In this document: positions 1 to 45,553 of the stretch, piece after piece
Layout: each line of letters begins with the position of its first letter
Position numbering within the stretch: position 1 is the stretch's first letter
Assembly: GCA_050253335.1 (NCBI GenBank)
Contig: JBFWJG010000014.1
Location: 1-45,553 of the forward strand
From: Deferribacterales bacterium
GTDB taxonomy: Bacteria > Chrysiogenota > Deferribacteres > Deferribacterales > Geovibrionaceae
Direction: 5' to 3'
Length of the DNA stretch: 45,553 nt
Position numbers and translations under genes: made by a program
Notes under the pieces: model-generated
The model's input: only the letters and a program-made list of their open reading frames with translations
Databases searched by the model: none
Told to the model about the DNA's origin: nothing

Positions 1-2669
1 GTGTGACAAAGGCGTATGTTAAAGACGGCGTAATCAAAAGGTTTGTCACCGACGAAACACCCGATCTGAATATAGTCAACGGTGAAAGCGAAGATTTGCC
101 TCAGATGAGAGCATGTATACGCTGCCGCGCGAATACTCAGAGATTTTACCGTAACGACCGTGTTCTTTACCCTCTTAAACAAACCGGTGAAAGGGGCGAT
201 GTAAACGGTTTTATCAGGATTTCATGGGATCAGGCAGCAACAGAAATTGCAGCAAAACTCACCAGCCTTAAGGCTCAGTATGGCGCAAAATCTTTTCTTA
301 GCCAGTATGCTTCCGGCGATGGAACAGAGGTTGCAGGTTCTGCTTCCTGCGCATCCCGTCTGCTTAATCTCATGGGCGGACAGATGACATACCGCAACGA
401 CTACAGCTGGCCATCATTGGAACATACGAGCTGGTTTTTCTTCGGGCAGAATTTTTATTTTCCTCCCGGAAAATCCAGACAGGACGCTTTCAATTCGGAT
501 GCGCTGTTCATTTGGAGCGGAAATTTCGCGGAAAGCATTTGGGGAACAAATACCTCATGGTATATGCAGCAGATTAAGGAAATGGGTACAGAGCTCATTG
601 TTGTTGACAGCAGGGTCTCTCAGACTGTTGTTTCTCACGCCAGTACTCACGCAGCCATTGTTCCCGGAACAGATGCCGCGTTGGCGCAGGCTATTATGCA
701 CGAACTGATAGTAAATACATGGAACACTGACGGTTCATTGAAAGCAGACCCGTGGCTGGACGCTGAGTTCATCCTCAGATATACTCACGGATTTTTCGAT
801 GACGAGGCTTTTACGCTGTATCCTGCAATAGCAAAAACATACCATGCGGATGTGGACAGGAGCACAGATTATATTGTTCCCGACGGTTCTTCCCTCAGTG
901 CTTATATAATGGGTACTGACGACAGGCTTGTTCAGGCAGGGCTTAACGGAGATGTATCTGTTTATCCGTCACAGATAGGCTACAACAACTACAATGCCTA
1001 TGATCCGAATGATAATCTTAAGGATGCCCTTGTTTCCGCCTATGGTAAAGTTGCCAAAACTCCTGAGTGGGCTGAATCTATATGCGGTATACCGGCAGCT
1101 AAAATAAGAGAGTTTGCTGAAATCTTTGCTAAGAAGAAAGTTACCGTCTGGCTTGGCGGCGGCTTCCAGAGGCAGTCAGAAGGCGAGCAGGGACCTCTGA
1201 ACTGCTACGCTCTTGCTGTTATTACTAAAAACTTCGGTTTGCCCGGAAGACACATAGGAGTGTTTGGCGACAGGCAGCCGCTGTCTTTCGGTGTCACATT
1301 CCCTACAGGAACAAATAATGCTTATGGTGACTTCGCAGGAATATATGATTTAACGAAGCTTACAGCTCCGGCATATACCCCTGCCGTGACAAGGGCGTCT
1401 TATCCTGTGTTTATCTGGCCGGATATAGCCAAATACGGCGGTACAGGCAAATCAATGTGGAATGACGGGCAGGTTAAAAATTTCCCCACTGCAATTAAGG
1501 CGATGCTTAATTTCGGAGGAAACGTTCTTGTCAATCAATGCGGTGATTATAATACAGCATCTGAAATCGTTAAGGATAAAAGCGCTGTAGAATTAATTGT
1601 ATCCGCCGACCAGTTCATGACAGGATCGGCAAAATTTTCAGATTATGTTCTTCCTGCTGCTACTGCATTTGAAAAAGAAGGCGCCTGCTCAGGATGGCTT
1701 GCCGGAGATACGCTTATATGTATGAATAAGGCAGTGGAACCTCTCGGTGAAGCATTGCCTGATTATGACATTGTCGCGAAGATTGCGGATAAACTGGGTG
1801 TTCTCAGCGAATACACCGAAGGCAAAACTGTTGATGACTGGAGAAAAGAAGCCATTGAGCCTCTGCTTACAGCTTACAACGCAGGAATGACTTATGATGA
1901 ATGGAAGGAGAAAGGTCTTTTCCATATGGATTCGTCATACGGGACAACTGATCCGCTTGCCGCCTACAGAACGAATCCGGCGGGTGGTGCGCTTTATACT
2001 CCCACCGGAAAGTTTGAAATATATTCTCAGGCTATGGTGGAAGACTACGAAGCGAGATTTTACGATAATGACGATATAAGAATTACCCTTGACGGCGCGC
2101 TTCATGACGGGAAAACAACAGGCAAGTTTGTATACGCAATCCCAATGTTCATTCCCATGCTTGAAGGATGCTTCGCAAACGGTGAAGCTGCTGATCCGCT
2201 CGGCTACAAAACAAATTACCCATACTGCCTTAATGGCTGGCATGTTTATTACCGTTCGCACTCAACCCACTGCAACAATGCCTACATCAATGAAGTTTTC
2301 AAAAAAGACGCTGACGGTAACAGTGCGTATCTGGATCCTGAACGTGAGCTTGGAGAAGTTTGGGACAATAATGTTTATGAACCGATATGGATTAATCCGG
2401 CAGATGCTGTTGCTGAAGGTATTCTTACCGGTGATAGAGTAATTGTTGAAAGTCCGAGAGGCAGTATATATGCAACTGCAGTTGTGACTCAGAGAGTAAG
2501 AGCAGGCTGGCCTGCAATGGGACAAGGCGGCTGGGCTAATGGTGATAATGCTGACGGTAAACCTGATATAGGAGGAGCTATCAATGTTCTCACAAAACTT
2601 CGTCCTTCGAGAATATGTCAGGGTATGACTTTAGGTGCCGACACTCGAATCAATATAAGAAAAGGATAG
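1..2669 (+). CDS. DMSO reductase family molybdopterin oxidoreductase catalytic subunit (DmsA-like), 5'-truncated by the window edge
   Basis: Motifs include RAC (end of the FS0 motif), RVLYPLKQTGERG, ISWDQA, DYS (Ser Mo-ligand position), PGTDAA, KTPEWAESICG, SDYVLPAAT, RSHST and WINPADA. The frame is open to the window start; the signal peptide and first Cys residues are missing. Confidence 0.9.
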   Translation, partial: VTKAYVKDGVIKRFVTDETPDLNIVNGESEDLPQMRACIRCRANTQRFYRNDRVLYPLKQTGERGDVNGFIRISWDQAATEIAAKLTSLKAQYGAKSFLSQYASGDGTEVAGSASCASRLLNLMGGQMTYRNDYSWPSLEHTSWFFFGQNFYFPPGKSRQDAFNSDALFIWSGNFAESIWGTNTSWYMQQIKEMGTELIVVDSRVSQTVVSHASTHAAIVPGTDAALAQAIMHELIVNTWNTDGSLKADPWLDAEFILRYTHGFFDDEAFTLYPAIAKTYHADVDRSTDYIVPDGSSLSAYIMGTDDRLVQAGLNGDVSVYPSQIGYNNYNAYDPNDNLKDALVSAYGKVAKTPEWAESICGIPAAKIREFAEIFAKKKVTVWLGGGFQRQSEGEQGPLNCYALAVITKNFGLPGRHIGVFGDRQPLSFGVTFPTGTNNAYGDFAGIYDLTKLTAPAYTPAVTRASYPVFIWPDIAKYGGTGKSMWNDGQVKNFPTAIKAMLNFGGNVLVNQCGDYNTASEIVKDKSAVELIVSADQFMTGSAKFSDYVLPAATAFEKEGACSGWLAGDTLICMNKAVEPLGEALPDYDIVAKIADKLGVLSEYTEGKTVDDWRKEAIEPLLTAYNAGMTYDEWKEKGLFHMDSSYGTTDPLAAYRTNPAGGALYTPTGKFEIYSQAMVEDYEARFYDNDDIRITLDGALHDGKTTGKFVYAIPMFIPMLEGCFANGEAADPLGYKTNYPYCLNGWHVYYRSHSTHCNNAYINEVFKKDADGNSAYLDPERELGEVWDNNVYEPIWINPADAVAEGILTGDRVIVESPRGSIYATAVVTQRVRAGWPAMGQGGWANGDNADGKPDIGGAINVLTKLRPSRICQGMTLGADTRINIRKG

Positions 2670-2682
2670 GCGGAGGAATACC

Positions 2683-3300
2683 ATGGCTAAACAGATGGCA
2701 TTTTACTTTGATCAGAACAGATGTATGGGCTGCAACACGTGTGTTGTGGCATGTAAAGACTGGAATAATGTTAAACCCGGCAAGGCAAGCTGGAGAAAAC
2801 TGAATATTACTGAAAGCGGCGCTTTCCCCGATGTTAAGGTTTTCAACCTTGTCCTTTCCTGCAACCACTGCGCAAACCCTGCCTGCACGGCAGCCTGCCC
2901 CGTGGGAGCGATTTATAAAAGAGCCGAGGACGGCATAGTAATAGTAGACCGCGACAAGTGCCAGAACATCCGTTCCTGTGTTGTTGCGTGCCCTTACGGA
3001 GCGCCGCAGTTCGGCGACGACCAGTCAGAGCCCGTTAAAAAGGCAAGCTGGGCTGTTGCTCACCCCGTACAGAAATGTACTTTCTGCTGGGACAGGCTTG
3101 ACGACGGTCTTGCTCCCTCCTGCGTTGCATCATGCCCGCAGAGAGCCCTTGACTTCGGCACAGTGGAAGAGATCAGCGCGAAATACCCCACGGCAGTGAG
3201 AACTGCGGTAGGTATGCCTGATTCATCAAAAGACTCCAACGGTAACACGCTTACCTCAGGAGATACAGTACCCTCCATTTTCTTTAAACCTAAGAACTAG
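2683..3300 (+). CDS. dmsB: DmsB-like four-cluster Fe-S electron transfer subunit
   Basis: Cys groups CMGCNTCVVAC, CNHCANPACTAACP, CQNIRSCVVACP and KCTFC..PSCVASCP. The third group lacks one Cys. GGAGG RBS. Confidence 0.9.
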   Translation: MAKQMAFYFDQNRCMGCNTCVVACKDWNNVKPGKASWRKLNITESGAFPDVKVFNLVLSCNHCANPACTAACPVGAIYKRAEDGIVIVDRDKCQNIRSCVVACPYGAPQFGDDQSEPVKKASWAVAHPVQKCTFCWDRLDDGLAPSCVASCPQRALDFGTVEEISAKYPTAVRTAVGMPDSSKDSNGNTLTSGDTVPSIFFKPKN

Positions 3301-3317
3301 GAGCCGTAACAACCAAG

Positions 3318-3355
3318 AAATACCGCCCTCTCACGGGGGCGGTATTTTTATTTTT
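3318..3355 (+). terminator. Rho-independent terminator after dmsB
   Basis: AAATACCGCCC / GGGCGGTATTT stem followed by a T-rich tail. Confidence 0.85.
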
Positions 3356-3426
3356 AAAGCCTTGTGAAATATGGCAGTAAGTTATATTTTGTCTGCTGAG
3401 CAAAGACATTAAAAGAAGGAAATTTC

Positions 3427-4734
3427 ATGATAACAGACATAAATGCGATGACCTTAGACTTGATTAAGAACAAAACTTTCAGGGAAGACGCCGAAAGGTA
3501 TGTGAAGCAGTACGCCGATTTTATGCAGTTTGCCGAAGATTCGGGAATCAGTGCAGACGGGGGAGCCTCCTCTGACAGCATAACCGCTGAGAGATTCTTA
3601 AAAATGAGTCGGATTAAGGGCTATAACGCAAAAAGTCTTTCTTACGGTTATCTCTCCCCCGCCTGCATTGACTGCCGAACCGGGGAAAATTCCAAGACCG
3701 TTTTTCATACACTGACATGCAACAGAGACTGCTACTTCTGCGCGAACATGAATCAGGAGCAGTATGACTATTACACGAAAAATATAAACGATGCCGAAGC
3801 TGAGCTTGACGCCTCCATGGAAGGAAAAAAGGTTTCCTCCATAGCCCTTACCGGCGGCGAGCCCCTTCTTCTGCCTGAGAAGGCTGTAAATTTTTTCAGG
3901 CACGCATCTGAAAAATATCCCGATGCCCATAAGCGTCTTTACACCAACGGGGATCTGCTTACGGACGAACTTGCGCAGCAGCTTGCCTCTGCGGGGCTGA
4001 ATGAAATACGCATAAGCGTCAAGATGGACAAGGACGGCTACCCCGCTGAAACACTTGAGAAACTGAAAACAGCAAGAAAGCACATACCCGCCGTGATGGT
4101 GGAGATGCCTGTTGTTCCCGGCACTCTGGAACATATGAAGGATCTGCTCCTTAAAATGGACGAAATAGGGTGTGACGGCATAAATATACTTGAATTCCTC
4201 TATCCGTGGACGGATGCTGAGGAATACAAAAAACTTGGATTTAAAATAAAGCAGCGCCCCTACCGTGTGCTGTATTCATACACATACTCCGGCGGTCTGC
4301 CCATAGCCGGAAGCGAGGAGGAATGCCTTCAGCTTCTTGAGTTCGCCCTTGAAAAAGAGCTGAAGCTGGGCGTTCATTACTGCTCGCTGGAAAACAAGCT
4401 CACTTCGCAGATTTACTTCCAGAACTCCTCCACTAAGCTGATGCCTTTTGAAGTGATGTCCGGAAAGGACTTCTTCATAAAGATTGCCCGTGTTTATGGC
4501 AGCAGCGCGGGAAAGGTGCAGAAGTTTCTCTCGAAAAAGGGTGTTCCCTTTCAGCGTATTGCGGGTTCGGATGCCCTTGAGTTCCATCCCAGATATCTTT
4601 CCGAGCTGAAAGGTGTGGATGAAGCGGCGCTGACATACAACATAGTGGAGTCTGACGGAAAGTCCTCCTTTATGCGTGAACTTAAAATAGATTTGGTTAA
4701 TCCGGCTTTATTTGACTATGATGAAGATATATGA
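3427..4734 (+). CDS. Radical SAM protein (COG2108-like, PFL-activase-related, uncharacterised)
   Basis: CxxxCxxC (TCNRDCYFC), GGEP, LYTNG, an extra N-terminal CxxC (LSPACIDC) and a C-terminal HYCS. Confidence 0.88.
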   Translation: MITDINAMTLDLIKNKTFREDAERYVKQYADFMQFAEDSGISADGGASSDSITAERFLKMSRIKGYNAKSLSYGYLSPACIDCRTGENSKTVFHTLTCNRDCYFCANMNQEQYDYYTKNINDAEAELDASMEGKKVSSIALTGGEPLLLPEKAVNFFRHASEKYPDAHKRLYTNGDLLTDELAQQLASAGLNEIRISVKMDKDGYPAETLEKLKTARKHIPAVMVEMPVVPGTLEHMKDLLLKMDEIGCDGINILEFLYPWTDAEEYKKLGFKIKQRPYRVLYSYTYSGGLPIAGSEEECLQLLEFALEKELKLGVHYCSLENKLTSQIYFQNSSTKLMPFEVMSGKDFFIKIARVYGSSAGKVQKFLSKKGVPFQRIAGSDALEFHPRYLSELKGVDEAALTYNIVESDGKSSFMRELKIDLVNPALFDYDEDI

Positions 4735-4743
4735 GGTGACGTT

Positions 4744-5439
4744 ATGAACGTTAATGAGATATGTGAAACACACAAAGGAAGAGATGTAACTTTCAATATT
4801 TTTTCAAGGATATTTATCGATGTGCCGGACGATTTTTCCGACAGATTGACTGCGGATACATGCGCTTATCTTCTCTCCATTGCGGAGGCCTCTGAAAACG
4901 GTGATCTTAAAAAAGGCGCTCAGATTCTCAATACGCTTCTGCCCGCCGATAAGTCAGGGATGGAGGGCTGGTTTGCCTCAAGCAGGCTGGACAGGGCAAA
5001 GGACTTCACTTTCCTTTTCGTTCTGGGACAGGGCTCCGTCTCTGTTTATGAATCTGTCTACCGCTCCCCTGAGAAGCTGATCAAGCAGGAGCCCTGGAGC
5101 GAGGTCAAGGCGGCTTACGCTGTGAACGGATTCAAAAAAGCCGAAGGCAATAAAACCATAGAGGATCATATCTCCCTTGAGCTTCAGTTTATGGGACTGC
5201 TCAGCAAAAAAGCCGCAGAACTCATTTCTGGCGAGGATTTTGACGGAGCCGAGGCCAAGCTGAAAGCACAGAAAGACTTTTACGACAATCACATCATAAA
5301 ATGGATTCCTGATTTCTGCGATCAGGTGATATCAAAAAGCGAAAGGCTCCACTCACAGTTTTACGTTGCGTACGCATACCTTCTGAAAGGCTTTCTCACT
5401 GAGGATATGCTGTTTCTGGAAGATTTGCTCGGAGAATAG
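4744..5439 (+). CDS. TorD/DmsD family redox enzyme maturation chaperone
   Basis: YESVY and EDHISLELQFM motifs and HIIKWIPDF; adjacent to a molybdoenzyme locus. Confidence 0.9.
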   Translation: MNVNEICETHKGRDVTFNIFSRIFIDVPDDFSDRLTADTCAYLLSIAEASENGDLKKGAQILNTLLPADKSGMEGWFASSRLDRAKDFTFLFVLGQGSVSVYESVYRSPEKLIKQEPWSEVKAAYAVNGFKKAEGNKTIEDHISLELQFMGLLSKKAAELISGEDFDGAEAKLKAQKDFYDNHIIKWIPDFCDQVISKSERLHSQFYVAYAYLLKGFLTEDMLFLEDLLGE

Positions 5440-5444
5440 ATTCC

Positions 5445-6470
5445 ATGCGTGTTGTGGAAGGTGTATTTGAAAAACTTTCCGAATATTTCGTCATAAACAG
5501 TGCTCTTTGCGTGCGGGTGCGCCATAAAAACGCCTCCTGCACCGCCTGCACTGATGTATGCCCCGCCGGAGCTGTGAAAATCACCCGTGCGGGGGGCAAG
5601 GTGCTTGTGGACTGGTCGGTCTGCACTGACTGCGGTAAATGTGTAAATGTCTGCATGAACAGTGTATTTACCCTCCGCAGGGCGGACACGGCACGCATAA
5701 GCGCATCCGCCGCGGAACAGATCAAGGCTGAGGGCAGTGTTAGATATTCCTGCGCCCGTTCGAAATCAGCCGAAAACACAGCCAAGGTTTCCGCTCTGGC
5801 TTATATCAGCCGCAGGCAGATAATCAAAGCCGCGTCCGAAGGGGCAAAAAGGCAGGAGTTCATCCACGGAGACTGTTCAGTCTGTCCGGCGGGAGGCTGC
5901 ATTGACATGCTGACCGGCGAGCTTGAAGCCGCTTCGAAGATTCTGGAACTCTGCGGAAAAGAACCTGCATTCCTCATAAGAAAACCGGACGAAGCGCCTC
6001 TGCCTAAGAAGAAGAGCAGGCTTGCAGAAAGGCTGGGCGGAAAGCAGGATATTAAACTGAGCCGTCGAGAGTTTTTCGGATTTCTCCGAACCGGAGCGGA
6101 AAAATCGGTGGGCAGAACCCTTCACTACCTCGGGGAGAACGACTCAAACCGTCAGAAAACTGTGCTGGAAGTGAAAGAAACCGTCGCTCCGCACAGGGAG
6201 TTTCTTCAGTCTCTGGAGTCTCTGGGCGGTGATATTCTCATAAGGAATATGCAGAGGGAAGGGCTTTTGAAGCGCGCCGAAATCAGCGCTGATAAATGCG
6301 CCAAATGCGGAATATGCGCCCGCATGTGTCCGTTTCAGATCTTTGAGCCGGTCACGGAGATAATAAAAGGGCGTGAAATCACTCGGGAGATAAATGTTAA
6401 ATCCGTCGGCTGCACCGGCTGCGGACTCTGTGTTATTTCCTGTCCTTACGGTGCGGTAAGCGTCCGCTGA
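5445..6470 (+). CDS. Polyferredoxin-like 4Fe-4S protein
   Basis: CTACTDVCP, CTDCGKCVNVC, GDCSVCP, CAKCGICARMCP and CTGCGLCVISCP, plus an internal SRREFF. Confidence 0.85.
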   Translation: MRVVEGVFEKLSEYFVINSALCVRVRHKNASCTACTDVCPAGAVKITRAGGKVLVDWSVCTDCGKCVNVCMNSVFTLRRADTARISASAAEQIKAEGSVRYSCARSKSAENTAKVSALAYISRRQIIKAASEGAKRQEFIHGDCSVCPAGGCIDMLTGELEAASKILELCGKEPAFLIRKPDEAPLPKKKSRLAERLGGKQDIKLSRREFFGFLRTGAEKSVGRTLHYLGENDSNRQKTVLEVKETVAPHREFLQSLESLGGDILIRNMQREGLLKRAEISADKCAKCGICARMCPFQIFEPVTEIIKGREITREINVKSVGCTGCGLCVISCPYGAVSVR

Positions 6471-6539
6471 CTTTCTTAGAAACACTCTTAACTTTAAAGA
6501 AATCCCGTTTTGTGCTAGGTTTTTCAGGTGGAGGACGCC

Positions 6540-7850
6540 ATGAGAAAAACCGCTGTTTTCAAATCAGTTCTTTCCGAAGACGATTCGCTGGACAGAGCCT
6601 GCAAAAGCATACCTGAAGAGGCATGCAGACATTCCGCCCGCAATTACAAGGCAAACCTGCTGAACGGTGCGGCATCCAAACTCGCCGAACAGACAGCCGG
6701 ACCTAATCTGGTTATTCCGTGGCTTTTGCAGTCCATAGGAGCCCCTGTGTGGATTCTGGGCTTCGTTATGCCTCTCAAGCAGACCTTCTCCCTCCTTCCT
6801 CAGATGGTTACGGCGGGTTATATCAGAACCCTGAGCATCCGCAAAACCGTCTGGACGGTTTCGGGATTCGTTCAGGCTTTGTGCCTTCTTCTCATGATTC
6901 CTTCCGCAATGTATCTTCCCCCTGTACAGGCCGGTTTTTCCGTGCTTCTGCTTCTTGCTGTTTTCAGCACGGCAAGCGGAACTGCTTCTGTGGCGTTTCA
7001 GGATGTTCTCGGGAAAACGGTGGACAAAGGGCAGAGAGGAAGGCTTCTTTCTGCCAGAGCATTCGCCGGAGGAATACTGACGATTGCCGCCGGACTTGTT
7101 ATCAGCAGGCTCAAAGGCGGTTCGCTCACCACTCTTTATGCACTGCTTGTTTTCGGAGCGGTGCTTTGGATAATCTCCTCCCTTTTCTTCCACAGCATCA
7201 AGGAATACCCGGGCTCGGTAAAAGGTGGCAGAAACGCTGTTAAGGAAACGGCGGCGGGTTTTGCGCTTTTCAGGAAATACAAAGGCTTCCGGCAGTATCT
7301 CTATGCGAGAGCAGCCCTGAACATAATCGAAGTCGCAGTGCCTTTCTACGCGTTTTACGCCTCTGAGCTTCTGGGCACTTCCAAAGCGGGGCTCGGGCTT
7401 TTTATGACGGCAATCGGGGTCTCACAGGTAATCAGCAGCCCCTTCTGGGGCAGGGCGGCGGACGAGACAAGCCGCAAGGTGATGATCCAGAGCGCCCTTA
7501 TATCCGCTGCCGCCGCTTTCACTGCTGTTGTCTGTTATTTTCTTACGGATAATCTGGCTGTTTACGCCGGACTTCTCACTGCGTTTGTCCTCATAGGGCT
7601 TGCTGAAGCGGGGGTAAGGCTGGGCAGAAAGACTTATCTTGTGGACGCGACCCCTGCGGAGAATAAAGCGACTTTCACTGCATTCAGCAACAGCATGGTC
7701 GGTGTGCTGACTCTTTTCACCGGTCTGCTCGGTCTTCTGGCGGAGAAAACAGGTTCAGCGGGAATAATCGCCGTTATCGGCGCCGCATCCCTTCTGGCGG
7801 TGTTTGCCGCCGCCCGTATGCCCGAAGCGGATAATATGCTTAAAGAGTGA
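6540..7850 (+). CDS. MFS transporter
   Basis: About 12 hydrophobic segments and a WGRAADETSRK motif-A-like loop. ATG at 6540 follows GGAGG; the ORF track starts at GTG 6528. Confidence 0.85.
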   Translation: MRKTAVFKSVLSEDDSLDRACKSIPEEACRHSARNYKANLLNGAASKLAEQTAGPNLVIPWLLQSIGAPVWILGFVMPLKQTFSLLPQMVTAGYIRTLSIRKTVWTVSGFVQALCLLLMIPSAMYLPPVQAGFSVLLLLAVFSTASGTASVAFQDVLGKTVDKGQRGRLLSARAFAGGILTIAAGLVISRLKGGSLTTLYALLVFGAVLWIISSLFFHSIKEYPGSVKGGRNAVKETAAGFALFRKYKGFRQYLYARAALNIIEVAVPFYAFYASELLGTSKAGLGLFMTAIGVSQVISSPFWGRAADETSRKVMIQSALISAAAAFTAVVCYFLTDNLAVYAGLLTAFVLIGLAEAGVRLGRKTYLVDATPAENKATFTAFSNSMVGVLTLFTGLLGLLAEKTGSAGIIAVIGAASLLAVFAAARMPEADNMLKE

Positions 7851-7874
7851 TTTTTCAGAGATTAAAAAAACTCC

Positions 7875-7910
7875 TTGACTTTCCTTAAATCTAAAGTTAG
7901 ATAACCTGAA
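7875..7910 (+). promoter_or_regulatory. Putative sigma70 promoter of fldA with overlapping palindrome
   Basis: TTGACT-17 nt-TAGATA, with an ATCTAA-AG-TTAGAT inverted repeat at 7889-7902. Confidence 0.45.
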
Positions 7911-7963
7911 CAAACATAAGCGAATCTAAATGCACAAGGCAAATTTAAATAACGGAGGAGCCA

Positions 7964-8479
7964 ATGAGTAAAGCAGGTATTTTTTACGGCAGCAGCACAG
8001 GCGTCACCAAAAGCGCGGCGGATGCAATTGCAAAAGAGCTTAAAAAGAACAATATAGATGCGGACGTTCACAGTGCGGGCGATGCAGATATTTCCACAAT
8101 TACCTCATACAGCAGAATAATCCTCGGCACATCCACATGGGGGATGGGCGATCTTCAGGATGACTGGGAAGCTCTCAAAAAGCCCCTTGCAAACGCCGAC
8201 CTCAGCGGGAAGACAGTTGCTCTCTTCGGCTCCGGAGATCAGGACGGCTATCCAGATACTTTTGTTGACGGCATAGGCATACTCTATGATGCTGTCTCCT
8301 CCGCAGGGGCTAATGTTGTGGGTTTTGTGTCCACAGACGGCTATTCCTATGATGCGTCCCTCGCAGAGAGAGACGGCGAGTTTGTAGGGCTTCCCATTGA
8401 CGAGGACAATCAGGCGGATATGACGGATGAGCGCATCAAGGCATGGGTCGCATCTATCTGCGAATCCTTCGCGGGCTGA
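7964..8479 (+). CDS. fldA: Long-chain flavodoxin
   Basis: IFYGSSTGVT, GTSTWGMGDLQDDW, ALFGSGDQDGYPDTFVDG and GLPIDEDNQ. Confidence 0.95.
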   Translation: MSKAGIFYGSSTGVTKSAADAIAKELKKNNIDADVHSAGDADISTITSYSRIILGTSTWGMGDLQDDWEALKKPLANADLSGKTVALFGSGDQDGYPDTFVDGIGILYDAVSSAGANVVGFVSTDGYSYDASLAERDGEFVGLPIDEDNQADMTDERIKAWVASICESFAG

Positions 8480-8480
8480 C

Positions 8481-8822
8481 ATGCAGGTTTTCAGCCATCA
8501 TCTGTATGAATATAAAAAAGGGCTCCGCAGTCTGATTCTTCACACCGCAAAGGCTGAGCTTAAACCTTTGTTCGAGAAAAAACTGAAAAGGAACGAAATA
8601 GCTTATTTCATACAGGATATTGATGATATCCGCTTTAACATCTTCTTCGGGGACGAAAACTGCGTCAATGTTGTGAAGCAGTTCGGTGTTTCTCTGAACA
8701 AGCTCACGGATGAGCAGGATTTTATCCTCGGAGTTATGCTCGGATACGACAGAATTCTCCAGTGCAAAAGATACCTCTCCCGCAAATCAGCCGCCGGAAA
8801 ATGCGGCAGAATGGCAGTGTAA
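8481..8822 (+). CDS. DUF2023-like protein (flavodoxin-associated)
   Basis: MQVFSHHLYEYKKGLRSLIL...DFILGVMLGYDRILQCKRYL. ATG lies 1 nt after the fldA stop; the ORF track over-extends to 8427. Confidence 0.8.
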   Translation: MQVFSHHLYEYKKGLRSLILHTAKAELKPLFEKKLKRNEIAYFIQDIDDIRFNIFFGDENCVNVVKQFGVSLNKLTDEQDFILGVMLGYDRILQCKRYLSRKSAAGKCGRMAV

Positions 8823-8882
8823 ATCCCTGAGGCGCAGTCTTCTGCCCTGCGCCTGTGTTGATAGTATTATTCAAACCCCTGA

Positions 8883-8914
8883 GGCGGACATTTCCCTGTG
8901 TCCGCCGTTTTTTT
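8883..8914 (+). terminator. Rho-independent terminator of the fldA operon (preceded by a second hairpin at 8830-8854)
   Basis: GGCGGACA / TGTCCGCC stem, then G and T7. Confidence 0.85.
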
Positions 8915-8994
8915 ATTGAGCTCCGGAAACACTTTTCATTTGGTAAACTCACGGTCTAATAAGGATTTCAAAGGAATTTTAACTCAGAAATAGC

Positions 8995-9053
8995 TTGACA
9001 ATAGATTTTACTTATTATACTAGAAGACTATTATTTAGTTAGTTAATTCTAAA
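8995..9053 (+). promoter_or_regulatory. Putative promoter and operator of the TonB-receptor operon
   Basis: TTGACA at 8995-9000 and TATACT at 9016-9021 (short 15-nt spacer); TTAG-N6-CTAA at 9039-9052. Confidence 0.45.
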
Positions 9054-9119
9054 ATTGTTCTGAGGATCTCCGAGTCCCTTTTAGCTTATGCTTCACACTA
9101 TCTTTTGGAGGTTTTCTGA

Positions 9120-12100
9120 ATGAGGAAATTAATTACTCTTTTATCAGCCCTTTCCCTGTTTATCACAGCCGGATGCGGCGGAAGTTCCGGCGGCGGAAGC
9201 GGCGGCTCCGTTGACGACGGCGGAAGCGCAACCCGCACCATATCAGGCATAGTAACCGACCCTGCCATCAGAGGGGCACAGGTCGAGATAAGACAGCTCT
9301 CCGGTGATGCGCTTGTGAATATATGCGGAACCGCGGGCAATCTTCTCTGCCGCACATTCAGCAATGATGAGGGGGGATTTTCATTTATTGTTCCCTCTTC
9401 TTTCGACTTTTCACTTTACTATGTGCAGACGCACGGCGGAGTGGACACCGAAACAGGCATCAGCTTTGAATCAATAAGCCTGAGAGCACCTCTTAACGCA
9501 TTCAGCGGGAACGCAGAGGAGGTGGTTGTTTCACCCCTTACTTCACTTATCTCCTCAAACCTTTCCTCAGTGACCTCAAGGATGAGCCAAAGCGAGATCG
9601 AATCGGCAATAAGCGCGATAAGAGAATCGTTCGGCTTTTCAGCGGATACGGACATTCTCTCTGATCCTTCCCTTGAGCCTGAACTGCTCCACGCTTCTTA
9701 CCTGCTGGTTAAAATTGCTGCGCAGTATCGTGATTTCAGCGTCACTTACGGCGGCGGAGAGGAAAACCCCTTTGACGCCATTGTGAGAGCGGTTGAAAAC
9801 GGAGAGTTTGTAACCGAAGGCGGAGAGTTCACGGCGGGGGCGCTTGATCAGGTTTTTGCGGAGTTTACCTCCGCCCCGTCTTATGCTGAGGCTAAGCAGG
9901 AGCTTGAGGATACGCTGACTCTTCTCGCCGGACTCAGCGGAGAAGGCAATATCATCGAGGAACTTGTATCCGCCGAAAAAAGCTCGCTTTTCAGGAGAGC
10001 AGTCTCAAGTCTTATAACCAACCTGCCCGACAATGTTTCAGCCGTGTATATTGAGAATGTGGACAAGCTCCTCGAAGGGCTTGAAGAAACAGCGGAAACA
10101 TCTCTTTCTCTGGAAAGCTTCGGGATTTATCAGGCTGTGAGATTTGTTCTCTTCAGCGATGCTTTTTTTGAGGATTACAACAACTATATTTCATCAGATT
10201 TTGATACGGCTCTTGCATCCCTGCTTGCTGCGGACGGCTTTTCGGACGCCCTCGGAATAGTCATGAATGAGGGTGATGTTCATCTTGTCAATGTTCCCCT
10301 TGCCGCGGCAGACCTGCCCGGAGACAACAATACCCTCAGGGCAAACTACTATTTCAATTCAAGCATCGACAGGAATTATCTGGCAAGAAAACTCATCAGC
10401 AAGGTTTTTGATGATGAGATAAATGATGAGATTTATCTGGAAGTTATTTACTCCTATGCATCTTACGGAATGCTGGAGAAGGCAAAAAGAACCGCGGATG
10501 CCTTCCTTGTCAAATCTTTCAGCAAGGCGTCTGCCTACAGGTATATCGGCAAGTTCACCAGAGTTTACGGAACCGCAGATGCGGCTTACCTGCTGCTTAA
10601 ATCCGCGGAGGATATTGTATCTGCCGTCTACTCTGCAAGGGGTGACGGTGTGCTCACTTCTGACGAGGCGAATGAACTGATACTCTTATCAACGGAATAT
10701 GCTTTTTTAAACAAGCAGGATGAATCGCAGAGGCTGAAGGAATGGCTGGCTGCCGAAATTGCAAATATTACTAATGAAAGCACGAGAAAAACCGCTCACG
10801 GCCGTCTGCTTACCGCTCAGTGGCACGCTGCTGAGACTCTTGTTGACTCAAATGATTCCCGTGCCGAAGACGCAGTAGACTATTTTGTTGAGCTGATCGA
10901 GGGGCAGTATCCCAACACCACCCCCGGCAGGAGATACTCCATTCACCTTGTTTACTATGCGTATGCTTCAGAGATGTACAGAGCTCTGGGACTTGCGGAG
11001 AAGGTGAAGAATCTTTTTACTGAAAATATAGACCCTCTCAGGGTTCTGGATCAGGCGGAAGAAGGCGTTCAGTGGCAGCTCTATTATGACAGCATCCTCA
11101 GCGACCTTTACTGGAGCGGCGAAACCGAAGCGGCGGTCGCCGTTCTTGACACTCTTACGACAGCGTCCGCAATCAAAAGCACTGTCAAGGCAATTGCCGT
11201 AACAATGGCTTTTGAAGAAGGCTTTGAGGCTGCTTCGGAGTTTTTTGAAAGAAAAATACCTTTGGGGGATACTTTCTCCGCAATAGGCGATTACATGGAC
11301 TCATGGGTTTATCTCGGGGTGAACAAATCCAATCCCGGGGTAGCGCTGGCCGCAGTGGAAGCGGACAACGAAACCCTCGCCCTTCAGGCGCTTGATTACA
11401 TGGAAGGTAAACTTGATTCGCTGAAAGCATACATCGACAGCAACAGCATAAGCTACAACACATGGCTGACGATGACCGTTGCAGGCAACAGGGATGCGGA
11501 AGCAGGCTATGTGAAGCTGGCGGAAGTTTATATTGCGATGAACAACACTTCAAAAGCAGAGGAGCTTCTTCAGAAAGCGGAAGACTTCACTGATGCGGCA
11601 GCAGATTCCCTTAACAAGGCATACGGATATTCCAGAATCGGGATTGCTTACGATAAACTGAACAACGCCTCCAAGACTGCATCCCTTCTGGCGAAAGCGG
11701 GAACGGTAGCCACCGATAATTTTACTCCGGCGGTTTTTTACGCCTTCCATATCTGCATCGCGGATAATTATAACCTTCTGGGGGACAAAGCAAACATGGA
11801 ACTCAGCCTTGACGCTGCGGCGGGCTGGGCAGAAGATGTCCACACCGCAGGTACAGCGGACGATACCAACGCCACAGCGGAATCAAGCTATTTCAGAGCT
11901 CTGGCAATGAGGTACTACACCGTTCCTGATATTGAAAAAGCAAAAAATATGCTTCTGGCGGCGGAAAGCGTTTCTGCGGATATCGCGAGCGCTTCGAAAA
12001 GAACTACCGAAAGAAAAAGCATTGTTCTGGTATATGCCGCTCTCGGTCTTGTGGAACTTGCTTATGAGAAAGCCGCAGTGCTTCTTCCAACCGCTGCGGA

Positions 12101-12326
12101 CCGTAATGACTCCATACTGGATATTGCGGGGACTGTGACATTAGCCACTGATTTCCCGGCTTCAACAATTGCTTTTGTGGATACGGACAAGGACGGCAAG
12201 CCGGATTTCTTCCTGCCTTCGGCCTCTCCGGCGGAAATAGCCGCTTCCGGTCTTGAGCTTGACGATGATTCTGACGGCGATGGGAAGCCTGATGCCGCTG
12301 ACGCCACGCCGTTTTATGCGGATTAG
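9120..12326 (+). CDS. Large lipoprotein with helical-repeat body and C-terminal DxDxDG Ca-binding-type motifs
   Basis: Lipobox ITAG-C at residue 19, Gly/Ser linker, TPR-like Ala-rich helices, and DTDKDGKPD and DDDSDGDGKPD at the C-terminus. GGAGG RBS. Confidence 0.8.
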   Translation: MRKLITLLSALSLFITAGCGGSSGGGSGGSVDDGGSATRTISGIVTDPAIRGAQVEIRQLSGDALVNICGTAGNLLCRTFSNDEGGFSFIVPSSFDFSLYYVQTHGGVDTETGISFESISLRAPLNAFSGNAEEVVVSPLTSLISSNLSSVTSRMSQSEIESAISAIRESFGFSADTDILSDPSLEPELLHASYLLVKIAAQYRDFSVTYGGGEENPFDAIVRAVENGEFVTEGGEFTAGALDQVFAEFTSAPSYAEAKQELEDTLTLLAGLSGEGNIIEELVSAEKSSLFRRAVSSLITNLPDNVSAVYIENVDKLLEGLEETAETSLSLESFGIYQAVRFVLFSDAFFEDYNNYISSDFDTALASLLAADGFSDALGIVMNEGDVHLVNVPLAAADLPGDNNTLRANYYFNSSIDRNYLARKLISKVFDDEINDEIYLEVIYSYASYGMLEKAKRTADAFLVKSFSKASAYRYIGKFTRVYGTADAAYLLLKSAEDIVSAVYSARGDGVLTSDEANELILLSTEYAFLNKQDESQRLKEWLAAEIANITNESTRKTAHGRLLTAQWHAAETLVDSNDSRAEDAVDYFVELIEGQYPNTTPGRRYSIHLVYYAYASEMYRALGLAEKVKNLFTENIDPLRVLDQAEEGVQWQLYYDSILSDLYWSGETEAAVAVLDTLTTASAIKSTVKAIAVTMAFEEGFEAASEFFERKIPLGDTFSAIGDYMDSWVYLGVNKSNPGVALAAVEADNETLALQALDYMEGKLDSLKAYIDSNSISYNTWLTMTVAGNRDAEAGYVKLAEVYIAMNNTSKAEELLQKAEDFTDAAADSLNKAYGYSRIGIAYDKLNNASKTASLLAKAGTVATDNFTPAVFYAFHICIADNYNLLGDKANMELSLDAAAGWAEDVHTAGTADDTNATAESSYFRALAMRYYTVPDIEKAKNMLLAAESVSADIASASKRTTERKSIVLVYAALGLVELAYEKAAVLLPTAADRNDSILDIAGTVTLATDFPASTIAFVDTDKDGKPDFFLPSASPAEIAASGLELDDDSDGDGKPDAADATPFYAD

Positions 12327-12332
12327 CCTGCG

Positions 12333-14870
12333 ATGAGTAAGATGGCTAAAATCAGAAATATTATAAAGAGAGCCGCTTATGCGGCTCTCGCCTTTCAGTT
12401 TATCTGTTGCACAGCTTATGCGGCGGACAACATAAGCGATGCGGATGTATTTGTGCTTGATGATGTTGATGTTGTTGAATCATACAAAGAACTCAATAAA
12501 TCAGGCAGAACAGAGATTCCCCGTGAGTACATAGAAAACCTTCCGCAGGGCAACTCAAATATAACGGATCTGCTCCGGATGGCTCCTTCCGTCCAGTTCA
12601 GCGAATCTCACAGAAGCTCTTTGACCGGAGGGGAGATAGCTCCGGAGGAGATGTCCATTTCCGGCGGCAAGACATATCAGAACCTGTTCATGGTGGACGG
12701 AATAAACAACACGAGCATTCTGGATCCTGCCGGCTTCACCCCGTTCGGCAGTAACAGCTTAGGAGGACATTCCCAGAAGCTTTTTGTTAATTCGTCCATC
12801 GTTGACTCAATGACGCTTTACGACAGCAATATTCCTGCCTCATTCGGCGGATTCATGGGAGGGGTTGTAGATATAAAAACCAGGATGCCTGAGAAGGAGT
12901 TCGGCGGAAGCATATCATACCGTACAACCCGTTCAGAATGGGCGGAGATTTTTTTTGAAGGCACGCCGGAGGACAAGTATAAGTTCGAAAACTCCGGAGT
13001 TTATACAAAACAGCCTAAGTTTGAGAAGCATTTTTATGATTTGTCATTGGATGTTCCTGTTACGGATAACACGGGCTTCCTTGTTTTCTACAGCAGAAGC
13101 GAATCCACGATCCCGCTGAAGTCATTCGACAAATGGAAGGAACAGTGGAGAAAAAGCGAGAACCTGTTTATCAAAGGTGTTCATAATATTGACGGTTCAA
13201 GCTATCTGGAACTGACAACGTCATACTCCCCGTATGAGAGCAGATACCACCTGCCGGACACTATGAACAGCGAGCTGAACATAAAATCAGGCGGTTTGAG
13301 CGGAATCCTGAAGTATGTTCAGGAAGAGGGGGACAGCAGGCTGGTTTTGAGTCTGGATGCCTCCGCTACGGAAACCTCAAGAACTGCTCCGAACGAGTAT
13401 AAAAAATGGATCGCCAGCGGAAGCAAACCCTGGGGGTATCTGCTCGAACCGGATACTGACGACGACGGCAATCCTGACAATATTACAGCCGGAGTCAGTG
13501 CCGAGGGAGGCTTCGGAAGTCTTGAGCAGGAAGAGAATGCGGTTAACCTGAAGCTCGATCACACTGTAGGCCGGTTTAAGCTGAGCGGCGACCACGTTAT
13601 TTCTTACGGAGCCGTGTATTCTTATATTTCAGGCACTTATAACAGAAGTGAAAATGCGTATTCCTACATCGAAGGCCGACTGAACGCTGATGTCGTATGC
13701 AATGGCGATACGGGAACATGCGTTGACGGAGAGCAGTATTTTTATCAGCGAAGCATTACTCCTGCTTCTTATATCGAAGCCGAGATAAATGAATATCACT
13801 TTTATGCAGAAGATGACTGGGCGTTCGGGAAATTCAATTTCAGGGGCGGTGTCAGGGTGTCTTATGATGATTATATGAGCAATCTGAACGCGGCACCGAG
13901 AACCAGACTTAAATATGATGTTTTCGGAGATAATTCAACAACTCTCAGTGCGGGTTATAACAGGTATTACAGTTCAAATCTTCTGAAGAATAAGCTGCAG
14001 GAAGGGATGCTGCCCGAATATGATGAACGCAGAAGCACATACCTGAACGTTCTGCAGGAATGGGGGCCTTCAAGCGGAGGCACAGAAACGGTTTATAACT
14101 TTTCGGATCTGAAAACTCCGTATACGGATGAATACGCGGCGGCGGTTGATCAGGAATTTCTGGGCGGAATAGTGAGCCTTCAGTATATCGACAGAAGGGG
14201 AAAAGACGAGTTCGCCAATGAAAAAACCAAAACGCTGGCGGACGGATACAGCCACTATACCCTTAATAATAAAGGCAGGAGCAAGTACAGGACAGTTCAG
14301 CTGAAGTGGAACAGGTTCTGGAAAAACCACAGCCTCATGATGAATGCCATGTGGCAGGATGCATCAACATCAAACCACACCTACGATGAAGACGGACTTG
14401 AGGACATGGATGATGAAATACTCTACAAGGGCAGGCTCATCAAGCGCTATGACAAGCCTAAGAGCAACTACAACCGCCCCATTGTCGCCAATATAGCCTA
14501 CACAGGCAGATTTTTTGAAAGACTTGTTATTTCACCGGTTTTCAACTTCAGGGGAGCTTACAGAAAAATAGTTCTGGAGGATGAGGATTACTATGTCGGT
14601 CAGACCGGACAGACGGATCCCGTGACAGGGGAACCTATATACAAATATGTAAACAGATATGAAGAGGAAAAAATGAAAGCTTCCTATACTTTAGACTGCT
14701 CGGTATCCTGGGAGCAGCCGCTGAAGCGCAGGCAGAAGCTGACTGCAACCGTTGAAGTCACCAATGTTTTCAATGCGAAGAATGAAGCGGGTCAGAGCAG
14801 TTCCGACGAGAGAAAGAAGTATTACGAGATCGGCCGTCAGTTCTGGGCAGGGGTGGCTTATGAATTCTGA
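12333..14870 (+). CDS. TonB-dependent outer membrane receptor, YddB/FusA-like
   Basis: Signal peptide and TonB-box-like LDDVDV. The plug GEIAPEEMSISGGKTYQNLFMVDG..N resembles YddB/FusA. Also FGGFMGGVVD, a Cys pair in a loop, and C-terminal GRQFWAGVAYEF. Confidence 0.9.
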   Translation: MSKMAKIRNIIKRAAYAALAFQFICCTAYAADNISDADVFVLDDVDVVESYKELNKSGRTEIPREYIENLPQGNSNITDLLRMAPSVQFSESHRSSLTGGEIAPEEMSISGGKTYQNLFMVDGINNTSILDPAGFTPFGSNSLGGHSQKLFVNSSIVDSMTLYDSNIPASFGGFMGGVVDIKTRMPEKEFGGSISYRTTRSEWAEIFFEGTPEDKYKFENSGVYTKQPKFEKHFYDLSLDVPVTDNTGFLVFYSRSESTIPLKSFDKWKEQWRKSENLFIKGVHNIDGSSYLELTTSYSPYESRYHLPDTMNSELNIKSGGLSGILKYVQEEGDSRLVLSLDASATETSRTAPNEYKKWIASGSKPWGYLLEPDTDDDGNPDNITAGVSAEGGFGSLEQEENAVNLKLDHTVGRFKLSGDHVISYGAVYSYISGTYNRSENAYSYIEGRLNADVVCNGDTGTCVDGEQYFYQRSITPASYIEAEINEYHFYAEDDWAFGKFNFRGGVRVSYDDYMSNLNAAPRTRLKYDVFGDNSTTLSAGYNRYYSSNLLKNKLQEGMLPEYDERRSTYLNVLQEWGPSSGGTETVYNFSDLKTPYTDEYAAAVDQEFLGGIVSLQYIDRRGKDEFANEKTKTLADGYSHYTLNNKGRSKYRTVQLKWNRFWKNHSLMMNAMWQDASTSNHTYDEDGLEDMDDEILYKGRLIKRYDKPKSNYNRPIVANIAYTGRFFERLVISPVFNFRGAYRKIVLEDEDYYVGQTGQTDPVTGEPIYKYVNRYEEEKMKASYTLDCSVSWEQPLKRRQKLTATVEVTNVFNAKNEAGQSSSDERKKYYEIGRQFWAGVAYEF

Positions 14871-15753
14871 TAAGATCATAAGCATAGAGAACCTTGAACA
14901 CTCCTACGGGAAGAACAAAGTGCTCCACGGAATAAACTTCACCGTTGAAAAGGGGAAAACTTTCGGTCTCCTCGGCAAGAACGGCGCAGGGAAGACGACC
15001 ACCATCAACATAATGATGGGTTTTCTCGCACCGGACAAGGGGAAGTGCCTTGTTCTGGGTGAGGCTGCGCACAGTCTTTCACCGGAAGGAAAAAGGCGCA
15101 TAGGTCTACTGCATGAGGGGCATCTGTGCTACGAGTTCATGAGCATAGACCAGACGGAAAAGTTTTATAAAAGCTTTTATCCCCAATGGGATGCAGAAAT
15201 TTTTGACTATCTCGTGAAAAAGCTCGGCCTCAGGAGCGGGCACAAGATAAAGCATATGTCCTGCGGTCAGCGTTCTCAGGTGGCTCTGGCTGTTCTTATG
15301 GCGCAGAACGCGGATGTGCTGATACTGGATGATTTCTCCATGGGGCTTGATGCCGGCTACCGCAGACTGTTCCTTGATCATCTGAACTTCTATGTGAAGG
15401 AGAGAAAAAAGACAGTCCTTATAACATCCCACATTGTTCAGGATCTGGAAAGGTTTGTGGATGATGCGCTGATAATAGACAAGGGAAGGGTGCTGCGCTC
15501 CGCTCCGCTCAGCGAACTGAAAGACGGGCTCTACGGCTACAGGGTAAAATGCGCTCAGGATCTGAGCCCGCTGGAAAAAGAGGCGGAAATACGCGATGTT
15601 TCCCACACCAGCGCGGGCTATGAGATAATAGCGGACATTCCCCCTAAGGACGCTCCCGCTTACTTCGCTTCAAAAACCGGAGCGGATATTAATCCCGAAT
15701 ATTTTGACATAACTCTGGAAGACGCGTTCATCGCGCTTACCGGAAAGTATTAG
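14860..15753 (+). CDS. ABC transporter ATP-binding protein (atypical signature and Walker B)
   Basis: Walker A GKNGAGKTT, signature MSCGQ, Walker B LILDD, H-loop SH. ATG 14860 overlaps the receptor stop; the ORF track over-extends to 14752. Confidence 0.9.
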   Translation: MNSDKIISIENLEHSYGKNKVLHGINFTVEKGKTFGLLGKNGAGKTTTINIMMGFLAPDKGKCLVLGEAAHSLSPEGKRRIGLLHEGHLCYEFMSIDQTEKFYKSFYPQWDAEIFDYLVKKLGLRSGHKIKHMSCGQRSQVALAVLMAQNADVLILDDFSMGLDAGYRRLFLDHLNFYVKERKKTVLITSHIVQDLERFVDDALIIDKGRVLRSAPLSELKDGLYGYRVKCAQDLSPLEKEAEIRDVSHTSAGYEIIADIPPKDAPAYFASKTGADINPEYFDITLEDAFIALTGKY

Positions 15754-15763
15754 GTAATTTTCA

Positions 15764-16426
15764 ATGATTAGGCAGATCTGGATCAAAGAGTTCATTAAAC
15801 TGAATAAAGTTATTTTTGCCGTATTTCTGGCGAACGCCGGACTTGCGGTGTATTTCTGGCTGAGGCTGAGGGGCGGATTTTCCATGATGAATCCGGTCAT
15901 GATATGGTCGGATATAATCGACAAGCACAGCTTCTATTTCGGCAGGTTTGAGGTTCCTATCCTCGTTTCCGCCATAGCCTTGGGGATAATGCAGTTTTAC
16001 CCCGAGACAGAGAAGAAGCGCTTCCGCATATCCTGCCACCTTCCTTTGAACGAAAACGCCATGACGGCGGGGATGCTCTCCTTCGGAATTGTTGTTATCA
16101 GCGCTGTGTGGCTGTTTGATGCGGCCTCGGTTTACTTTGTTTCAAAAGCGTATTTCCCCTATGAAATATACTCGGAAGCACCCGTGATCATGCTCTACTG
16201 GTATCTGAAAGCGGTGGTGATATACATCTTTGTTTCCGCATTCACCCTTGAGCCTGTCTGGAAGCAGAAACTCAAGCTGGGCATAATGCTGGGAGCGTTC
16301 AGCGGTTTTTTCGCTGTTTCGGTCTACAACTCAGACAGAGGCGTGCTTCTCCTGTCCGTTATGTTTGCTGTGATGTTCGTTCCGGTGCTTTTCTATCCTG
16401 CGCTCAGATTCAGGAAGGGAGCGTAA
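15764..16426 (+). CDS. ABC-2-like membrane subunit
   Basis: N-terminal WIKEFIK, about 6 TM segments and HLPL; directly follows the ATPase. Confidence 0.7.
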   Translation: MIRQIWIKEFIKLNKVIFAVFLANAGLAVYFWLRLRGGFSMMNPVMIWSDIIDKHSFYFGRFEVPILVSAIALGIMQFYPETEKKRFRISCHLPLNENAMTAGMLSFGIVVISAVWLFDAASVYFVSKAYFPYEIYSEAPVIMLYWYLKAVVIYIFVSAFTLEPVWKQKLKLGIMLGAFSGFFAVSVYNSDRGVLLLSVMFAVMFVPVLFYPALRFRKGA

Positions 16427-16427
16427 G

Positions 16428-17684
16428 ATGAAGCTTTTATCAAGATACCTCCTCCTCATGGCCGCGGTGATTTCGTTCAGCAGCCTTATCCCTTTTCTCT
16501 ACACGGTAACGTTCGGAAAAAGGGCTGAAAGACCTGCAATCTTCTACAGCAAGGTGATTGAGGACATAGTCTACAGCCTTGAGGACAGGTCAGGCTCAAG
16601 AAAATATTATGACGGCGCAGGCAATGAATACAGCGCGCGTGAATACACAAAGCTTATCCCCTTCATACAGTTCAGGGATCTTCAGAAATGGGGTATGTAC
16701 CCCGAAACTGTGGGCGGCCAGCATGTCTCGGAGGAGCAGGCGGCCAATGACAGGGACTTTGTGAATATCCACTCCTACTGGATAGACGGGGACAAGGTGA
16801 GGGTCAAGCTTTACCCGCTCTTTGAAGCGGAGAGCGACTTCACAAAAATAGAGATGCCCGCGGAGCTCTTCCGCATAACGTCCCGAATGGAGTTTATAAA
16901 CGGTGTCAGAAACGCCGTTGATGAGGAGAAGAGCACGCTGTTTACAAACGCGCTCAGGGATGCGGGCTTTGTTTTCCCTGCGGGAATGATTGCCGGAAAC
17001 CCGACAACGAGAAAGTCATACGACTTCGGCTACTTTGTTCAGGACGGCGCGGGGGATGTTTTTCACCTTATGCAGGTTAAAGGACAGCCGTTCGTAAAGA
17101 GAACAGATATAAAACCGGACGGTGAGATTCTCTATATCAAAGTCGCGGAAAATCATTATCTGCCTTATTACGGCTTCCTGATAACCTCGGACGGCGGCGT
17201 CTACCACATAATGAAGGAAGACTACGGCCTCAAAAAGCTTCCCGTGGAGAACTACAGACCCCTTGAGCAGATGTTCAGATATGTGAAGGATCCGCTGAAC
17301 ATGACAGTGAAAATTGCTGATGAAAACGGCGAGCATGTCTATGTGGCTGATAAGAACTACGGGTTTGAAAAGAAGTTCTTCTACCCGTATGAAGGAAGAA
17401 TAAGGGGAGCATTCAGAGCGGTTTACGACACTGTGTTCCCTTTCAGGATAAATACAAAACATCCGGACAAGTACGGCAGCTATCTGAACATGGATTTCAG
17501 TGACAGACCGCACGCCGCATTTATATTTTCCGCAGTTCTGGCGGTGCTTTATGCGGCGTTCAGGATTTTCGGCGGAACAAGGAACAGAGAACTGCCTTTT
17601 GACACCGCGCTTGTTCTTGCGGGCGGGATTTATGCTGTTGCCGCATTGCTGCTTTTGGACGGATTCGGGAGGAATAAAATATGA
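16428..17684 (+). CDS. DUF4857-like membrane-anchored periplasmic protein
   Basis: N-terminal TM, large soluble domain (YPLFE, GNPTTRKSYDFGYF) and two C-terminal TMs. The family call is from memory. Confidence 0.65.
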   Translation: MKLLSRYLLLMAAVISFSSLIPFLYTVTFGKRAERPAIFYSKVIEDIVYSLEDRSGSRKYYDGAGNEYSAREYTKLIPFIQFRDLQKWGMYPETVGGQHVSEEQAANDRDFVNIHSYWIDGDKVRVKLYPLFEAESDFTKIEMPAELFRITSRMEFINGVRNAVDEEKSTLFTNALRDAGFVFPAGMIAGNPTTRKSYDFGYFVQDGAGDVFHLMQVKGQPFVKRTDIKPDGEILYIKVAENHYLPYYGFLITSDGGVYHIMKEDYGLKKLPVENYRPLEQMFRYVKDPLNMTVKIADENGEHVYVADKNYGFEKKFFYPYEGRIRGAFRAVYDTVFPFRINTKHPDKYGSYLNMDFSDRPHAAFIFSAVLAVLYAAFRIFGGTRNRELPFDTALVLAGGIYAVAALLLLDGFGRNKI

Positions 17685-18430
17685 ACAAAGCCCTTATTGC
17701 CTTATGGGTAATGATCGCGGGGAGCGCTTACGCCGCTGATGCTGATAAGATTCTGGATTTGCAGAAGAATATCCATGACAAAAAGAGCGGCTTCTACTCT
17801 GAGAATGAAAAATGGCAGGAAGAGAAAATAAACCTTGAACAGCAGTACATACACCTCAAAAGAGCCGTTGCCGAGAAGGAGGCTTATCTGAAAAGCCTGA
17901 AATCCTCCGCAGAGGAGCTCAAAGCGGAAGCGGAAAGAAGCAGAGCTAGAATAGCCGAAGGACAGAAGCTGAAAACAGGTCTGGAAACTTCCCTTTCCTA
18001 CCTGCTTGAAAAACTCGGAGCGGAAGCCGCAGCGGGTGACGAGGCTGCGGTTCAGGAAAGGCGCGACCGCATAGAAGGCCTCATCGCTTTCATCGCCGCG
18101 CCGGATGTTCTCCCCGCTGAAAAAGTGCGCAGAGTAATGGAGGCGTACAAGGTGGAGGCCGACATGTCCAGATATGCTGAAATACGCACCATGAGCGTTA
18201 ATGTGAACAGTGAGATCCTCAACGGCTATGTACTTCGCACAGGCGGTCTTGCGGCCTTTTTCACAACGCCGGACGGAACAACGGCGGCATTCTTCAACCC
18301 CTCCTCAGGGCAGTTTGAAAGGCTTGATTCAAAATATTCAGGAGAGGTCATCATAGCGGGTGAACTGGTTAACAGAAAAAGGATGCCCGCCCTCGTGACT
18401 CTTCCCGTGGGGAGGATAGAAGTAAAATGA
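17681..18430 (+). CDS. DUF3450 / TtpB-like periplasmic coiled-coil protein of TonB2-type systems
   Basis: Signal peptide, coiled coil, AEKVRRVMEAYKVE, LRTG and LVTLP; immediately upstream of the large ExbB homolog. Confidence 0.75.
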   Translation: MNKALIALWVMIAGSAYAADADKILDLQKNIHDKKSGFYSENEKWQEEKINLEQQYIHLKRAVAEKEAYLKSLKSSAEELKAEAERSRARIAEGQKLKTGLETSLSYLLEKLGAEAAAGDEAAVQERRDRIEGLIAFIAAPDVLPAEKVRRVMEAYKVEADMSRYAEIRTMSVNVNSEILNGYVLRTGGLAAFFTTPDGTTAAFFNPSSGQFERLDSKYSGEVIIAGELVNRKRMPALVTLPVGRIEVK

Positions 18431-19785
18431 AAAGACTCGCAGCCTTAACGGCGGTTCTTCTGATTATTCCCGCCGCAGTATTTGCCAAAGATTTAAGGGT
18501 TATTTACAGGGATCTGGTTCAGGAGTCTGAAACAGTTTCCGGAACCATAGAAAAAGAGCTCCGGACGCTCAGGAACGACCGCGCGAAAATGAAGAGCGAA
18601 GTGGAGGCACTGGAAAGACAGCTTTCCTCACTTGATGCCGAGGCTGATGCCCTCCGCAGGGAGAGCGAAGGCTACATAAAGGCAATCAACGGCAACAGGG
18701 AAGCCCTTGGACGTGAAAACAGCAGCTTCACACAGATTGAGGCCGCTGTGGAGGCGGCTATGCAGGACTTCTTCGTGATGTCTCAGGAATATCCTTCTTA
18801 CGCTGTTCCGGGGAACGGAGACTTCTTTAAAAAAGGTGAGGAGCCCCTCTTTAAGCTGAACTTCCTTGCGGACAGCTATCTGGATTTCATAGGCTATGCC
18901 TCAAAGGTCAGCCTGCGCGATATGTCCGTAACTGATACGGACGGAACCCTGAAAAACGTTCAGGTGCTTTCTCTCGGCACATTTGCGGATGTGTATAAAG
19001 ACGGAAACGAATACGGATACCTCGCCAGAAATCCTGAAGGCGGACTCCAGAAGGTTGCGGGCGTTCCTTCAGAAGAGCGCGGACTAATTGAGAAGTATTT
19101 CAGGGGAGAAACGGATGATATGTCTCTGGATTTCTCCGGCGGAGCGGTTTTCAAACAGTGGGAGAACAAAATAACGCTCCTTTCCCAGCTTAAAAAGGGC
19201 GGGCTTCTGATAATTCCGATTATTCTTGTGGCGGTCTTTGCCCTGCTGCTGGCATTCGAAAGGGCGTACAGCCTTTATTTCAAAGGGCTCGGTGCTCTGG
19301 ACTCGGTGGATGACATAGCCGCCAAGCTTGAGGCCGGAAAAACGGACGAGGCGCTCAAAAGTGCCGAAAGCATAAAATCATCCCCTCTGGGCAGGGTCTG
19401 CATGGCGGTAATCCCTTTCCGCACATGCACATTGCAGGCGAGGGAAAACATACTGAACGAGGCTCTTCTAAGGGAAGTGCCTGTTATAGAGAGAAACCTC
19501 TCCCACCTTTCCACCTGCGCGGCTGTTGCGCCTATGCTCGGTCTTCTGGGCACAGTGACAGGGATGATAAGCACCTTCCACGTGATCACACTGTACGGTT
19601 CGGGTGACCCGAGGCTGATGGCGGGCGGTATCTCCGAAGCGCTTATAACGACTATGTTCGGCCTGATAGTGGCAATACCCGTGATGCTTGTGCACACATT
19701 TTTCGCCAGACGCGCCGAAACACTTCTGGACAGGCTTCAGGAGGCGGGCATGAAGGTGTTCAACTCAGCGGGAACCGGAAAATGA
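18427..19785 (+). CDS. TtpC-like large MotA/TolQ/ExbB protein with periplasmic N-terminal domain
   Basis: Signal peptide plus coiled coil, then APMLGLLGTVTGMI..F and MAGGISEALITT. Confidence 0.88.
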   Translation: MKRLAALTAVLLIIPAAVFAKDLRVIYRDLVQESETVSGTIEKELRTLRNDRAKMKSEVEALERQLSSLDAEADALRRESEGYIKAINGNREALGRENSSFTQIEAAVEAAMQDFFVMSQEYPSYAVPGNGDFFKKGEEPLFKLNFLADSYLDFIGYASKVSLRDMSVTDTDGTLKNVQVLSLGTFADVYKDGNEYGYLARNPEGGLQKVAGVPSEERGLIEKYFRGETDDMSLDFSGGAVFKQWENKITLLSQLKKGGLLIIPIILVAVFALLLAFERAYSLYFKGLGALDSVDDIAAKLEAGKTDEALKSAESIKSSPLGRVCMAVIPFRTCTLQARENILNEALLREVPVIERNLSHLSTCAAVAPMLGLLGTVTGMISTFHVITLYGSGDPRLMAGGISEALITTMFGLIVAIPVMLVHTFFARRAETLLDRLQEAGMKVFNSAGTGK

Positions 19786-20327
19786 CAGGCGAAATTTTCA
19801 GGGTAGTCACAGACAATACTGTTCAGACCATGATCTTCTTTCTGAACATATATATCTGGTTCTGCATAATAGACAGGCTGTTTCTCTACGGCTGGCTTCT
19901 GCTGCCCGAAAAGAGGAGCAGTGTTTCCCGCATCACCGTGAAGGTGCGCGCGGAACTGAACGCTCTTCACATAGTTTATGAGAACGAAAAACAGCTTGCG
20001 CCGTATATCGGCAAATACGTCAGAATGCTTGAACACAGGCTTTCGGGGATAAAGACAGGCACAGCCGCGGCTCCCATGCTGGGGCTTCTGGGTACAGTAT
20101 GGGGCATGCTCATAGCTTTCAGCGTAATGTCCGAAAGCGGAACAGGCGAGCCTGCCATGATAGCCCACGGCATCTCAAGCGCGCTGTCCACAACCATGTG
20201 GGGGCTTGTGGCGGCTATACCGGGGCTTGTGGCGCTTCCTTTTCTCCAGAGGCTTAAAATAAGGCTGATAAACAAAATCAACGCAGAAAAAATAACCTAT
20301 ATCGGAGGACAGTCATGCAGCGTATAG
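19782..20327 (+). CDS. exbB: ExbB/TolQ family proton channel protein
   Basis: AAPMLGLLGTVWGML and GISSALSTT. Confidence 0.88.
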   Translation: MTGEIFRVVTDNTVQTMIFFLNIYIWFCIIDRLFLYGWLLLPEKRSSVSRITVKVRAELNALHIVYENEKQLAPYIGKYVRMLEHRLSGIKTGTAAAPMLGLLGTVWGMLIAFSVMSESGTGEPAMIAHGISSALSTTMWGLVAAIPGLVALPFLQRLKIRLINKINAEKITYIGGQSCSV

Positions 20328-20722
20328 CGAGACGTTCCTCGGGGAATTCATCCTCAATAGATATGACGCCGATGATCGACCTCATATTCCTGCTTCTGAT
20401 CTTCTTCATAGTCACGACAAGCTTTGTGAAGGAGACGGGGATAGAGGTGGAAAAACCCGTGGCCGCCACAGCGCAGAAGAAGGAGGATTCCTCCGTGCTC
20501 ATAGCTGTTACGGGCGACGGGCGCATCTTCATGGACAATCAGGAAGTGGATATAAGAAGCGTAAGGGGCAGGGTGTCCGTAATGCTTTCAGACAACCCGA
20601 AGGCGGCGGCGGTTGTGATAGCCGATAAAAACGCGCGGGTTGAAACAGTCGTTGAAATAATGGATCAATGCCGCCTCGCAGGTGTAAACCATGTGAGCCT
20701 GGCGGCGAAGGGCGGACAGTGA
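20315..20722 (+). CDS. exbD: ExbD/TolR family protein
   Basis: IDMTPMIDLIFLLLIFFIVT with the conserved TM Asp; VIADK. Confidence 0.92.
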   Translation: MQRIARRSSGNSSSIDMTPMIDLIFLLLIFFIVTTSFVKETGIEVEKPVAATAQKKEDSSVLIAVTGDGRIFMDNQEVDIRSVRGRVSVMLSDNPKAAAVVIADKNARVETVVEIMDQCRLAGVNHVSLAAKGGQ

Positions 20723-21396
20723 GCAGGTTCTCCTCCTTAGGTTTAAATCTGCTCAAGTGGCTTCTGGCCTTTGTGATGACGCTGCTGATATTTTCTCTGT
20801 TCATCACTATGAACCGTGAGCACAATTTTGACACATCAGACCGGAGCGATGCCTTCCGTGTGATGATCAGTGAGCGTGCGGCGGAAAACATACAGCAGGA
20901 AAAACACGAACTGCCCAAGGAGCCGGAGACAGAGCGTGTGCCCGCCCAGCAGCCGCTGATGCAGGAGATGCCCCTGGAGGCGGATGTTGACGCAGGAGAT
21001 ACTGGGATAAGCATTCAGGTTTCGGAAGTGAAGGTTCAGCCTGCGGCGCTTCCGAGCATAAGCGCTCCCGCACAGCCCGTTTCAGCCCCTTCCGATGCTG
21101 TTTACGGCCTGAGCGATCTGGACAACAGACCGAGACAGACTGTCAACGTCAGACCCGATTACCCCAGATACGCCGTAAACAACAGGATAGAAGGGAGCGT
21201 AACTGTCGGCTTCACTCTGGACAGAAGCGGAAATGTTGTTAATCCGCAGACGGTTAAGGCTGACCCGCCTAATGTTTTTGAAAGCTCGGCGCTGGCCGCT
21301 GTGCGGAAATGGAAGTTTACCCCCGCCATCAAAGGGGGCGAAACGGTTAATGTGCGCATGATAGTAGTTGTAAAATTCACACTGGAAAAATACTGA
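20719..21396 (+). CDS. tonB: TonB energy transducer
   Basis: N-terminal TM, Pro/Glu-rich linker and C-terminal domain PDYPRYA..IEGSV..AVRKWKFTP. The GTG start overlaps the exbD TGA. Confidence 0.9.
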   Translation: MSRFSSLGLNLLKWLLAFVMTLLIFSLFITMNREHNFDTSDRSDAFRVMISERAAENIQQEKHELPKEPETERVPAQQPLMQEMPLEADVDAGDTGISIQVSEVKVQPAALPSISAPAQPVSAPSDAVYGLSDLDNRPRQTVNVRPDYPRYAVNNRIEGSVTVGFTLDRSGNVVNPQTVKADPPNVFESSALAAVRKWKFTPAIKGGETVNVRMIVVVKFTLEKY

Positions 21397-22553
21397 TGAA
21401 AAAGCTGTTGATAATCCTCTTATCAGCGGTGTCCGTGGGTGTTTATGCCTCGGATGCCGAAAAAGGGCTCACCATGGAAGCCCGCGCGGCCTATAACAAG
21501 GCTCACGGCTTTTATGAAAAAGGCGAGACAGGCAGGGCAGAGGAAGCGATCAGGGAATACAGAAAACAGTTTCCCGATGCGCCTCACGGTCTGCACAGCA
21601 TGCTGATGGGCAATATATGCCTTAAAAAGCAGGATAAAAAATGCGCCATGAGGGAGTTTGAGGACAGTGCCCTTTTCTTCGGGGACAACACGCAGATGTG
21701 GGAGAATGCCGCCCTTCTTGCTTATGAGAATAAGGAATACAAAAAGGCGGAACAGCTCCTGAACAGGCTCTCTGCTCTTACAAGTCTGAACATCCCGCAG
21801 AAGAAGATTCTCCTTTCCGTCTATTTCGCTGATCGCCAGTGGGTTAAAGCCGCTTCCGTTATAACTCCGGCGGAGTTTAAGGGGATGGATGATTCCGATG
21901 CGAAGGCCGTTCTCGCCGCGACTTTCCGTGCAGGGAGGAAGGATGCCTTCTATTCCATGCTGAAAGGCAGAATAGACGAGACACAGAACCCCGAATGGTG
22001 GAAATATTACGCCGCCTTCGCCCTTGAAGACGGCAGAATAAAAGAAGGTGTCTCTGCCATGAGAACATACGCCCGCACAGGCAGTATCGGCGGGGCGGAT
22101 AAGGTGACGGCGGCGAAACTTCTGGCGAGCGCAAAGGTCTATGATGAAGCGGCTGAGTTTTTCGCCGCCGCCATGAACGAGGTGAATCTGGAATGCCGTG
22201 ACATGGTTTTTGCGGGCAATGTGGCCAGAAAAGCCGGACAGTTTGAAAACTCAATAAAAATATTCGATAAGGCCTCAGATGCCGGATGCTCCGGCAGGGT
22301 TCTGAGCTCAAAAGCAGTAACCTATTTTATGAAAAAGGATTACAGAAAAGCGGCTGAAACTTTTGCCATCGCCTCGGAAAAAGAGGGGAACAGGTCATAC
22401 GGCTCTTACATGGCCGGACTTTCCTACTACAAGGCAGGCGACAGGGAAAATGCCCGCCGTTTACTGAAAATGGCCGGAAAAAACAGTGAGTACGGCAGAC
22501 GCGCAATAAAGCTTCTGGAATACATGGAGGAAAATGATGATAAAAACAGTTAA
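21396..22553 (+). CDS. Periplasmic TPR protein (TtpD-like position)
   Basis: Signal peptide and repeated TPR-like helices; coupled to tonB. Confidence 0.75.
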   Translation: MKKLLIILLSAVSVGVYASDAEKGLTMEARAAYNKAHGFYEKGETGRAEEAIREYRKQFPDAPHGLHSMLMGNICLKKQDKKCAMREFEDSALFFGDNTQMWENAALLAYENKEYKKAEQLLNRLSALTSLNIPQKKILLSVYFADRQWVKAASVITPAEFKGMDDSDAKAVLAATFRAGRKDAFYSMLKGRIDETQNPEWWKYYAAFALEDGRIKEGVSAMRTYARTGSIGGADKVTAAKLLASAKVYDEAAEFFAAAMNEVNLECRDMVFAGNVARKAGQFENSIKIFDKASDAGCSGRVLSSKAVTYFMKKDYRKAAETFAIASEKEGNRSYGSYMAGLSYYKAGDRENARRLLKMAGKNSEYGRRAIKLLEYMEENDDKNS

Positions 22554-25368
22554 AAACGTCCGCAGACTTATAACAGCGCTGGCCGCTGTTTTTGCGTGCG
22601 GGTTTCTGCTTAATTCTGCCGCATGGGCAGGAGTTGAGGAGAAGCTTCCTTTCAGCGATAAAATTATTTACGGCAAACTGGAAAACGGACTTCAGTACTA
22701 TATCAGGCAGAATGATCTGCCTATGGACAAGGCGGAGCTGCGTCTCAATGTCAGAACCGGCTCCCTGAACGAAACCGAGGCCGAGCGGGGCGTGGCTCAC
22801 TTTGTGGAGCATATGGCGTTTAACGGTACAAGAAACTTTAAAGGGAATGACCTCATTAAGTTCATGGAGGAACTGGGACTTACCTTCGGCCAGCATTCAA
22901 ACGCATACACCTCCTCCGAAAATACATACTACCAGCTCAGTGTTCCCGCGGAAAGGGATGAACTGATAGCTGATTCTTTTAAAATAATGCGTGACTGGGC
23001 GGACGGCATAACCTTTGATGAAAAAGAGATTGAAAGGGAAAAGGGCGTGATAACTGAGGAGTGGCGTATGCGCAATGATATGCGCAGCCGTATACGCAAT
23101 ATGTCGAGGGAATATCTTCTGGAGGGCTCGCTTTACCCTCAGAGAGACCCCATCGGGCTCATGGAGATCATAGCTTCGGCTGATAAAGCGCTTCTGAAAG
23201 GCTACTACGATAAATGGTACACCCCTGAGAATATGTCCGTCATAGTTGTGGGGAACATAGACCCCGAAAAGGCGGAAAAGCTCATCAAACAGAACTTTGC
23301 ATCTCTTAAAGCCAAGAAAACGCCCGAAAAGGCGGATACATCAGTCCCGTTTCAGGAAGGGCTGAGGGTGCGTACTATAACGGACCCCGAAGCGGCTTCT
23401 GTTTCGCTCTCCTACAACATTTTCAGCAGAGAAGGAAGGGTGGAAACCTATGAACACCTCAGGCGGAACGTGCTTGAAAGCGGTGCAATGAGTATGCTGA
23501 ACAAGCGTGTCGCCGCGAAGATACTTGAGAAGAGAAGCGAGCTCCTCTCTTTCCGTGCGGGGAAATCCGGCATGACGGACAGCCTTGCGCTCACAAGGTT
23601 TTCCATTATGACACGGCCTGAAACAATCGATTCGGACATAAAAGAGATGCTCACCGAAATTGAGCGTGTAAAGCGCTACGGCTTCAATGCGGATGAACTC
23701 AGGGAGTTTGTAACCTCGCAGAAAACTTATCTGGAGCGTGCGGCCAGTCCCGACTACAAATATCCGTCTGATAAATATGCGGATATGATAGCCCAGTACG
23801 ACACATTCGGCGGACACCTCACGGAGTTTACGCAGGATAAGGCGCTTCTGGACAGAATTTTCGGCGAGACGGACATCAAAGACTATAACGAAGCATTCAG
23901 CAGGCTTCTCCTGAGTGACAGCCGTATGGTTATTCTGACTATGCCTGAGCGGGATGCGGATAAAATATCCGTCACTGAGGAAAAATTCCTGAAAATCCTG
24001 TCTGAAGCGGAAAAAAGTGAAATCAAGGCGGAAGCCTCCGGCGGGATTCTGGATAAAATAATCAGCAAGGAGCCTGAGGGCGGAATAATAAAATCAAGGA
24101 AAAGCTTCGCCAATGTTGACGGAGAGCTTATCACCTACGGCAACGGCGTGCGCCTCTTCATAAAAAATAACCCTGTGGACAAAAACCGCTTTATGCTCAC
24201 AGCGAAGAAGCCCGGCGGTTTTTCAGTCATGGGGGACGAGGAAATACTCTACGCTGATTTCATGCAGAAAGCGCTGATTGCAAGCGGCTTTCAGGGTATC
24301 AGCAGAAGAGAGCTCCAGACATTCCTCGCAGGCAAAAGGGTGAACGCCGCACCGTCTGTCACAGGAAGCACATTTGACTTCGGCGGCGGCGGGGACAGCG
24401 AAGACATGGAAACCATGTTTCAGCTTATCTACAAATATCTCACAGCGCCGGACATAGACAGAAACGCGTTTGACGCGCTGATAAAATCAACGGCCAACTC
24501 GCTTGAAAACGCCGAGAAAGACAAAAAAACAGTCTTTTTCCGTGACGCGGCGGAGAAGATGCTTAACGACAATTACAGACGTGGATACCTCCTTGAGGCG
24601 GATCTGCCAGGCATCACCCCTGAAAAGCTGATGAAGATCTATAAAGCTTACTTCAGCGATATAAACAACTTCATTTTTGTGATCTCAGGCGATGTTGACA
24701 GAGAAAAAACAGCGGAGCTGGGGCGCAGATATCTGGGCGGTCTGCCTGCCGTGAACGTCAGAGCCGAAGCGGTTGACAGAGGCATCAGGCTGAAAGACAA
24801 GTACGGCACGGCGGAAGGGTTCGGTGATGTGGAAAACAGATCCACCGTGATGATCCGCTTCGATAAGGATGTGGAATACACCGCGAACGGCAGATACAGC
24901 ACATCGCTGTTAAGGCGTGTTCTCAACCAGAGGATGCGTGAGAACATCCGCGAGGATATGGGCGGGGTATACTCCGTCAGTGCTTTCATCAGCTACTCCG
25001 ACTATCCTGAAACTGTTTTCTCCGGCAGGGTTTCATTCACATGCGATCCCGCCCGCAGAGACGGCATAATTGAAGAAGTGCTCAGAATCATAAATGACAT
25101 AGCGGAAAACGGCATAACCTCAAAAGAACTTGAAACTGCGAAAAACCAGCAGAACGTTCAGTATGACGCATCGGGAGAAGATAACCGTTTCTGGGCGGGG
25201 ACGATTGTGTTTGACTTTATCCGCGATGAACCTGTTCTCTCTGTTGGTGAGCTGAAGGAGATAGTAAACGGAATAAGCCTCGAAAGCGTGAACGCTTTTG
25301 CGGCTGAATACATGAAGGATATGCGTATTTTCGCCGCATCGTACAATCCGGAGGCAAAAGTTGAATAG
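22534..25368 (+). CDS. pqqL: M16 family zinc metalloprotease, PqqL/FusC-like
   Basis: Signal peptide, GKLENGLQYYI, inverted zincin HFVEHMAFNGT, NAYTS, IEREKGVITEE and C-terminal IREDMGGVYS. Confidence 0.88.
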   Translation: MMIKTVKNVRRLITALAAVFACGFLLNSAAWAGVEEKLPFSDKIIYGKLENGLQYYIRQNDLPMDKAELRLNVRTGSLNETEAERGVAHFVEHMAFNGTRNFKGNDLIKFMEELGLTFGQHSNAYTSSENTYYQLSVPAERDELIADSFKIMRDWADGITFDEKEIEREKGVITEEWRMRNDMRSRIRNMSREYLLEGSLYPQRDPIGLMEIIASADKALLKGYYDKWYTPENMSVIVVGNIDPEKAEKLIKQNFASLKAKKTPEKADTSVPFQEGLRVRTITDPEAASVSLSYNIFSREGRVETYEHLRRNVLESGAMSMLNKRVAAKILEKRSELLSFRAGKSGMTDSLALTRFSIMTRPETIDSDIKEMLTEIERVKRYGFNADELREFVTSQKTYLERAASPDYKYPSDKYADMIAQYDTFGGHLTEFTQDKALLDRIFGETDIKDYNEAFSRLLLSDSRMVILTMPERDADKISVTEEKFLKILSEAEKSEIKAEASGGILDKIISKEPEGGIIKSRKSFANVDGELITYGNGVRLFIKNNPVDKNRFMLTAKKPGGFSVMGDEEILYADFMQKALIASGFQGISRRELQTFLAGKRVNAAPSVTGSTFDFGGGGDSEDMETMFQLIYKYLTAPDIDRNAFDALIKSTANSLENAEKDKKTVFFRDAAEKMLNDNYRRGYLLEADLPGITPEKLMKIYKAYFSDINNFIFVISGDVDREKTAELGRRYLGGLPAVNVRAEAVDRGIRLKDKYGTAEGFGDVENRSTVMIRFDKDVEYTANGRYSTSLLRRVLNQRMRENIREDMGGVYSVSAFISYSDYPETVFSGRVSFTCDPARRDGIIEEVLRIINDIAENGITSKELETAKNQQNVQYDASGEDNRFWAGTIVFDFIRDEPVLSVGELKEIVNGISLESVNAFAAEYMKDMRIFAASYNPEAKVE

Positions 25369-27175
25369 ACTTCTGCTTCTGATGCTTGCCCTCTGCCTGT
25401 GTTTTTCTCAGGCGGAGGCGGGGGTTACGAAAACCCACGGTTTCTCGCTCACTGACGGACTGAAATACGGCGCCGATTTCAGGCATTTTGAATATGTAAA
25501 CCCCAAGGCGCCCAAAGGGGGCACTCTGCGCAGGGCGATGTACGGCACTTTTGACAGCTTTAACCCGTTTGCGCCCAAGGGTGTTTCAATAAAGGCCACA
25601 GGCTATCTCCACGACAGCCTGATGACCTCCTCCGCTGATGAGTCCCTGAGTTATTACGGCCTCATAGCCGAAACCATGGAGTATCCGGACGACTATTCAT
25701 GGGCGATATTCAACCTCCGCCCCGAAGCGAAATGGAGCGACGGAACACCGCTCACTGCGGATGATGTTGTTTTCAGCTTTGAGAAAATCACGGAGGTCAG
25801 CCCGTTTTACCGCAATTACTATAATCTGATAACAAAGGCTGAGGCACTGGGAAAGCACAGGGTTAAGTTTCACTTCGCAAAAGAGAAAACCAGCCGCGAG
25901 CTTCCGCTCATAGCCGGTCAGCTTTCCATTATTCCCAAGCATTTCTGGCAGAAGAGGGATCTCTCCAAATCATCCCTTGAGATACCGCCTGTGAGCGGAG
26001 CATACAGAATCGCCTCCTTTGACGCGGGAAAAAGGGTAACCTTCGGGCGGGTCAGGGACTACTGGGGCGAGAAGCTTCCCGTGAACATTGGCCAGAATAA
26101 CTTCGACACCATTGTCTTTGAATATTTCAGGGATCAGACAGTAGCCTTTGAGGCCTTCAAGGCAGGGCACTTCGATTTCACGGCGGAAAGCTCCGGCCGC
26201 AGATGGTACAGGGGCTACACCGGAAAATATTTTGACATCGGGCTGATCAGAAAGGAAGAGATACCTCACAAAAACCCGCAGGGGATGAAAGGCATAGTAT
26301 TCAACACGGCACTTAAACCTCTGGATAATATACTTGTGCGCAAGGCGCTCAACTATGCCTACGATTACGACTGGATAAACAAAAACATCTATTTCGATCA
26401 GGATAAAAGGCACGACAGCTTCTTCTCAAACTCTGAACTCGCCTGCGGCGCAGTGCCTGCGGCGGATGTTGCGGCCGTGATAAAACAGGTTAAGCCTGAC
26501 GCGGGGGATGAACTGCTCAGGGCACGGTTCAGATTTCCCACGACGGACGGCAGCGGGAACAACAGGGAAAACCTGAAAACCGCTGTGCAGCTTTTCGAAC
26601 AGGCGGGCTACCGCATAGTGAACGGAAAAATGACCGGCAAGGACGGCAGGCCCCTTTATCTGGAGATAACCACATCCTCCAAAACCATCGAGAAGGAGCT
26701 GATGACCTTCAAAAAAGCCCTTGAGCGCATAGGCATAGACTTTTACATCAGGTACATGGACTCCACCCAGTTTGTGGATAAGGTGCGCGCGAAGGACTAC
26801 ATGATGATTTACACCGCAGTTAAGCAGTCCGAATCGCCGGGGAACGAACAGCGCAATATGTGGCACTCCGAAGCGGCGGACGAGGCGGGCAGCAGAAACT
26901 ACGCCCGCATAAAAGACCCCGCTGTGGACAGGCTTGTGGATATGATAATAAACGCGAAGGACAGAAAAAGCCTTGTGACATATTCCAAAGCGCTGGACAG
27001 GGTGCTTCTGAACGGATGGTATTTTATCCCCTCCGGCTATTCCGACAGATACCGGATCGCATACTGGGACAAGTTCGGCAAACCGGAAAAGATGCCCGAA
27101 TACAGTTTCGGCTTCGGCTCATGGTGGATAGAGCCTGAAAAAGAGAAAAAGATCGACAGTCTGATCAAAAGGTAA
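25361..27175 (+). CDS. yejA: Peptide ABC transporter substrate-binding protein, YejA-like
   Basis: HFEYVNPKAPKGG, GTFDSFNPF, DYWGEKLPVNIGQNNFD and YWDKFG; TTG start. Confidence 0.88.
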   Translation: MNRLLLLMLALCLCFSQAEAGVTKTHGFSLTDGLKYGADFRHFEYVNPKAPKGGTLRRAMYGTFDSFNPFAPKGVSIKATGYLHDSLMTSSADESLSYYGLIAETMEYPDDYSWAIFNLRPEAKWSDGTPLTADDVVFSFEKITEVSPFYRNYYNLITKAEALGKHRVKFHFAKEKTSRELPLIAGQLSIIPKHFWQKRDLSKSSLEIPPVSGAYRIASFDAGKRVTFGRVRDYWGEKLPVNIGQNNFDTIVFEYFRDQTVAFEAFKAGHFDFTAESSGRRWYRGYTGKYFDIGLIRKEEIPHKNPQGMKGIVFNTALKPLDNILVRKALNYAYDYDWINKNIYFDQDKRHDSFFSNSELACGAVPAADVAAVIKQVKPDAGDELLRARFRFPTTDGSGNNRENLKTAVQLFEQAGYRIVNGKMTGKDGRPLYLEITTSSKTIEKELMTFKKALERIGIDFYIRYMDSTQFVDKVRAKDYMMIYTAVKQSESPGNEQRNMWHSEAADEAGSRNYARIKDPAVDRLVDMIINAKDRKSLVTYSKALDRVLLNGWYFIPSGYSDRYRIAYWDKFGKPEKMPEYSFGFGSWWIEPEKEKKIDSLIKR

Positions 27176-28282
27176 ATGATGCTTCCGTATATTCTGAAGA
27201 GGCTGGTTCTCGTGATCCCCACTCTGCTGGGGATTGTCACCATAAACTTTTTTCTTGTGCAGATGGCTCCCGGCGGGCCTATGGAAACCATGATAGCCCG
27301 CATGACCGGAGAAGAGGTCACCGCGGAGCAGCGCGCCCTCCGGCAGGATGATGATTCCTCCGGCATGAACGCCCTCAGTGAGGACTCATCCGCTGCCGAA
27401 ATGTTCCGCGGCGGCGGCATATCCCCAGAGCTCATTGAAGACCTGAAAAAGCTCTACGGTTTCGACAGGCCGCTGCATGAGCGCTACCTCAAAATGCTGA
27501 AAGACTTTGTGATGTTCGAGTTCGGCGAGAGCTTTTTCCGTGATAAAAGCGTGATTGAACTGATAAAGGAAAAGCTCCCCGTTTCTGTTTCGCTGGGTGT
27601 GTGGACGACAATCCTTGTATATCTGATCAGCATTCCTCTGGGCATAAAAAAGGCTGTCCGCCACGGCAGCAGGTTTGATGTGTGGAGCTCTTTTGCCGTT
27701 ATAATGGGGAGCGCGATCCCCGTGTTCCTGTTTGCCGTTCTCCTCATAATCTTCTTCGCGGGGGGGAACTATTTTGCGTGGTTCCCGTTGAGGGGGCTTG
27801 TGTCCGACGGGTTCGCGGGTATGAGCCTGTGGGAGAAGCTTCTGGATTATCTTTGGCATATGTTCCTTCCCGTTGTTTCCATGCTGATAGGCGGTTTTGC
27901 CTCGCTCACCATGCTGACCAAAAACTCGTTTCTGGATGAAATTAACAGACAGTACGTAACCACCGCCAGAGCAAAGGGGTTGACGGAAAAGCGCATACTC
28001 TACGGCCATGTTTTCCGCAACTCCATGCTTATTGTTATCTCCGGCTTTCCAGCCGCGTTCATATCAATGTTTTTCACAGGCTCCCTTCTCATAGAGGTTA
28101 TATTCTCTCTGGACGGGCTGGGGCTCATGGGCTTTGAGGCCGCCATGAGCAGGGATTATCCTGTGATGTTTTCAACGCTTTACATCTTCACGCTCATGGG
28201 GCTTGTGCTGGGCATAATCAGTGATATTACATACACTCTGGTTGACCCGCGCATCTCCTTCAAAGCGGCGGACAGGGGGTAA
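27176..28282 (+). CDS. yejB: Peptide ABC transporter permease, YejB-like
   Basis: [25 protein letters not shown]-type loop TARAKGL and LVDPRI. Confidence 0.9.
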
Positions 28283-28284
28283 GG

Positions 28285-29316
28285 ATGAGGATTTCGCCCC
28301 TTACCGAACGGAGGCTCAGGCGTTTCCGCGGCAACAGGCGGGCATGGTATTCGCTTATCATGTTCTCCTTTCTGTTTCTGATGAGCCTCTGCGCGGAGAT
28401 AATAGCCAATGATAAACCCCTTGTAATGTCATACAGCGGAAAGCTGTATTTTCCGGTTCTGTTCACATACACAGAGAGCGAGTTCGGCGGTTTTTTCGAT
28501 ACCGAGGCGGACTACCGTGATCCGTTCATGCTGGAATCAATAGAGGAGAACGGCTGGGCAGTCTGGACACCGGTACGCTACAGCTACGACACCATAAATT
28601 ACGACACCGATACACCCCCGCCGACACCGCCGTCCCTTGCCAACCCTCTGGGGCTTGACGATCAGGGGAGAGATGTTTTCGCGAGGCTTCTTTACGGCTT
28701 CCGGCTTTCCGTACTGTTCGGGTTCATGCTCACGCTGGTCACATCCGTCATAGGTGTACTTGTGGGCGCTTTGCAGGGGTACTACGGCGGAAGGGTGGAT
28801 CTCTGGGGGCAGAGATTTATGGAGGTATGGTCGGGCATTCCCATGCTGTATCTGCTCATTCTTGCCAGCAGCATGATCCGTCCGGGGTTCTGGTGGCTGC
28901 TTCTTTTGATGTCAGTCTTCGGGTGGATGAGCCTTGTGGGCGTGGTGCGGGCTGAGTTCCTCAAAGGGCGCGAGCTTGAATATGTACAGGCGGCGCGTGT
29001 TCTCGGCGTGCGGGACTCGGTCATTATGTTCCGCCACATACTCCCTAATGCCCTTGTTGCCGCCATGACATTCCTGCCGTTCATACTCAGCGGCTCCATA
29101 GGCGTTCTCACATCGCTTGATTTCCTTGGTTTCGGCATGCCTCCGGGTTCGCCTTCCATAGGAGAACTGCTTGCGGCGGGCAAGTCGAACCTGCATGCCC
29201 CGTGGCTTGGTATTTCAGCTTTTGTGACGGTTTCGCTTATGCTGAGTCTGCTGGTTTTCATAGGGGAGGGGATGCGTGACGCTCTCGATCCCAGATACAC
29301 AGGTAACAGAAAATGA
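28285..29316 (+). CDS. yejE: Peptide ABC transporter permease, YejE-like
   Basis: AEIIANDKP, LGLDDQGRDVFARLLYGFR and GEGMRDALDP. Confidence 0.9.
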   Translation: MRISPLTERRLRRFRGNRRAWYSLIMFSFLFLMSLCAEIIANDKPLVMSYSGKLYFPVLFTYTESEFGGFFDTEADYRDPFMLESIEENGWAVWTPVRYSYDTINYDTDTPPPTPPSLANPLGLDDQGRDVFARLLYGFRLSVLFGFMLTLVTSVIGVLVGALQGYYGGRVDLWGQRFMEVWSGIPMLYLLILASSMIRPGFWWLLLLMSVFGWMSLVGVVRAEFLKGRELEYVQAARVLGVRDSVIMFRHILPNALVAAMTFLPFILSGSIGVLTSLDFLGFGMPPGSPSIGELLAAGKSNLHAPWLGISAFVTVSLMLSLLVFIGEGMRDALDPRYTGNRK

Positions 29317-30899
29317 CGGATAAACTCCTTGAAATAAAAAATCTGAAAGTAACATTCAATACGGAAGCGGGCAGGGTGGAGGCTGTAAAAAATTTCAGCT
29401 TTCACATGAACCATGGTGAGACACTGGCTGTGGTCGGTGAGTCCGGCTCAGGGAAATCTGTATGCGCTCAGAGCATAACAGGGTTGATTAAGCATGCCGG
29501 AGCGGTGATAGAAGACGGAAAGATAGTCTTTGGCGGCCTTGAACTCACCGACGCGGATGAAAACACCCTCCGCAGGGTCAGGGGCGGGGAGATAGGCTAT
29601 ATCTTTCAGGAGCCAATGGTTTCCCTTAACCCGCTGCATAATATAGAAAAACAGATAACCGAACGCCTCACTGCGGTGGAGGGGATGAACAGGGCGGATT
29701 CCGCACGGCGTGCTCTGGAGCTTCTGAACCTTGTCGGCATAAGAAACCCCGAAAAGCGTCTGGGCGACTTTCCGCACTGTTTTTCCGGCGGTGAAAGGCA
29801 GAGGATAATGATAGCCGCCGCTCTGGCCTCAAGCCCCAAACTGCTCATAGCCGATGAGCCCACAACCGCCCTTGATGTGACTGTGCAGAAACAGATTCTC
29901 GACCTTCTGGCGGAGCTTAAAGCCAAGCTGAACATGTCCGTTCTGCTGATTACCCATGACCTTGGCGTGGTGAGAGCCTACGCGGACAGAGTCGTGGTGG
30001 TCAAGAACGGGTACGTGGCGGAAGAGGGGAGCACGGAGAAAATTTTCCGCAGTCCAGAACACATATACACAGCGGAGCTTGTAAACCGGAGCGGCTTGAA
30101 AATCAGTGAACCCGTAACAGCGGGAGATGTTGTGCTGAGCGCCGAAAATCTCTCCGTGACCTATAAAGGCAGGGCAAAATTCGGCAAAAAGAACGATGTG
30201 GCGGCTGTGAAATCAGTCTCCTTCTGCGTGAGGGAAGGGCAGAGCCTCGGCATAGTGGGTGAGTCCGGCTCTGGCAAAACATCAATAATGAAGGCAGTTC
30301 TGCGGCTTATACCGTCTTCCGGCAGGGTAATGTTCATGGACGGGGAGTTTTCCGCCCTCAGTCCGGATGAACTGAGAGACAGAAGGCGGCATATTCAGGC
30401 TGTGTTTCAGGATCCTTTCGGCAGTCTCAACCCGAGGATGACCGTGGGGATGATAGTGGCCGAAGGGCTCACAGCCCGCGGAGAGAAGGATAAAAACAAA
30501 ATTGAGCAGTCCACCCGCAGGGCTCTGGAGGATGTCGGGCTGCCTCTTGATGTGATGAACCGCTATCCCCATGAGTTTTCAGGTGGTCAGCGCCAGAGGA
30601 TAGCCATTGCAAGGGCTATTATACTCCGCCCTAAGCTTGTTATTTTTGATGAACCTACCTCATCCCTCGACCGCAGTGTTCAGTTTCAGGTGATGGAGCT
30701 TCTGGCCGGTTTGCAGAAAACTTATAACATGTCATATATTTTCATCAGCCACGATCTGCATCTTGTCCGTTCTCTCTGCCACGAAGTAATAGTGATGAAG
30801 AACGGCGAAAAGGTTGAGGAAGGGCAGACAGAGGCTGTTCTGTCGGCTCCGGTGAATGAATACACAAGGACGCTGATTAACGCGGCATTTATGCAGTAA
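29313..30899 (+). CDS. yejF: Peptide ABC transporter double ATP-binding protein, YejF-like
   Basis: Two NBDs: GESGSGKS/FSGGE/LIADEPT and GESGSGKT/FSGGQ/IFDEPT. Confidence 0.9.
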   Translation: MTDKLLEIKNLKVTFNTEAGRVEAVKNFSFHMNHGETLAVVGESGSGKSVCAQSITGLIKHAGAVIEDGKIVFGGLELTDADENTLRRVRGGEIGYIFQEPMVSLNPLHNIEKQITERLTAVEGMNRADSARRALELLNLVGIRNPEKRLGDFPHCFSGGERQRIMIAAALASSPKLLIADEPTTALDVTVQKQILDLLAELKAKLNMSVLLITHDLGVVRAYADRVVVVKNGYVAEEGSTEKIFRSPEHIYTAELVNRSGLKISEPVTAGDVVLSAENLSVTYKGRAKFGKKNDVAAVKSVSFCVREGQSLGIVGESGSGKTSIMKAVLRLIPSSGRVMFMDGEFSALSPDELRDRRRHIQAVFQDPFGSLNPRMTVGMIVAEGLTARGEKDKNKIEQSTRRALEDVGLPLDVMNRYPHEFSGGQRQRIAIARAIILRPKLVIFDEPTSSLDRSVQFQVMELLAGLQKTYNMSYIFISHDLHLVRSLCHEVIVMKNGEKVEEGQTEAVLSAPVNEYTRTLINAAFMQ

Positions 30900-31010
30900 A
30901 GACAACTAAAGTTACTAAAATTTATCAATAACGATGTTTTATTTGTTTTACAAGTTTTACACTTTGTAAATCCATTGATTTTAAAGGAGAAATTCGCTCA
31001 TTTTCCTGAA

Positions 31011-31028
31011 AATTGATCAATGTCAATT
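31011..31028 (+). promoter_or_regulatory. FNR/CRP-family binding site of the nar promoter
   Basis: AA-TTGAT-CAAT-GTCAA-TT, one mismatch to TTGAT-N4-ATCAA. A TATTAT -10 at 31048-31053 gives class II geometry. Confidence 0.75.
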
Positions 31029-31055
31029 TATTCCTACTAATCTCGTATATTATTT

Positions 31056-31076
31056 CTTTAGAACATAATTCTAAAG
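31056..31076. promoter_or_regulatory. Perfect 8-5-8 inverted repeat (putative operator) at the nar transcription start
   Basis: CTTTAGAA-CATAA-TTCTAAAG. Confidence 0.55.
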
Positions 31077-31085
31077 GTGTGATTT

Positions 31086-31508
31086 ATGAAAAACGCGATT
31101 ATTTTTCTCTTTGCCGCATTCATTGCGGTTTTCACGGCGTTTTCCCCTTCCCCTGCGGCTGCGGGCATCCTGACTGAATCGTCCGGAAGCTCTCCGGCAT
31201 GTATTTCATGTCATTCTGTTTCCGCAATGGGGCTTGAGGGAGGCTTTCTCGCATCGGACATAAGCAGTTTTGCGGAGGATTTCGGCGCAGAGGGAGCGGC
31301 GGATTTCCTGAAGGATATTCCTATTGAGGTTATGGCGGCGGCCTATTCCGCAAGGCCTCTCACCGACGGGGATATTGAAGGACTGCTCAGGGATTTCGAA
31401 GGCGGAAAGGTGTTCGGGATTAACCATATTGCCGCGGGCGCGGCTTTGGCTTTTGTGCTTACGCTGTTTTTGCGGTTTGTGTTCCGCCGCAGAGGAGGCA
31501 GGGAATGA
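31086..31508 (+). CDS. Membrane-anchored monoheme cytochrome c (NarC-like)
   Basis: Signal peptide, one CxxCH (CISCH), a candidate axial Met (EVMAAAY) and a C-terminal TM; ATGA overlap with narG. Confidence 0.8.
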   Translation: MKNAIIFLFAAFIAVFTAFSPSPAAAGILTESSGSSPACISCHSVSAMGLEGGFLASDISSFAEDFGAEGAADFLKDIPIEVMAAAYSARPLTDGDIEGLLRDFEGGKVFGINHIAAGAALAFVLTLFLRFVFRRRGGRE

Positions 31509-34500
31509 CAGTGAAAAAATCAGACCATATGAAGGATATACATAAACCCGCGGAAAGGGCGGGCGAGGATTTTTACCGTGTGCGCAGCACCTACGACAAG
31601 GTTGTGAGAAGCACTCACGGGGTGAACTGCACCGGAAGCTGCAGCTGGAATATCTATGTCAAAAACGGCATTGTCACCAATGAGCTTCAGGCGGTGGACT
31701 ACCCTCAGCTTGATCACGAAATCCCTAACTATGAACCCAGAGGCTGTGCAAGGGGAGCGTCATTCTCATGGTATCTCTACAGCCCTCTGAGGGTGAAATA
31801 CCCTTATGTCCGGGGAAGGCTTCTTGACCTGTGGACGGATGCCAGAAAACGCTTCGCTGACCCTGTCGCCGCGTGGGAATCAATAATGACGGACGAAGCG
31901 GCGAGAAAATCCTTTCAGCAGGCAAGGGGAAAGGGCGGGCTCAGGCGAACAGACTGGGACACTGTCCTTGACATCATTGCCGCATCAACAGTTTACACTG
32001 TCAAAAAATACGGTCCGGACAGGATAACCGGCTTCTCTCCCATTCCTGCCATGTCTCAGGTGAGCTATGCGGCGGGGGCGAGGTTCCTCCAGCTCATAGG
32101 CGGTTCATGCCTCAGTTTTTACGACTGGTACTGCGACCTTCCCGCCGCCTCACCCCAGATATGGGGCGAGCAGACTGACGTGTGCGAAAGCGCCGACTGG
32201 TACAACTCCATGTACACAGTGCTCATGGGTTCCAACGTCAGCATGACGAGAACGCCCGATGCCCACTTCCTTGCGGAATCAAGATACAAGGGCACAAAGG
32301 TTGTGGTGCTTTCGCCGGACTACAGTCAGGCGGTTAAGCACGCGGATCTCTGGGTTCCCCTGAAAAAGGGGCAGGACGCCGCCTTCTGGCTTGCTGTCAA
32401 CAACGTTATAATAAATGAATTCTACAATAAAAAAGACACACCGTACTTCACTGAGTATGTGAAGAAATACACCGACCTTCCTTTTCTCGTGAGGCTTGAG
32501 GAGACCAAAGACGGCTTTAAGGCGGGCAGGTATCTCCGTGCCTCGGACATTGACTCATTTGCGGGCGAAGAGAACGCGGCGTGGAAAATGCTCCTCATGG
32601 ATGAGTCCACAGGGGCGCTCTACTCCCCCAAGGGAACCATAGGCTACAGATGGGCAAAGGAAAAGGGTAAGTGGAACCTTGAAAGCACAGACGGGATAGA
32701 GGGTCTGGAACGTTCGCCCGTGCTCACTTTCAGTGATGCCGAGGTTGAACTCTGCACTGACGGCTACGGCGCGGAGGGTGAATATTCCCCCGTGAAAAGA
32801 AAGGCTGGAGCGAAAAAGATAAAAACCGTTCACGGCGATGTTTATGTCGCCACTGTTTTTGACATACTCCGTGCCAGCCTCGGCGCAGGAGAGAACTATT
32901 ACGAAAACGCCCCGTACACACCCGCATGGCAGAAACAGTTCACAGGCATAGAGCCGGAAACGGTAATAAAGGTTGCCCGTGAGTTCGCCGAAAACGCCGA
33001 GAAGACCGGCGGCCGTTCCATGATCATAATCGGAGCGGGCGTAAATCAATGGTATCACTCAGACCTTTCGTACAGAGCGGCAATAATGGCGCTTATGCTC
33101 ACAGGCTCCGTCGGGGTAAACGGCGGCGGGCTTGCGCACTATGTCGGGCAGGAGAAAGTGGCTATGCTTTCCTCATGGTCGGCTCTCGCCATGGCAGGGG
33201 ACTGGTGCAAGCCTCCGAGGCTCCAGAACGCTCCGTCCTTCTGGTATATCCACTCGGATCAGTTCAGGTATGAGGGCTCTGTGTTCGACTACTTCGCAGT
33301 GCCTGATAAGGAGAAGTTCAAAGAACAGCACTCCGCGGATTTCAATGCAAAAGCTGTCCGGCTGGGCTGGCTGCCTTTCTACCCGCAGTTCTGCGGAAGC
33401 TCCATAGACGCAGCGGAGGAGGTTCTCCGCGAGGCTGACGGGGACAAGGCAAAGGCGATGAAGATAACCGCCTCAAAACTGAAAAAAGGGGAGATGAAAT
33501 TCGCTGTAGAGGAACCGGATAATCCTGAGAACTTTCCCCGCGTTTGGTACATTTGGCGCGGAAACGCCATATCATCCAGCGCAAAAGGGCATGAATACTT
33601 CCTCAAGCATGTTCTCGGCACGGATCACTCAGTCCACGCGGAGGAGACAGGCTTCGGATTCGAGAACATAAAAGGCGCAAAGGGCGCGGAAGGAAAGGTC
33701 GATCTCATAGTGGATCTCAACTTCCGCATGGACACCTCCGCCGTTTATTCGGACATAATTCTCCCCGCCGCCACATGGTATGAGAAGAATGACCTCAACA
33801 CCAGCGACATGCACACCTTTGTGCACCCGCTGACAGAGGCTGTTCCGCCCCTTTGGGAATCCGCGGGAGACTGGGAGATCTTCCGCCGCATAGCCGAAAA
33901 ATTTTCGGAAACGGCATCGGCGCATTTCCCTAAGCCGGTTTACGACCTTGTGGCGACCCCCCTTGCCCACGATTCGCCGGACGAGATAGCTCAGGAAAAT
34001 GTAACCGACTGGAAATACGGCCACGAAGACCCCATACCCGGCAAAACCATGCCGAAGCTGACCTTTGTGGAACGTGACTACAGAAAAATACACGAAAAAT
34101 ACATAACCCTCGGCAAAAGCATAAGGGAAAACGGCATAGGCGCCCACGGCGTTAGCTGGAACAGCAGAGAGGAATATGACGACCTGAAAAAGATCAACGG
34201 TTCAAGATACATGGAAGGGGAGGAGATGGCTGATGTGTCAACAGCGCTGAAAGCCTCTTCCGCGATTCTCCGGCTTGCGCCGGAGGGGAACGGGCAGGTG
34301 TCCCTCAAAGCGTTCCGGGATCTTGAAGCGAAGACAGGCAGACCGCTCGCACATCTTGTTGAGGGGTATGAACAGTATTCTGTTTCGTTTGACGAGATAA
34401 CCCGCCAGCCCCGCAGGATAATCAACTCCCCCTGCTGGAGCGGCAAGATAGAAAAGGGGAGAACCTACGCCCCGTACACGCTCAATGTTGAGGATCTTGT

Positions 34501-35086
34501 GCCGTGGCGCACCCTCACGGGGAGACAGCAGTTTTATCTGGATCATGAAATGTATATTCAGGCGGGGGAAAACCTTCCGGTTTACAAGCCTGAGCTGGAT
34601 ATGGAAATGCTGGGCGAAACGGAGGGCGGAGACGGGCTTGTGCTCAACCTCCTCACCCCTCACGGAAAATGGAACATCCACAGCACATACTTTGACAATG
34701 AAAGGATGCTCACCCTCTCAAGGGGCGGTCAGTGCGTATGGCTCAGCGAGAAGGACGCGGAAAAGGCGGGCATAGCCGACAACGACTGGCTTGAAATGAG
34801 CAACAGAAACGGAAATGTGGTGTGCAGGGCAGTGGTCAGCGTGCGCATACCTGAGGGAATGTGCCTGATGTATCATGCGCCGGAACGCACCATAGATGTT
34901 CCCTTGAGCCCCTCAACAGGCAAAAGGGGCGGCGTGCACAACAGCCTCTCCCGTGTGCGGCTCAAACCCACCCTCATGGCGGGCGGCTACGGGCAGTTCA
35001 CATACTATTTCAACTACTGGGGCCCCATAGGTGTAAACAGGGAAACCTTTGTGAAAATAAGAAAACTTAATGAAGTGAGGTACTGA
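31505..35086 (+). CDS. narG: Respiratory nitrate reductase alpha subunit
   Basis: STHGVNCTGSCSW, PRGCARGASFSWY, SFYDWYCDLP (Asp ligand), WRTLTGRQ and TPHGKWNIHS. No Tat signal, so probably cytoplasm-facing. Confidence 0.97.
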   Translation: MTVKKSDHMKDIHKPAERAGEDFYRVRSTYDKVVRSTHGVNCTGSCSWNIYVKNGIVTNELQAVDYPQLDHEIPNYEPRGCARGASFSWYLYSPLRVKYPYVRGRLLDLWTDARKRFADPVAAWESIMTDEAARKSFQQARGKGGLRRTDWDTVLDIIAASTVYTVKKYGPDRITGFSPIPAMSQVSYAAGARFLQLIGGSCLSFYDWYCDLPAASPQIWGEQTDVCESADWYNSMYTVLMGSNVSMTRTPDAHFLAESRYKGTKVVVLSPDYSQAVKHADLWVPLKKGQDAAFWLAVNNVIINEFYNKKDTPYFTEYVKKYTDLPFLVRLEETKDGFKAGRYLRASDIDSFAGEENAAWKMLLMDESTGALYSPKGTIGYRWAKEKGKWNLESTDGIEGLERSPVLTFSDAEVELCTDGYGAEGEYSPVKRKAGAKKIKTVHGDVYVATVFDILRASLGAGENYYENAPYTPAWQKQFTGIEPETVIKVAREFAENAEKTGGRSMIIIGAGVNQWYHSDLSYRAAIMALMLTGSVGVNGGGLAHYVGQEKVAMLSSWSALAMAGDWCKPPRLQNAPSFWYIHSDQFRYEGSVFDYFAVPDKEKFKEQHSADFNAKAVRLGWLPFYPQFCGSSIDAAEEVLREADGDKAKAMKITASKLKKGEMKFAVEEPDNPENFPRVWYIWRGNAISSSAKGHEYFLKHVLGTDHSVHAEETGFGFENIKGAKGAEGKVDLIVDLNFRMDTSAVYSDIILPAATWYEKNDLNTSDMHTFVHPLTEAVPPLWESAGDWEIFRRIAEKFSETASAHFPKPVYDLVATPLAHDSPDEIAQENVTDWKYGHEDPIPGKTMPKLTFVERDYRKIHEKYITLGKSIRENGIGAHGVSWNSREEYDDLKKINGSRYMEGEEMADVSTALKASSAILRLAPEGNGQVSLKAFRDLEAKTGRPLAHLVEGYEQYSVSFDEITRQPRRIINSPCWSGKIEKGRTYAPYTLNVEDLVPWRTLTGRQQFYLDHEMYIQAGENLPVYKPELDMEMLGETEGGDGLVLNLLTPHGKWNIHSTYFDNERMLTLSRGGQCVWLSEKDAEKAGIADNDWLEMSNRNGNVVCRAVVSVRIPEGMCLMYHAPERTIDVPLSPSTGKRGGVHNSLSRVRLKPTLMAGGYGQFTYYFNYWGPIGVNRETFVKIRKLNEVRY

Positions 35087-35088
35087 TT

Positions 35089-36513
35089 ATGGATGTCAGG
35101 GCGCAACTTTCGATGGTTCTTCATCTTGATAAATGCATAGGCTGCCACACCTGCTCCGTCACCTGCAAGAACCTTTGGACAAACAGAAAAGGGACGGAAT
35201 ACATGTGGTGGAACAATGTTGAGACACGTCCCGGCACAGGCTATCCGAAAAACTGGGAGGATCAGGCAAAGTTCCGCGGCGGATGGGAGATAAAGGACGG
35301 CTCCCCCGTGCTCAGGGCGGGCTCCAAATGGGGAATACTCTCGCGTATTTTTCATAATCCCGACCAGCCTGTGATGAAAGATTACTACGAGCCTTTCACA
35401 TATGACTACGCCAATCTCATGGACGCTCCGGAAAGCGTGAACCAGCCCATAGCCAGAGCCAAATCCCGCGTAACGGGCGAAAACATGAACATTGAGGCAG
35501 GCCCCAACTGGGACGATGACCTAGGCGGCTCAAAGAAATATGCGGCGAATGATCCCAACCTCACAGATGAGGACAGGGCGCTTTTCGGCGAGTTTGAGAA
35601 AATTTTTATGATGTACCTTCCCCGCCTGTGCAACCACTGCCTTAATCCGGCGTGTGCGGCGGCCTGCCCCTCCGGCTCTATATATAAAAGAGGTGAGGAC
35701 GGCATAGTCCTGAACGATCAGGAAAAATGCCGTGCGTGGCGCTACTGCGTCAGCGCATGCCCCTACAAAAAAATCTATTACAACTGGGACAGGGGCAAGT
35801 CGGAGAAGTGCATCTTCTGCTATCCGAAAAGCGAAAACGGCGAACCCTCCGCCTGCGCTCATTCATGCGTAGGGCGCATCCGCTACACTGGGGTTCTCCT
35901 TTACGATTACGACAGGCTCATTCAGGTTCTGGACGCGCCGGAGGAAACCCTTGTCGATGCTCTGAGAAGCTGCATCCTCGATCCTTCCGATCCGGAGGTC
36001 AGAAAGAACGCGAAAAAGGCGGGCATAGAGCCGGACTGGATTCAGGCGGCGGAAAACTCCCCCGTTTATGCCTTCGTGAAGGAATTCGGGCTTGCCCTGC
36101 CGCTCCATCCGGAATTCAGAACATTCCCCATGGTGTTCTACGTTCCTTCGCTTTCCCCTGTACTGCGCAAGGCGGAAACGGATATGACAATGGAAAACTT
36201 CCGCATTCCGGTTAAGTATCTGGCTTCGGTTTTCACCGCAGGCAATGAAACTGCCGTGGAGGACACGCTGAAAAAGCTTCTGGGCATAAGGAGCTACATG
36301 CGCGGCAAGGGGCTTGATGACAATGAGCTTATGGAAAAGGGTGTGTCCCTTTCCGGCTGGAGCGGGCAGGAGCTCGAAAAGGCCTACAGGCTCACTTCCC
36401 TTGCCAATTTTGCGGGAAGATTCGTGATACCGAAAACCCGCAGGGAAAACGGTTGTTCGTATGAAATGCAGGGTGCAGAGGGGTTTTTGAATCATGGAAA
36501 AAACAAACGCTGA
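35089..36513 (+). CDS. narH: Respiratory nitrate reductase beta subunit
   Basis: LDKCIGCHTCSVTCK, PRLCNHCLNPAC, CRAWRYCVSACPYKK and PLHPEFRT. Confidence 0.97.
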   Translation: MDVRAQLSMVLHLDKCIGCHTCSVTCKNLWTNRKGTEYMWWNNVETRPGTGYPKNWEDQAKFRGGWEIKDGSPVLRAGSKWGILSRIFHNPDQPVMKDYYEPFTYDYANLMDAPESVNQPIARAKSRVTGENMNIEAGPNWDDDLGGSKKYAANDPNLTDEDRALFGEFEKIFMMYLPRLCNHCLNPACAAACPSGSIYKRGEDGIVLNDQEKCRAWRYCVSACPYKKIYYNWDRGKSEKCIFCYPKSENGEPSACAHSCVGRIRYTGVLLYDYDRLIQVLDAPEETLVDALRSCILDPSDPEVRKNAKKAGIEPDWIQAAENSPVYAFVKEFGLALPLHPEFRTFPMVFYVPSLSPVLRKAETDMTMENFRIPVKYLASVFTAGNETAVEDTLKKLLGIRSYMRGKGLDDNELMEKGVSLSGWSGQELEKAYRLTSLANFAGRFVIPKTRRENGCSYEMQGAEGFLNHGKNKR

Positions 36514-37021
36514 AGATATATTCAAATCCTTCGCAGTGCTGACGGACTACCCGTCCGATCTGTCTGTGGTGAAGGAGCACTGCCGCAGGCTGGAATACGC
36601 GGGACTGGCGGAAGGGTGTTTCGCTCTTCTGCCGTCAGACACGGAAGCCCTGCAGGAGGAGTACACAAGGCTTTTCGACTTCGGCAGGGATACAGCTCCG
36701 TATGCCGCCTTTCATGTGTTCAGCGATGAAAGGAGAAGAGCCGCTTTCATGGCGGGGCTTATGGGCAGGTACGCCGAAACCGGCTTTAAGCGCAGAACGG
36801 GCGAGCTGCCGGACTATATCCCCTATGTTCTCGATTTTATAAGCGAGAGCGGGGCGGAAAGGTGCGCTGAACTGACGGAAACTCTTTCGCAGGCGGCAGA
36901 AAGAATAGCCGCCGCCCCCATGCTGAGAAAAAGCGGCTACGGGCTGATTTACGGTTCTCTGAAAAAATTTGCTGATGAATGCCTCAAAGGAGGGGAAGAT
37001 GAGCTGGAACACATTCTTTAA
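36494..37021 (+). CDS. narJ: Nitrate reductase maturation chaperone
   Basis: LQEEYTRLFD and ELPDYIP; lies between narH and narI. Confidence 0.85.
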   Translation: MEKTNAEDIFKSFAVLTDYPSDLSVVKEHCRRLEYAGLAEGCFALLPSDTEALQEEYTRLFDFGRDTAPYAAFHVFSDERRRAAFMAGLMGRYAETGFKRRTGELPDYIPYVLDFISESGAERCAELTETLSQAAERIAAAPMLRKSGYGLIYGSLKKFADECLKGGEDELEHIL

Positions 37022-37658
37022 TATATTTCCGTATATAACTTTGGCTGCAGCTGTTTTCGGGACAGCGGCGGCTTACCGGAACAACAGGTACAGAATAAGC
37101 ACCCGCGCAGGCGGGTTTCTGGAAAACAGAAAGCTCTGGGGTTCTGTTCCGTGGCATTACGGAATAATCATTGTCCTCACCGGACACGTGATCGGTGTTA
37201 TTGCGCCGTCCTTTGTGCTCTCGCTCACCGGAAATATGGGAGTGCTCGCGGCTCTTGAAACCCTTGCCTTCTCGGCGGGTCTGCTCTGCCTTTTCGGACT
37301 TGGTGCGCTCATTCTGAGGAAGCTTTCGGACAGATACGCCCTCTCACAGACTCAGGCGGGAGACTGGCTTGTGCTTGTGCTTCTTGTTTTTCAGGTGCTC
37401 AGCGGGCTTTATATCTCGGCGTTTCACAAATGGGGCATCAACTGGTATGCCTCAAACGCTTCTGTTTATGTTCTCTCCGTGCTGAAATTCAGCCCGCAGG
37501 GGGACATTATAACGGCTCTGCCCCTTGCCGTCAGGCTTCATGTTCTCAATATGTTCCTGATTATCGGGGCTCTGCCTTTCACAAGGCTGATCCATGTTTT
37601 TGCAGTGCCGCTGAAATATCCTTTCCGCCCGCACATAATATTCAGATGGAACAGGTAA
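36999..37658 (+). CDS. narI: Respiratory nitrate reductase gamma subunit (cytochrome b)
   Basis: FPY, WHYGIIIVLTGH and LH..PFTRLIH (four heme His). ATG 36999 follows GGAGGGG. Confidence 0.92.
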   Translation: MSWNTFFNIFPYITLAAAVFGTAAAYRNNRYRISTRAGGFLENRKLWGSVPWHYGIIIVLTGHVIGVIAPSFVLSLTGNMGVLAALETLAFSAGLLCLFGLGALILRKLSDRYALSQTQAGDWLVLVLLVFQVLSGLYISAFHKWGINWYASNASVYVLSVLKFSPQGDIITALPLAVRLHVLNMFLIIGALPFTRLIHVFAVPLKYPFRPHIIFRWNR

Positions 37659-37668
37659 GGAGGAAGCT

Positions 37669-38973
37669 ATGAGCTATATCGCAAAAGGCTCGCCCCTAAA
37701 AGGTCTTACGGGAGCCACACTCGGCTTCTTCTTCGGGTTCGCGGCGGTCGCCCTTTTCGGGCCGACGGCAAAAAAACTTCAGGTGATAATGGGAATAAGC
37801 CCTGCGCAGGTCGGTCTTCTGGTGGCTATTCCGGCTTTGTCCGGCTCGCTTCTGCGAATCCCATTTTCCGCATGGGTGGATAAGGACGGCGGGCGGAAAC
37901 CGTTCATGGTTCTCCTTCTTATGGCGCTTGCGGGTATGGTGGGTCTCTCCGCGCTTTTTCTCACCAGATACCCGGACAACATGACGGCGGATCTCTATCC
38001 GCTGATTCTTCTCTTCGGCTTTATGAGCGGCTGCGGCATAGCCACATTCTCAGTGGGGATAAGTCAGGTGGCCTACTGGTTTCCGCAGAAGAAGCAGGGC
38101 TGGGCTCTGGGGACCTTCGGCGGTCTGGGGAACCTTGCCCCGGGGATATTCTCGTTTCTTCTGCCTCTGGCTTTATCGATAATGCCTCTTCCGGCCGCTT
38201 ATGTTGTGTGGAGCCTCATTCTCTTCACCGGCGTTTGCGTTTACTGGTTTACGGCGTTCAACGCCCCGTATTTTCAGGCGCTTTCACAGGGCGCCTCGAA
38301 GGAGGAGGCCAAAGAATTCGCGGTAAATCTTTACTCCGAAGCCTCGCAGAAGCAGGAGCTTTTCCCCTCCGGCGGCGTGGTGTACACCCTTGTCAAGTCA
38401 GCCTCCAATCCGTATACATGGATACTTGTCCTGCTCTATTTCGTGACCTTCGGCGGGTTCATCGCACTCACCGCGTGGTTCCCGACATTCTGGCAGTCGC
38501 TCTACGGCTTTTCGGTGACTTCGGCGGGTTTCCTCACTGCGTTTTACGCGGTTCTCACCTCCCTTTTCCGTGTGCCGGGCGGCAGTTTTGCGGATAAAAT
38601 AGGCGGAACTGCGGCGTCGCTTGTATCTGTGGCTGTTCTGGGCGCGGGTTCTCTTCTTGTGGTGTTCACGGGTAATTTTCCTCTGACAGTCCTCGGCATA
38701 ATGCTTATGGCGGTGGGCATGGGGGTCAACAACGCGGCAGTTTTCAAACTCGTTCCGAAATACATACCCGAAGCAATAGGCGGAGCGGCGGGCTGGGTAG
38801 GCGGACTCGGAGCCTTCGGCGGCTTTGTCCTCCCCCCTGTGCTGGCTTCATATGTGAGCAGAAACGGAGACGCGGGCTACAGACAGGGCTTTATCGTTTA
38901 TGTTCTGATGGCTGTTCTGTCTGTGCTGCTTATATTATTTCTTAAAAGATCTGAAAAGAGAGGCGGCAGATGA
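37669..38973 (+). CDS. narK: Nitrate/nitrite MFS transporter
   Basis: LLRIP, GxGN nitrate signature (GGLGNLAPG), TFGGF and GWVGGLGAFGGF. Confidence 0.88.
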   Translation: MSYIAKGSPLKGLTGATLGFFFGFAAVALFGPTAKKLQVIMGISPAQVGLLVAIPALSGSLLRIPFSAWVDKDGGRKPFMVLLLMALAGMVGLSALFLTRYPDNMTADLYPLILLFGFMSGCGIATFSVGISQVAYWFPQKKQGWALGTFGGLGNLAPGIFSFLLPLALSIMPLPAAYVVWSLILFTGVCVYWFTAFNAPYFQALSQGASKEEAKEFAVNLYSEASQKQELFPSGGVVYTLVKSASNPYTWILVLLYFVTFGGFIALTAWFPTFWQSLYGFSVTSAGFLTAFYAVLTSLFRVPGGSFADKIGGTAASLVSVAVLGAGSLLVVFTGNFPLTVLGIMLMAVGMGVNNAAVFKLVPKYIPEAIGGAAGWVGGLGAFGGFVLPPVLASYVSRNGDAGYRQGFIVYVLMAVLSVLLILFLKRSEKRGGR

Positions 38974-39332
38974 AGGATATTATTTTTCAGATGGCTGAAA
39001 AGACGGACGACGGAATAATGTATGTGACCGCTGACGGAAATATCGCTTACTGGAACAGGGGATGCGAGAGGATTTTCGGTTTCTCGGCCGCTGAGGCGGC
39101 GGGAGCGAACCTTGATATTATCATCCCCGAAAAACACAGAAAAAGGCACTGGGACGGTTTTCACAAGGTTCTGGAAACCGGCCGCACAGCCTATTCCGGC
39201 AAGATGCTCAAAGTTCCCGCCATAAGAAAGGACGGGGAAAAGCTCATAATCGAATTCAGTATGCAGATTATTGAACAGGAAGGAAAAAACGCAGGGTTTA
39301 CGGCTATTGTCAGGGATGTTGCACAGAAATAA
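38970..39332 (+). CDS. Stand-alone PAS domain protein (FixL-like heme PAS possible)
   Basis: IAYWNRGCERIFGFS, LDIIIP..RH, RKDG and IVRDV; ATGA overlap with narK. Confidence 0.85.
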   Translation: MKDIIFQMAEKTDDGIMYVTADGNIAYWNRGCERIFGFSAAEAAGANLDIIIPEKHRKRHWDGFHKVLETGRTAYSGKMLKVPAIRKDGEKLIIEFSMQIIEQEGKNAGFTAIVRDVAQK

Positions 39333-39335
39333 AGA

Positions 39336-39367
39336 AAAAAGCGGGCGGAAAAGCCCGCCCGCTTTTT
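39336..39367. terminator. Bidirectional Rho-independent terminator between the nar operon and the tRNA
   Basis: AAAAAGCGGGCGG-AAAAGC-CCGCCCGCTTTTT. Confidence 0.88.
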
Positions 39368-39370
39368 AAA

Positions 39371-39444
39371 CGCCCTCGACATGATTCGAACATGTGGCCT
39401 ATTGATTAGGAATCAATCGCTCTATCCTCCTGAGCTACGAGGGC
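39371..39444 (-). tRNA. tRNA-Arg(CCT), CCA not encoded
   Basis: The reverse complement folds as GCCCTCG/CGAGGGC acceptor stem, GCTC/GAGC D-stem, ATTGA-TTCCTAA-TCAAT anticodon arm and ACATG-TTCGAAT-CATGT T-arm, with discriminator G. Confidence 0.96.
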
Positions 39445-39454
39445 GTGAGAAAAA

Positions 39455-39483
39455 CTTCTATAACAAGGCAAAATCATTGTCAA
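39455..39483 (-). promoter_or_regulatory. Putative promoter of tRNA-Arg
   Basis: Minus-strand TTGACA (39483-39478) followed by TGT-TATAGA close to the tRNA 5' end. Confidence 0.5.
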
Positions 39484-39649
39484 GAAATAATACCGCAAGG
39501 GGGATATTTTGCGCCAGAGAGACGAAATAATGATGAATAATGATAAAATGACACGTAATTCACAGCTTCTAACTATGTCTTTTTTTTCAGAGGCTTAGGC
39601 CATACTTATCTTGCGCATGACACCTTCGGCGTGCTATTATTCAGGCATT

Positions 39650-40438
39650 ATGGGAGAAATAATAACCTTCGCGAATAAAAAAGGAGGGAGCGGAAAAACT
39701 TCCGCTGTTCTTAACATAGGCGCGGCGGCAGGGAGCAGGGGGAAAAAGATCCTTCTGATCGACCTTGACCCGCAGGCGCATCTCTCCTACTGGTCCGGCG
39801 TTAACACCTATGACACCTACCCCAATATCTACGGCGCGGTGCTGGGTGAATATTCCGCCGATGACGCTCTTTTTAAGCCCTCCCACGGGCTTTATGACAT
39901 TATCCCTGCCTCCACGGGCTTCTCTCACCATGATCTGCGCAGGCTCCTTGACGGAGTAAGCGTGGAGGCGAAGCTCGCAAAGTGTCTTTTAAAAATCAGG
40001 GAAAGATACGACTATATCTTCATAGACACGCCCCCGACCGTGGCGGTGCTTACGCTGAATGCCCTTGTGGCTTCCAGATTCGTGCTTATTCCCGTTCTTC
40101 TGAACTTTCTTGCCATTGAAGGTCTGGCGCAGCTTGCCCAGAACATTTACCGCATAAACATGGCGCACAATCCTGATCTTCGGATTATGGGCATCATCCC
40201 CAACCAGCACGACATCAGGAGCAACCATGCCAAAAAGGTCATGAAGGAGCTTTACGAGAACTTCGGCGAGGATATGGTCACCCCCAGAGTCAGGAGCGAT
40301 GTCAAAATAGCCGAGGCTCCGGAGGCAAGGCTCCCCATAAATCTTTACGCTCCGGCAAGCAGAGGAGCTATGGATTTCAGCATTCTGACCGATTACATCC
40401 TCAGCAAAGTCGAGGAGGAAGCGGGAGTGAAGAAATGA
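39650..40438 (+). CDS. ParA/Soj-family ATPase (orphan, chemosensory-operon type)
   Basis: Deviant Walker A NKKGGSGKT, LLIDLDPQA and YDYIFIDTPP; no parB follows. The probable start is ATG 39650, preceded by TG-C-TATTAT and no SD. Confidence 0.9.
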   Translation: MGEIITFANKKGGSGKTSAVLNIGAAAGSRGKKILLIDLDPQAHLSYWSGVNTYDTYPNIYGAVLGEYSADDALFKPSHGLYDIIPASTGFSHHDLRRLLDGVSVEAKLAKCLLKIRERYDYIFIDTPPTVAVLTLNALVASRFVLIPVLLNFLAIEGLAQLAQNIYRINMAHNPDLRIMGIIPNQHDIRSNHAKKVMKELYENFGEDMVTPRVRSDVKIAEAPEARLPINLYAPASRGAMDFSILTDYILSKVEEEAGVKK

Positions 40439-41934
40439 AACGCTGCGTGGGTATAGATTTCGGAACCAGCAATTCCATGATAGCCGTCTGCAGGGACGGC
40501 GGAACAATAGATATTATAAGCTCTGAAAGCGGCAAGAGGTATCTGCCGTCCGTTATATATTTCAAAAACGGAAACGAAGCCGTGATAGGGGACAACGCAA
40601 AAAGCATGCAGCTTCTGGAGTCCGAACACACTATTGCGAATATCAAGAGATACATGGGGACAGACATGAAGTTCCCGCTCTACGGAAGGGAGTACAGGGC
40701 TGAGGAGCTTGCCTCGCTTATTTTCCGCAAGCTTAAAAAAAGCTTCGAGGATTACTCCGGCGAGAAGGAGGCGGACGCGGTTGTCACTGTTCCCGCTTAT
40801 TTCGATCATTACCAGAGGGAGGCTGTGCGCTCCGCCGCCGAGAATGCGGGGTTCAATGTTCTGCGTCTTCTGAACGAGCCCACATCAGCCGCTCTTTTTT
40901 ATAATAACATAGGCAAAAACACAGGCGATGTCTGCATGGTTTTTGACCTTGGAGGAGGCACGCTGGACATAAGCCTCATCGAGATGAAGGCGGACTGCTG
41001 CAAGGTTCTTTTCACAGGCGGCTCCACCGAAATCGGCGGAGTGGATTTTGATGTTATGGTTGCGGAGTATTTCATTGAAAACTTCCGCAGACAGCACGGG
41101 ATAGACCTTAAAAGCGACCCCATAGCCTATCAGCAGCTTCTTTTTCAGGCTGAGAAAGCAAAGATGGAGCTTTCCTCCCTGAACGAGGTGAATCTGGTTG
41201 TGCCTTATATCACTGTCACCAAAAAAGGCGCCCTGCATTTCAAGGAAACAATCACCAGGGAAACATTTGACAAAATCACAGCCCCCCTCACAAAGGGGAT
41301 AAAAAGCATAATAGACAGCCTGCTTGAATCAAACGGGCTTAAAGTCGAAGATATCGCAAAGGTTCTCCCCGTTGGCGGGGCATCCCGAATTCACAGCGTC
41401 CGCAGGCTTATAGCCGATATTTTCGGGGACAGGGTGAGGAAAGACATGAATCCGGAGGAGGCCGTAGTGAGCGGCGCCGCGGTGAACGCTGCAATGCTTT
41501 CCGGTCTGATGAACGACAAGGTTTTTCATGATGTAACCTCGCACAATCTGGGCATAGAGGATGATGACGGAAACTTCGAAGTAATCTTAAAGAAAAACGA
41601 AGTTTACCCTGTTGAGTTCAGCATGGTTTTCACCACTTCAGAGCCCGAAAGGAAAAATATTACTGTTCATATTCTGCAGGATATGGCAAAATCGTCACTA
41701 AACACAGGGGATTCCGTTGCTGAGAATCCCGAGCATTTCGTCAGTCTGGGCAGATTTTCAGTTGATATAGACATACCGGACGGCGGGGAACCTTTAATTG
41801 ATATTTCATTCATGATCGATGAAAGCGGAATCATAAGCGTTAAGGCGAAGGATGTCCGCTCGGAAAAAGAGACAGACTTCACACTCAGACTGAAAATTGA
41901 AAATGAGATTTTGAATACATTGGAAATATTCTGA
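40435..41934 (+). CDS. Hsp70/DnaK-family protein lacking the C-terminal helical lid
   Basis: [39 protein letters not shown] and NPEEAV, plus an SBD-beta-like region; ends at 499 aa. Confidence 0.9.
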
Positions 41935-41953
41935 GATTATTCGGAGGAAAGCT

Positions 41954-44194
41954 ATGAAAAAACTGGCAAAGCCGTCAAGCCTTGAAGGCAGAACCGGGCT
42001 TGTGAAAAAAGAGGGAGTAGAGCTTCAGAAAAAAAGGGATGAAGCTAAGAGAACCGCCGCAGAAAAAGCGCGCACAAGAACCCTTGCCAAACAGCAGGCA
42101 AATGCGGAAAGGCTCGCCACCGCTTCTGAAGAGATGGCTTCCGCCATTGAACAGTCAAGCAGTGCGGCTAATCAGCTCGGAGACGCCATGGTTCAGGTCA
42201 CCGTGGCTTCGGCTCAGGTAAGCAGAACCTCCGAAAACATCAAGAACGAAACAGTTCAGCTTGAGCAGATAAGCCGCAAGGTTTATGACAACTCAAACAA
42301 GTACGACGTGGCTATCACCAAAATGAACGACCGCGTGGAAAATACCGTGGGAGCCGTCAAGGAGCTCAGGGAAAGCGTTGACAACACCACCAACAAGGTT
42401 GTCGAATCCACCTCCCTCGTGGAACAGCTTAAAGAAAAAGCAGGCTCCATTGAGCAGATAGTTCAGGTTGTTAAAAAGATAGCCGACCAGACAAACCTTC
42501 TGGCGCTGAACGCCGCAATCGAAGCCGCCAGAGCCGGAGAACACGGCAAAGGCTTTGCCGTTGTGGCGGATGAGGTGAGAACCCTTGCGGAAGTGTCTGA
42601 AGGCGCGGCAAAGGATATCAAGATCGTAATAGATTCCTCCCTTGAACAGGTCAGTCGTGTGGTGGAGAAAGTTACCGCATTTACCAAAGGCTCAAAAACA
42701 AACCTTTTCAAGGCAGACTTCATAAGCAACAAATGCGTTTCCATTAATGACGCCACAAAAATAATGCGTGAGCAGGTGGGCAAAATCAAGAAGGATTCCG
42801 AAAGCATCTGCATAGAATCCGGCAAGTCCCTTGATATTGTAAACCGCCTCGCCGCCGCCACGGAGCAGAACGCCACAGCCTCCGAAGAGGTAAGTAAATT
42901 CACCGAGGAACAGGCGAAGGCCTTTGCCGAGCTCACCGCCGCCGCCAATGAGATTGCGGAAATGTCTGAGGAGCTTAAAAACTCCACGGATATGTCAAAA
43001 TCATCCGAGGAAGTCGCCGCCGCCGCTGAGGAGCTTTCCGCAACGATCGAAGAGCTCAACGCCTCCGCGGAAGAGATACAGAAAGCGATAGACCAGATAG
43101 ATACAGGTACTCAGGAAATGGGTGAGGAACTCGGCGGAATAAAGCACGAGTTCAACACCATGCAGAAACTTCTGGACGAAGGGAACGAGTGCTGGGCGGT
43201 CATGATGGTTGAGGGTGAGAAAATCCTTGTGGAACTTGAGGAAATTAAAGCTCTTGACCATATCGTGTTCATAAACCAGCTTCAGGAAGCGCTGAACAAC
43301 AATACCCCGTTTGAAGGCCAGCTCGACCCCACAAAATGTGCCTTCGGCGCATGGTATCTCACTTACAAGCCCCACGACCATGATGAGGAAAAATGCTATC
43401 ACTCCATCCGTGAGCCTCACAACCACGTGCACCTCGGAGCGGCTGAGATAGTCCGCCTCATGCAAGAGGGCAAACTCGGCGAAGCCAGAGAGGTTTTCAA
43501 ACTCAAGGTTCTTCCGGGCGTGGACGGTTTCAAGAAGGAATACAGAGGCTTTCATAACGGTATTGAGCTTGTGGCGCTGGGCTTTGTAAAAAGCGTGGAG
43601 AGCATCAGGGAAATAAGCTCTGAAGTTAAACAGCTTTATAAATCATTCAGCAACATAAAGAAAATTGTAGATACAATAAACAACGTCGCCATACAGACAA
43701 ACATGCTCGCTGTTAACGGCAGCATTGAAGCCGCACGCTCCGGCGAATTCGGCAGGGGTTTCTCCGTGGTTGCCTCCGACATCCGCTCGCTTGCCAGCGA
43801 ATCCGCAGACAACGCCGACAAAATGAAGGACATTCTTGAAGAGATGTACGAGCAGACGGACAATTTCCAGACCGAACTTCAGGAAATAGGCCAGCTTATC
43901 CGTGTTCAGATAGAGAAGTCCGAAGTGGCAGTCGTCAACCTTATCGAGACAGTCAGACTCAGGACTGCCGCCGCTGAAACCCGCAGGGTTTCACAGGCGT
44001 TCTTTGAGGAGGGCGGTCTCATGGTTTCCAGAGTCAACTCAGCGTGCAACGAAAGCCTTGAGGTAGCGGAGAAGCTCAGAAAACTCACCGACGAGGCGAA
44101 ACTCGCCGCTGATGAGCAGGTGAAAGGGCTTAACGAAATAGCCGCCGCCGCTGAAGAGGTTGCTTCTCTCGCAGACGAAATGCAGGCTTACTGA
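41954..44194 (+). CDS. Cytoplasmic chemoreceptor with two signalling tips (DosM-like) and an inserted CZB zinc-binding domain
   Basis: No TM. Tip 1 is [30 protein letters not shown] and tip 2 is [33 protein letters not shown] motifs [13 protein letters not shown] and PHNHVH. Confidence 0.9.
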
Positions 44195-44211
44195 TTTTTT
44201 AAGGAGCGTAC

Positions 44212-45553
44212 ATGGCTGAAATGAGCCCCGCAGCGGCATTAAACGGGGCGGAGCATTCTGATAAAAAGTATGTTTCGTTTACCGTAGGTTCGGAATATTT
44301 CGGAATACCCATAGATGAGGTGAGGCAGATTATACGCCTGCCGAGGGTCACCCGTGTGCCCAAGATGCCTGTTTTTGTTTTGGGCATAAGCAACCTCAGG
44401 GGGAGCGTTTTGCCCGTTCTTGATCTTTCCCTGAGACTCGGATACCCGAACCCCTGTGTCCATGGTGAGGACACAAGGGTGATTGTCACAGAGAAAGGCG
44501 GGTTTGAGATAGGCTTCGTGGTTGAATCGGTCAGCGAAGTGAAGTCCACCGAGACCGGCTCTTATGAAGAGATGCCCGAAATGCTTAACAGCGGGGCTGA
44601 CAGAAAGTTTATCTCCGGTGTTCTCAAGATGCGCACAAAGGACGGCATAAGGCTGGTTCAGGTTCTGGATTCCAGAGAACTTGTCAATATAGCCGAGATT
44701 CAGCGCAGTGTTGATGATTCATCCGCCCAGAGGGGCTTTGCGATGAAGGCCGATTCCTCCGAGCGTGAAACCTCGGACTACAGGCGCTTCATAAGCTTTG
44801 AGATAGACGGCCACGGCTACGCCATAGAAATTCACAGGATCAATGAGATAATCCGTCTCCCTGATTTTGTCGCCGTTCCCGGGCTGGAAAGCTATGTAAT
44901 GGGAATTTTCTCTCTCAGGGAAAAAGTTATCCCCCTTATGTCGCTTCACAGGAAGTTCGGCAAGAAGGAACGGCCGGATACGGAAGATACAAGGGTTGTC
45001 ATCATAGAGATAGAGAAAACGCTTGTGGGATTTATCGCAGACAGGGTGAGCGAAGTGCTCAGCGTGCCCGAATCCTCCATAGAGGAACCGCCCAAGGTTT
45101 TTGCCGAGTCCGGTTCCGAGATTGCCTCAATCATCAAGGCGGAAGAAGGGGAAAGGCTCGTTATGATTCTGGAAAGCGATAACCTGCTTCAGGCAAAAGA
45201 GGTGGAAGCCCTCAGAAAGCTTGCCCAGCAGGAAGGAGGAAGTTTTTCCATGAATGAAGCATCAGCCTCCGCAGATGAGGAAAAACAGATAGTCACATTC
45301 ACAATTGAGGATGAGGAATACGGAATCTTTATAGAAAAGGTTCAGGAAATCAACAGATACATAAACGTGACGAAAGTGCCAAAGACTCCGGCCTTCGTGG
45401 AGGGGATAGTAAACCTCAGAGGCGAGGTTATTCCTCTCATAGATTTAAGAAAGAGGTTTGAGCTCCCCGTCAGGGAAAAGGACGAGTTCACAAGAGTGAT
45501 AATAGTTAATCTCGCCAGTGTCCGTGTGGGCTTTGTGGTGGAAGATCGGAAGA
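44212..45553 (+). CDS. cheW: Triple-domain CheW, 3'-truncated (absent from the ORF track)
   Basis: Manual translation from AAGGAG-ATG 44212 gives three CheW repeats: YVSFTVGSEYFGIPI..GISNLRGSVLP, FISFEIDGHGYAIEI..GIFSLREKVIP and IVTFTIEDEEYGIFI..GIVNLRGEVIP. Confidence 0.9.
   Translation, partial: MAEMSPAAALNGAEHSDKKYVSFTVGSEYFGIPIDEVRQIIRLPRVTRVPKMPVFVLGISNLRGSVLPVLDLSLRLGYPNPCVHGEDTRVIVTEKGGFEIGFVVESVSEVKSTETGSYEEMPEMLNSGADRKFISGVLKMRTKDGIRLVQVLDSRELVNIAEIQRSVDDSSAQRGFAMKADSSERETSDYRRFISFEIDGHGYAIEIHRINEIIRLPDFVAVPGLESYVMGIFSLREKVIPLMSLHRKFGKKERPDTEDTRVVIIEIEKTLVGFIADRVSEVLSVPESSIEEPPKVFAESGSEIASIIKAEEGERLVMILESDNLLQAKEVEALRKLAQQEGGSFSMNEASASADEEKQIVTFTIEDEEYGIFIEKVQEINRYINVTKVPKTPAFVEGIVNLRGEVIPLIDLRKRFELPVREKDEFTRVIIVNLASVRVGFVVEDRK
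45543..45553 (+). other. Probable Illumina adapter remnant at the sequence end
   Basis: The terminal AGATCGGAAGA equals the first 11 nt of the TruSeq adapter AGATCGGAAGAGC. Confidence 0.85.

Follow-up and report, generated by a model that had tools for sequence, protein, structure and literature searches.

A 16-gene cluster in Geovibrio, probably an enlarged relative of the Fus and YddB-PqqL protease-associated import systems

The window, by which we mean the whole 45,553-nt stretch of DNA that was analyzed, is a contig from a genome of Geovibrio (Deferribacterota). Its open reading frame (ORF) list contains 16 intact co-oriented genes that make up the cluster described here. The features are as follows.

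8883..8914, + strand, intrinsic terminator ending the upstream flavodoxin-DUF2023 unit (9-bp stem with 6 G-C pairs, then GTTTTTTTAT)
8995..9021, + strand, promoter-like site of the cluster, TTGACA ... TATACT, from sequence, downstream of the terminator
9062..9119, + strand, 5' leader, containing the conserved element GAGGATCTCCGAGTCCC at 9062-9078
9120..30899, + strand, the cluster of 16 genes
9120..12326, + strand, gene 1, lipoprotein of 1068 aa (lipobox ITAGC, then a Gly/Ser linker)
12333..14870, + strand, gene 2, FusA/YddB-clade TonB-dependent receptor of 845 aa with a signal peptide (structure-sequence matches and a Plug domain)
14860..15753, + strand, gene 3, ABC-2-type ATPase of 297 aa from ATG 14860 (ABC_tran, 4e-22)
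15764..16426, + strand, gene 4, membrane protein of 220 aa with 4-5 hydrophobic segments (hydropathy)
16428..17684, + strand, gene 5, DUF4857 protein (DUF4857, 2e-79)
17681..18430, + strand, gene 6, DUF3450 protein of the TtpB type (DUF3450, 5e-46)
18427..19785, + strand, gene 7, TtpC-type long MotA/TolQ/ExbB protein of 452 aa (C-terminal MotA_ExbB, 2.5e-30)
19782..20327, + strand, gene 8, ExbB (domain search)
20315..20722, + strand, gene 9, ExbD (9e-32)
20719..21396, + strand, gene 10, TonB with a single transmembrane (TM) helix (TonB_C, 1.2e-20)
21396..22553, + strand, gene 11, secreted TPR protein of the TtpD type (TPR families, signal peptide)
22534..25368, + strand, gene 12, periplasmic PqqL/FusC-type M16 metalloprotease of 944 aa (HFVEH at residue 89, signal peptide)
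25361..27175, + strand, gene 13, YejA-type periplasmic binding protein (SBP_bac_5)
27176..29316, + strand, genes 14-15, YejB and YejE permeases (domain models)
29313..30899, + strand, gene 16, YejF-type double ATPase (best model YejF)

Junction distances from gene 1 to gene 16, computed from the likeliest start codons (ATG 14860 for gene 3 and GTG 20719 for TonB), were +6, -11, +10, +1, -4, -4, -4, -13, -4, -1, -20, -8, 0, +2, and -4 nt; thus, every junction either overlaps or spans at most 10 nt. GTG 20719 is probably the true start of the TonB gene, for which the longest ORF opens at 20668. The flanking gaps are 297 nt upstream and 186 nt downstream. On the + strand within the cluster, terminator-like hairpins were weak only and all lay inside coding sequence; on both strands combined there were 35 terminator-like sites versus the 19.8 expected from shuffles, most of them with 3 G-C pairs. 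The ORF list, the junction distances, and the domain searches, which confirmed every gene named in the first-pass annotation, bear out its description of 16 co-oriented, tightly spaced genes of a given order and family membership with no obvious internal terminator. Because every large ORF of the 45.5-kb contig is on the + strand, the shared orientation is unremarkable by itself; it is the tight spacing together with the conserved synteny described below that takes the cluster beyond chance.

The terminator, whose stem (8883-8906) is followed by the T run, was rated strong and sits in the upstream gap. Both it and the promoter-like site at 8995..9021 are kept in Geovibrio thiophilus (G029), G. 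ferrireducens (G027), and a deletion variant, L007. A consensus promoter scan gave an overlapping site, 9007-9034, instead. Of the promoter-like sites in the region, the one with the top score (17500-17527, 10/12 matches) lies just upstream of ttpB; promoter-like matches in the region were no commoner than in shuffled sequence (14 versus 16.4). In the leader, base pairing is predicted between the element GAGGATCTCCGAGTCCC and both the ribosome-binding site and the start codon of gene 1. Three Geovibrio genomes share the element, as does G023, from a second genus, the rest of whose leader differs. The predicted hairpin had a folding energy of -21.2 kcal/mol in the window (z = -2.07; 8 of 200 shuffles were as good) and a z value of -2.98 in the second genus (1 of 200); the prediction comes from folding energy and the conserved element, not from covariation.

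A search for a classical Fur box (at least 12 of 19 positions), a consensus that may not be that of the Deferribacterota, gave no match in 8823-9119 or 7851-7963. The adjacent flavodoxin operon had earlier been taken as a sign of iron scavenging. That argument is weak: by sequence, flavodoxin is a separate transcription unit that has a promoter-like site and a terminator to itself, and it adjoins the cluster only within the genus.

The surface parts of the cluster are genes 1 and 2. Gene 1 consists of an N-terminal beta-sandwich, an alpha-solenoid of ∼900 aa that is TPR-like, and a C-terminal Asp-rich motif of the Ca type. Its AF2 model is that of a confident TPR solenoid (pLDDT 86, pTM 0.76). 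A Pfam search assigned it to no family and gave only a weak TPR match, and Foldseek matched the model to generic TPR solenoids only, with neither SusD nor RagB among the matches. At E ≤ 1e-30, the gene 1 family numbers 237 representatives. When the receptor was compared with 177,635 PDB sequences, the only receptors matched at E < 1 were FusA (4zgv, E = 4.1e-103, residues 44-844) and YddB (6ofr, E = 1.2e-63), and it was 29 to 32% identical to FusA-type receptors of Pectobacterium, Erwinia, and Brenneria. These results agree with its earlier description as FusA/YddB-like, and on the same PDB matches we rejected a siderophore or B12 type. Gene 1 and the receptor are 57% and 59% identical to their G. 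ferrireducens counterparts versus 88 to 100% for the remaining 14 proteins; the surface parts thus appear, from these sequences, to be the fastest evolving, and the divergence of gene 1 is concentrated in the C-terminal half of its solenoid.

Genes 3 to 5 form a trio. The nearest NCBIfam models to the ATPase were PmtA, DrrA, and GldA, each below its cutoff, and its Walker B motif is LILDDF, in which Asp replaces the catalytic Glu. Domain-family searches assigned gene 4 to no family; it is presumed to be the permease partner. Of the 10 genomes fetched, 8 keep it beside genes 3 and 5, and so does metagenome contig L030. In the DUF4857 protein, an N-terminal TM helix precedes a beta-rich periplasmic domain of ∼330 aa that is partly propeller-like, and two C-terminal TM helices. 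Its AF2 model (pLDDT 81) had a borderline best structural match, with Z = 8.4, to WD40-type blades.

Genes 6 to 11 encode a TonB motor. TtpB2 is a DUF3450 protein and TtpD2 is a TPR protein (PMC6957404); the N terminus of the window's TtpC-type protein is a coiled-coil and DUF3450-like. It had been claimed that the cluster has its own motor, which is an overstatement. The motor is not private to the cluster, because the close relative L007 has deleted both cargo modules and yet retains the TtpB-TtpC-ExbB-ExbD-TonB-TPR set. Another family has plain ExbB-ExbD-TonB in place of the six-gene motor. Moreover, the motor accounts for one of just two ExbD-family loci in a genome that holds a second TonB-dependent receptor.

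The protease has an intact HxxEH motif (HFVEH) and full-length matches to 9ldy (1.3e-107), PqqL (6ofs, 2.6e-89), and FusC (6b03, 1e-48), as expected from its first-pass description as FusC/PqqL-like. Gene 13 matched 7z8e (2.7e-133), E. coli YejA (about 1e-118), and MbnE (1.2e-106). YejB scored 549.6 bits (cutoff 445) and the YejE-type permease 496.8 bits (cutoff 439); gene 16 scored 623.6 bits against the YejF model, below the cutoff of 834.

We surveyed co-occurrence across the phylum in 68 genomes, of which 20 had the receptor, 19 (all receptor positive) the M16 protease, and 21 DUF4857, the last being the 20 receptor-positive genomes plus G040 (86% complete; match at a contig end). Co-occurrence of the three is almost perfect. 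All of them are missing from G028, which belongs to the same genus and is complete, and G001 has the receptor with no M16 at E ≤ 1e-60. We then compared 10 regions fetched from the 19 other receptor-positive genomes. In three, from two genera (G029, G027, and G023), the full set of 16 genes is present and its order is unchanged. Five, from another family, have a 13-gene form consisting of gene 1, receptor, ABC, permease, DUF4857, ExbB, ExbD, TonB, M16, and YejABEF, in which ExbB, ExbD, and TonB were Pfam checked in G047 only. In one region the contig stops after the permease, and G001 has gene 1, receptor, and ABC ATPase only. The 13-gene order also occurs in metagenome contig L030, and four contigs have the classic TonB-FusA-M16-ABC order, with a receptor identity of 31%. 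YejABEF is inside the cluster in every full version. The genes thus stay together across genera and families.

These data bear on whether the locus is a set of independent neighbors: a TonB motor, a receptor plus exporter-type ABC, a housekeeping M16 protease, and a general peptide permease. The strand common to all the contig's genes, the top promoter-like site directly upstream of ttpB, and the motor of L007 without the rest fit such a set. However, the receptor, M16, and DUF4857 are gained or lost jointly across the 68 genomes, gene order survives between families at 30 to 60% identity even with a different motor type, and the promoter-like sites do not exceed their frequency in shuffled sequence. 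We consider independence highly improbable.

Literature searches found no characterized system with the 16-gene architecture, as had been claimed, but a Desulfovibrio cluster with pqqL, ABC, exbBD, and tonB was described in silico in 2004 (PMC545781, in its available text). The Fus and YddB-PqqL family has been termed "protease-associated import systems," with accessory genes that vary (PMC6793856, as excerpted). The window shares with Pectobacterium FusA-FusB-FusC-FusD a FusA-clade receptor, a FusC/PqqL-type M16, and a TonB gene within the cluster; FusB is a dedicated TonB-like protein (PMC7593965, available portion). It differs in having 16 genes versus 4, a receptor identity of only about 30%, and an anaerobic deferribacterotal host. 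Beyond Fus it has the 1068-aa lipoprotein, the ABC-2/DUF4857 trio, the TtpB-TtpC-ExbB-ExbD-TtpD motor parts, and YejABEF; an SbmA/BacA-like inner-membrane ABC of the FusD/YddA type had no Pfam match in the window. E. coli yddA-yddB-pqqL encodes homologs of the window's receptor (YddB) and, over its full length, its protease (PqqL), but has three genes, with YddA a fused ABC, and is without motor, lipoprotein, or Yej genes.

The FUR-box-preceded Desulfovibrio foxR-pqqL-atpX-... cluster (Rodionov et al. 2004, PMC545781) resembles the window, by gene names in the accessible text and not by sequences, in its pqqL Zn peptidase, at least 10 genes, ABC parts, exbB, exbD, and tonB; it differs in that the peptidase gene is first, and it is an in silico prediction only, read there as siderophore transport. 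Vibrio TonB2/TonB3 loci have the same six-gene content and order: DUF3450, long MotA/ExbB, ExbB, ExbD, TonB, and TPR (PMC6957404). TonB3 is reported to open with an outer-membrane receptor gene (PMC6957404); no Vibrio protein is named among our 71 receptor matches. Bacteroides thetaiotaomicron BT3625-BT3633 has DUF4857, a hypothetical protein, and an ABC ATPase beside a TonB-dependent receptor, but these are accompanied by PepSY, DUF4876, and fimbrillin genes, with no M16 or Yej genes listed in the available text (PMC10434189). Among 14 control genomes, DUF4857 was found in B. thetaiotaomicron alone. In SusCD/RagAB-type pairs, as in the window, a gene for a helical-repeat surface lipoprotein adjoins that of a TonB-dependent transporter, and RagAB is a peptide importer; gene 1 is about twice as large, however, and the receptor is of the FusA and not the SusC clade.

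We think it probable that the cluster belongs, in enlarged form, to the protease-associated import systems of which Fus in Pectobacterium and YddB-PqqL in E. coli are the type examples; relative to these, the larger version is what is new. From the homologies, export signals, operon-like spacing, conserved synteny, and co-occurrence, we infer the functional steps, substrate, and regulation. The lipid-anchored TPR solenoid would capture its cargo, a protein or polypeptide, on the cell surface and hand it to the FusA-type receptor, which TonB would open, energized by the TonB2-type set TtpB, TtpC, ExbB, ExbD, and TtpD. The M16 protease would cleave the cargo in the periplasm; YejA would bind the product peptides, possibly metal bearing, and YejBEF would take them in. 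In the least certain step, the trio may form a machine of the inner membrane, with a large domain in the periplasm, that handles released cofactor or aids extraction. The likeliest payoff is iron from a small metalloprotein, with amino acids as by-product or alternative. The proposal appears weakened by the absence of the FusD/YddA-type ABC, the motor that survives alone in L007, and G001 without M16, as well as by the negative Fur box search, the separateness of flavodoxin, and the fact that ABC-2-type ATPases are mostly exporters.

The cargo could instead be a small peptidic metallophore or siderophore that the receptor imports and the M16 protease opens to free its metal, the YejA relative binding the metal-peptide. 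M16 protease chambers favor short substrates, and MbnE, to which the window's YejA is also strongly similar, binds the copper peptide methanobactin. This reading is close to that of Rodionov et al. (2004, PMC545781, accessible text), who proposed siderophore transport for the pqqL cluster of Desulfovibrio. Nevertheless, the only clade that the receptor matches is FusA/YddB, which imports proteins, the modeled gene 1 solenoid is of a protein-binding scaffold type, and the window has no biosynthetic genes for such a compound, which makes a metallophore distinctly unlikely.

The link of the proposed import system to iron is indirect. A characterized FusA relative brings in ferredoxin for iron (PMC6793856, as excerpted), iron depletion induces BT3625-33 by 37- to 128-fold (PMC10434189, available text), and the Desulfovibrio cluster carries FUR boxes (PMC545781, likewise). 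We also count as a hint of iron a Vibrio pelagius plasmid on which a FusA-like receptor lies next to M16, a transporter, ExbB, ExbD, TonB, and FhuF. The same hardware could serve protein or polypeptide feeding for amino acids (C or N), with no special link to metal; this we consider unlikely. In its favor are the complete YejABEF peptide importer of all full versions, the lack of a canonical Fur box in the two intervals searched, and Vibrio TonB3, which has the same motor type and a receptor gene at its head and is reported to be neither iron regulated nor used for iron and to be induced in a minimal glycerol medium low in casamino acids (PMC6957404). According to the available part of a preprint, a V. 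parahaemolyticus tonB3 mutant grew less dense on E. coli lysate (bioRxiv 10.1101/2025.06.27.661923). If TonB3 is related to the cluster, it argues against an iron role, but the likeness is one of described gene content and order. The iron links of the DUF4857-ABC modules, the Desulfovibrio cluster, and the FusA relative also count against feeding, and a single receptor paired with a capture protein that is narrow and diverges fast resembles a specific-ligand system more than one for bulk feeding.

On the evidence of its sequence, the cluster is a real, conserved, operon-like system, and the interpretation that suits it best is that of a new and enlarged form of the protein import systems of the Fus/YddB-PqqL kind. 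It consists of 16 intact open reading frames (ORFs) on the + strand (9120-30899), and with the most plausible starts all junctions overlap or are at most 10 nt, as the first-pass annotation had described. A 297-nt gap precedes the cluster, and a 186-nt AT-rich gap follows gene 16. The earlier impression that there is no internal terminator also held, in that no strong one was found between cluster genes. Upstream of gene 1 lie two features:

8883-8906 plus a T run: strong intrinsic terminator, ending the flavodoxin-DUF2023 unit
8995-9021: promoter-like site (TTGACA...TATACT), after that terminator and before gene 1

Every large ORF on the 45.5-kb contig is on the + strand, so orientation by itself means little; spacing and synteny carry the weight. 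A search of Rfam over 7700-31600 gave nothing relevant, its sole match being a chance snoRNA (E of 0.62). At the gene 1/gene 2 junction, a short way into the receptor gene from its 5′ end, the scan placed a 9-bp stem without mismatches, 7 of its pairs being G-C (12368-12389, minus strand); this stem could give unequal levels of lipoprotein and receptor.

When the receptor was searched against 177,635 PDB sequences, the only two receptor matches were FusA (4.1e-103, residues 44-844) and YddB (1.2e-63). No further receptor reached E<1, and the assignment to the FusA/YddB clade held. It is 29 to 32% identical to receptors of Pectobacterium, Erwinia, and Brenneria over 95% of its length. The assignment of gene 12 to the PqqL/FusC type was likewise upheld: this 944-amino-acid (aa) M16 protease has a signal peptide and an HxxEH motif (HFVEH, at residue 89), and it is similar over its full length to PDB entry 9ldy (1.3e-107), PqqL (2.6e-89), and FusC (1e-48). 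No paper was found in the literature for 9ldy, the best match. A second PqqL-like M16 gene, about 50% identical to that of the window, lies on another contig in all four genomes of one genus (G045 to G048; e.g., G047:C29:20961-23684).

The cluster therefore has both defining features of the Fus/YddB-PqqL family, namely a receptor of the FusA clade and, linked to it, a protease of the PqqL/FusC type; it also includes a TonB gene, a candidate for the FusB role. It differs in that none of the 16 proteins is, by Pfam, a fused ABC protein of the FusD/YddA (SbmA/BacA-like) type; in its place are an ABC-2-type trio and YejABEF. Variable accessory genes were reported in the survey of FusA homologues by Grinter et al. 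(PMC6793856), and the Vibrio entries in its supplementary table are simple A/D/C or A/C/D operons.

The window spans an entire contig; the genome to which it belongs measures 2.58 Mb, with a completeness of 99.9%. The nearest named proteins are from Geovibrio (the G. ferrireducens DUF4857 protein is 95% identical; G. thiophilus gene 1 is 82% and its receptor 71% identical), and so the host is a Geovibrio (Deferribacterota) and not a vibrio or an enterobacterium. The expectation that the genes are conserved together was borne out in 68 genomes of the phylum, among which the receptor, M16, and DUF4857 genes co-occur almost perfectly.

Marker genes in 68 genomes of the phylum.
Receptor (E≤1e-10): 20 genomes, in 9 of 23 genera
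M16 protease (E≤1e-60): 19 genomes, all receptor positive; only G001 has the receptor without M16
DUF4857 (family search): 21 genomes, the 20 receptor-positive genomes plus G040

The DUF4857 match of G040, a genome of 86% completeness, is at a contig end. Although related genomes are not independent, the presence of the markers splits inside genera (2 of 3, 1 of 4, and 5 of 13 genomes), and this implies that they were gained or lost jointly more than once.

For synteny, regions were fetched from 10 of the 19 other receptor-positive genomes and compared by tblastn and ORF maps. All 16 genes occur in order in three of them, G. thiophilus, G. ferrireducens, and a genome of a second genus (28 to 78% identity). 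Five belong to another family and carry gene 1, receptor, ABC ATPase, permease, DUF4857, ExbB, ExbD, TonB, M16, and YejABEF, the ExbB, ExbD, and TonB assignments being those of a Pfam check in G047 only. One contig stops after the permease gene, and in G001 just three genes are present, those for gene 1, receptor, and ABC ATPase. The receptor-M16 linkage is maintained in 8 of the 10, and a TonB-family gene is within the cluster in both the 16-gene and the 13-gene forms. A metagenome scan by receptor alignment gave 75 loci, and the 32 with the longest matches were profiled. One (L030) repeats the 13-gene order up to the contig end; another has gene 1, receptor, and ABC ATPase before its contig ends; a third has gene 1 and the receptor, with no more profile matches over 4.5 kb downstream. 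Four loci, with 31% receptor identity, have the classic order TonB, FusA, M16, ABC ATPase, and the other 25 have a receptor match only, in some cases with a weak TonB or an unrelated permease elsewhere on the contig. These results define a conserved core of lipoprotein, FusA-type receptor, ABC-DUF4857 trio, M16, and YejABEF, together with a TonB motor that can be of either type.

Genes 6 to 11 encode, in order, a DUF3450 protein, a 452-aa MotA/ExbB protein, ExbB, ExbD, TonB, and a secreted tetratricopeptide repeat (TPR) protein. The same six genes in the same order (TtpB-TtpC-ExbB-ExbD-TonB-TtpD) are described for the Vibrio TonB2 and TonB3 systems (PMC6957404); the comparison with the TonB3 locus covers the motor. 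The idea that the cluster has its own motor proved overstated on comparison with L007, a Deferribacterales metagenome-assembled genome; the genes that it shares with the window encode proteins of about 84% identity. This locus was the closest named relative in a TtpC-based scan of genome contigs, which gave two loci. It aligns to window positions 7863-9059, then 17419-22556, then from 38960 on. Missing are 9060-17418 (gene 1 to most of gene 5, with a 132-aa C-terminal remnant of DUF4857 left) and 22557-38959 (M16, YejABEF, a 140-aa ORF, and a Nar-like operon with its major facilitator superfamily [MFS] gene). The promoter, part of the leader, and all six motor genes persist after the loss of both other blocks. 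The window's genome has two Plug-domain receptors, three TonB_C matches, and two ExbD-family loci. Read from these sequences, the motor is shared, not private, and it probably also serves the genome's second receptor, a standard barrel on contig C34. The region's best promoter-like match (GTGACA, 16 nt, TATATT; 10 of 12) is at 17500-17527, toward the end of gene 5 (3′ side) and some 150 nt ahead of ttpB, within the portion kept by L007; it may serve the motor as an internal promoter.

Gene 3 (14860-15753) encodes an ABC-2-type ATPase. Its Walker B motif, LILDDF, has Asp replacing the catalytic Glu, and its signature is SCGQR. Gene 4 encodes a 220-aa membrane protein of no family, and gene 5 a DUF4857 protein (2e-79) in which one N-terminal and two C-terminal membrane helices flank a β-rich periplasmic domain of about 330 residues. 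The model of the DUF4857 protein has a pLDDT of 81, and a fold search gave only borderline matches to β-propeller blades (Z of 8.4). This trio of DUF4857 protein, ABC ATPase, and small membrane protein, beside a TonB-dependent receptor, is conserved in 8 of the 10 fetched regions and in L030, and it has the same setting in Bacteroides thetaiotaomicron (PMC10434189). DUF4857 is scarcely mentioned in the literature searched. Genes 13 to 16 encode a peptide ABC importer of the YejABEF type: YejB (549.6 bits; cutoff, 445) and YejE (496.8 bits; cutoff, 439) exceed the NCBIfam cutoffs, and YejF is the best model for gene 16, its score of 623.6 bits being below the curated cutoff of 834. The YejA-type binding protein matches solved YejA proteins at 1e-118 to 3e-133 and MbnE at 1e-106.

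Gene 1 encodes a 1,068-aa lipoprotein with no Pfam or NCBIfam family. Its signal ends in LFITAGC (lipobox, ITAGC), followed by the Gly/Ser linker GGSSGGGSGGS, and Cys19 is invariant in 14 homologues. A profile search gave 237 representatives at E≤1e-30, mostly full length, and therefore the family is real though unnamed. The AlphaFold2 model (pLDDT, 86; pTM, 0.76) begins with a β-sandwich, continues as a TPR-like solenoid some 900 residues long, and has an Asp-rich motif at its C terminus; Foldseek matched it to generic TPR solenoids only, with TM scores of <0.33. Gene 1 shares a lipoprotein signal with SusD/RagB-like partners; the matches that Foldseek listed did not include a SusD-like fold. 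A complex prediction with receptor residues 44-845 and gene 1 residues 36-230 returned "no answer" (score, 0.00), which counts neither way. Relative to G. ferrireducens, identity is 57% for gene 1 and 59% for the receptor, against 88 to 100% for the remaining 14 proteins. Within gene 1, identity drops to 17 to 45% at residues ∼480 to 1000, while the N-terminal 440 residues hold 70 to 90%. This divergence is consistent with an exposed capture surface subject to diversifying pressure or to exchange of alleles.

A conserved 17-nt element in the leader of gene 1, GAGGATCTCCGAGTCCC (9062-9078), is predicted to base-pair with that gene's ribosome-binding site and start codon (window 9062-9119). A leader of like design, otherwise unrelated, occurs in the second genus (locus L013, 1670-1751); the z values are −2.07 for the window and −2.98 for the second genus. 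The element may be a translational switch. The first deletion in L007 begins immediately before it, at 9059/9060.

Iron may be the main prize of this system, at somewhat less than even odds, and the evidence for it is indirect. Fus obtains iron from ferredoxin (PMC6793856). In B. thetaiotaomicron, the BT3625-33 genes, which include DUF4857, ABC ATPase, and TonB-dependent receptor genes, were reported to be induced 37- to 128-fold on iron depletion (PMC10434189). Rodionov et al. (PMC545781) reported FUR boxes before a Desulfovibrio cluster that has pqqL first and at least 10 ABC, exbB, exbD, and tonB genes, and before fld as well. On a Vibrio pelagius plasmid, a FusA-like receptor gene adjoins genes for M16, a transporter, ExbB, ExbD, TonB, and FhuF. 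Against iron, Vibrio TonB3, which has the same motor type and a receptor gene at its head, is reported as not iron regulated (PMC6957404), and a tonB3 mutant reportedly grows more poorly on cell lysate (bioRxiv 10.1101/2025.06.27.661923). Also counting against iron, no canonical Fur box was found upstream of gene 1 or of the flavodoxin gene: there was no site at ≥12/19 with the classical consensus, from which the motif of the host phylum may differ, and none at ≥12/17 with the δ-proteobacterial consensus in the same two regions. The neighboring flavodoxin gene, previously taken as a hint of iron scavenging, is a weak argument, being a separate unit that is adjacent only within Geovibrio. It ends, with DUF2023, an upstream block (3-8822) of molybdopterin oxidoreductase, 4Fe-4S, radical SAM, NarJ-like chaperone, second Fe-S, and MFS genes, and the synteny of this block is kept in G. 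thiophilus, G. ferrireducens, and L007. The gene 1 leader shares an 11-mer, ATTCTAAAATT (window 9046-9056), with the stretch between the two feoA genes of contig C9. A shared feo operator or regulon was rejected as too thin a case; the 12-mer with at most one mismatch has 11 distinct sites genome-wide, mostly intragenic. On contig C9 of G000 (39714-45035), two feoA-feoB pairs are divergent, with 282 nt between them.

Whatever the prize, a route of capture, import, digestion, and absorption is, in our judgment, the fairly probable function of the cluster. To our knowledge, uptake of a whole protein across the outer membrane has been studied in one case only, that of Fus, and we know of no substrate as yet for the E. 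coli relative of Fus. The putative roles of the ABC-DUF4857 trio and gene 1 are the most interesting part. A further reading, to which we give rather little credence, is that the genes make up a full, self-sufficient apparatus for eating one specific protein, with two parts unlike those of any studied uptake system. The first would be a very large surface solenoid of the TPR type, with a hypervariable C-terminal half that selects the foreign protein to be captured. The second would be an ATP-driven inner-membrane machine (ABC ATPase, permease, and DUF4857 with its propeller-like periplasmic domain) that acts in the periplasm, where it might, for example, strip or unfold the imported protein for M16 or hand on its metal.

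We found no description or test of this extended architecture in the literature, so the earlier statement that no such system has been characterized stands in that respect; it needs amending for the Desulfovibrio cluster of 2004, the nearest prior mention, which was described in silico only. Should the TonB3 loci of Vibrio and the pqqL loci of Desulfovibrio prove to belong to one system with this cluster, the further reading above would also supply the long-missing function of TonB3. The cluster suggests where the role of vibrio TonB3-type systems might be sought. As a much fuller version of Fus, intact across genera of Deferribacterota, it would add a capture lipoprotein, a periplasm-facing ABC machine, and a peptide importer. 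It also places two uncharacterized families, that of gene 1 and DUF4857, in a testable pathway, for which G. ferrireducens and G. thiophilus are cultured hosts that are not pathogens.

Downstream of the cluster, the gap preceding the 140-aa ORF and the Nar-like molybdopterin oxidoreductase operon (31505-38973) contains TTGATCAATGTCAA (31013-31026), which we take to be an inverted repeat of the FNR/CRP type.

Follow-up and report, generated by a model that had tools for sequence, protein, structure and literature searches.

A lidless Hsp70 family encoded between parA and dosM in class F9 chemosensory operons of anaerobic bacteria

Introduction

Statements on published systems hold for the cited sections of each source. 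The function of the cytoplasmic arrays of class F9 chemosensory systems is described as poorly understood (PMC7534058). In Vibrio cholerae, F9 arrays form with the receptor DosM (VC1403) and CheW3 (VC1402), encoded in cluster I together with CheA (VC1397); with the locus described here, this cluster shares the double-tip receptor and the triple CheW, followed by cheB, HEAT, cheR, cheY and cheA (PMC7534058, PMC9321776). The S6 table of PMC9321776 assigns the clusters of Geovibrio, Denitrovibrio and Deferribacter to F9; the gene orders given there begin at dosM in these genera, leaving out parA and hsp70, and in Syntrophomonas three unnamed genes stand between cheA and dosM. DnaK or Hsp70 is not mentioned in the main text of that paper.

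Receptor clusters are positioned by ParA proteins in Rhodobacter sphaeroides (PpfA) and Vibrio (ParC/ParP), and the present locus likewise carries a PpfA-like orphan ParA in a che operon (PMC9178275, PMC2829493, PMC7534058). Of 206 species, 37% were reported to have ppfA homologues in che operons (PMC2829493). No Hsp70 is described for the PpfA and ParC/ParP systems in the cited sections of these three papers, whereas here ParA is coupled to one. Second, operon-linked Hsp70s with probably few clients are known in HscA and HscC, but these keep the lid and adjacent J proteins (PMC8215388), and the Hsp70 described here has neither. By description, not by sequence, it may also be likened to StkA/SglK of Myxococcus (PMC4319316) and DnaK1 of Synechococcus, whose partners are DnaJ1, GrpE and type IV pili (PMC13710413); genetic or binding evidence connects them with chemosensory or phototaxis pathways, but neither is placed within a che operon in the cited sections. 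F9 systems and ParA positioning are already published; no paper describing the F9-linked Hsp70 or its role was found in the literature searched.

Operon organization

The window analysed is the whole 45,553-nucleotide stretch of contig JBFWJG010000014.1 from a Geovibrio-like Deferribacterales bacterium (assembly GCA_050253335.1; genome G000). Four genes on the forward strand occupy its right end. The first, parA (39650..40438), encodes an orphan Soj/PpfA-like ParA of 262 aa with an intact deviant Walker A motif, as judged by translation and domain search. It is followed by hsp70 (40435..41934; 499 aa), encoding an ATPase domain, an altered linker, a beta substrate-binding domain and a short tail, and by dosM (41954..44194; 746 aa), encoding a DosM-type cytoplasmic chemoreceptor with two MCPsignal domains and, in addition to what is known of the F9 class, an inserted CZB zinc-binding domain. 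The fourth, cheW3 (44212..45542), with three CheW stretches in the domain search, is interrupted by the contig end. The arrangement given in the initial annotation was confirmed from the sequence: parA and hsp70 overlap by ATGA, and gaps of 19 nt and 17 nt separate hsp70 from dosM and dosM from cheW3.

The operon continues on contig C16 of the same genome with the end of cheW3, cheB, STAS, cheY, HEAT, cheR, cheY, cheA and REC. The final 11 bases of the window mismatch C16 and resemble an adapter remnant, presumably of sequencing origin. With a double-signalling-domain receptor, a triple CheW adjoining DosM, and cheB, cheR, cheY and cheA in the cluster, the operon belongs to class F9, and its che gene order equals that of the Geovibrio row in the S6 table of PMC9321776. 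Upstream, a terminator-like stem (39336-39367) and a tRNA-Arg(CCT), together at 39336..39445 on the reverse strand, stand between the F9 operon and nitrate-reductase genes. A promoter scan returned 6 sites, with 5.0 expected by chance. Contigs from a close relative in four compost metatranscriptome runs, all from a single study, span hsp70-dosM and dosM-cheW3, with DNA carry-over possible, one contig also crossing the upstream tRNA and terminator. Neither dnaJ nor grpE adjoins hsp70, including in the first 15 kb of C16, in agreement with the initial annotation; the housekeeping hrcA-grpE-dnaK-dnaJ genes are located on C45, away from the chemosensory operon.

Hsp70 sequence and structure

The protein was assigned to the Hsp70 superfamily by PF00012 (406 bits), with residues and model indicating an actin-like ATPase domain and a beta substrate-binding domain. 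Alignment with DnaK upheld the earlier observation that the ATPase residues are kept, D8, K71, E148, D171, T176 and D178 corresponding to DnaK D8, K70, E171, D194, T199 and D201. It also agreed, together with an AlphaFold model (pLDDT 89.8, pTM 0.90), with the reported altered linker and missing lid and subdomain IB insert: the linker is devoid of the hydrophobic VLLL of DnaK, the IB insert is absent but present in both E. coli DnaK and the DnaK of this genome, the chain runs on for only 9 residues past DnaK position 507, and the model contains no lid helices. A truncation or assembly artefact was ruled out as the cause of this shortness, since length and stop are conserved in 15 related genomes (498-522 aa). 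The pocket positions I401, F426, V436 and I438 (DnaK numbering) are retained or conservatively replaced, and the pocket arch is acidic, with DD at DnaK T403/M404.

Housekeeping DnaK was rejected on equivalog cut-offs (416 vs 648 bits for NF001413, 411 vs 822.55 for TIGR02350), as was HscA (324 vs 708.55 bits for TIGR01991). Identity to HscA and HscC is about 31% each; both fall outside the clade described below, on long branches, and no J protein is adjacent to the present gene. The best matches in a PDB sequence search were DnaK, and an Atlas search gave generic Hsp70 clusters only.

Of the residues with which DnaK contacts J domains, E206 is kept here, while E217 is replaced by K and D477 by M. 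E217 is K or R in 17 of 20 F9-context Hsp70s and E in none, vs E in 18/18 DnaK-like rows; D477 is retained in one of the 20 and D326 in none (roles of E217, D477 and D326 in DnaK from the cited sections of PMC8215388). A hidden J protein was considered and rejected, the genome's two J proteins both lying elsewhere and a J-domain profile, home-made from 7 sequences, matching no F9-clade locus (0/37 clade metagenome loci, vs 5/12 non-clade loci).

Phylogeny and distribution

In a quick tree, one clade of 38 rows (SH-aLRT 100, stem 0.49) contains all 20 F9-context Hsp70s. On this sequence evidence the F9-linked Hsp70s form a single clade apart from DnaK, HscA and HscC, which answers the call of the initial annotation for an Hsp70 phylogeny; the DosM subclades mirror the Hsp70 subclades. 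Genomes G001-G003 also encode short, lidless Hsp70s (495-499 aa) within motility genes, but in a flagellar context (fliA, fliM, fliY, cheY, cheZ, cheA) and not in F9 operons. Their membership of the family is not supported by the tree, in which they fall outside the F9 clade; they also keep E217, R167 and D326. In Borrelia, bb0264 is the end of the flgB operon (cited sections of 10.1101/2024.01.09.574855).

A first genome scan with a single Hsp70 protein found one true locus. In the full survey the paralog was present in 16 of 68 genomes of the phylum, all nested within the 17 that encode CheW3, and the order parA-hsp70-dosM-cheW3 held in 16/16 (this genome and 15 relatives). The linkage, whose restriction to this genome had been named as grounds for refutation, is therefore not unique. 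By source names the module occurs in cultured species of Geovibrio, Denitrovibrio and Deferribacter. The ATGA overlap of parA and hsp70 recurs in 12 of 13 Deferribacterales loci checked, and G024 (99% complete) has neither the paralog nor CheW3. The metagenome set comprised 50 loci, of which 37 were scored as clade members, including L101 with a marginal score (365 vs 359 bits) and no F9 context, 12 as non-clade, and L088 was unclassed. A DosM-like gene lies downstream in 32 of the 37, four others stopping at contig edges, and parA lies upstream of hsp70 in 27/37, every miss having less than 1.5 kb of upstream DNA. Among clade members with sufficient flanking DNA, none lay outside an F9 locus. 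The lidless Hsp70 family, encoded between parA and dosM, spans several groups of anaerobic bacteria.

The suggestion that F9 operons at large be surveyed for a co-encoded Hsp70 gave a divided answer, positive for Deferribacterales and the metagenome clade and negative for G012, in which hsp70 is absent and parA abuts dosM, and for proteobacterial plasmid F9 loci, which by their records' gene tables have hsp70 in 0/4 and ParA in 2/4. The Hsp70 is optional, no general part of F9 systems, and because F9 loci with ParA but without Hsp70 exist (two plasmid loci, G012), ParA does not require it everywhere.

A truncated dnaK copy might have ridden a mobile operon with no role there: F9 operons transfer horizontally (cited sections of PMC9321776), and hsp70 can be lost, as in G012. 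Against such a passenger, the catalytic residues are invariant across lineages at about 40% overall identity, the substitutions are clade-specific, and the position of hsp70 outlasts operon rearrangement with no well-flanked member elsewhere; we hold this origin to be exceedingly improbable. Conserved gene order, co-loss and phylogeny give good support to the view of the initial annotation that a specialised Hsp70 goes with ParA and with double-layer cytoplasmic arrays.

How it is tied to them can be read in several ways. Like HscA, the Hsp70 could be a folding or assembly chaperone for the long DosM coiled coil or CheW3 that acts once in biogenesis and has no tie to ParA, the proximity of parA and hsp70 then reflecting no more than that each has a role in the array. 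The hsp70-dosM adjacency is indeed the tightest, parA and hsp70 being separable by intervening TPR, REC-fusion or kinase genes, and the persistence of ParA where Hsp70 is lacking and the preserved pocket positions point the same way. However, HscA and HscC keep lid and neighbouring J proteins, lid truncation of DnaK abolishes its protection of folding intermediates (both in the cited sections of PMC8215388), and the parA-hsp70 overlap would couple translation in nearly all Deferribacterales loci, so that such a chaperone appears somewhat unlikely.

ParA and the TPR protein

The ParA is PpfA-like by its deviant Walker A motif, its operon without ParB, and its location in a che operon with a cytoplasmic receptor. 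In alignment with the chromosomal Soj of this genome, its basic residues R190 and K219 fall on arginines, and we take them to be the counterparts of B. subtilis Soj R189/R218, DNA-binding positions. The genome's ParB is encoded on C6, adjoining Soj, and is the only protein in G000 with a ParB-like N-terminal peptide.

In other lineages the loci contain, as an addition to the PpfA and ParC systems, a small inserted TPR protein bearing a ParB-like peptide. The TPR unit occurs in 26/37 clade loci, nearly always directly upstream of hsp70, and in some it forms a fusion with REC and NMT1-like sensor domains. A search for such an adaptor elsewhere in the genome found none in G000 and, in four relatives, weak matches within 500-870-aa frames; matches to a profile built from the TPR alignment were dominated by long repeat proteins. 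Where present, the TPR protein is a better candidate for direct ParA contact than the Hsp70.

Placement of the TPR unit beside hsp70 could mean that the Hsp70 links directly to ParA or the TPR protein (ParA to adaptor to Hsp70 tail), with CheW3 or CheA as client in place of DosM. Many clade members do end in a conserved basic-then-hydrophobic motif, confidently ordered in the model of the present Hsp70. Yet this motif and the TPR unit fail to covary, as the Deferribacterales keep a hydrophobic end, with no TPR found in 5 of their genomes, and several fused-TPR loci have an Hsp70 without the tail, and we judge this connection very improbable. The fusions to REC and sensor domains might instead indicate a signalling regulator that responds to the ATP/ADP level or to stress by covering or freeing the receptor tail, CheA or the methylation enzymes, as proposed for StkA, which genetics places upstream of the Dif chemosensory proteins (cited sections of PMC4319316). 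With the D326-K414 clamp lost, basal ATPase activity would rise, and the cycle might no longer depend on J proteins (cited sections of PMC8215388). A regulatory role is nevertheless quite improbable, given that hsp70 stays in a block with parA and the ParB-like peptide, not with cheA, cheB or cheR, despite differing operon orders.

The DosM tail

Residues 1-19 of DosM (41954..42010, forward strand) form an N-terminal tail with the motifs K-x-L-x-x-P and T-G-[ILV], a candidate docking site for ParA and/or Hsp70. L4, P7, T14 and G15 are invariant in 24/24 Hsp70-linked DosMs. T-G-[ILV] is found in all 24 with Hsp70 and in none of 5 without, including G012, which is sister to a genome having it; this link amounts to a single independent loss, that in G012, as the DosMs of the four proteobacterial loci form a separate clade. 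Co-folding with the receptor, proposed in the initial annotation, gave a weak pass for the Hsp70 with DosM 1-60 (score 0.45; best of 3 controls 0.00), the runs sharing at least 51% of contacts at a partner pLDDT of at least 57. The pass mark is reached by 116/157 solved and 2/215 mismatched pairs, and passes at or below 0.60 comprise only 18 solved pairs plus both mismatches. The predicted contact may reflect memory of solved Hsp70-peptide complexes.

Proposed mechanism and implications

The invariant tail and the co-fold are consistent with a dedicated F9 Hsp70 that binds the unstructured N-terminal tail of DosM in an ATP-gated manner and would take part, together with ParA, in positioning or remodelling the double-layer cytoplasmic array, a reading that we favour over the others but hold only tentatively. 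ParA would bind the nucleoid and carry the array, as PpfA does in Rhodobacter, and the acidic pocket arch would accept the basic DosM tail around T-G-[ILV]. Being lidless, the Hsp70 would bind briefly and serve few clients, as a clamp and not a folding machine. ParA would be triggered by the ParB-like peptide of the TPR protein wherever a lineage has one; for the Deferribacterales, which have no such protein, the most plausible trigger is the basic K-x-L-x-x-P end of DosM, which the Hsp70 would gate or present.

A broader reading, which we regard as unlikely, is that a J-independent, lidless Hsp70 outside the DnaJ/GrpE cycle connects a ParA nucleoid-surfing system with its protein cargo as an ATP-gated clamp. 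The two ATPases would form a tether, and the grip of the Hsp70 on the DosM tail would time when ParA moves, splits or releases the array. If true, this would be the first J-independent, lidless Hsp70 acting as a cargo adaptor, with the Deferribacterales providing its minimal, two-protein version.

The findings bear on the placement, inheritance and turnover of F9 cytoplasmic arrays. For these processes the module supplies candidate parts, namely the ParA, the Hsp70 subfamily and the short DosM tail, in which four residues are invariant, and it is small enough for rebuilding in vitro. For the chaperone field it provides what appears from its sequence to be a natural Hsp70 without lid and J-domain contacts that keeps its catalytic residues, and which may be used to probe whether a client alone can drive the Hsp70 cycle.

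Operon layout and class

At the head of the F9 operon (39650..45553, forward strand), the coordinates, spacers and motifs given in the initial annotation were checked on the window sequence and were all correct: parA (39650-40438), the lidless hsp70 (40435-41934, 499 aa), dosM for the double-tip cytoplasmic chemoreceptor (41954-44194) and cheW3 for the triple CheW (from 44212). The window ends within cheW3; contig C16 of the same genome (G000) overlaps that end and carries the operon onward with cheB, STAS, cheY, HEAT, cheR, cheY, cheA (974 aa) and a REC protein. A 490-aa protein closes the operon (L004:7670-9142 on C16); it has no Pfam match and is kept in most relatives, with the G014 counterpart on the opposite strand. 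The final 11 bases of the window (45543-45553) mismatch the overlapping contig and RNA contigs and resemble an adapter remnant. Directly upstream of the operon (31086-39332) is a respiratory nitrate-reductase-like cluster with an MFS transporter together with a stand-alone PAS protein; its genes were named by eye from translations, the domain scan covering the PAS protein only. The genes upstream vary between relatives.

Class F9 is recognised by a receptor with two signalling domains adjoining a triple CheW (PMC9321776), and in V. cholerae the F9 system, of unknown function, forms double-layer cytoplasmic arrays held by DosM (PMC7534058). The S6 table of PMC9321776 gives the Geovibrio, Denitrovibrio and Deferribacter clusters as starting at dosM. 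For Syntrophomonas and Syntrophothermus, it separates cheA from dosM by three genes without names, which we infer to be parA, TPR and hsp70 because metagenome loci show that order. In this family DosM contains a CZB zinc-binding domain (43259-43453), which at L076:10382-12247 sits within the CheW protein instead; locus L065 (8427-16408) carries a tandem repeat of the dosM-cheW3 pair, with the tail motifs kept in the second DosM.

Distribution

The initial annotation had raised the case of an Hsp70-che linkage limited to this genome; the linkage is shared by 15 relatives and by metagenome loci. Among 68 genomes of the phylum, the paralog was found at an identity of at least 51% in 16 (G000, 14 of the 15 others of its family, and G014), and CheW3 in the same 16 plus G012; neither was found in G024 (99% complete) in this survey, a co-loss. 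All 15 fetched relatives keep the order parA-hsp70-dosM-cheW3-cheB-STAS-cheY-HEAT-cheR-cheY-cheA, and the ATGA overlap of parA and hsp70 is retained in 12 of 13 loci checked; as kin are not independent, these counts reflect block inheritance, not repeated association. In G012, dosM begins 97 nt after the end of parA, and DnaK was the only Hsp70 found in the genome. The G012 and G014 receptors are sisters in the DosM tree, which points to a loss of hsp70 in the G012 lineage.

Beyond the phylum, protein searches returned many relatives, mostly of 470-545 aa, with named sources including Syntrophomonadaceae, Syntrophothermus, Desulfobacterota, Desulfamplus, Thermotogae, Marinitoga and Caldatribacterium; those from Thermotogota and Atribacterota are known from protein sequences alone. 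A metagenome scan with the C-terminal alignment of the clade yielded 50 loci (phyla inferred from named neighbours), 37 of them nearer the clade profile than DnaK, 12 not and one unclassed, the profile having been built partly from these same loci. Of the 37 clade loci, 32 have a DosM-like gene at most 2.5 kb downstream; four of the remaining five have at most 150 nt of downstream sequence, and the fifth, L101, is a marginal clade call. Upstream, parA is present in 27/37, and every miss has less than 1.5 kb of upstream sequence. Leaving out L101, the 36 clade loci reduce to 25 groups when clustered at 90% identity and to 15 when the threshold is 70%. None of the 12 non-clade loci carries parA or a DosM-like gene. 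The reading of the Hsp70 as a passenger is highly improbable.

Four of four proteobacterial plasmid F9 loci, reached from the CheW3 side, list no Hsp70 within 9 kb (ParA is present at two of the four). Hsp70 is therefore not universal, and marks one branch of F9 systems.

Hsp70 phylogeny and anatomy

A quick tree of 67 rows placed 20/20 F9-context Hsp70s and 18 of unknown context in one branch (SH-aLRT 100, stem 0.49, figures from a quick search), separate from DnaK and from HscA and HscC, both long branches. The DosM tree shows the same subgroups, with a Spearman correlation of 0.66 between Hsp70 and DosM pairwise distances (18 loci, not independent). Closest named relatives are Geovibrio, Limisalsivibrio, Denitrovibrio and Deferribacter, which makes G000 a Geovibrio-like genome of the Deferribacterota; identity of its paralog to its own DnaK is 36%.

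G001-G003, of another family of the phylum, carry a different lidless Hsp70 of 495-499 aa in a flagellar cluster, flhG-fliA-cheB-fliM-fliY-hsp70-cheY-cheZ-cheA (L050:12118-13605 in G001, L052:5368-6867 in G002, L051:12045-13544 in G003). Considered as clade members, these fell outside the clade in the tree; that of G003 is 50% identical to the DnaK of G000. They retain the J-contact residues, and no J gene was found in the 19-kb loci. Motility-linked Hsp70s may have lost the lid twice.

Residues D8, K70, E171, D194, T199, D201, P143, R151 and D393 (E. coli DnaK numbering) are invariant in 20/20 clade Hsp70s, and at the peptide-pocket positions I401, F426, V436 and I438 the residue is either the same or a conservative substitute. 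T403 is replaced by D in 18/20 and M404 by D in 17/20, and the linker has two polar positions. Past DnaK position 507 the tails comprise 0-34 residues, nine in the G000 protein, whose predicted model has a four-residue helix plus a short strand at its end. In DnaK, E206, D211, E217 and D477 contact the J domain, and K414-D326 belongs to a clamp restraining hydrolysis (PMC8215388). The E217 position is K or R in 17/20 clade members and E in none, D477 is retained in 1/20, D326 in 0/20 and E206 in 16/20; DnaK-like rows retain each of E217, D477 and D326 in 16-18 of 18. As first annotated, neither dnaJ nor grpE lies beside hsp70: the hrcA-grpE-dnaK-dnaJ housekeeping set is on contig C45, apart from the operon, and no J domain was found at any clade locus. 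Judged from sequence, the clade Hsp70 would be an active ATPase whose peptide pocket suits a basic client; it would trap weakly and depend little on DnaJ, if at all. A pure assembly chaperone is a less likely reading than the clamp proposed below. In Deferribacterales, the substrate-binding domain of the Hsp70s carries an insert of about ten residues (41678-41731), longer than in TPR-bearing lineages and modelled as a low-confidence loop (residues 419-425).

Partners and proposed role

Outside Deferribacterales, the interval from parA to hsp70 is occupied by a TPR protein of 122-157 aa or by a REC and NMT1-like protein that carries the TPR unit fused at its end (L077:1104-2987, L079:1171-3063, L082:3780-5666). 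The NMT1-like part is of the nitrate/sulfonate-binding type, and the fusion possibly adds sensory input to the module. The free TPR protein has a basic and aliphatic N-terminal peptide resembling the N-terminus of the chromosomal ParB of G000; such ParB-like peptides suffice for ParA stimulation (PMC12462528). No TPR protein was found in the Deferribacterales loci searched, nor at genome level in G000. An Hsp70 acting as a linker with other partners is improbable.

L4, P7, T14 and G15 of the DosM tail are invariant in 24/24 Hsp70-linked receptors; T-G-[ILV] is present in 24/24 and K-x-L-x-x-P in 21/24, and four proteobacterial tails have neither. The G012 receptor, with parA and no hsp70, keeps K-x-L-x-x-P and lacks T-G-[ILV], a single loss which suggests that one motif may serve ParA and the other Hsp70. 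Co-folding of Hsp70 with DosM 1-60 scored 0.45 versus 0.00 for the best control, a weak verdict: the mark was reached by 116/157 solved and 2/215 mismatched pairs, and at scores up to 0.60 by only 18 solved pairs plus both mismatches. At least 51% of contacts were common to the runs, with a partner pLDDT of at least 57; the pass may be due to resemblance to solved Hsp70-peptide complexes.

Positioning of receptor clusters by orphan ParAs is established (PMC9178275, PMC2829493, 10.1101/2022.06.09.495121). We tentatively favour, at somewhat under even chances, a dedicated Hsp70 that would clamp the DosM tail and, together with ParA, would place or remodel the array. The closest experimental parallels in the published accounts are StkA and DnaK1 of Synechococcus, and a signalling regulator like StkA is an unlikely reading.

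Literature searches, mostly of open-access texts (Hsp70 with chemotaxis operon, CheW, ParA, F9 or DosM; genomic context of Hsp70 paralogs; lidless Hsp70), found none on this family, which does not prove absence from print; the main text of two F9 surveys (one of them PMC9321776) does not mention DnaK or Hsp70, nor the DnaK-paralog survey PMC11019930 chemotaxis. What heads this operon is a real and conserved module, accessory to a chemosensory class already known; its Hsp70 is unusual, and the module is apparently undescribed in print.

Follow-up and report, generated by a model that had tools for sequence, protein, structure and literature searches.

A DosM-family chemoreceptor with a CZB domain inserted in its second signaling domain: a candidate array scaffold with a built-in zinc/redox sensor

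The closest described relative of the receptor analyzed here is Vibrio cholerae DosM (VC1403) of the F9 chemotaxis class, which is likewise soluble, carries two MCPsignal domains and is encoded as the first gene before a triple CheW in the order M-W3-B..R-Y-A (Briegel et al. 2016, as summarized in parts of PMC7534058 and PMC9321776). In sections of these two reviews DosM is presented as a sensor-less scaffold that needs to recruit other receptors, and passages of Mo et al. 2022 (PMC9321776) put the fraction of DosM without sensory domains at 98%; note 5 to the S6 Table of that paper adds that two highlighted DosM "have a sensory CZB domain." Other proteins described with a CZB are built differently. 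Helicobacter pylori TlpD and Salmonella McpA are soluble MA-CZB receptors with a 3His/1Cys site, each having one signaling domain, a C-terminal CZB and a homodimer with two sites; in the CheW-CZB proteins (1.4% of CZB proteins in the available part of PMC8262984) the CZB lies midway in a chemotaxis scaffold domain, the host being CheW; and in Escherichia coli DgcZ the host is a diguanylate cyclase. The seven subgroups of that CZB survey, in the portion available (PMC8262984), do not include MCP-CZB-MCP, and its supplement text (3,999,895 characters, possibly incomplete) held 0 matches for Geovibrio, Denitrovibrio or the accessions concerned.

The window, as we call the whole stretch of DNA analyzed, comprises 45,553 nucleotides of contig JBFWJG010000014.1 from a Deferribacterales bacterium (assembly GCA_050253335.1). 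Its features relevant here are as follows.

39641..40438, + strand: ParA-family ATPase, first gene of the cluster (Pfam; kept in 8/8 loci, L002-L009)
40435..41934, + strand: short Hsp70-family gene, 499 aa, directly upstream of the receptor (kept with the cluster in 8/8 loci, L002-L009)
41954..44194, + strand: DosM-CZB, a soluble chemoreceptor with a double signaling domain, 746 aa (single ORF; Pfam; hydropathy; orthology)
42083..42988, + strand: signaling domain 1 (about residues 44-345), tip at E196 (42539-42541) (Pfam MCPsignal; internal repeat; model)
42983..42991, + strand: interdomain junction S-T-D, residues 344-346 (AF2 helix break at the midpoint; conservation)
42989..44191, + strand: signaling domain 2 (346-746), tip at E598 (43745-43747), split by the CZB (Pfam; motifs; structure comparison)
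43247..43558, + strand: CZB insert of about 102 residues (about 432-535, borders within about 12 residues), with H436, C462, H489 and H493 (Pfam; alignment; AF2 model)
44212..45553, + strand: triple CheW (CheW3), truncated where the contig stops, with the rest on contig C16

Pfam recognizes two MCPsignal stretches (205.8 bits) in the receptor and a CZB (PF13682) at residues 436-500 (44.9 bits against a gathering cut-off of 29.4, E 1.5e-11), giving the MCPsignal-CZB-MCPsignal order that the first-pass annotation, made from the letters of the sequence, had proposed. That annotation's description of a soluble receptor with two tips also holds: its tip ranges translate to residues 176-206 and 578-608, each with a hairpin motif, and a transmembrane stretch is absent (the top 19-residue Kyte-Doolittle mean is 0.89). 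The ligand codons it named are in frame, encoding H436 (43259), C462 (43337, in CAFGAWY), H489 (43418) and H493 (43430), and by the definition given in a part of PMC8262984 both the 3His/1Cys core and the C-x-(L/F)-G-x-W-(Y/L) motif are present. Domain 1 consists of two arms of about 150 residues each, the protein contains a 300-residue internal repeat, and the model of the domain 2 tip superimposes on the receptor of the E. coli core unit (6s1k_E) with an rmsd of 1.5 over 102 residues. At the junction between the domains, a 225-sequence alignment has S in 198/225, T in 193/225 and D or N in 222/225 proteins.

The proposed identity as DosM is borne out by these two tips, by the missing membrane segment and by 95% identity to Geovibrio thiophilus WP_128467051.1 (P0003), a DosM of the S6 Table that also has the CZB; the Denitrovibrio acetiphilus protein (P0122) has the same form. 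These two proteins are very likely the two highlighted rows of that table. Because Mo et al. count CZB-bearing proteins as DosM, the domain marks a variant and not an exclusion from the family, and judged by its sequence the gene is a DosM in all features examined save the usual absence of a sensor. The statement that DosM has no recognized sensor domain is thus accurate for 98% of the family in the passages available (PMC9321776) and fails for the two listed proteins with a CZB.

We aligned 225 DosM-family proteins of 600-760 aa (177 plain and 48 with CZB; shorter and longer matches were excluded). The tip-to-tip spacing is 300 residues in 176 of the 177 plain proteins, the other having 305, and 400-404 residues in all 48 CZB forms, so that the insert measures about 102 residues and leaves the 300-residue register of the scaffold intact. 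It is real and no alignment artifact. The family shares its tip signatures and this register with the window protein (VC1403 is not among the aligned sequences), and the signature of plain DosM is retained at both tips. Relative to V. cholerae DosM, the window protein adds a CZB of about 102 residues in the N-arm of domain 2, and its gene has ParA and Hsp70 genes upstream. One alignment places the gap at 420-521 and another at about 432-535. All four ligands (HCHH) are kept in 48/48 CZB-bearing homologs, the ligands and the C-x-F/Y-G-x-W motif being invariant in members down to about 34% identity, and conservation is higher in the insert (0.69) than in the flanking arms (0.52-0.60).

A full-length AF2 model (78 sequences, mean pLDDT 88.4, pTM 0.63) has a helix at 347-432, CZB helices at 434-530, a loop and a restart of the arm at 537; the CZB is predicted as a side bundle whose first helix runs on from the arm, with rod length unchanged. 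In the register of plain DosM, the chain departs from the arm 64 residues ahead of tip 2 and rejoins it at 61, which at the 0.148 nm per residue of a coiled coil is about 9 nm from that tip; the insert is about 240 residues from tip 1. The comparison with plain DosM confirms the earlier placement of the CZB in the coiled coil toward tip 2. The predicted insertion point has a conserved Gly one heptad below it, and the methylation motifs, which follow the methylation consensus at residues 355-371, lie well above it. A sensor between methylation helix and tip, as the model predicts, is a position that we did not find described for chemoreceptors. In structural searches with the insert, a fragment model matches the DgcZ CZB (3t9o_B) with Z 9.2 and rmsd 4.1 over 114 aligned residues, rank 26 among helical bundles, a Z in the range of unrelated helical bundles that makes the match not distinctive (Foldseek probability 1.00, E 0.084). 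A phmmer search of PDB sequences for a solved relative of the insert gave 0 matches at E 1, and Foldseek with the full model returned only MCP and generic coiled coils; TlpD is missing from all fold lists, an absence that carries no weight.

Of the 16 genomes in the window's family, 15 have the gene, all 15 copies having the CZB and a spacing of 402, and the best-scoring homologs are Geovibrio proteins (94-96% across the region searched). Plain DosM occurs in two genomes (L028, L029) that belong to a different family of the order, and the 50 remaining genomes from outside the family yielded no match at E 1e-40, with 16 candidates scored in each. At least 44 CZB forms are among the best 120 homologs (7,997 candidates scored), and a search of 50% clusters found at least seven full and two partial CZB forms among the best 150 of 988; source labels of CZB forms include Thermodesulfobacteriota, Deltaproteobacteria, Firmicutes and Vulcanimicrobiota MAGs. 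As about 1,210 clusters match a query with the DosM junction, the CZB variant makes up a few per cent at most, which fits the 2/78 in Mo et al. The architecture, whose being common and already described the first-pass annotation had named as the finding that would speak against its proposal, is rare, and yet it is footnoted in Mo et al. 2022 (PMC9321776); the passages available from that paper and its S6 Table hold this single footnote and nothing on where the domain sits, how widely it occurs, where it came from or how it works.

When trees are built with the insert removed, a single branch separates CZB from plain forms (0.978 in the first); a second such tree has an SH-aLRT of 98 for 18 versus 23 chosen rows, unrooted and with long-branch warnings, and the sample of plain DosM is skewed toward top matches. 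The sequences fit, without proving it, a single origin followed by horizontal spread. Insertion inside the window's own lineage is rejected because the two plain DosM from its order (L028, L029) fall among the other plain proteins rather than beside the CZB forms, and a recent or foreign insertion is rejected by composition, with GC and GC3 of 0.506 and 0.603 in the insert against 0.51 and 0.60 in the flanks. Outside DosM the nearest CZBs belong to membrane receptors, where they are N-terminal or in tandem, and to CheW-CZB proteins, and from these nearest matches no donor can be named. The view that CZB domains are normally terminal needs corresponding qualification: terminal forms exist, and CZBs are found inside CheW domains and at the N terminus, often as tandem copies, in membrane receptors as well. 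An Atlas query (P0001) returned only single-MA CZB clusters, from a listing that is uninformative for small clusters.

Three CheW stretches (Pfam) make up the next gene, which opens onto a full F9 cluster. On C16 the end of CheW3 is followed by cheB, STAS, cheY, HEAT, cheR, cheY, cheA and cheY, and contigs from RNA runs exit the window at 45542 and run on into the CheW3 sequence of C16. The final 11 bases, 45543-45553, resemble a remnant of sequencing adapter. The block parA-hsp70-dosM-cheW3-cheB-STAS-cheY-HEAT-cheR-cheY-cheA is present in 8/8 related genome loci (cheW3 being split into two ORFs in L004), and its order matches the F9 order M-W-B..R-Y-A of the S1 and S6 Tables of Mo et al. (PMC9321776). 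Hsp70 is also found upstream of dosM in loci L028, L030 and L031. The ParA likely positions the array, a role suggested by ParA, ParC and PpfA. Contigs from four RNA runs of one study match parts of the gene, mostly at 95-99% identity, as coverage alone that we do not read as transcription.

Just upstream on the same strand, the translations of 31505-39332 suggest a respiratory nitrate reductase-like operon that includes a NarK-like transporter; the interval also holds a lone PAS protein (Pfam). The genome has three CheA genes and encodes one more CZB receptor, in which the CZB is C-terminal (C27:24526-26028). A 490-aa ORF after cheA-cheY (L001:7670-9142) is kept in related clusters and has no Pfam match; its Atlas features give 0.96 to a 'BB0569 family chemotaxis protein' cluster and to MCP-like clusters, and MCP tip profiles match it no better than they match shuffles. 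It is possibly a degenerate soluble receptor of the array.

Whether the CZB would act on one baseplate or on both depends on how the two domains pair, since an effect on one layer needs parallel homodimers in which like pairs with like. When two copies of domain 1 (104-290) and two of domain 2 with the CZB (400-692) were folded together with Zn, domain 1:domain 2 pairs formed along their full length with a score of 0.70, compared with 0.01 for the best of three controls, at a mark reached by 116/157 solved complexes and 2/215 mismatched pairs, counts that hold roughly here. At least 92% of contacts are shared between runs, partner pLDDT is at least 78, and the best contacts join 253-268 with 420-437; the prediction may nonetheless pass because it resembles receptor dimers already solved, and one paired alignment supplied both chains. 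Covariation (effective depth 49-69) peaks on cross-domain antiparallel bands. In the full set, both cross bands and N1-C1 beat 30/30 independent-site simulations and N2-C2 beats 29/30; in the plain-only set the C1-N2 band alone beats 34/34, and N1-C2 and both intra-domain positive controls fail. The raw bands had to be rejected as a strong signal because simulations without coupling already give about twofold band enrichment, about two-thirds of the enrichment being an artifact of symmetric variability. Taken together, covariation and fold evidence are suggestive, and we think it probable, from modeling and covariation, that domain 1 pairs with domain 2. Such pairing, which would then apply to the whole DosM family, implies one CZB per tip bundle and makes the suggestion that only one of two layers is modulated unlikely.

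Pairing of domain 1 with domain 2 would permit either a swapped antiparallel rod or a single chain folded back on itself, each with one CZB per tip bundle. In the second arrangement DosM would be a single-chain pseudo-dimer, folded back at S-T-D with its two tips docked on one baseplate, and units of 22 nm from either layer would overlap by about 9 nm to produce the 35-nm spacing that F9 arrays are reported to have, in place of a straight homodimeric rod of 44 nm. The helix break with its conserved motif at 344-346 supports folding back, as does the length of 300 residues, 44 nm, compared with 35 nm between baseplates in the available part of PMC7184735; the 300-residue spacing recurs in three DosM from the order of genome G068, VC1403 being outside this set. 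Sections of a review (PMC7534058) report a DosM rod that spans both plates, which counts against folding back, and we hold the folded arrangement only tentatively, as a minority reading. If it were true, the CZB form would be a one-chain, one-site receptor with its sensor wired below the methylation helix, and the F9 "strut" would itself be a signaling receptor for Zn and O2.

From sequence, models and analogy to described CZB proteins, we somewhat favor the reading that this is an F9-class DosM with a complete CZB in the arm to tip 2 that serves as array scaffold and also as Zn/redox sensor for the CheA of its own cluster. The CZB would project sideways as a bundle between the methylation helix and tip 2, some 9 nm above the latter, and with domain 1 paired to domain 2 there would be one CZB per four-helix tip bundle and a signal to both baseplates. 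By analogy with TlpD, DgcZ and McpA, Zn could be lost through oxidation of C462, or soluble Zn could drop with O2, peroxide or sulfide; Zn loss would loosen the CZB bundle, bend the coiled coil and shift CheA activity through CheW3, with CheR and CheB resetting the system at the retained methylation motifs. In TlpD, when the Zn site weakens, the helix leading on into the coiled coil moves and the tip becomes disordered, and crystal forms tie distortion of the Zn site to tip movement (sections of PMC12871147), and in the available part of a preprint McpA taxis tracks Zn availability, O2 and peroxides (10.64898/2026.07.03.735341). HOCl, the other cue suggested in the first-pass annotation, is unlikely to be the natural one for environmental anaerobes, for which Zn availability, O2 or peroxides fit better, and on this analogy the environmental Zn/redox state is the more likely cue than host HOCl. 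We found no paper showing control of CheA by any DosM.

The likeness to TlpD extends to the site itself: ligand spacing is 26/27/4 here and 25/28/4 in TlpD (H315, C340, H368, H372; from parts of PMC12871147), and the window protein shares with TlpD the Asp that precedes the first His and a Trp five residues after the Cys. The Arg of the TlpD Asp-Arg salt bridge is absent (A463 in the window protein), and TlpD is described in that source as having no canonical methylation sites (PMC12871147), in contrast to the methylation motifs of the window protein. In the modeled window protein, as in TlpD and McpA, the CZB is coupled to the receptor coiled coil about 9-14 nm from a tip. With its two MA domains and internal CZB, the window protein is not a member of the TlpD/McpA type, and by analogy it might work like TlpD; the allostery of TlpD may not transfer, the CZB being in an internal N-arm here and C-terminal there.

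Three other readings of the insert have to be weighed against a sensor that signals to CheA. The Zn site could instead be an assembly switch, in which losing Zn would partly unfold the arm, with redox state deciding whether the two-layer array is built or dissolved and without any kinase input. That would accord with accounts in which DosM is essential for array formation and F9 arrays arise under starvation or low oxygen (parts of PMC9321776, PMC7534058 and 10.64898/2026.05.11.724241), with the relocalization of TlpD under oxidative stress (a section of PMC12871147) and with the conserved ParA and Hsp70 upstream; the retained methylation motifs, CheR and CheB suit graded signaling better, in the model the insert branches off sideways and leaves rod length unaltered, and we regard an assembly switch as unlikely.

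A purely structural Zn bundle or docking spacer without regulation appears very unlikely: about 98% of DosM do without a CZB in the passages of PMC9321776 and the genome has another CZB receptor, but the ligands and the C-x-F/Y-G-x-W motif stay invariant across that range of identity and the CZBs studied in the literature examined are all regulatory. Somewhat less improbable, though still quite doubtful, is the polar arrangement of the first-pass annotation, with parallel homodimers that hold both CZBs by tip 2 and a strut that signals at one end. Homodimers are the established norm for ordinary receptors, DosM is described in sections of PMC7534058 as a rod with one signaling domain per end, and the insert lies 61-64 residues from tip 2 compared with about 240 from tip 1. 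Against this arrangement, domain 1:domain 2 pairs formed in the competition fold with homodimers on offer, a C1-N2 antiparallel band is impossible in a parallel straight rod, and even polar rods might point either way between baseplates built of the same proteins.

That CZB-bearing DosM exist was already footnoted, and we did not find the anatomy or the function of the insert described; judged by sequence, the form is real, rare and conserved. We found no literature that addresses where the insert sits, what it does or how DosM domains pair, subscription papers and bioRxiv supplements being outside the scope of the search, and the model of Briegel et al. 2016 may cover dimer topology and length. 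Carried by culturable environmental genera, a DosM that has its own putative sensor, one whose chemistry is known, would turn the control of CheA by DosM tips into a question for three purified proteins, and it bears on the role of CZB domains in environmental anaerobes.

Chemotaxis scaffold proteins with sensor-like additions also occur elsewhere among the loci compared. Single CheW proteins with a mid-domain CZB are encoded at L010:9701-10576 and L012:5346-6233, and a four-domain CheW beside a CZB-DosM (L030:9572-11647) has a CZB-like insert of its own that scores 28.4 bits, just under the cut-off, and in which the first His is not evident. A protein of 994 aa (P0319) combines a DosM-like junction region with Cache domains (precomputed Pfam) and is perhaps another sensor-bearing DosM.
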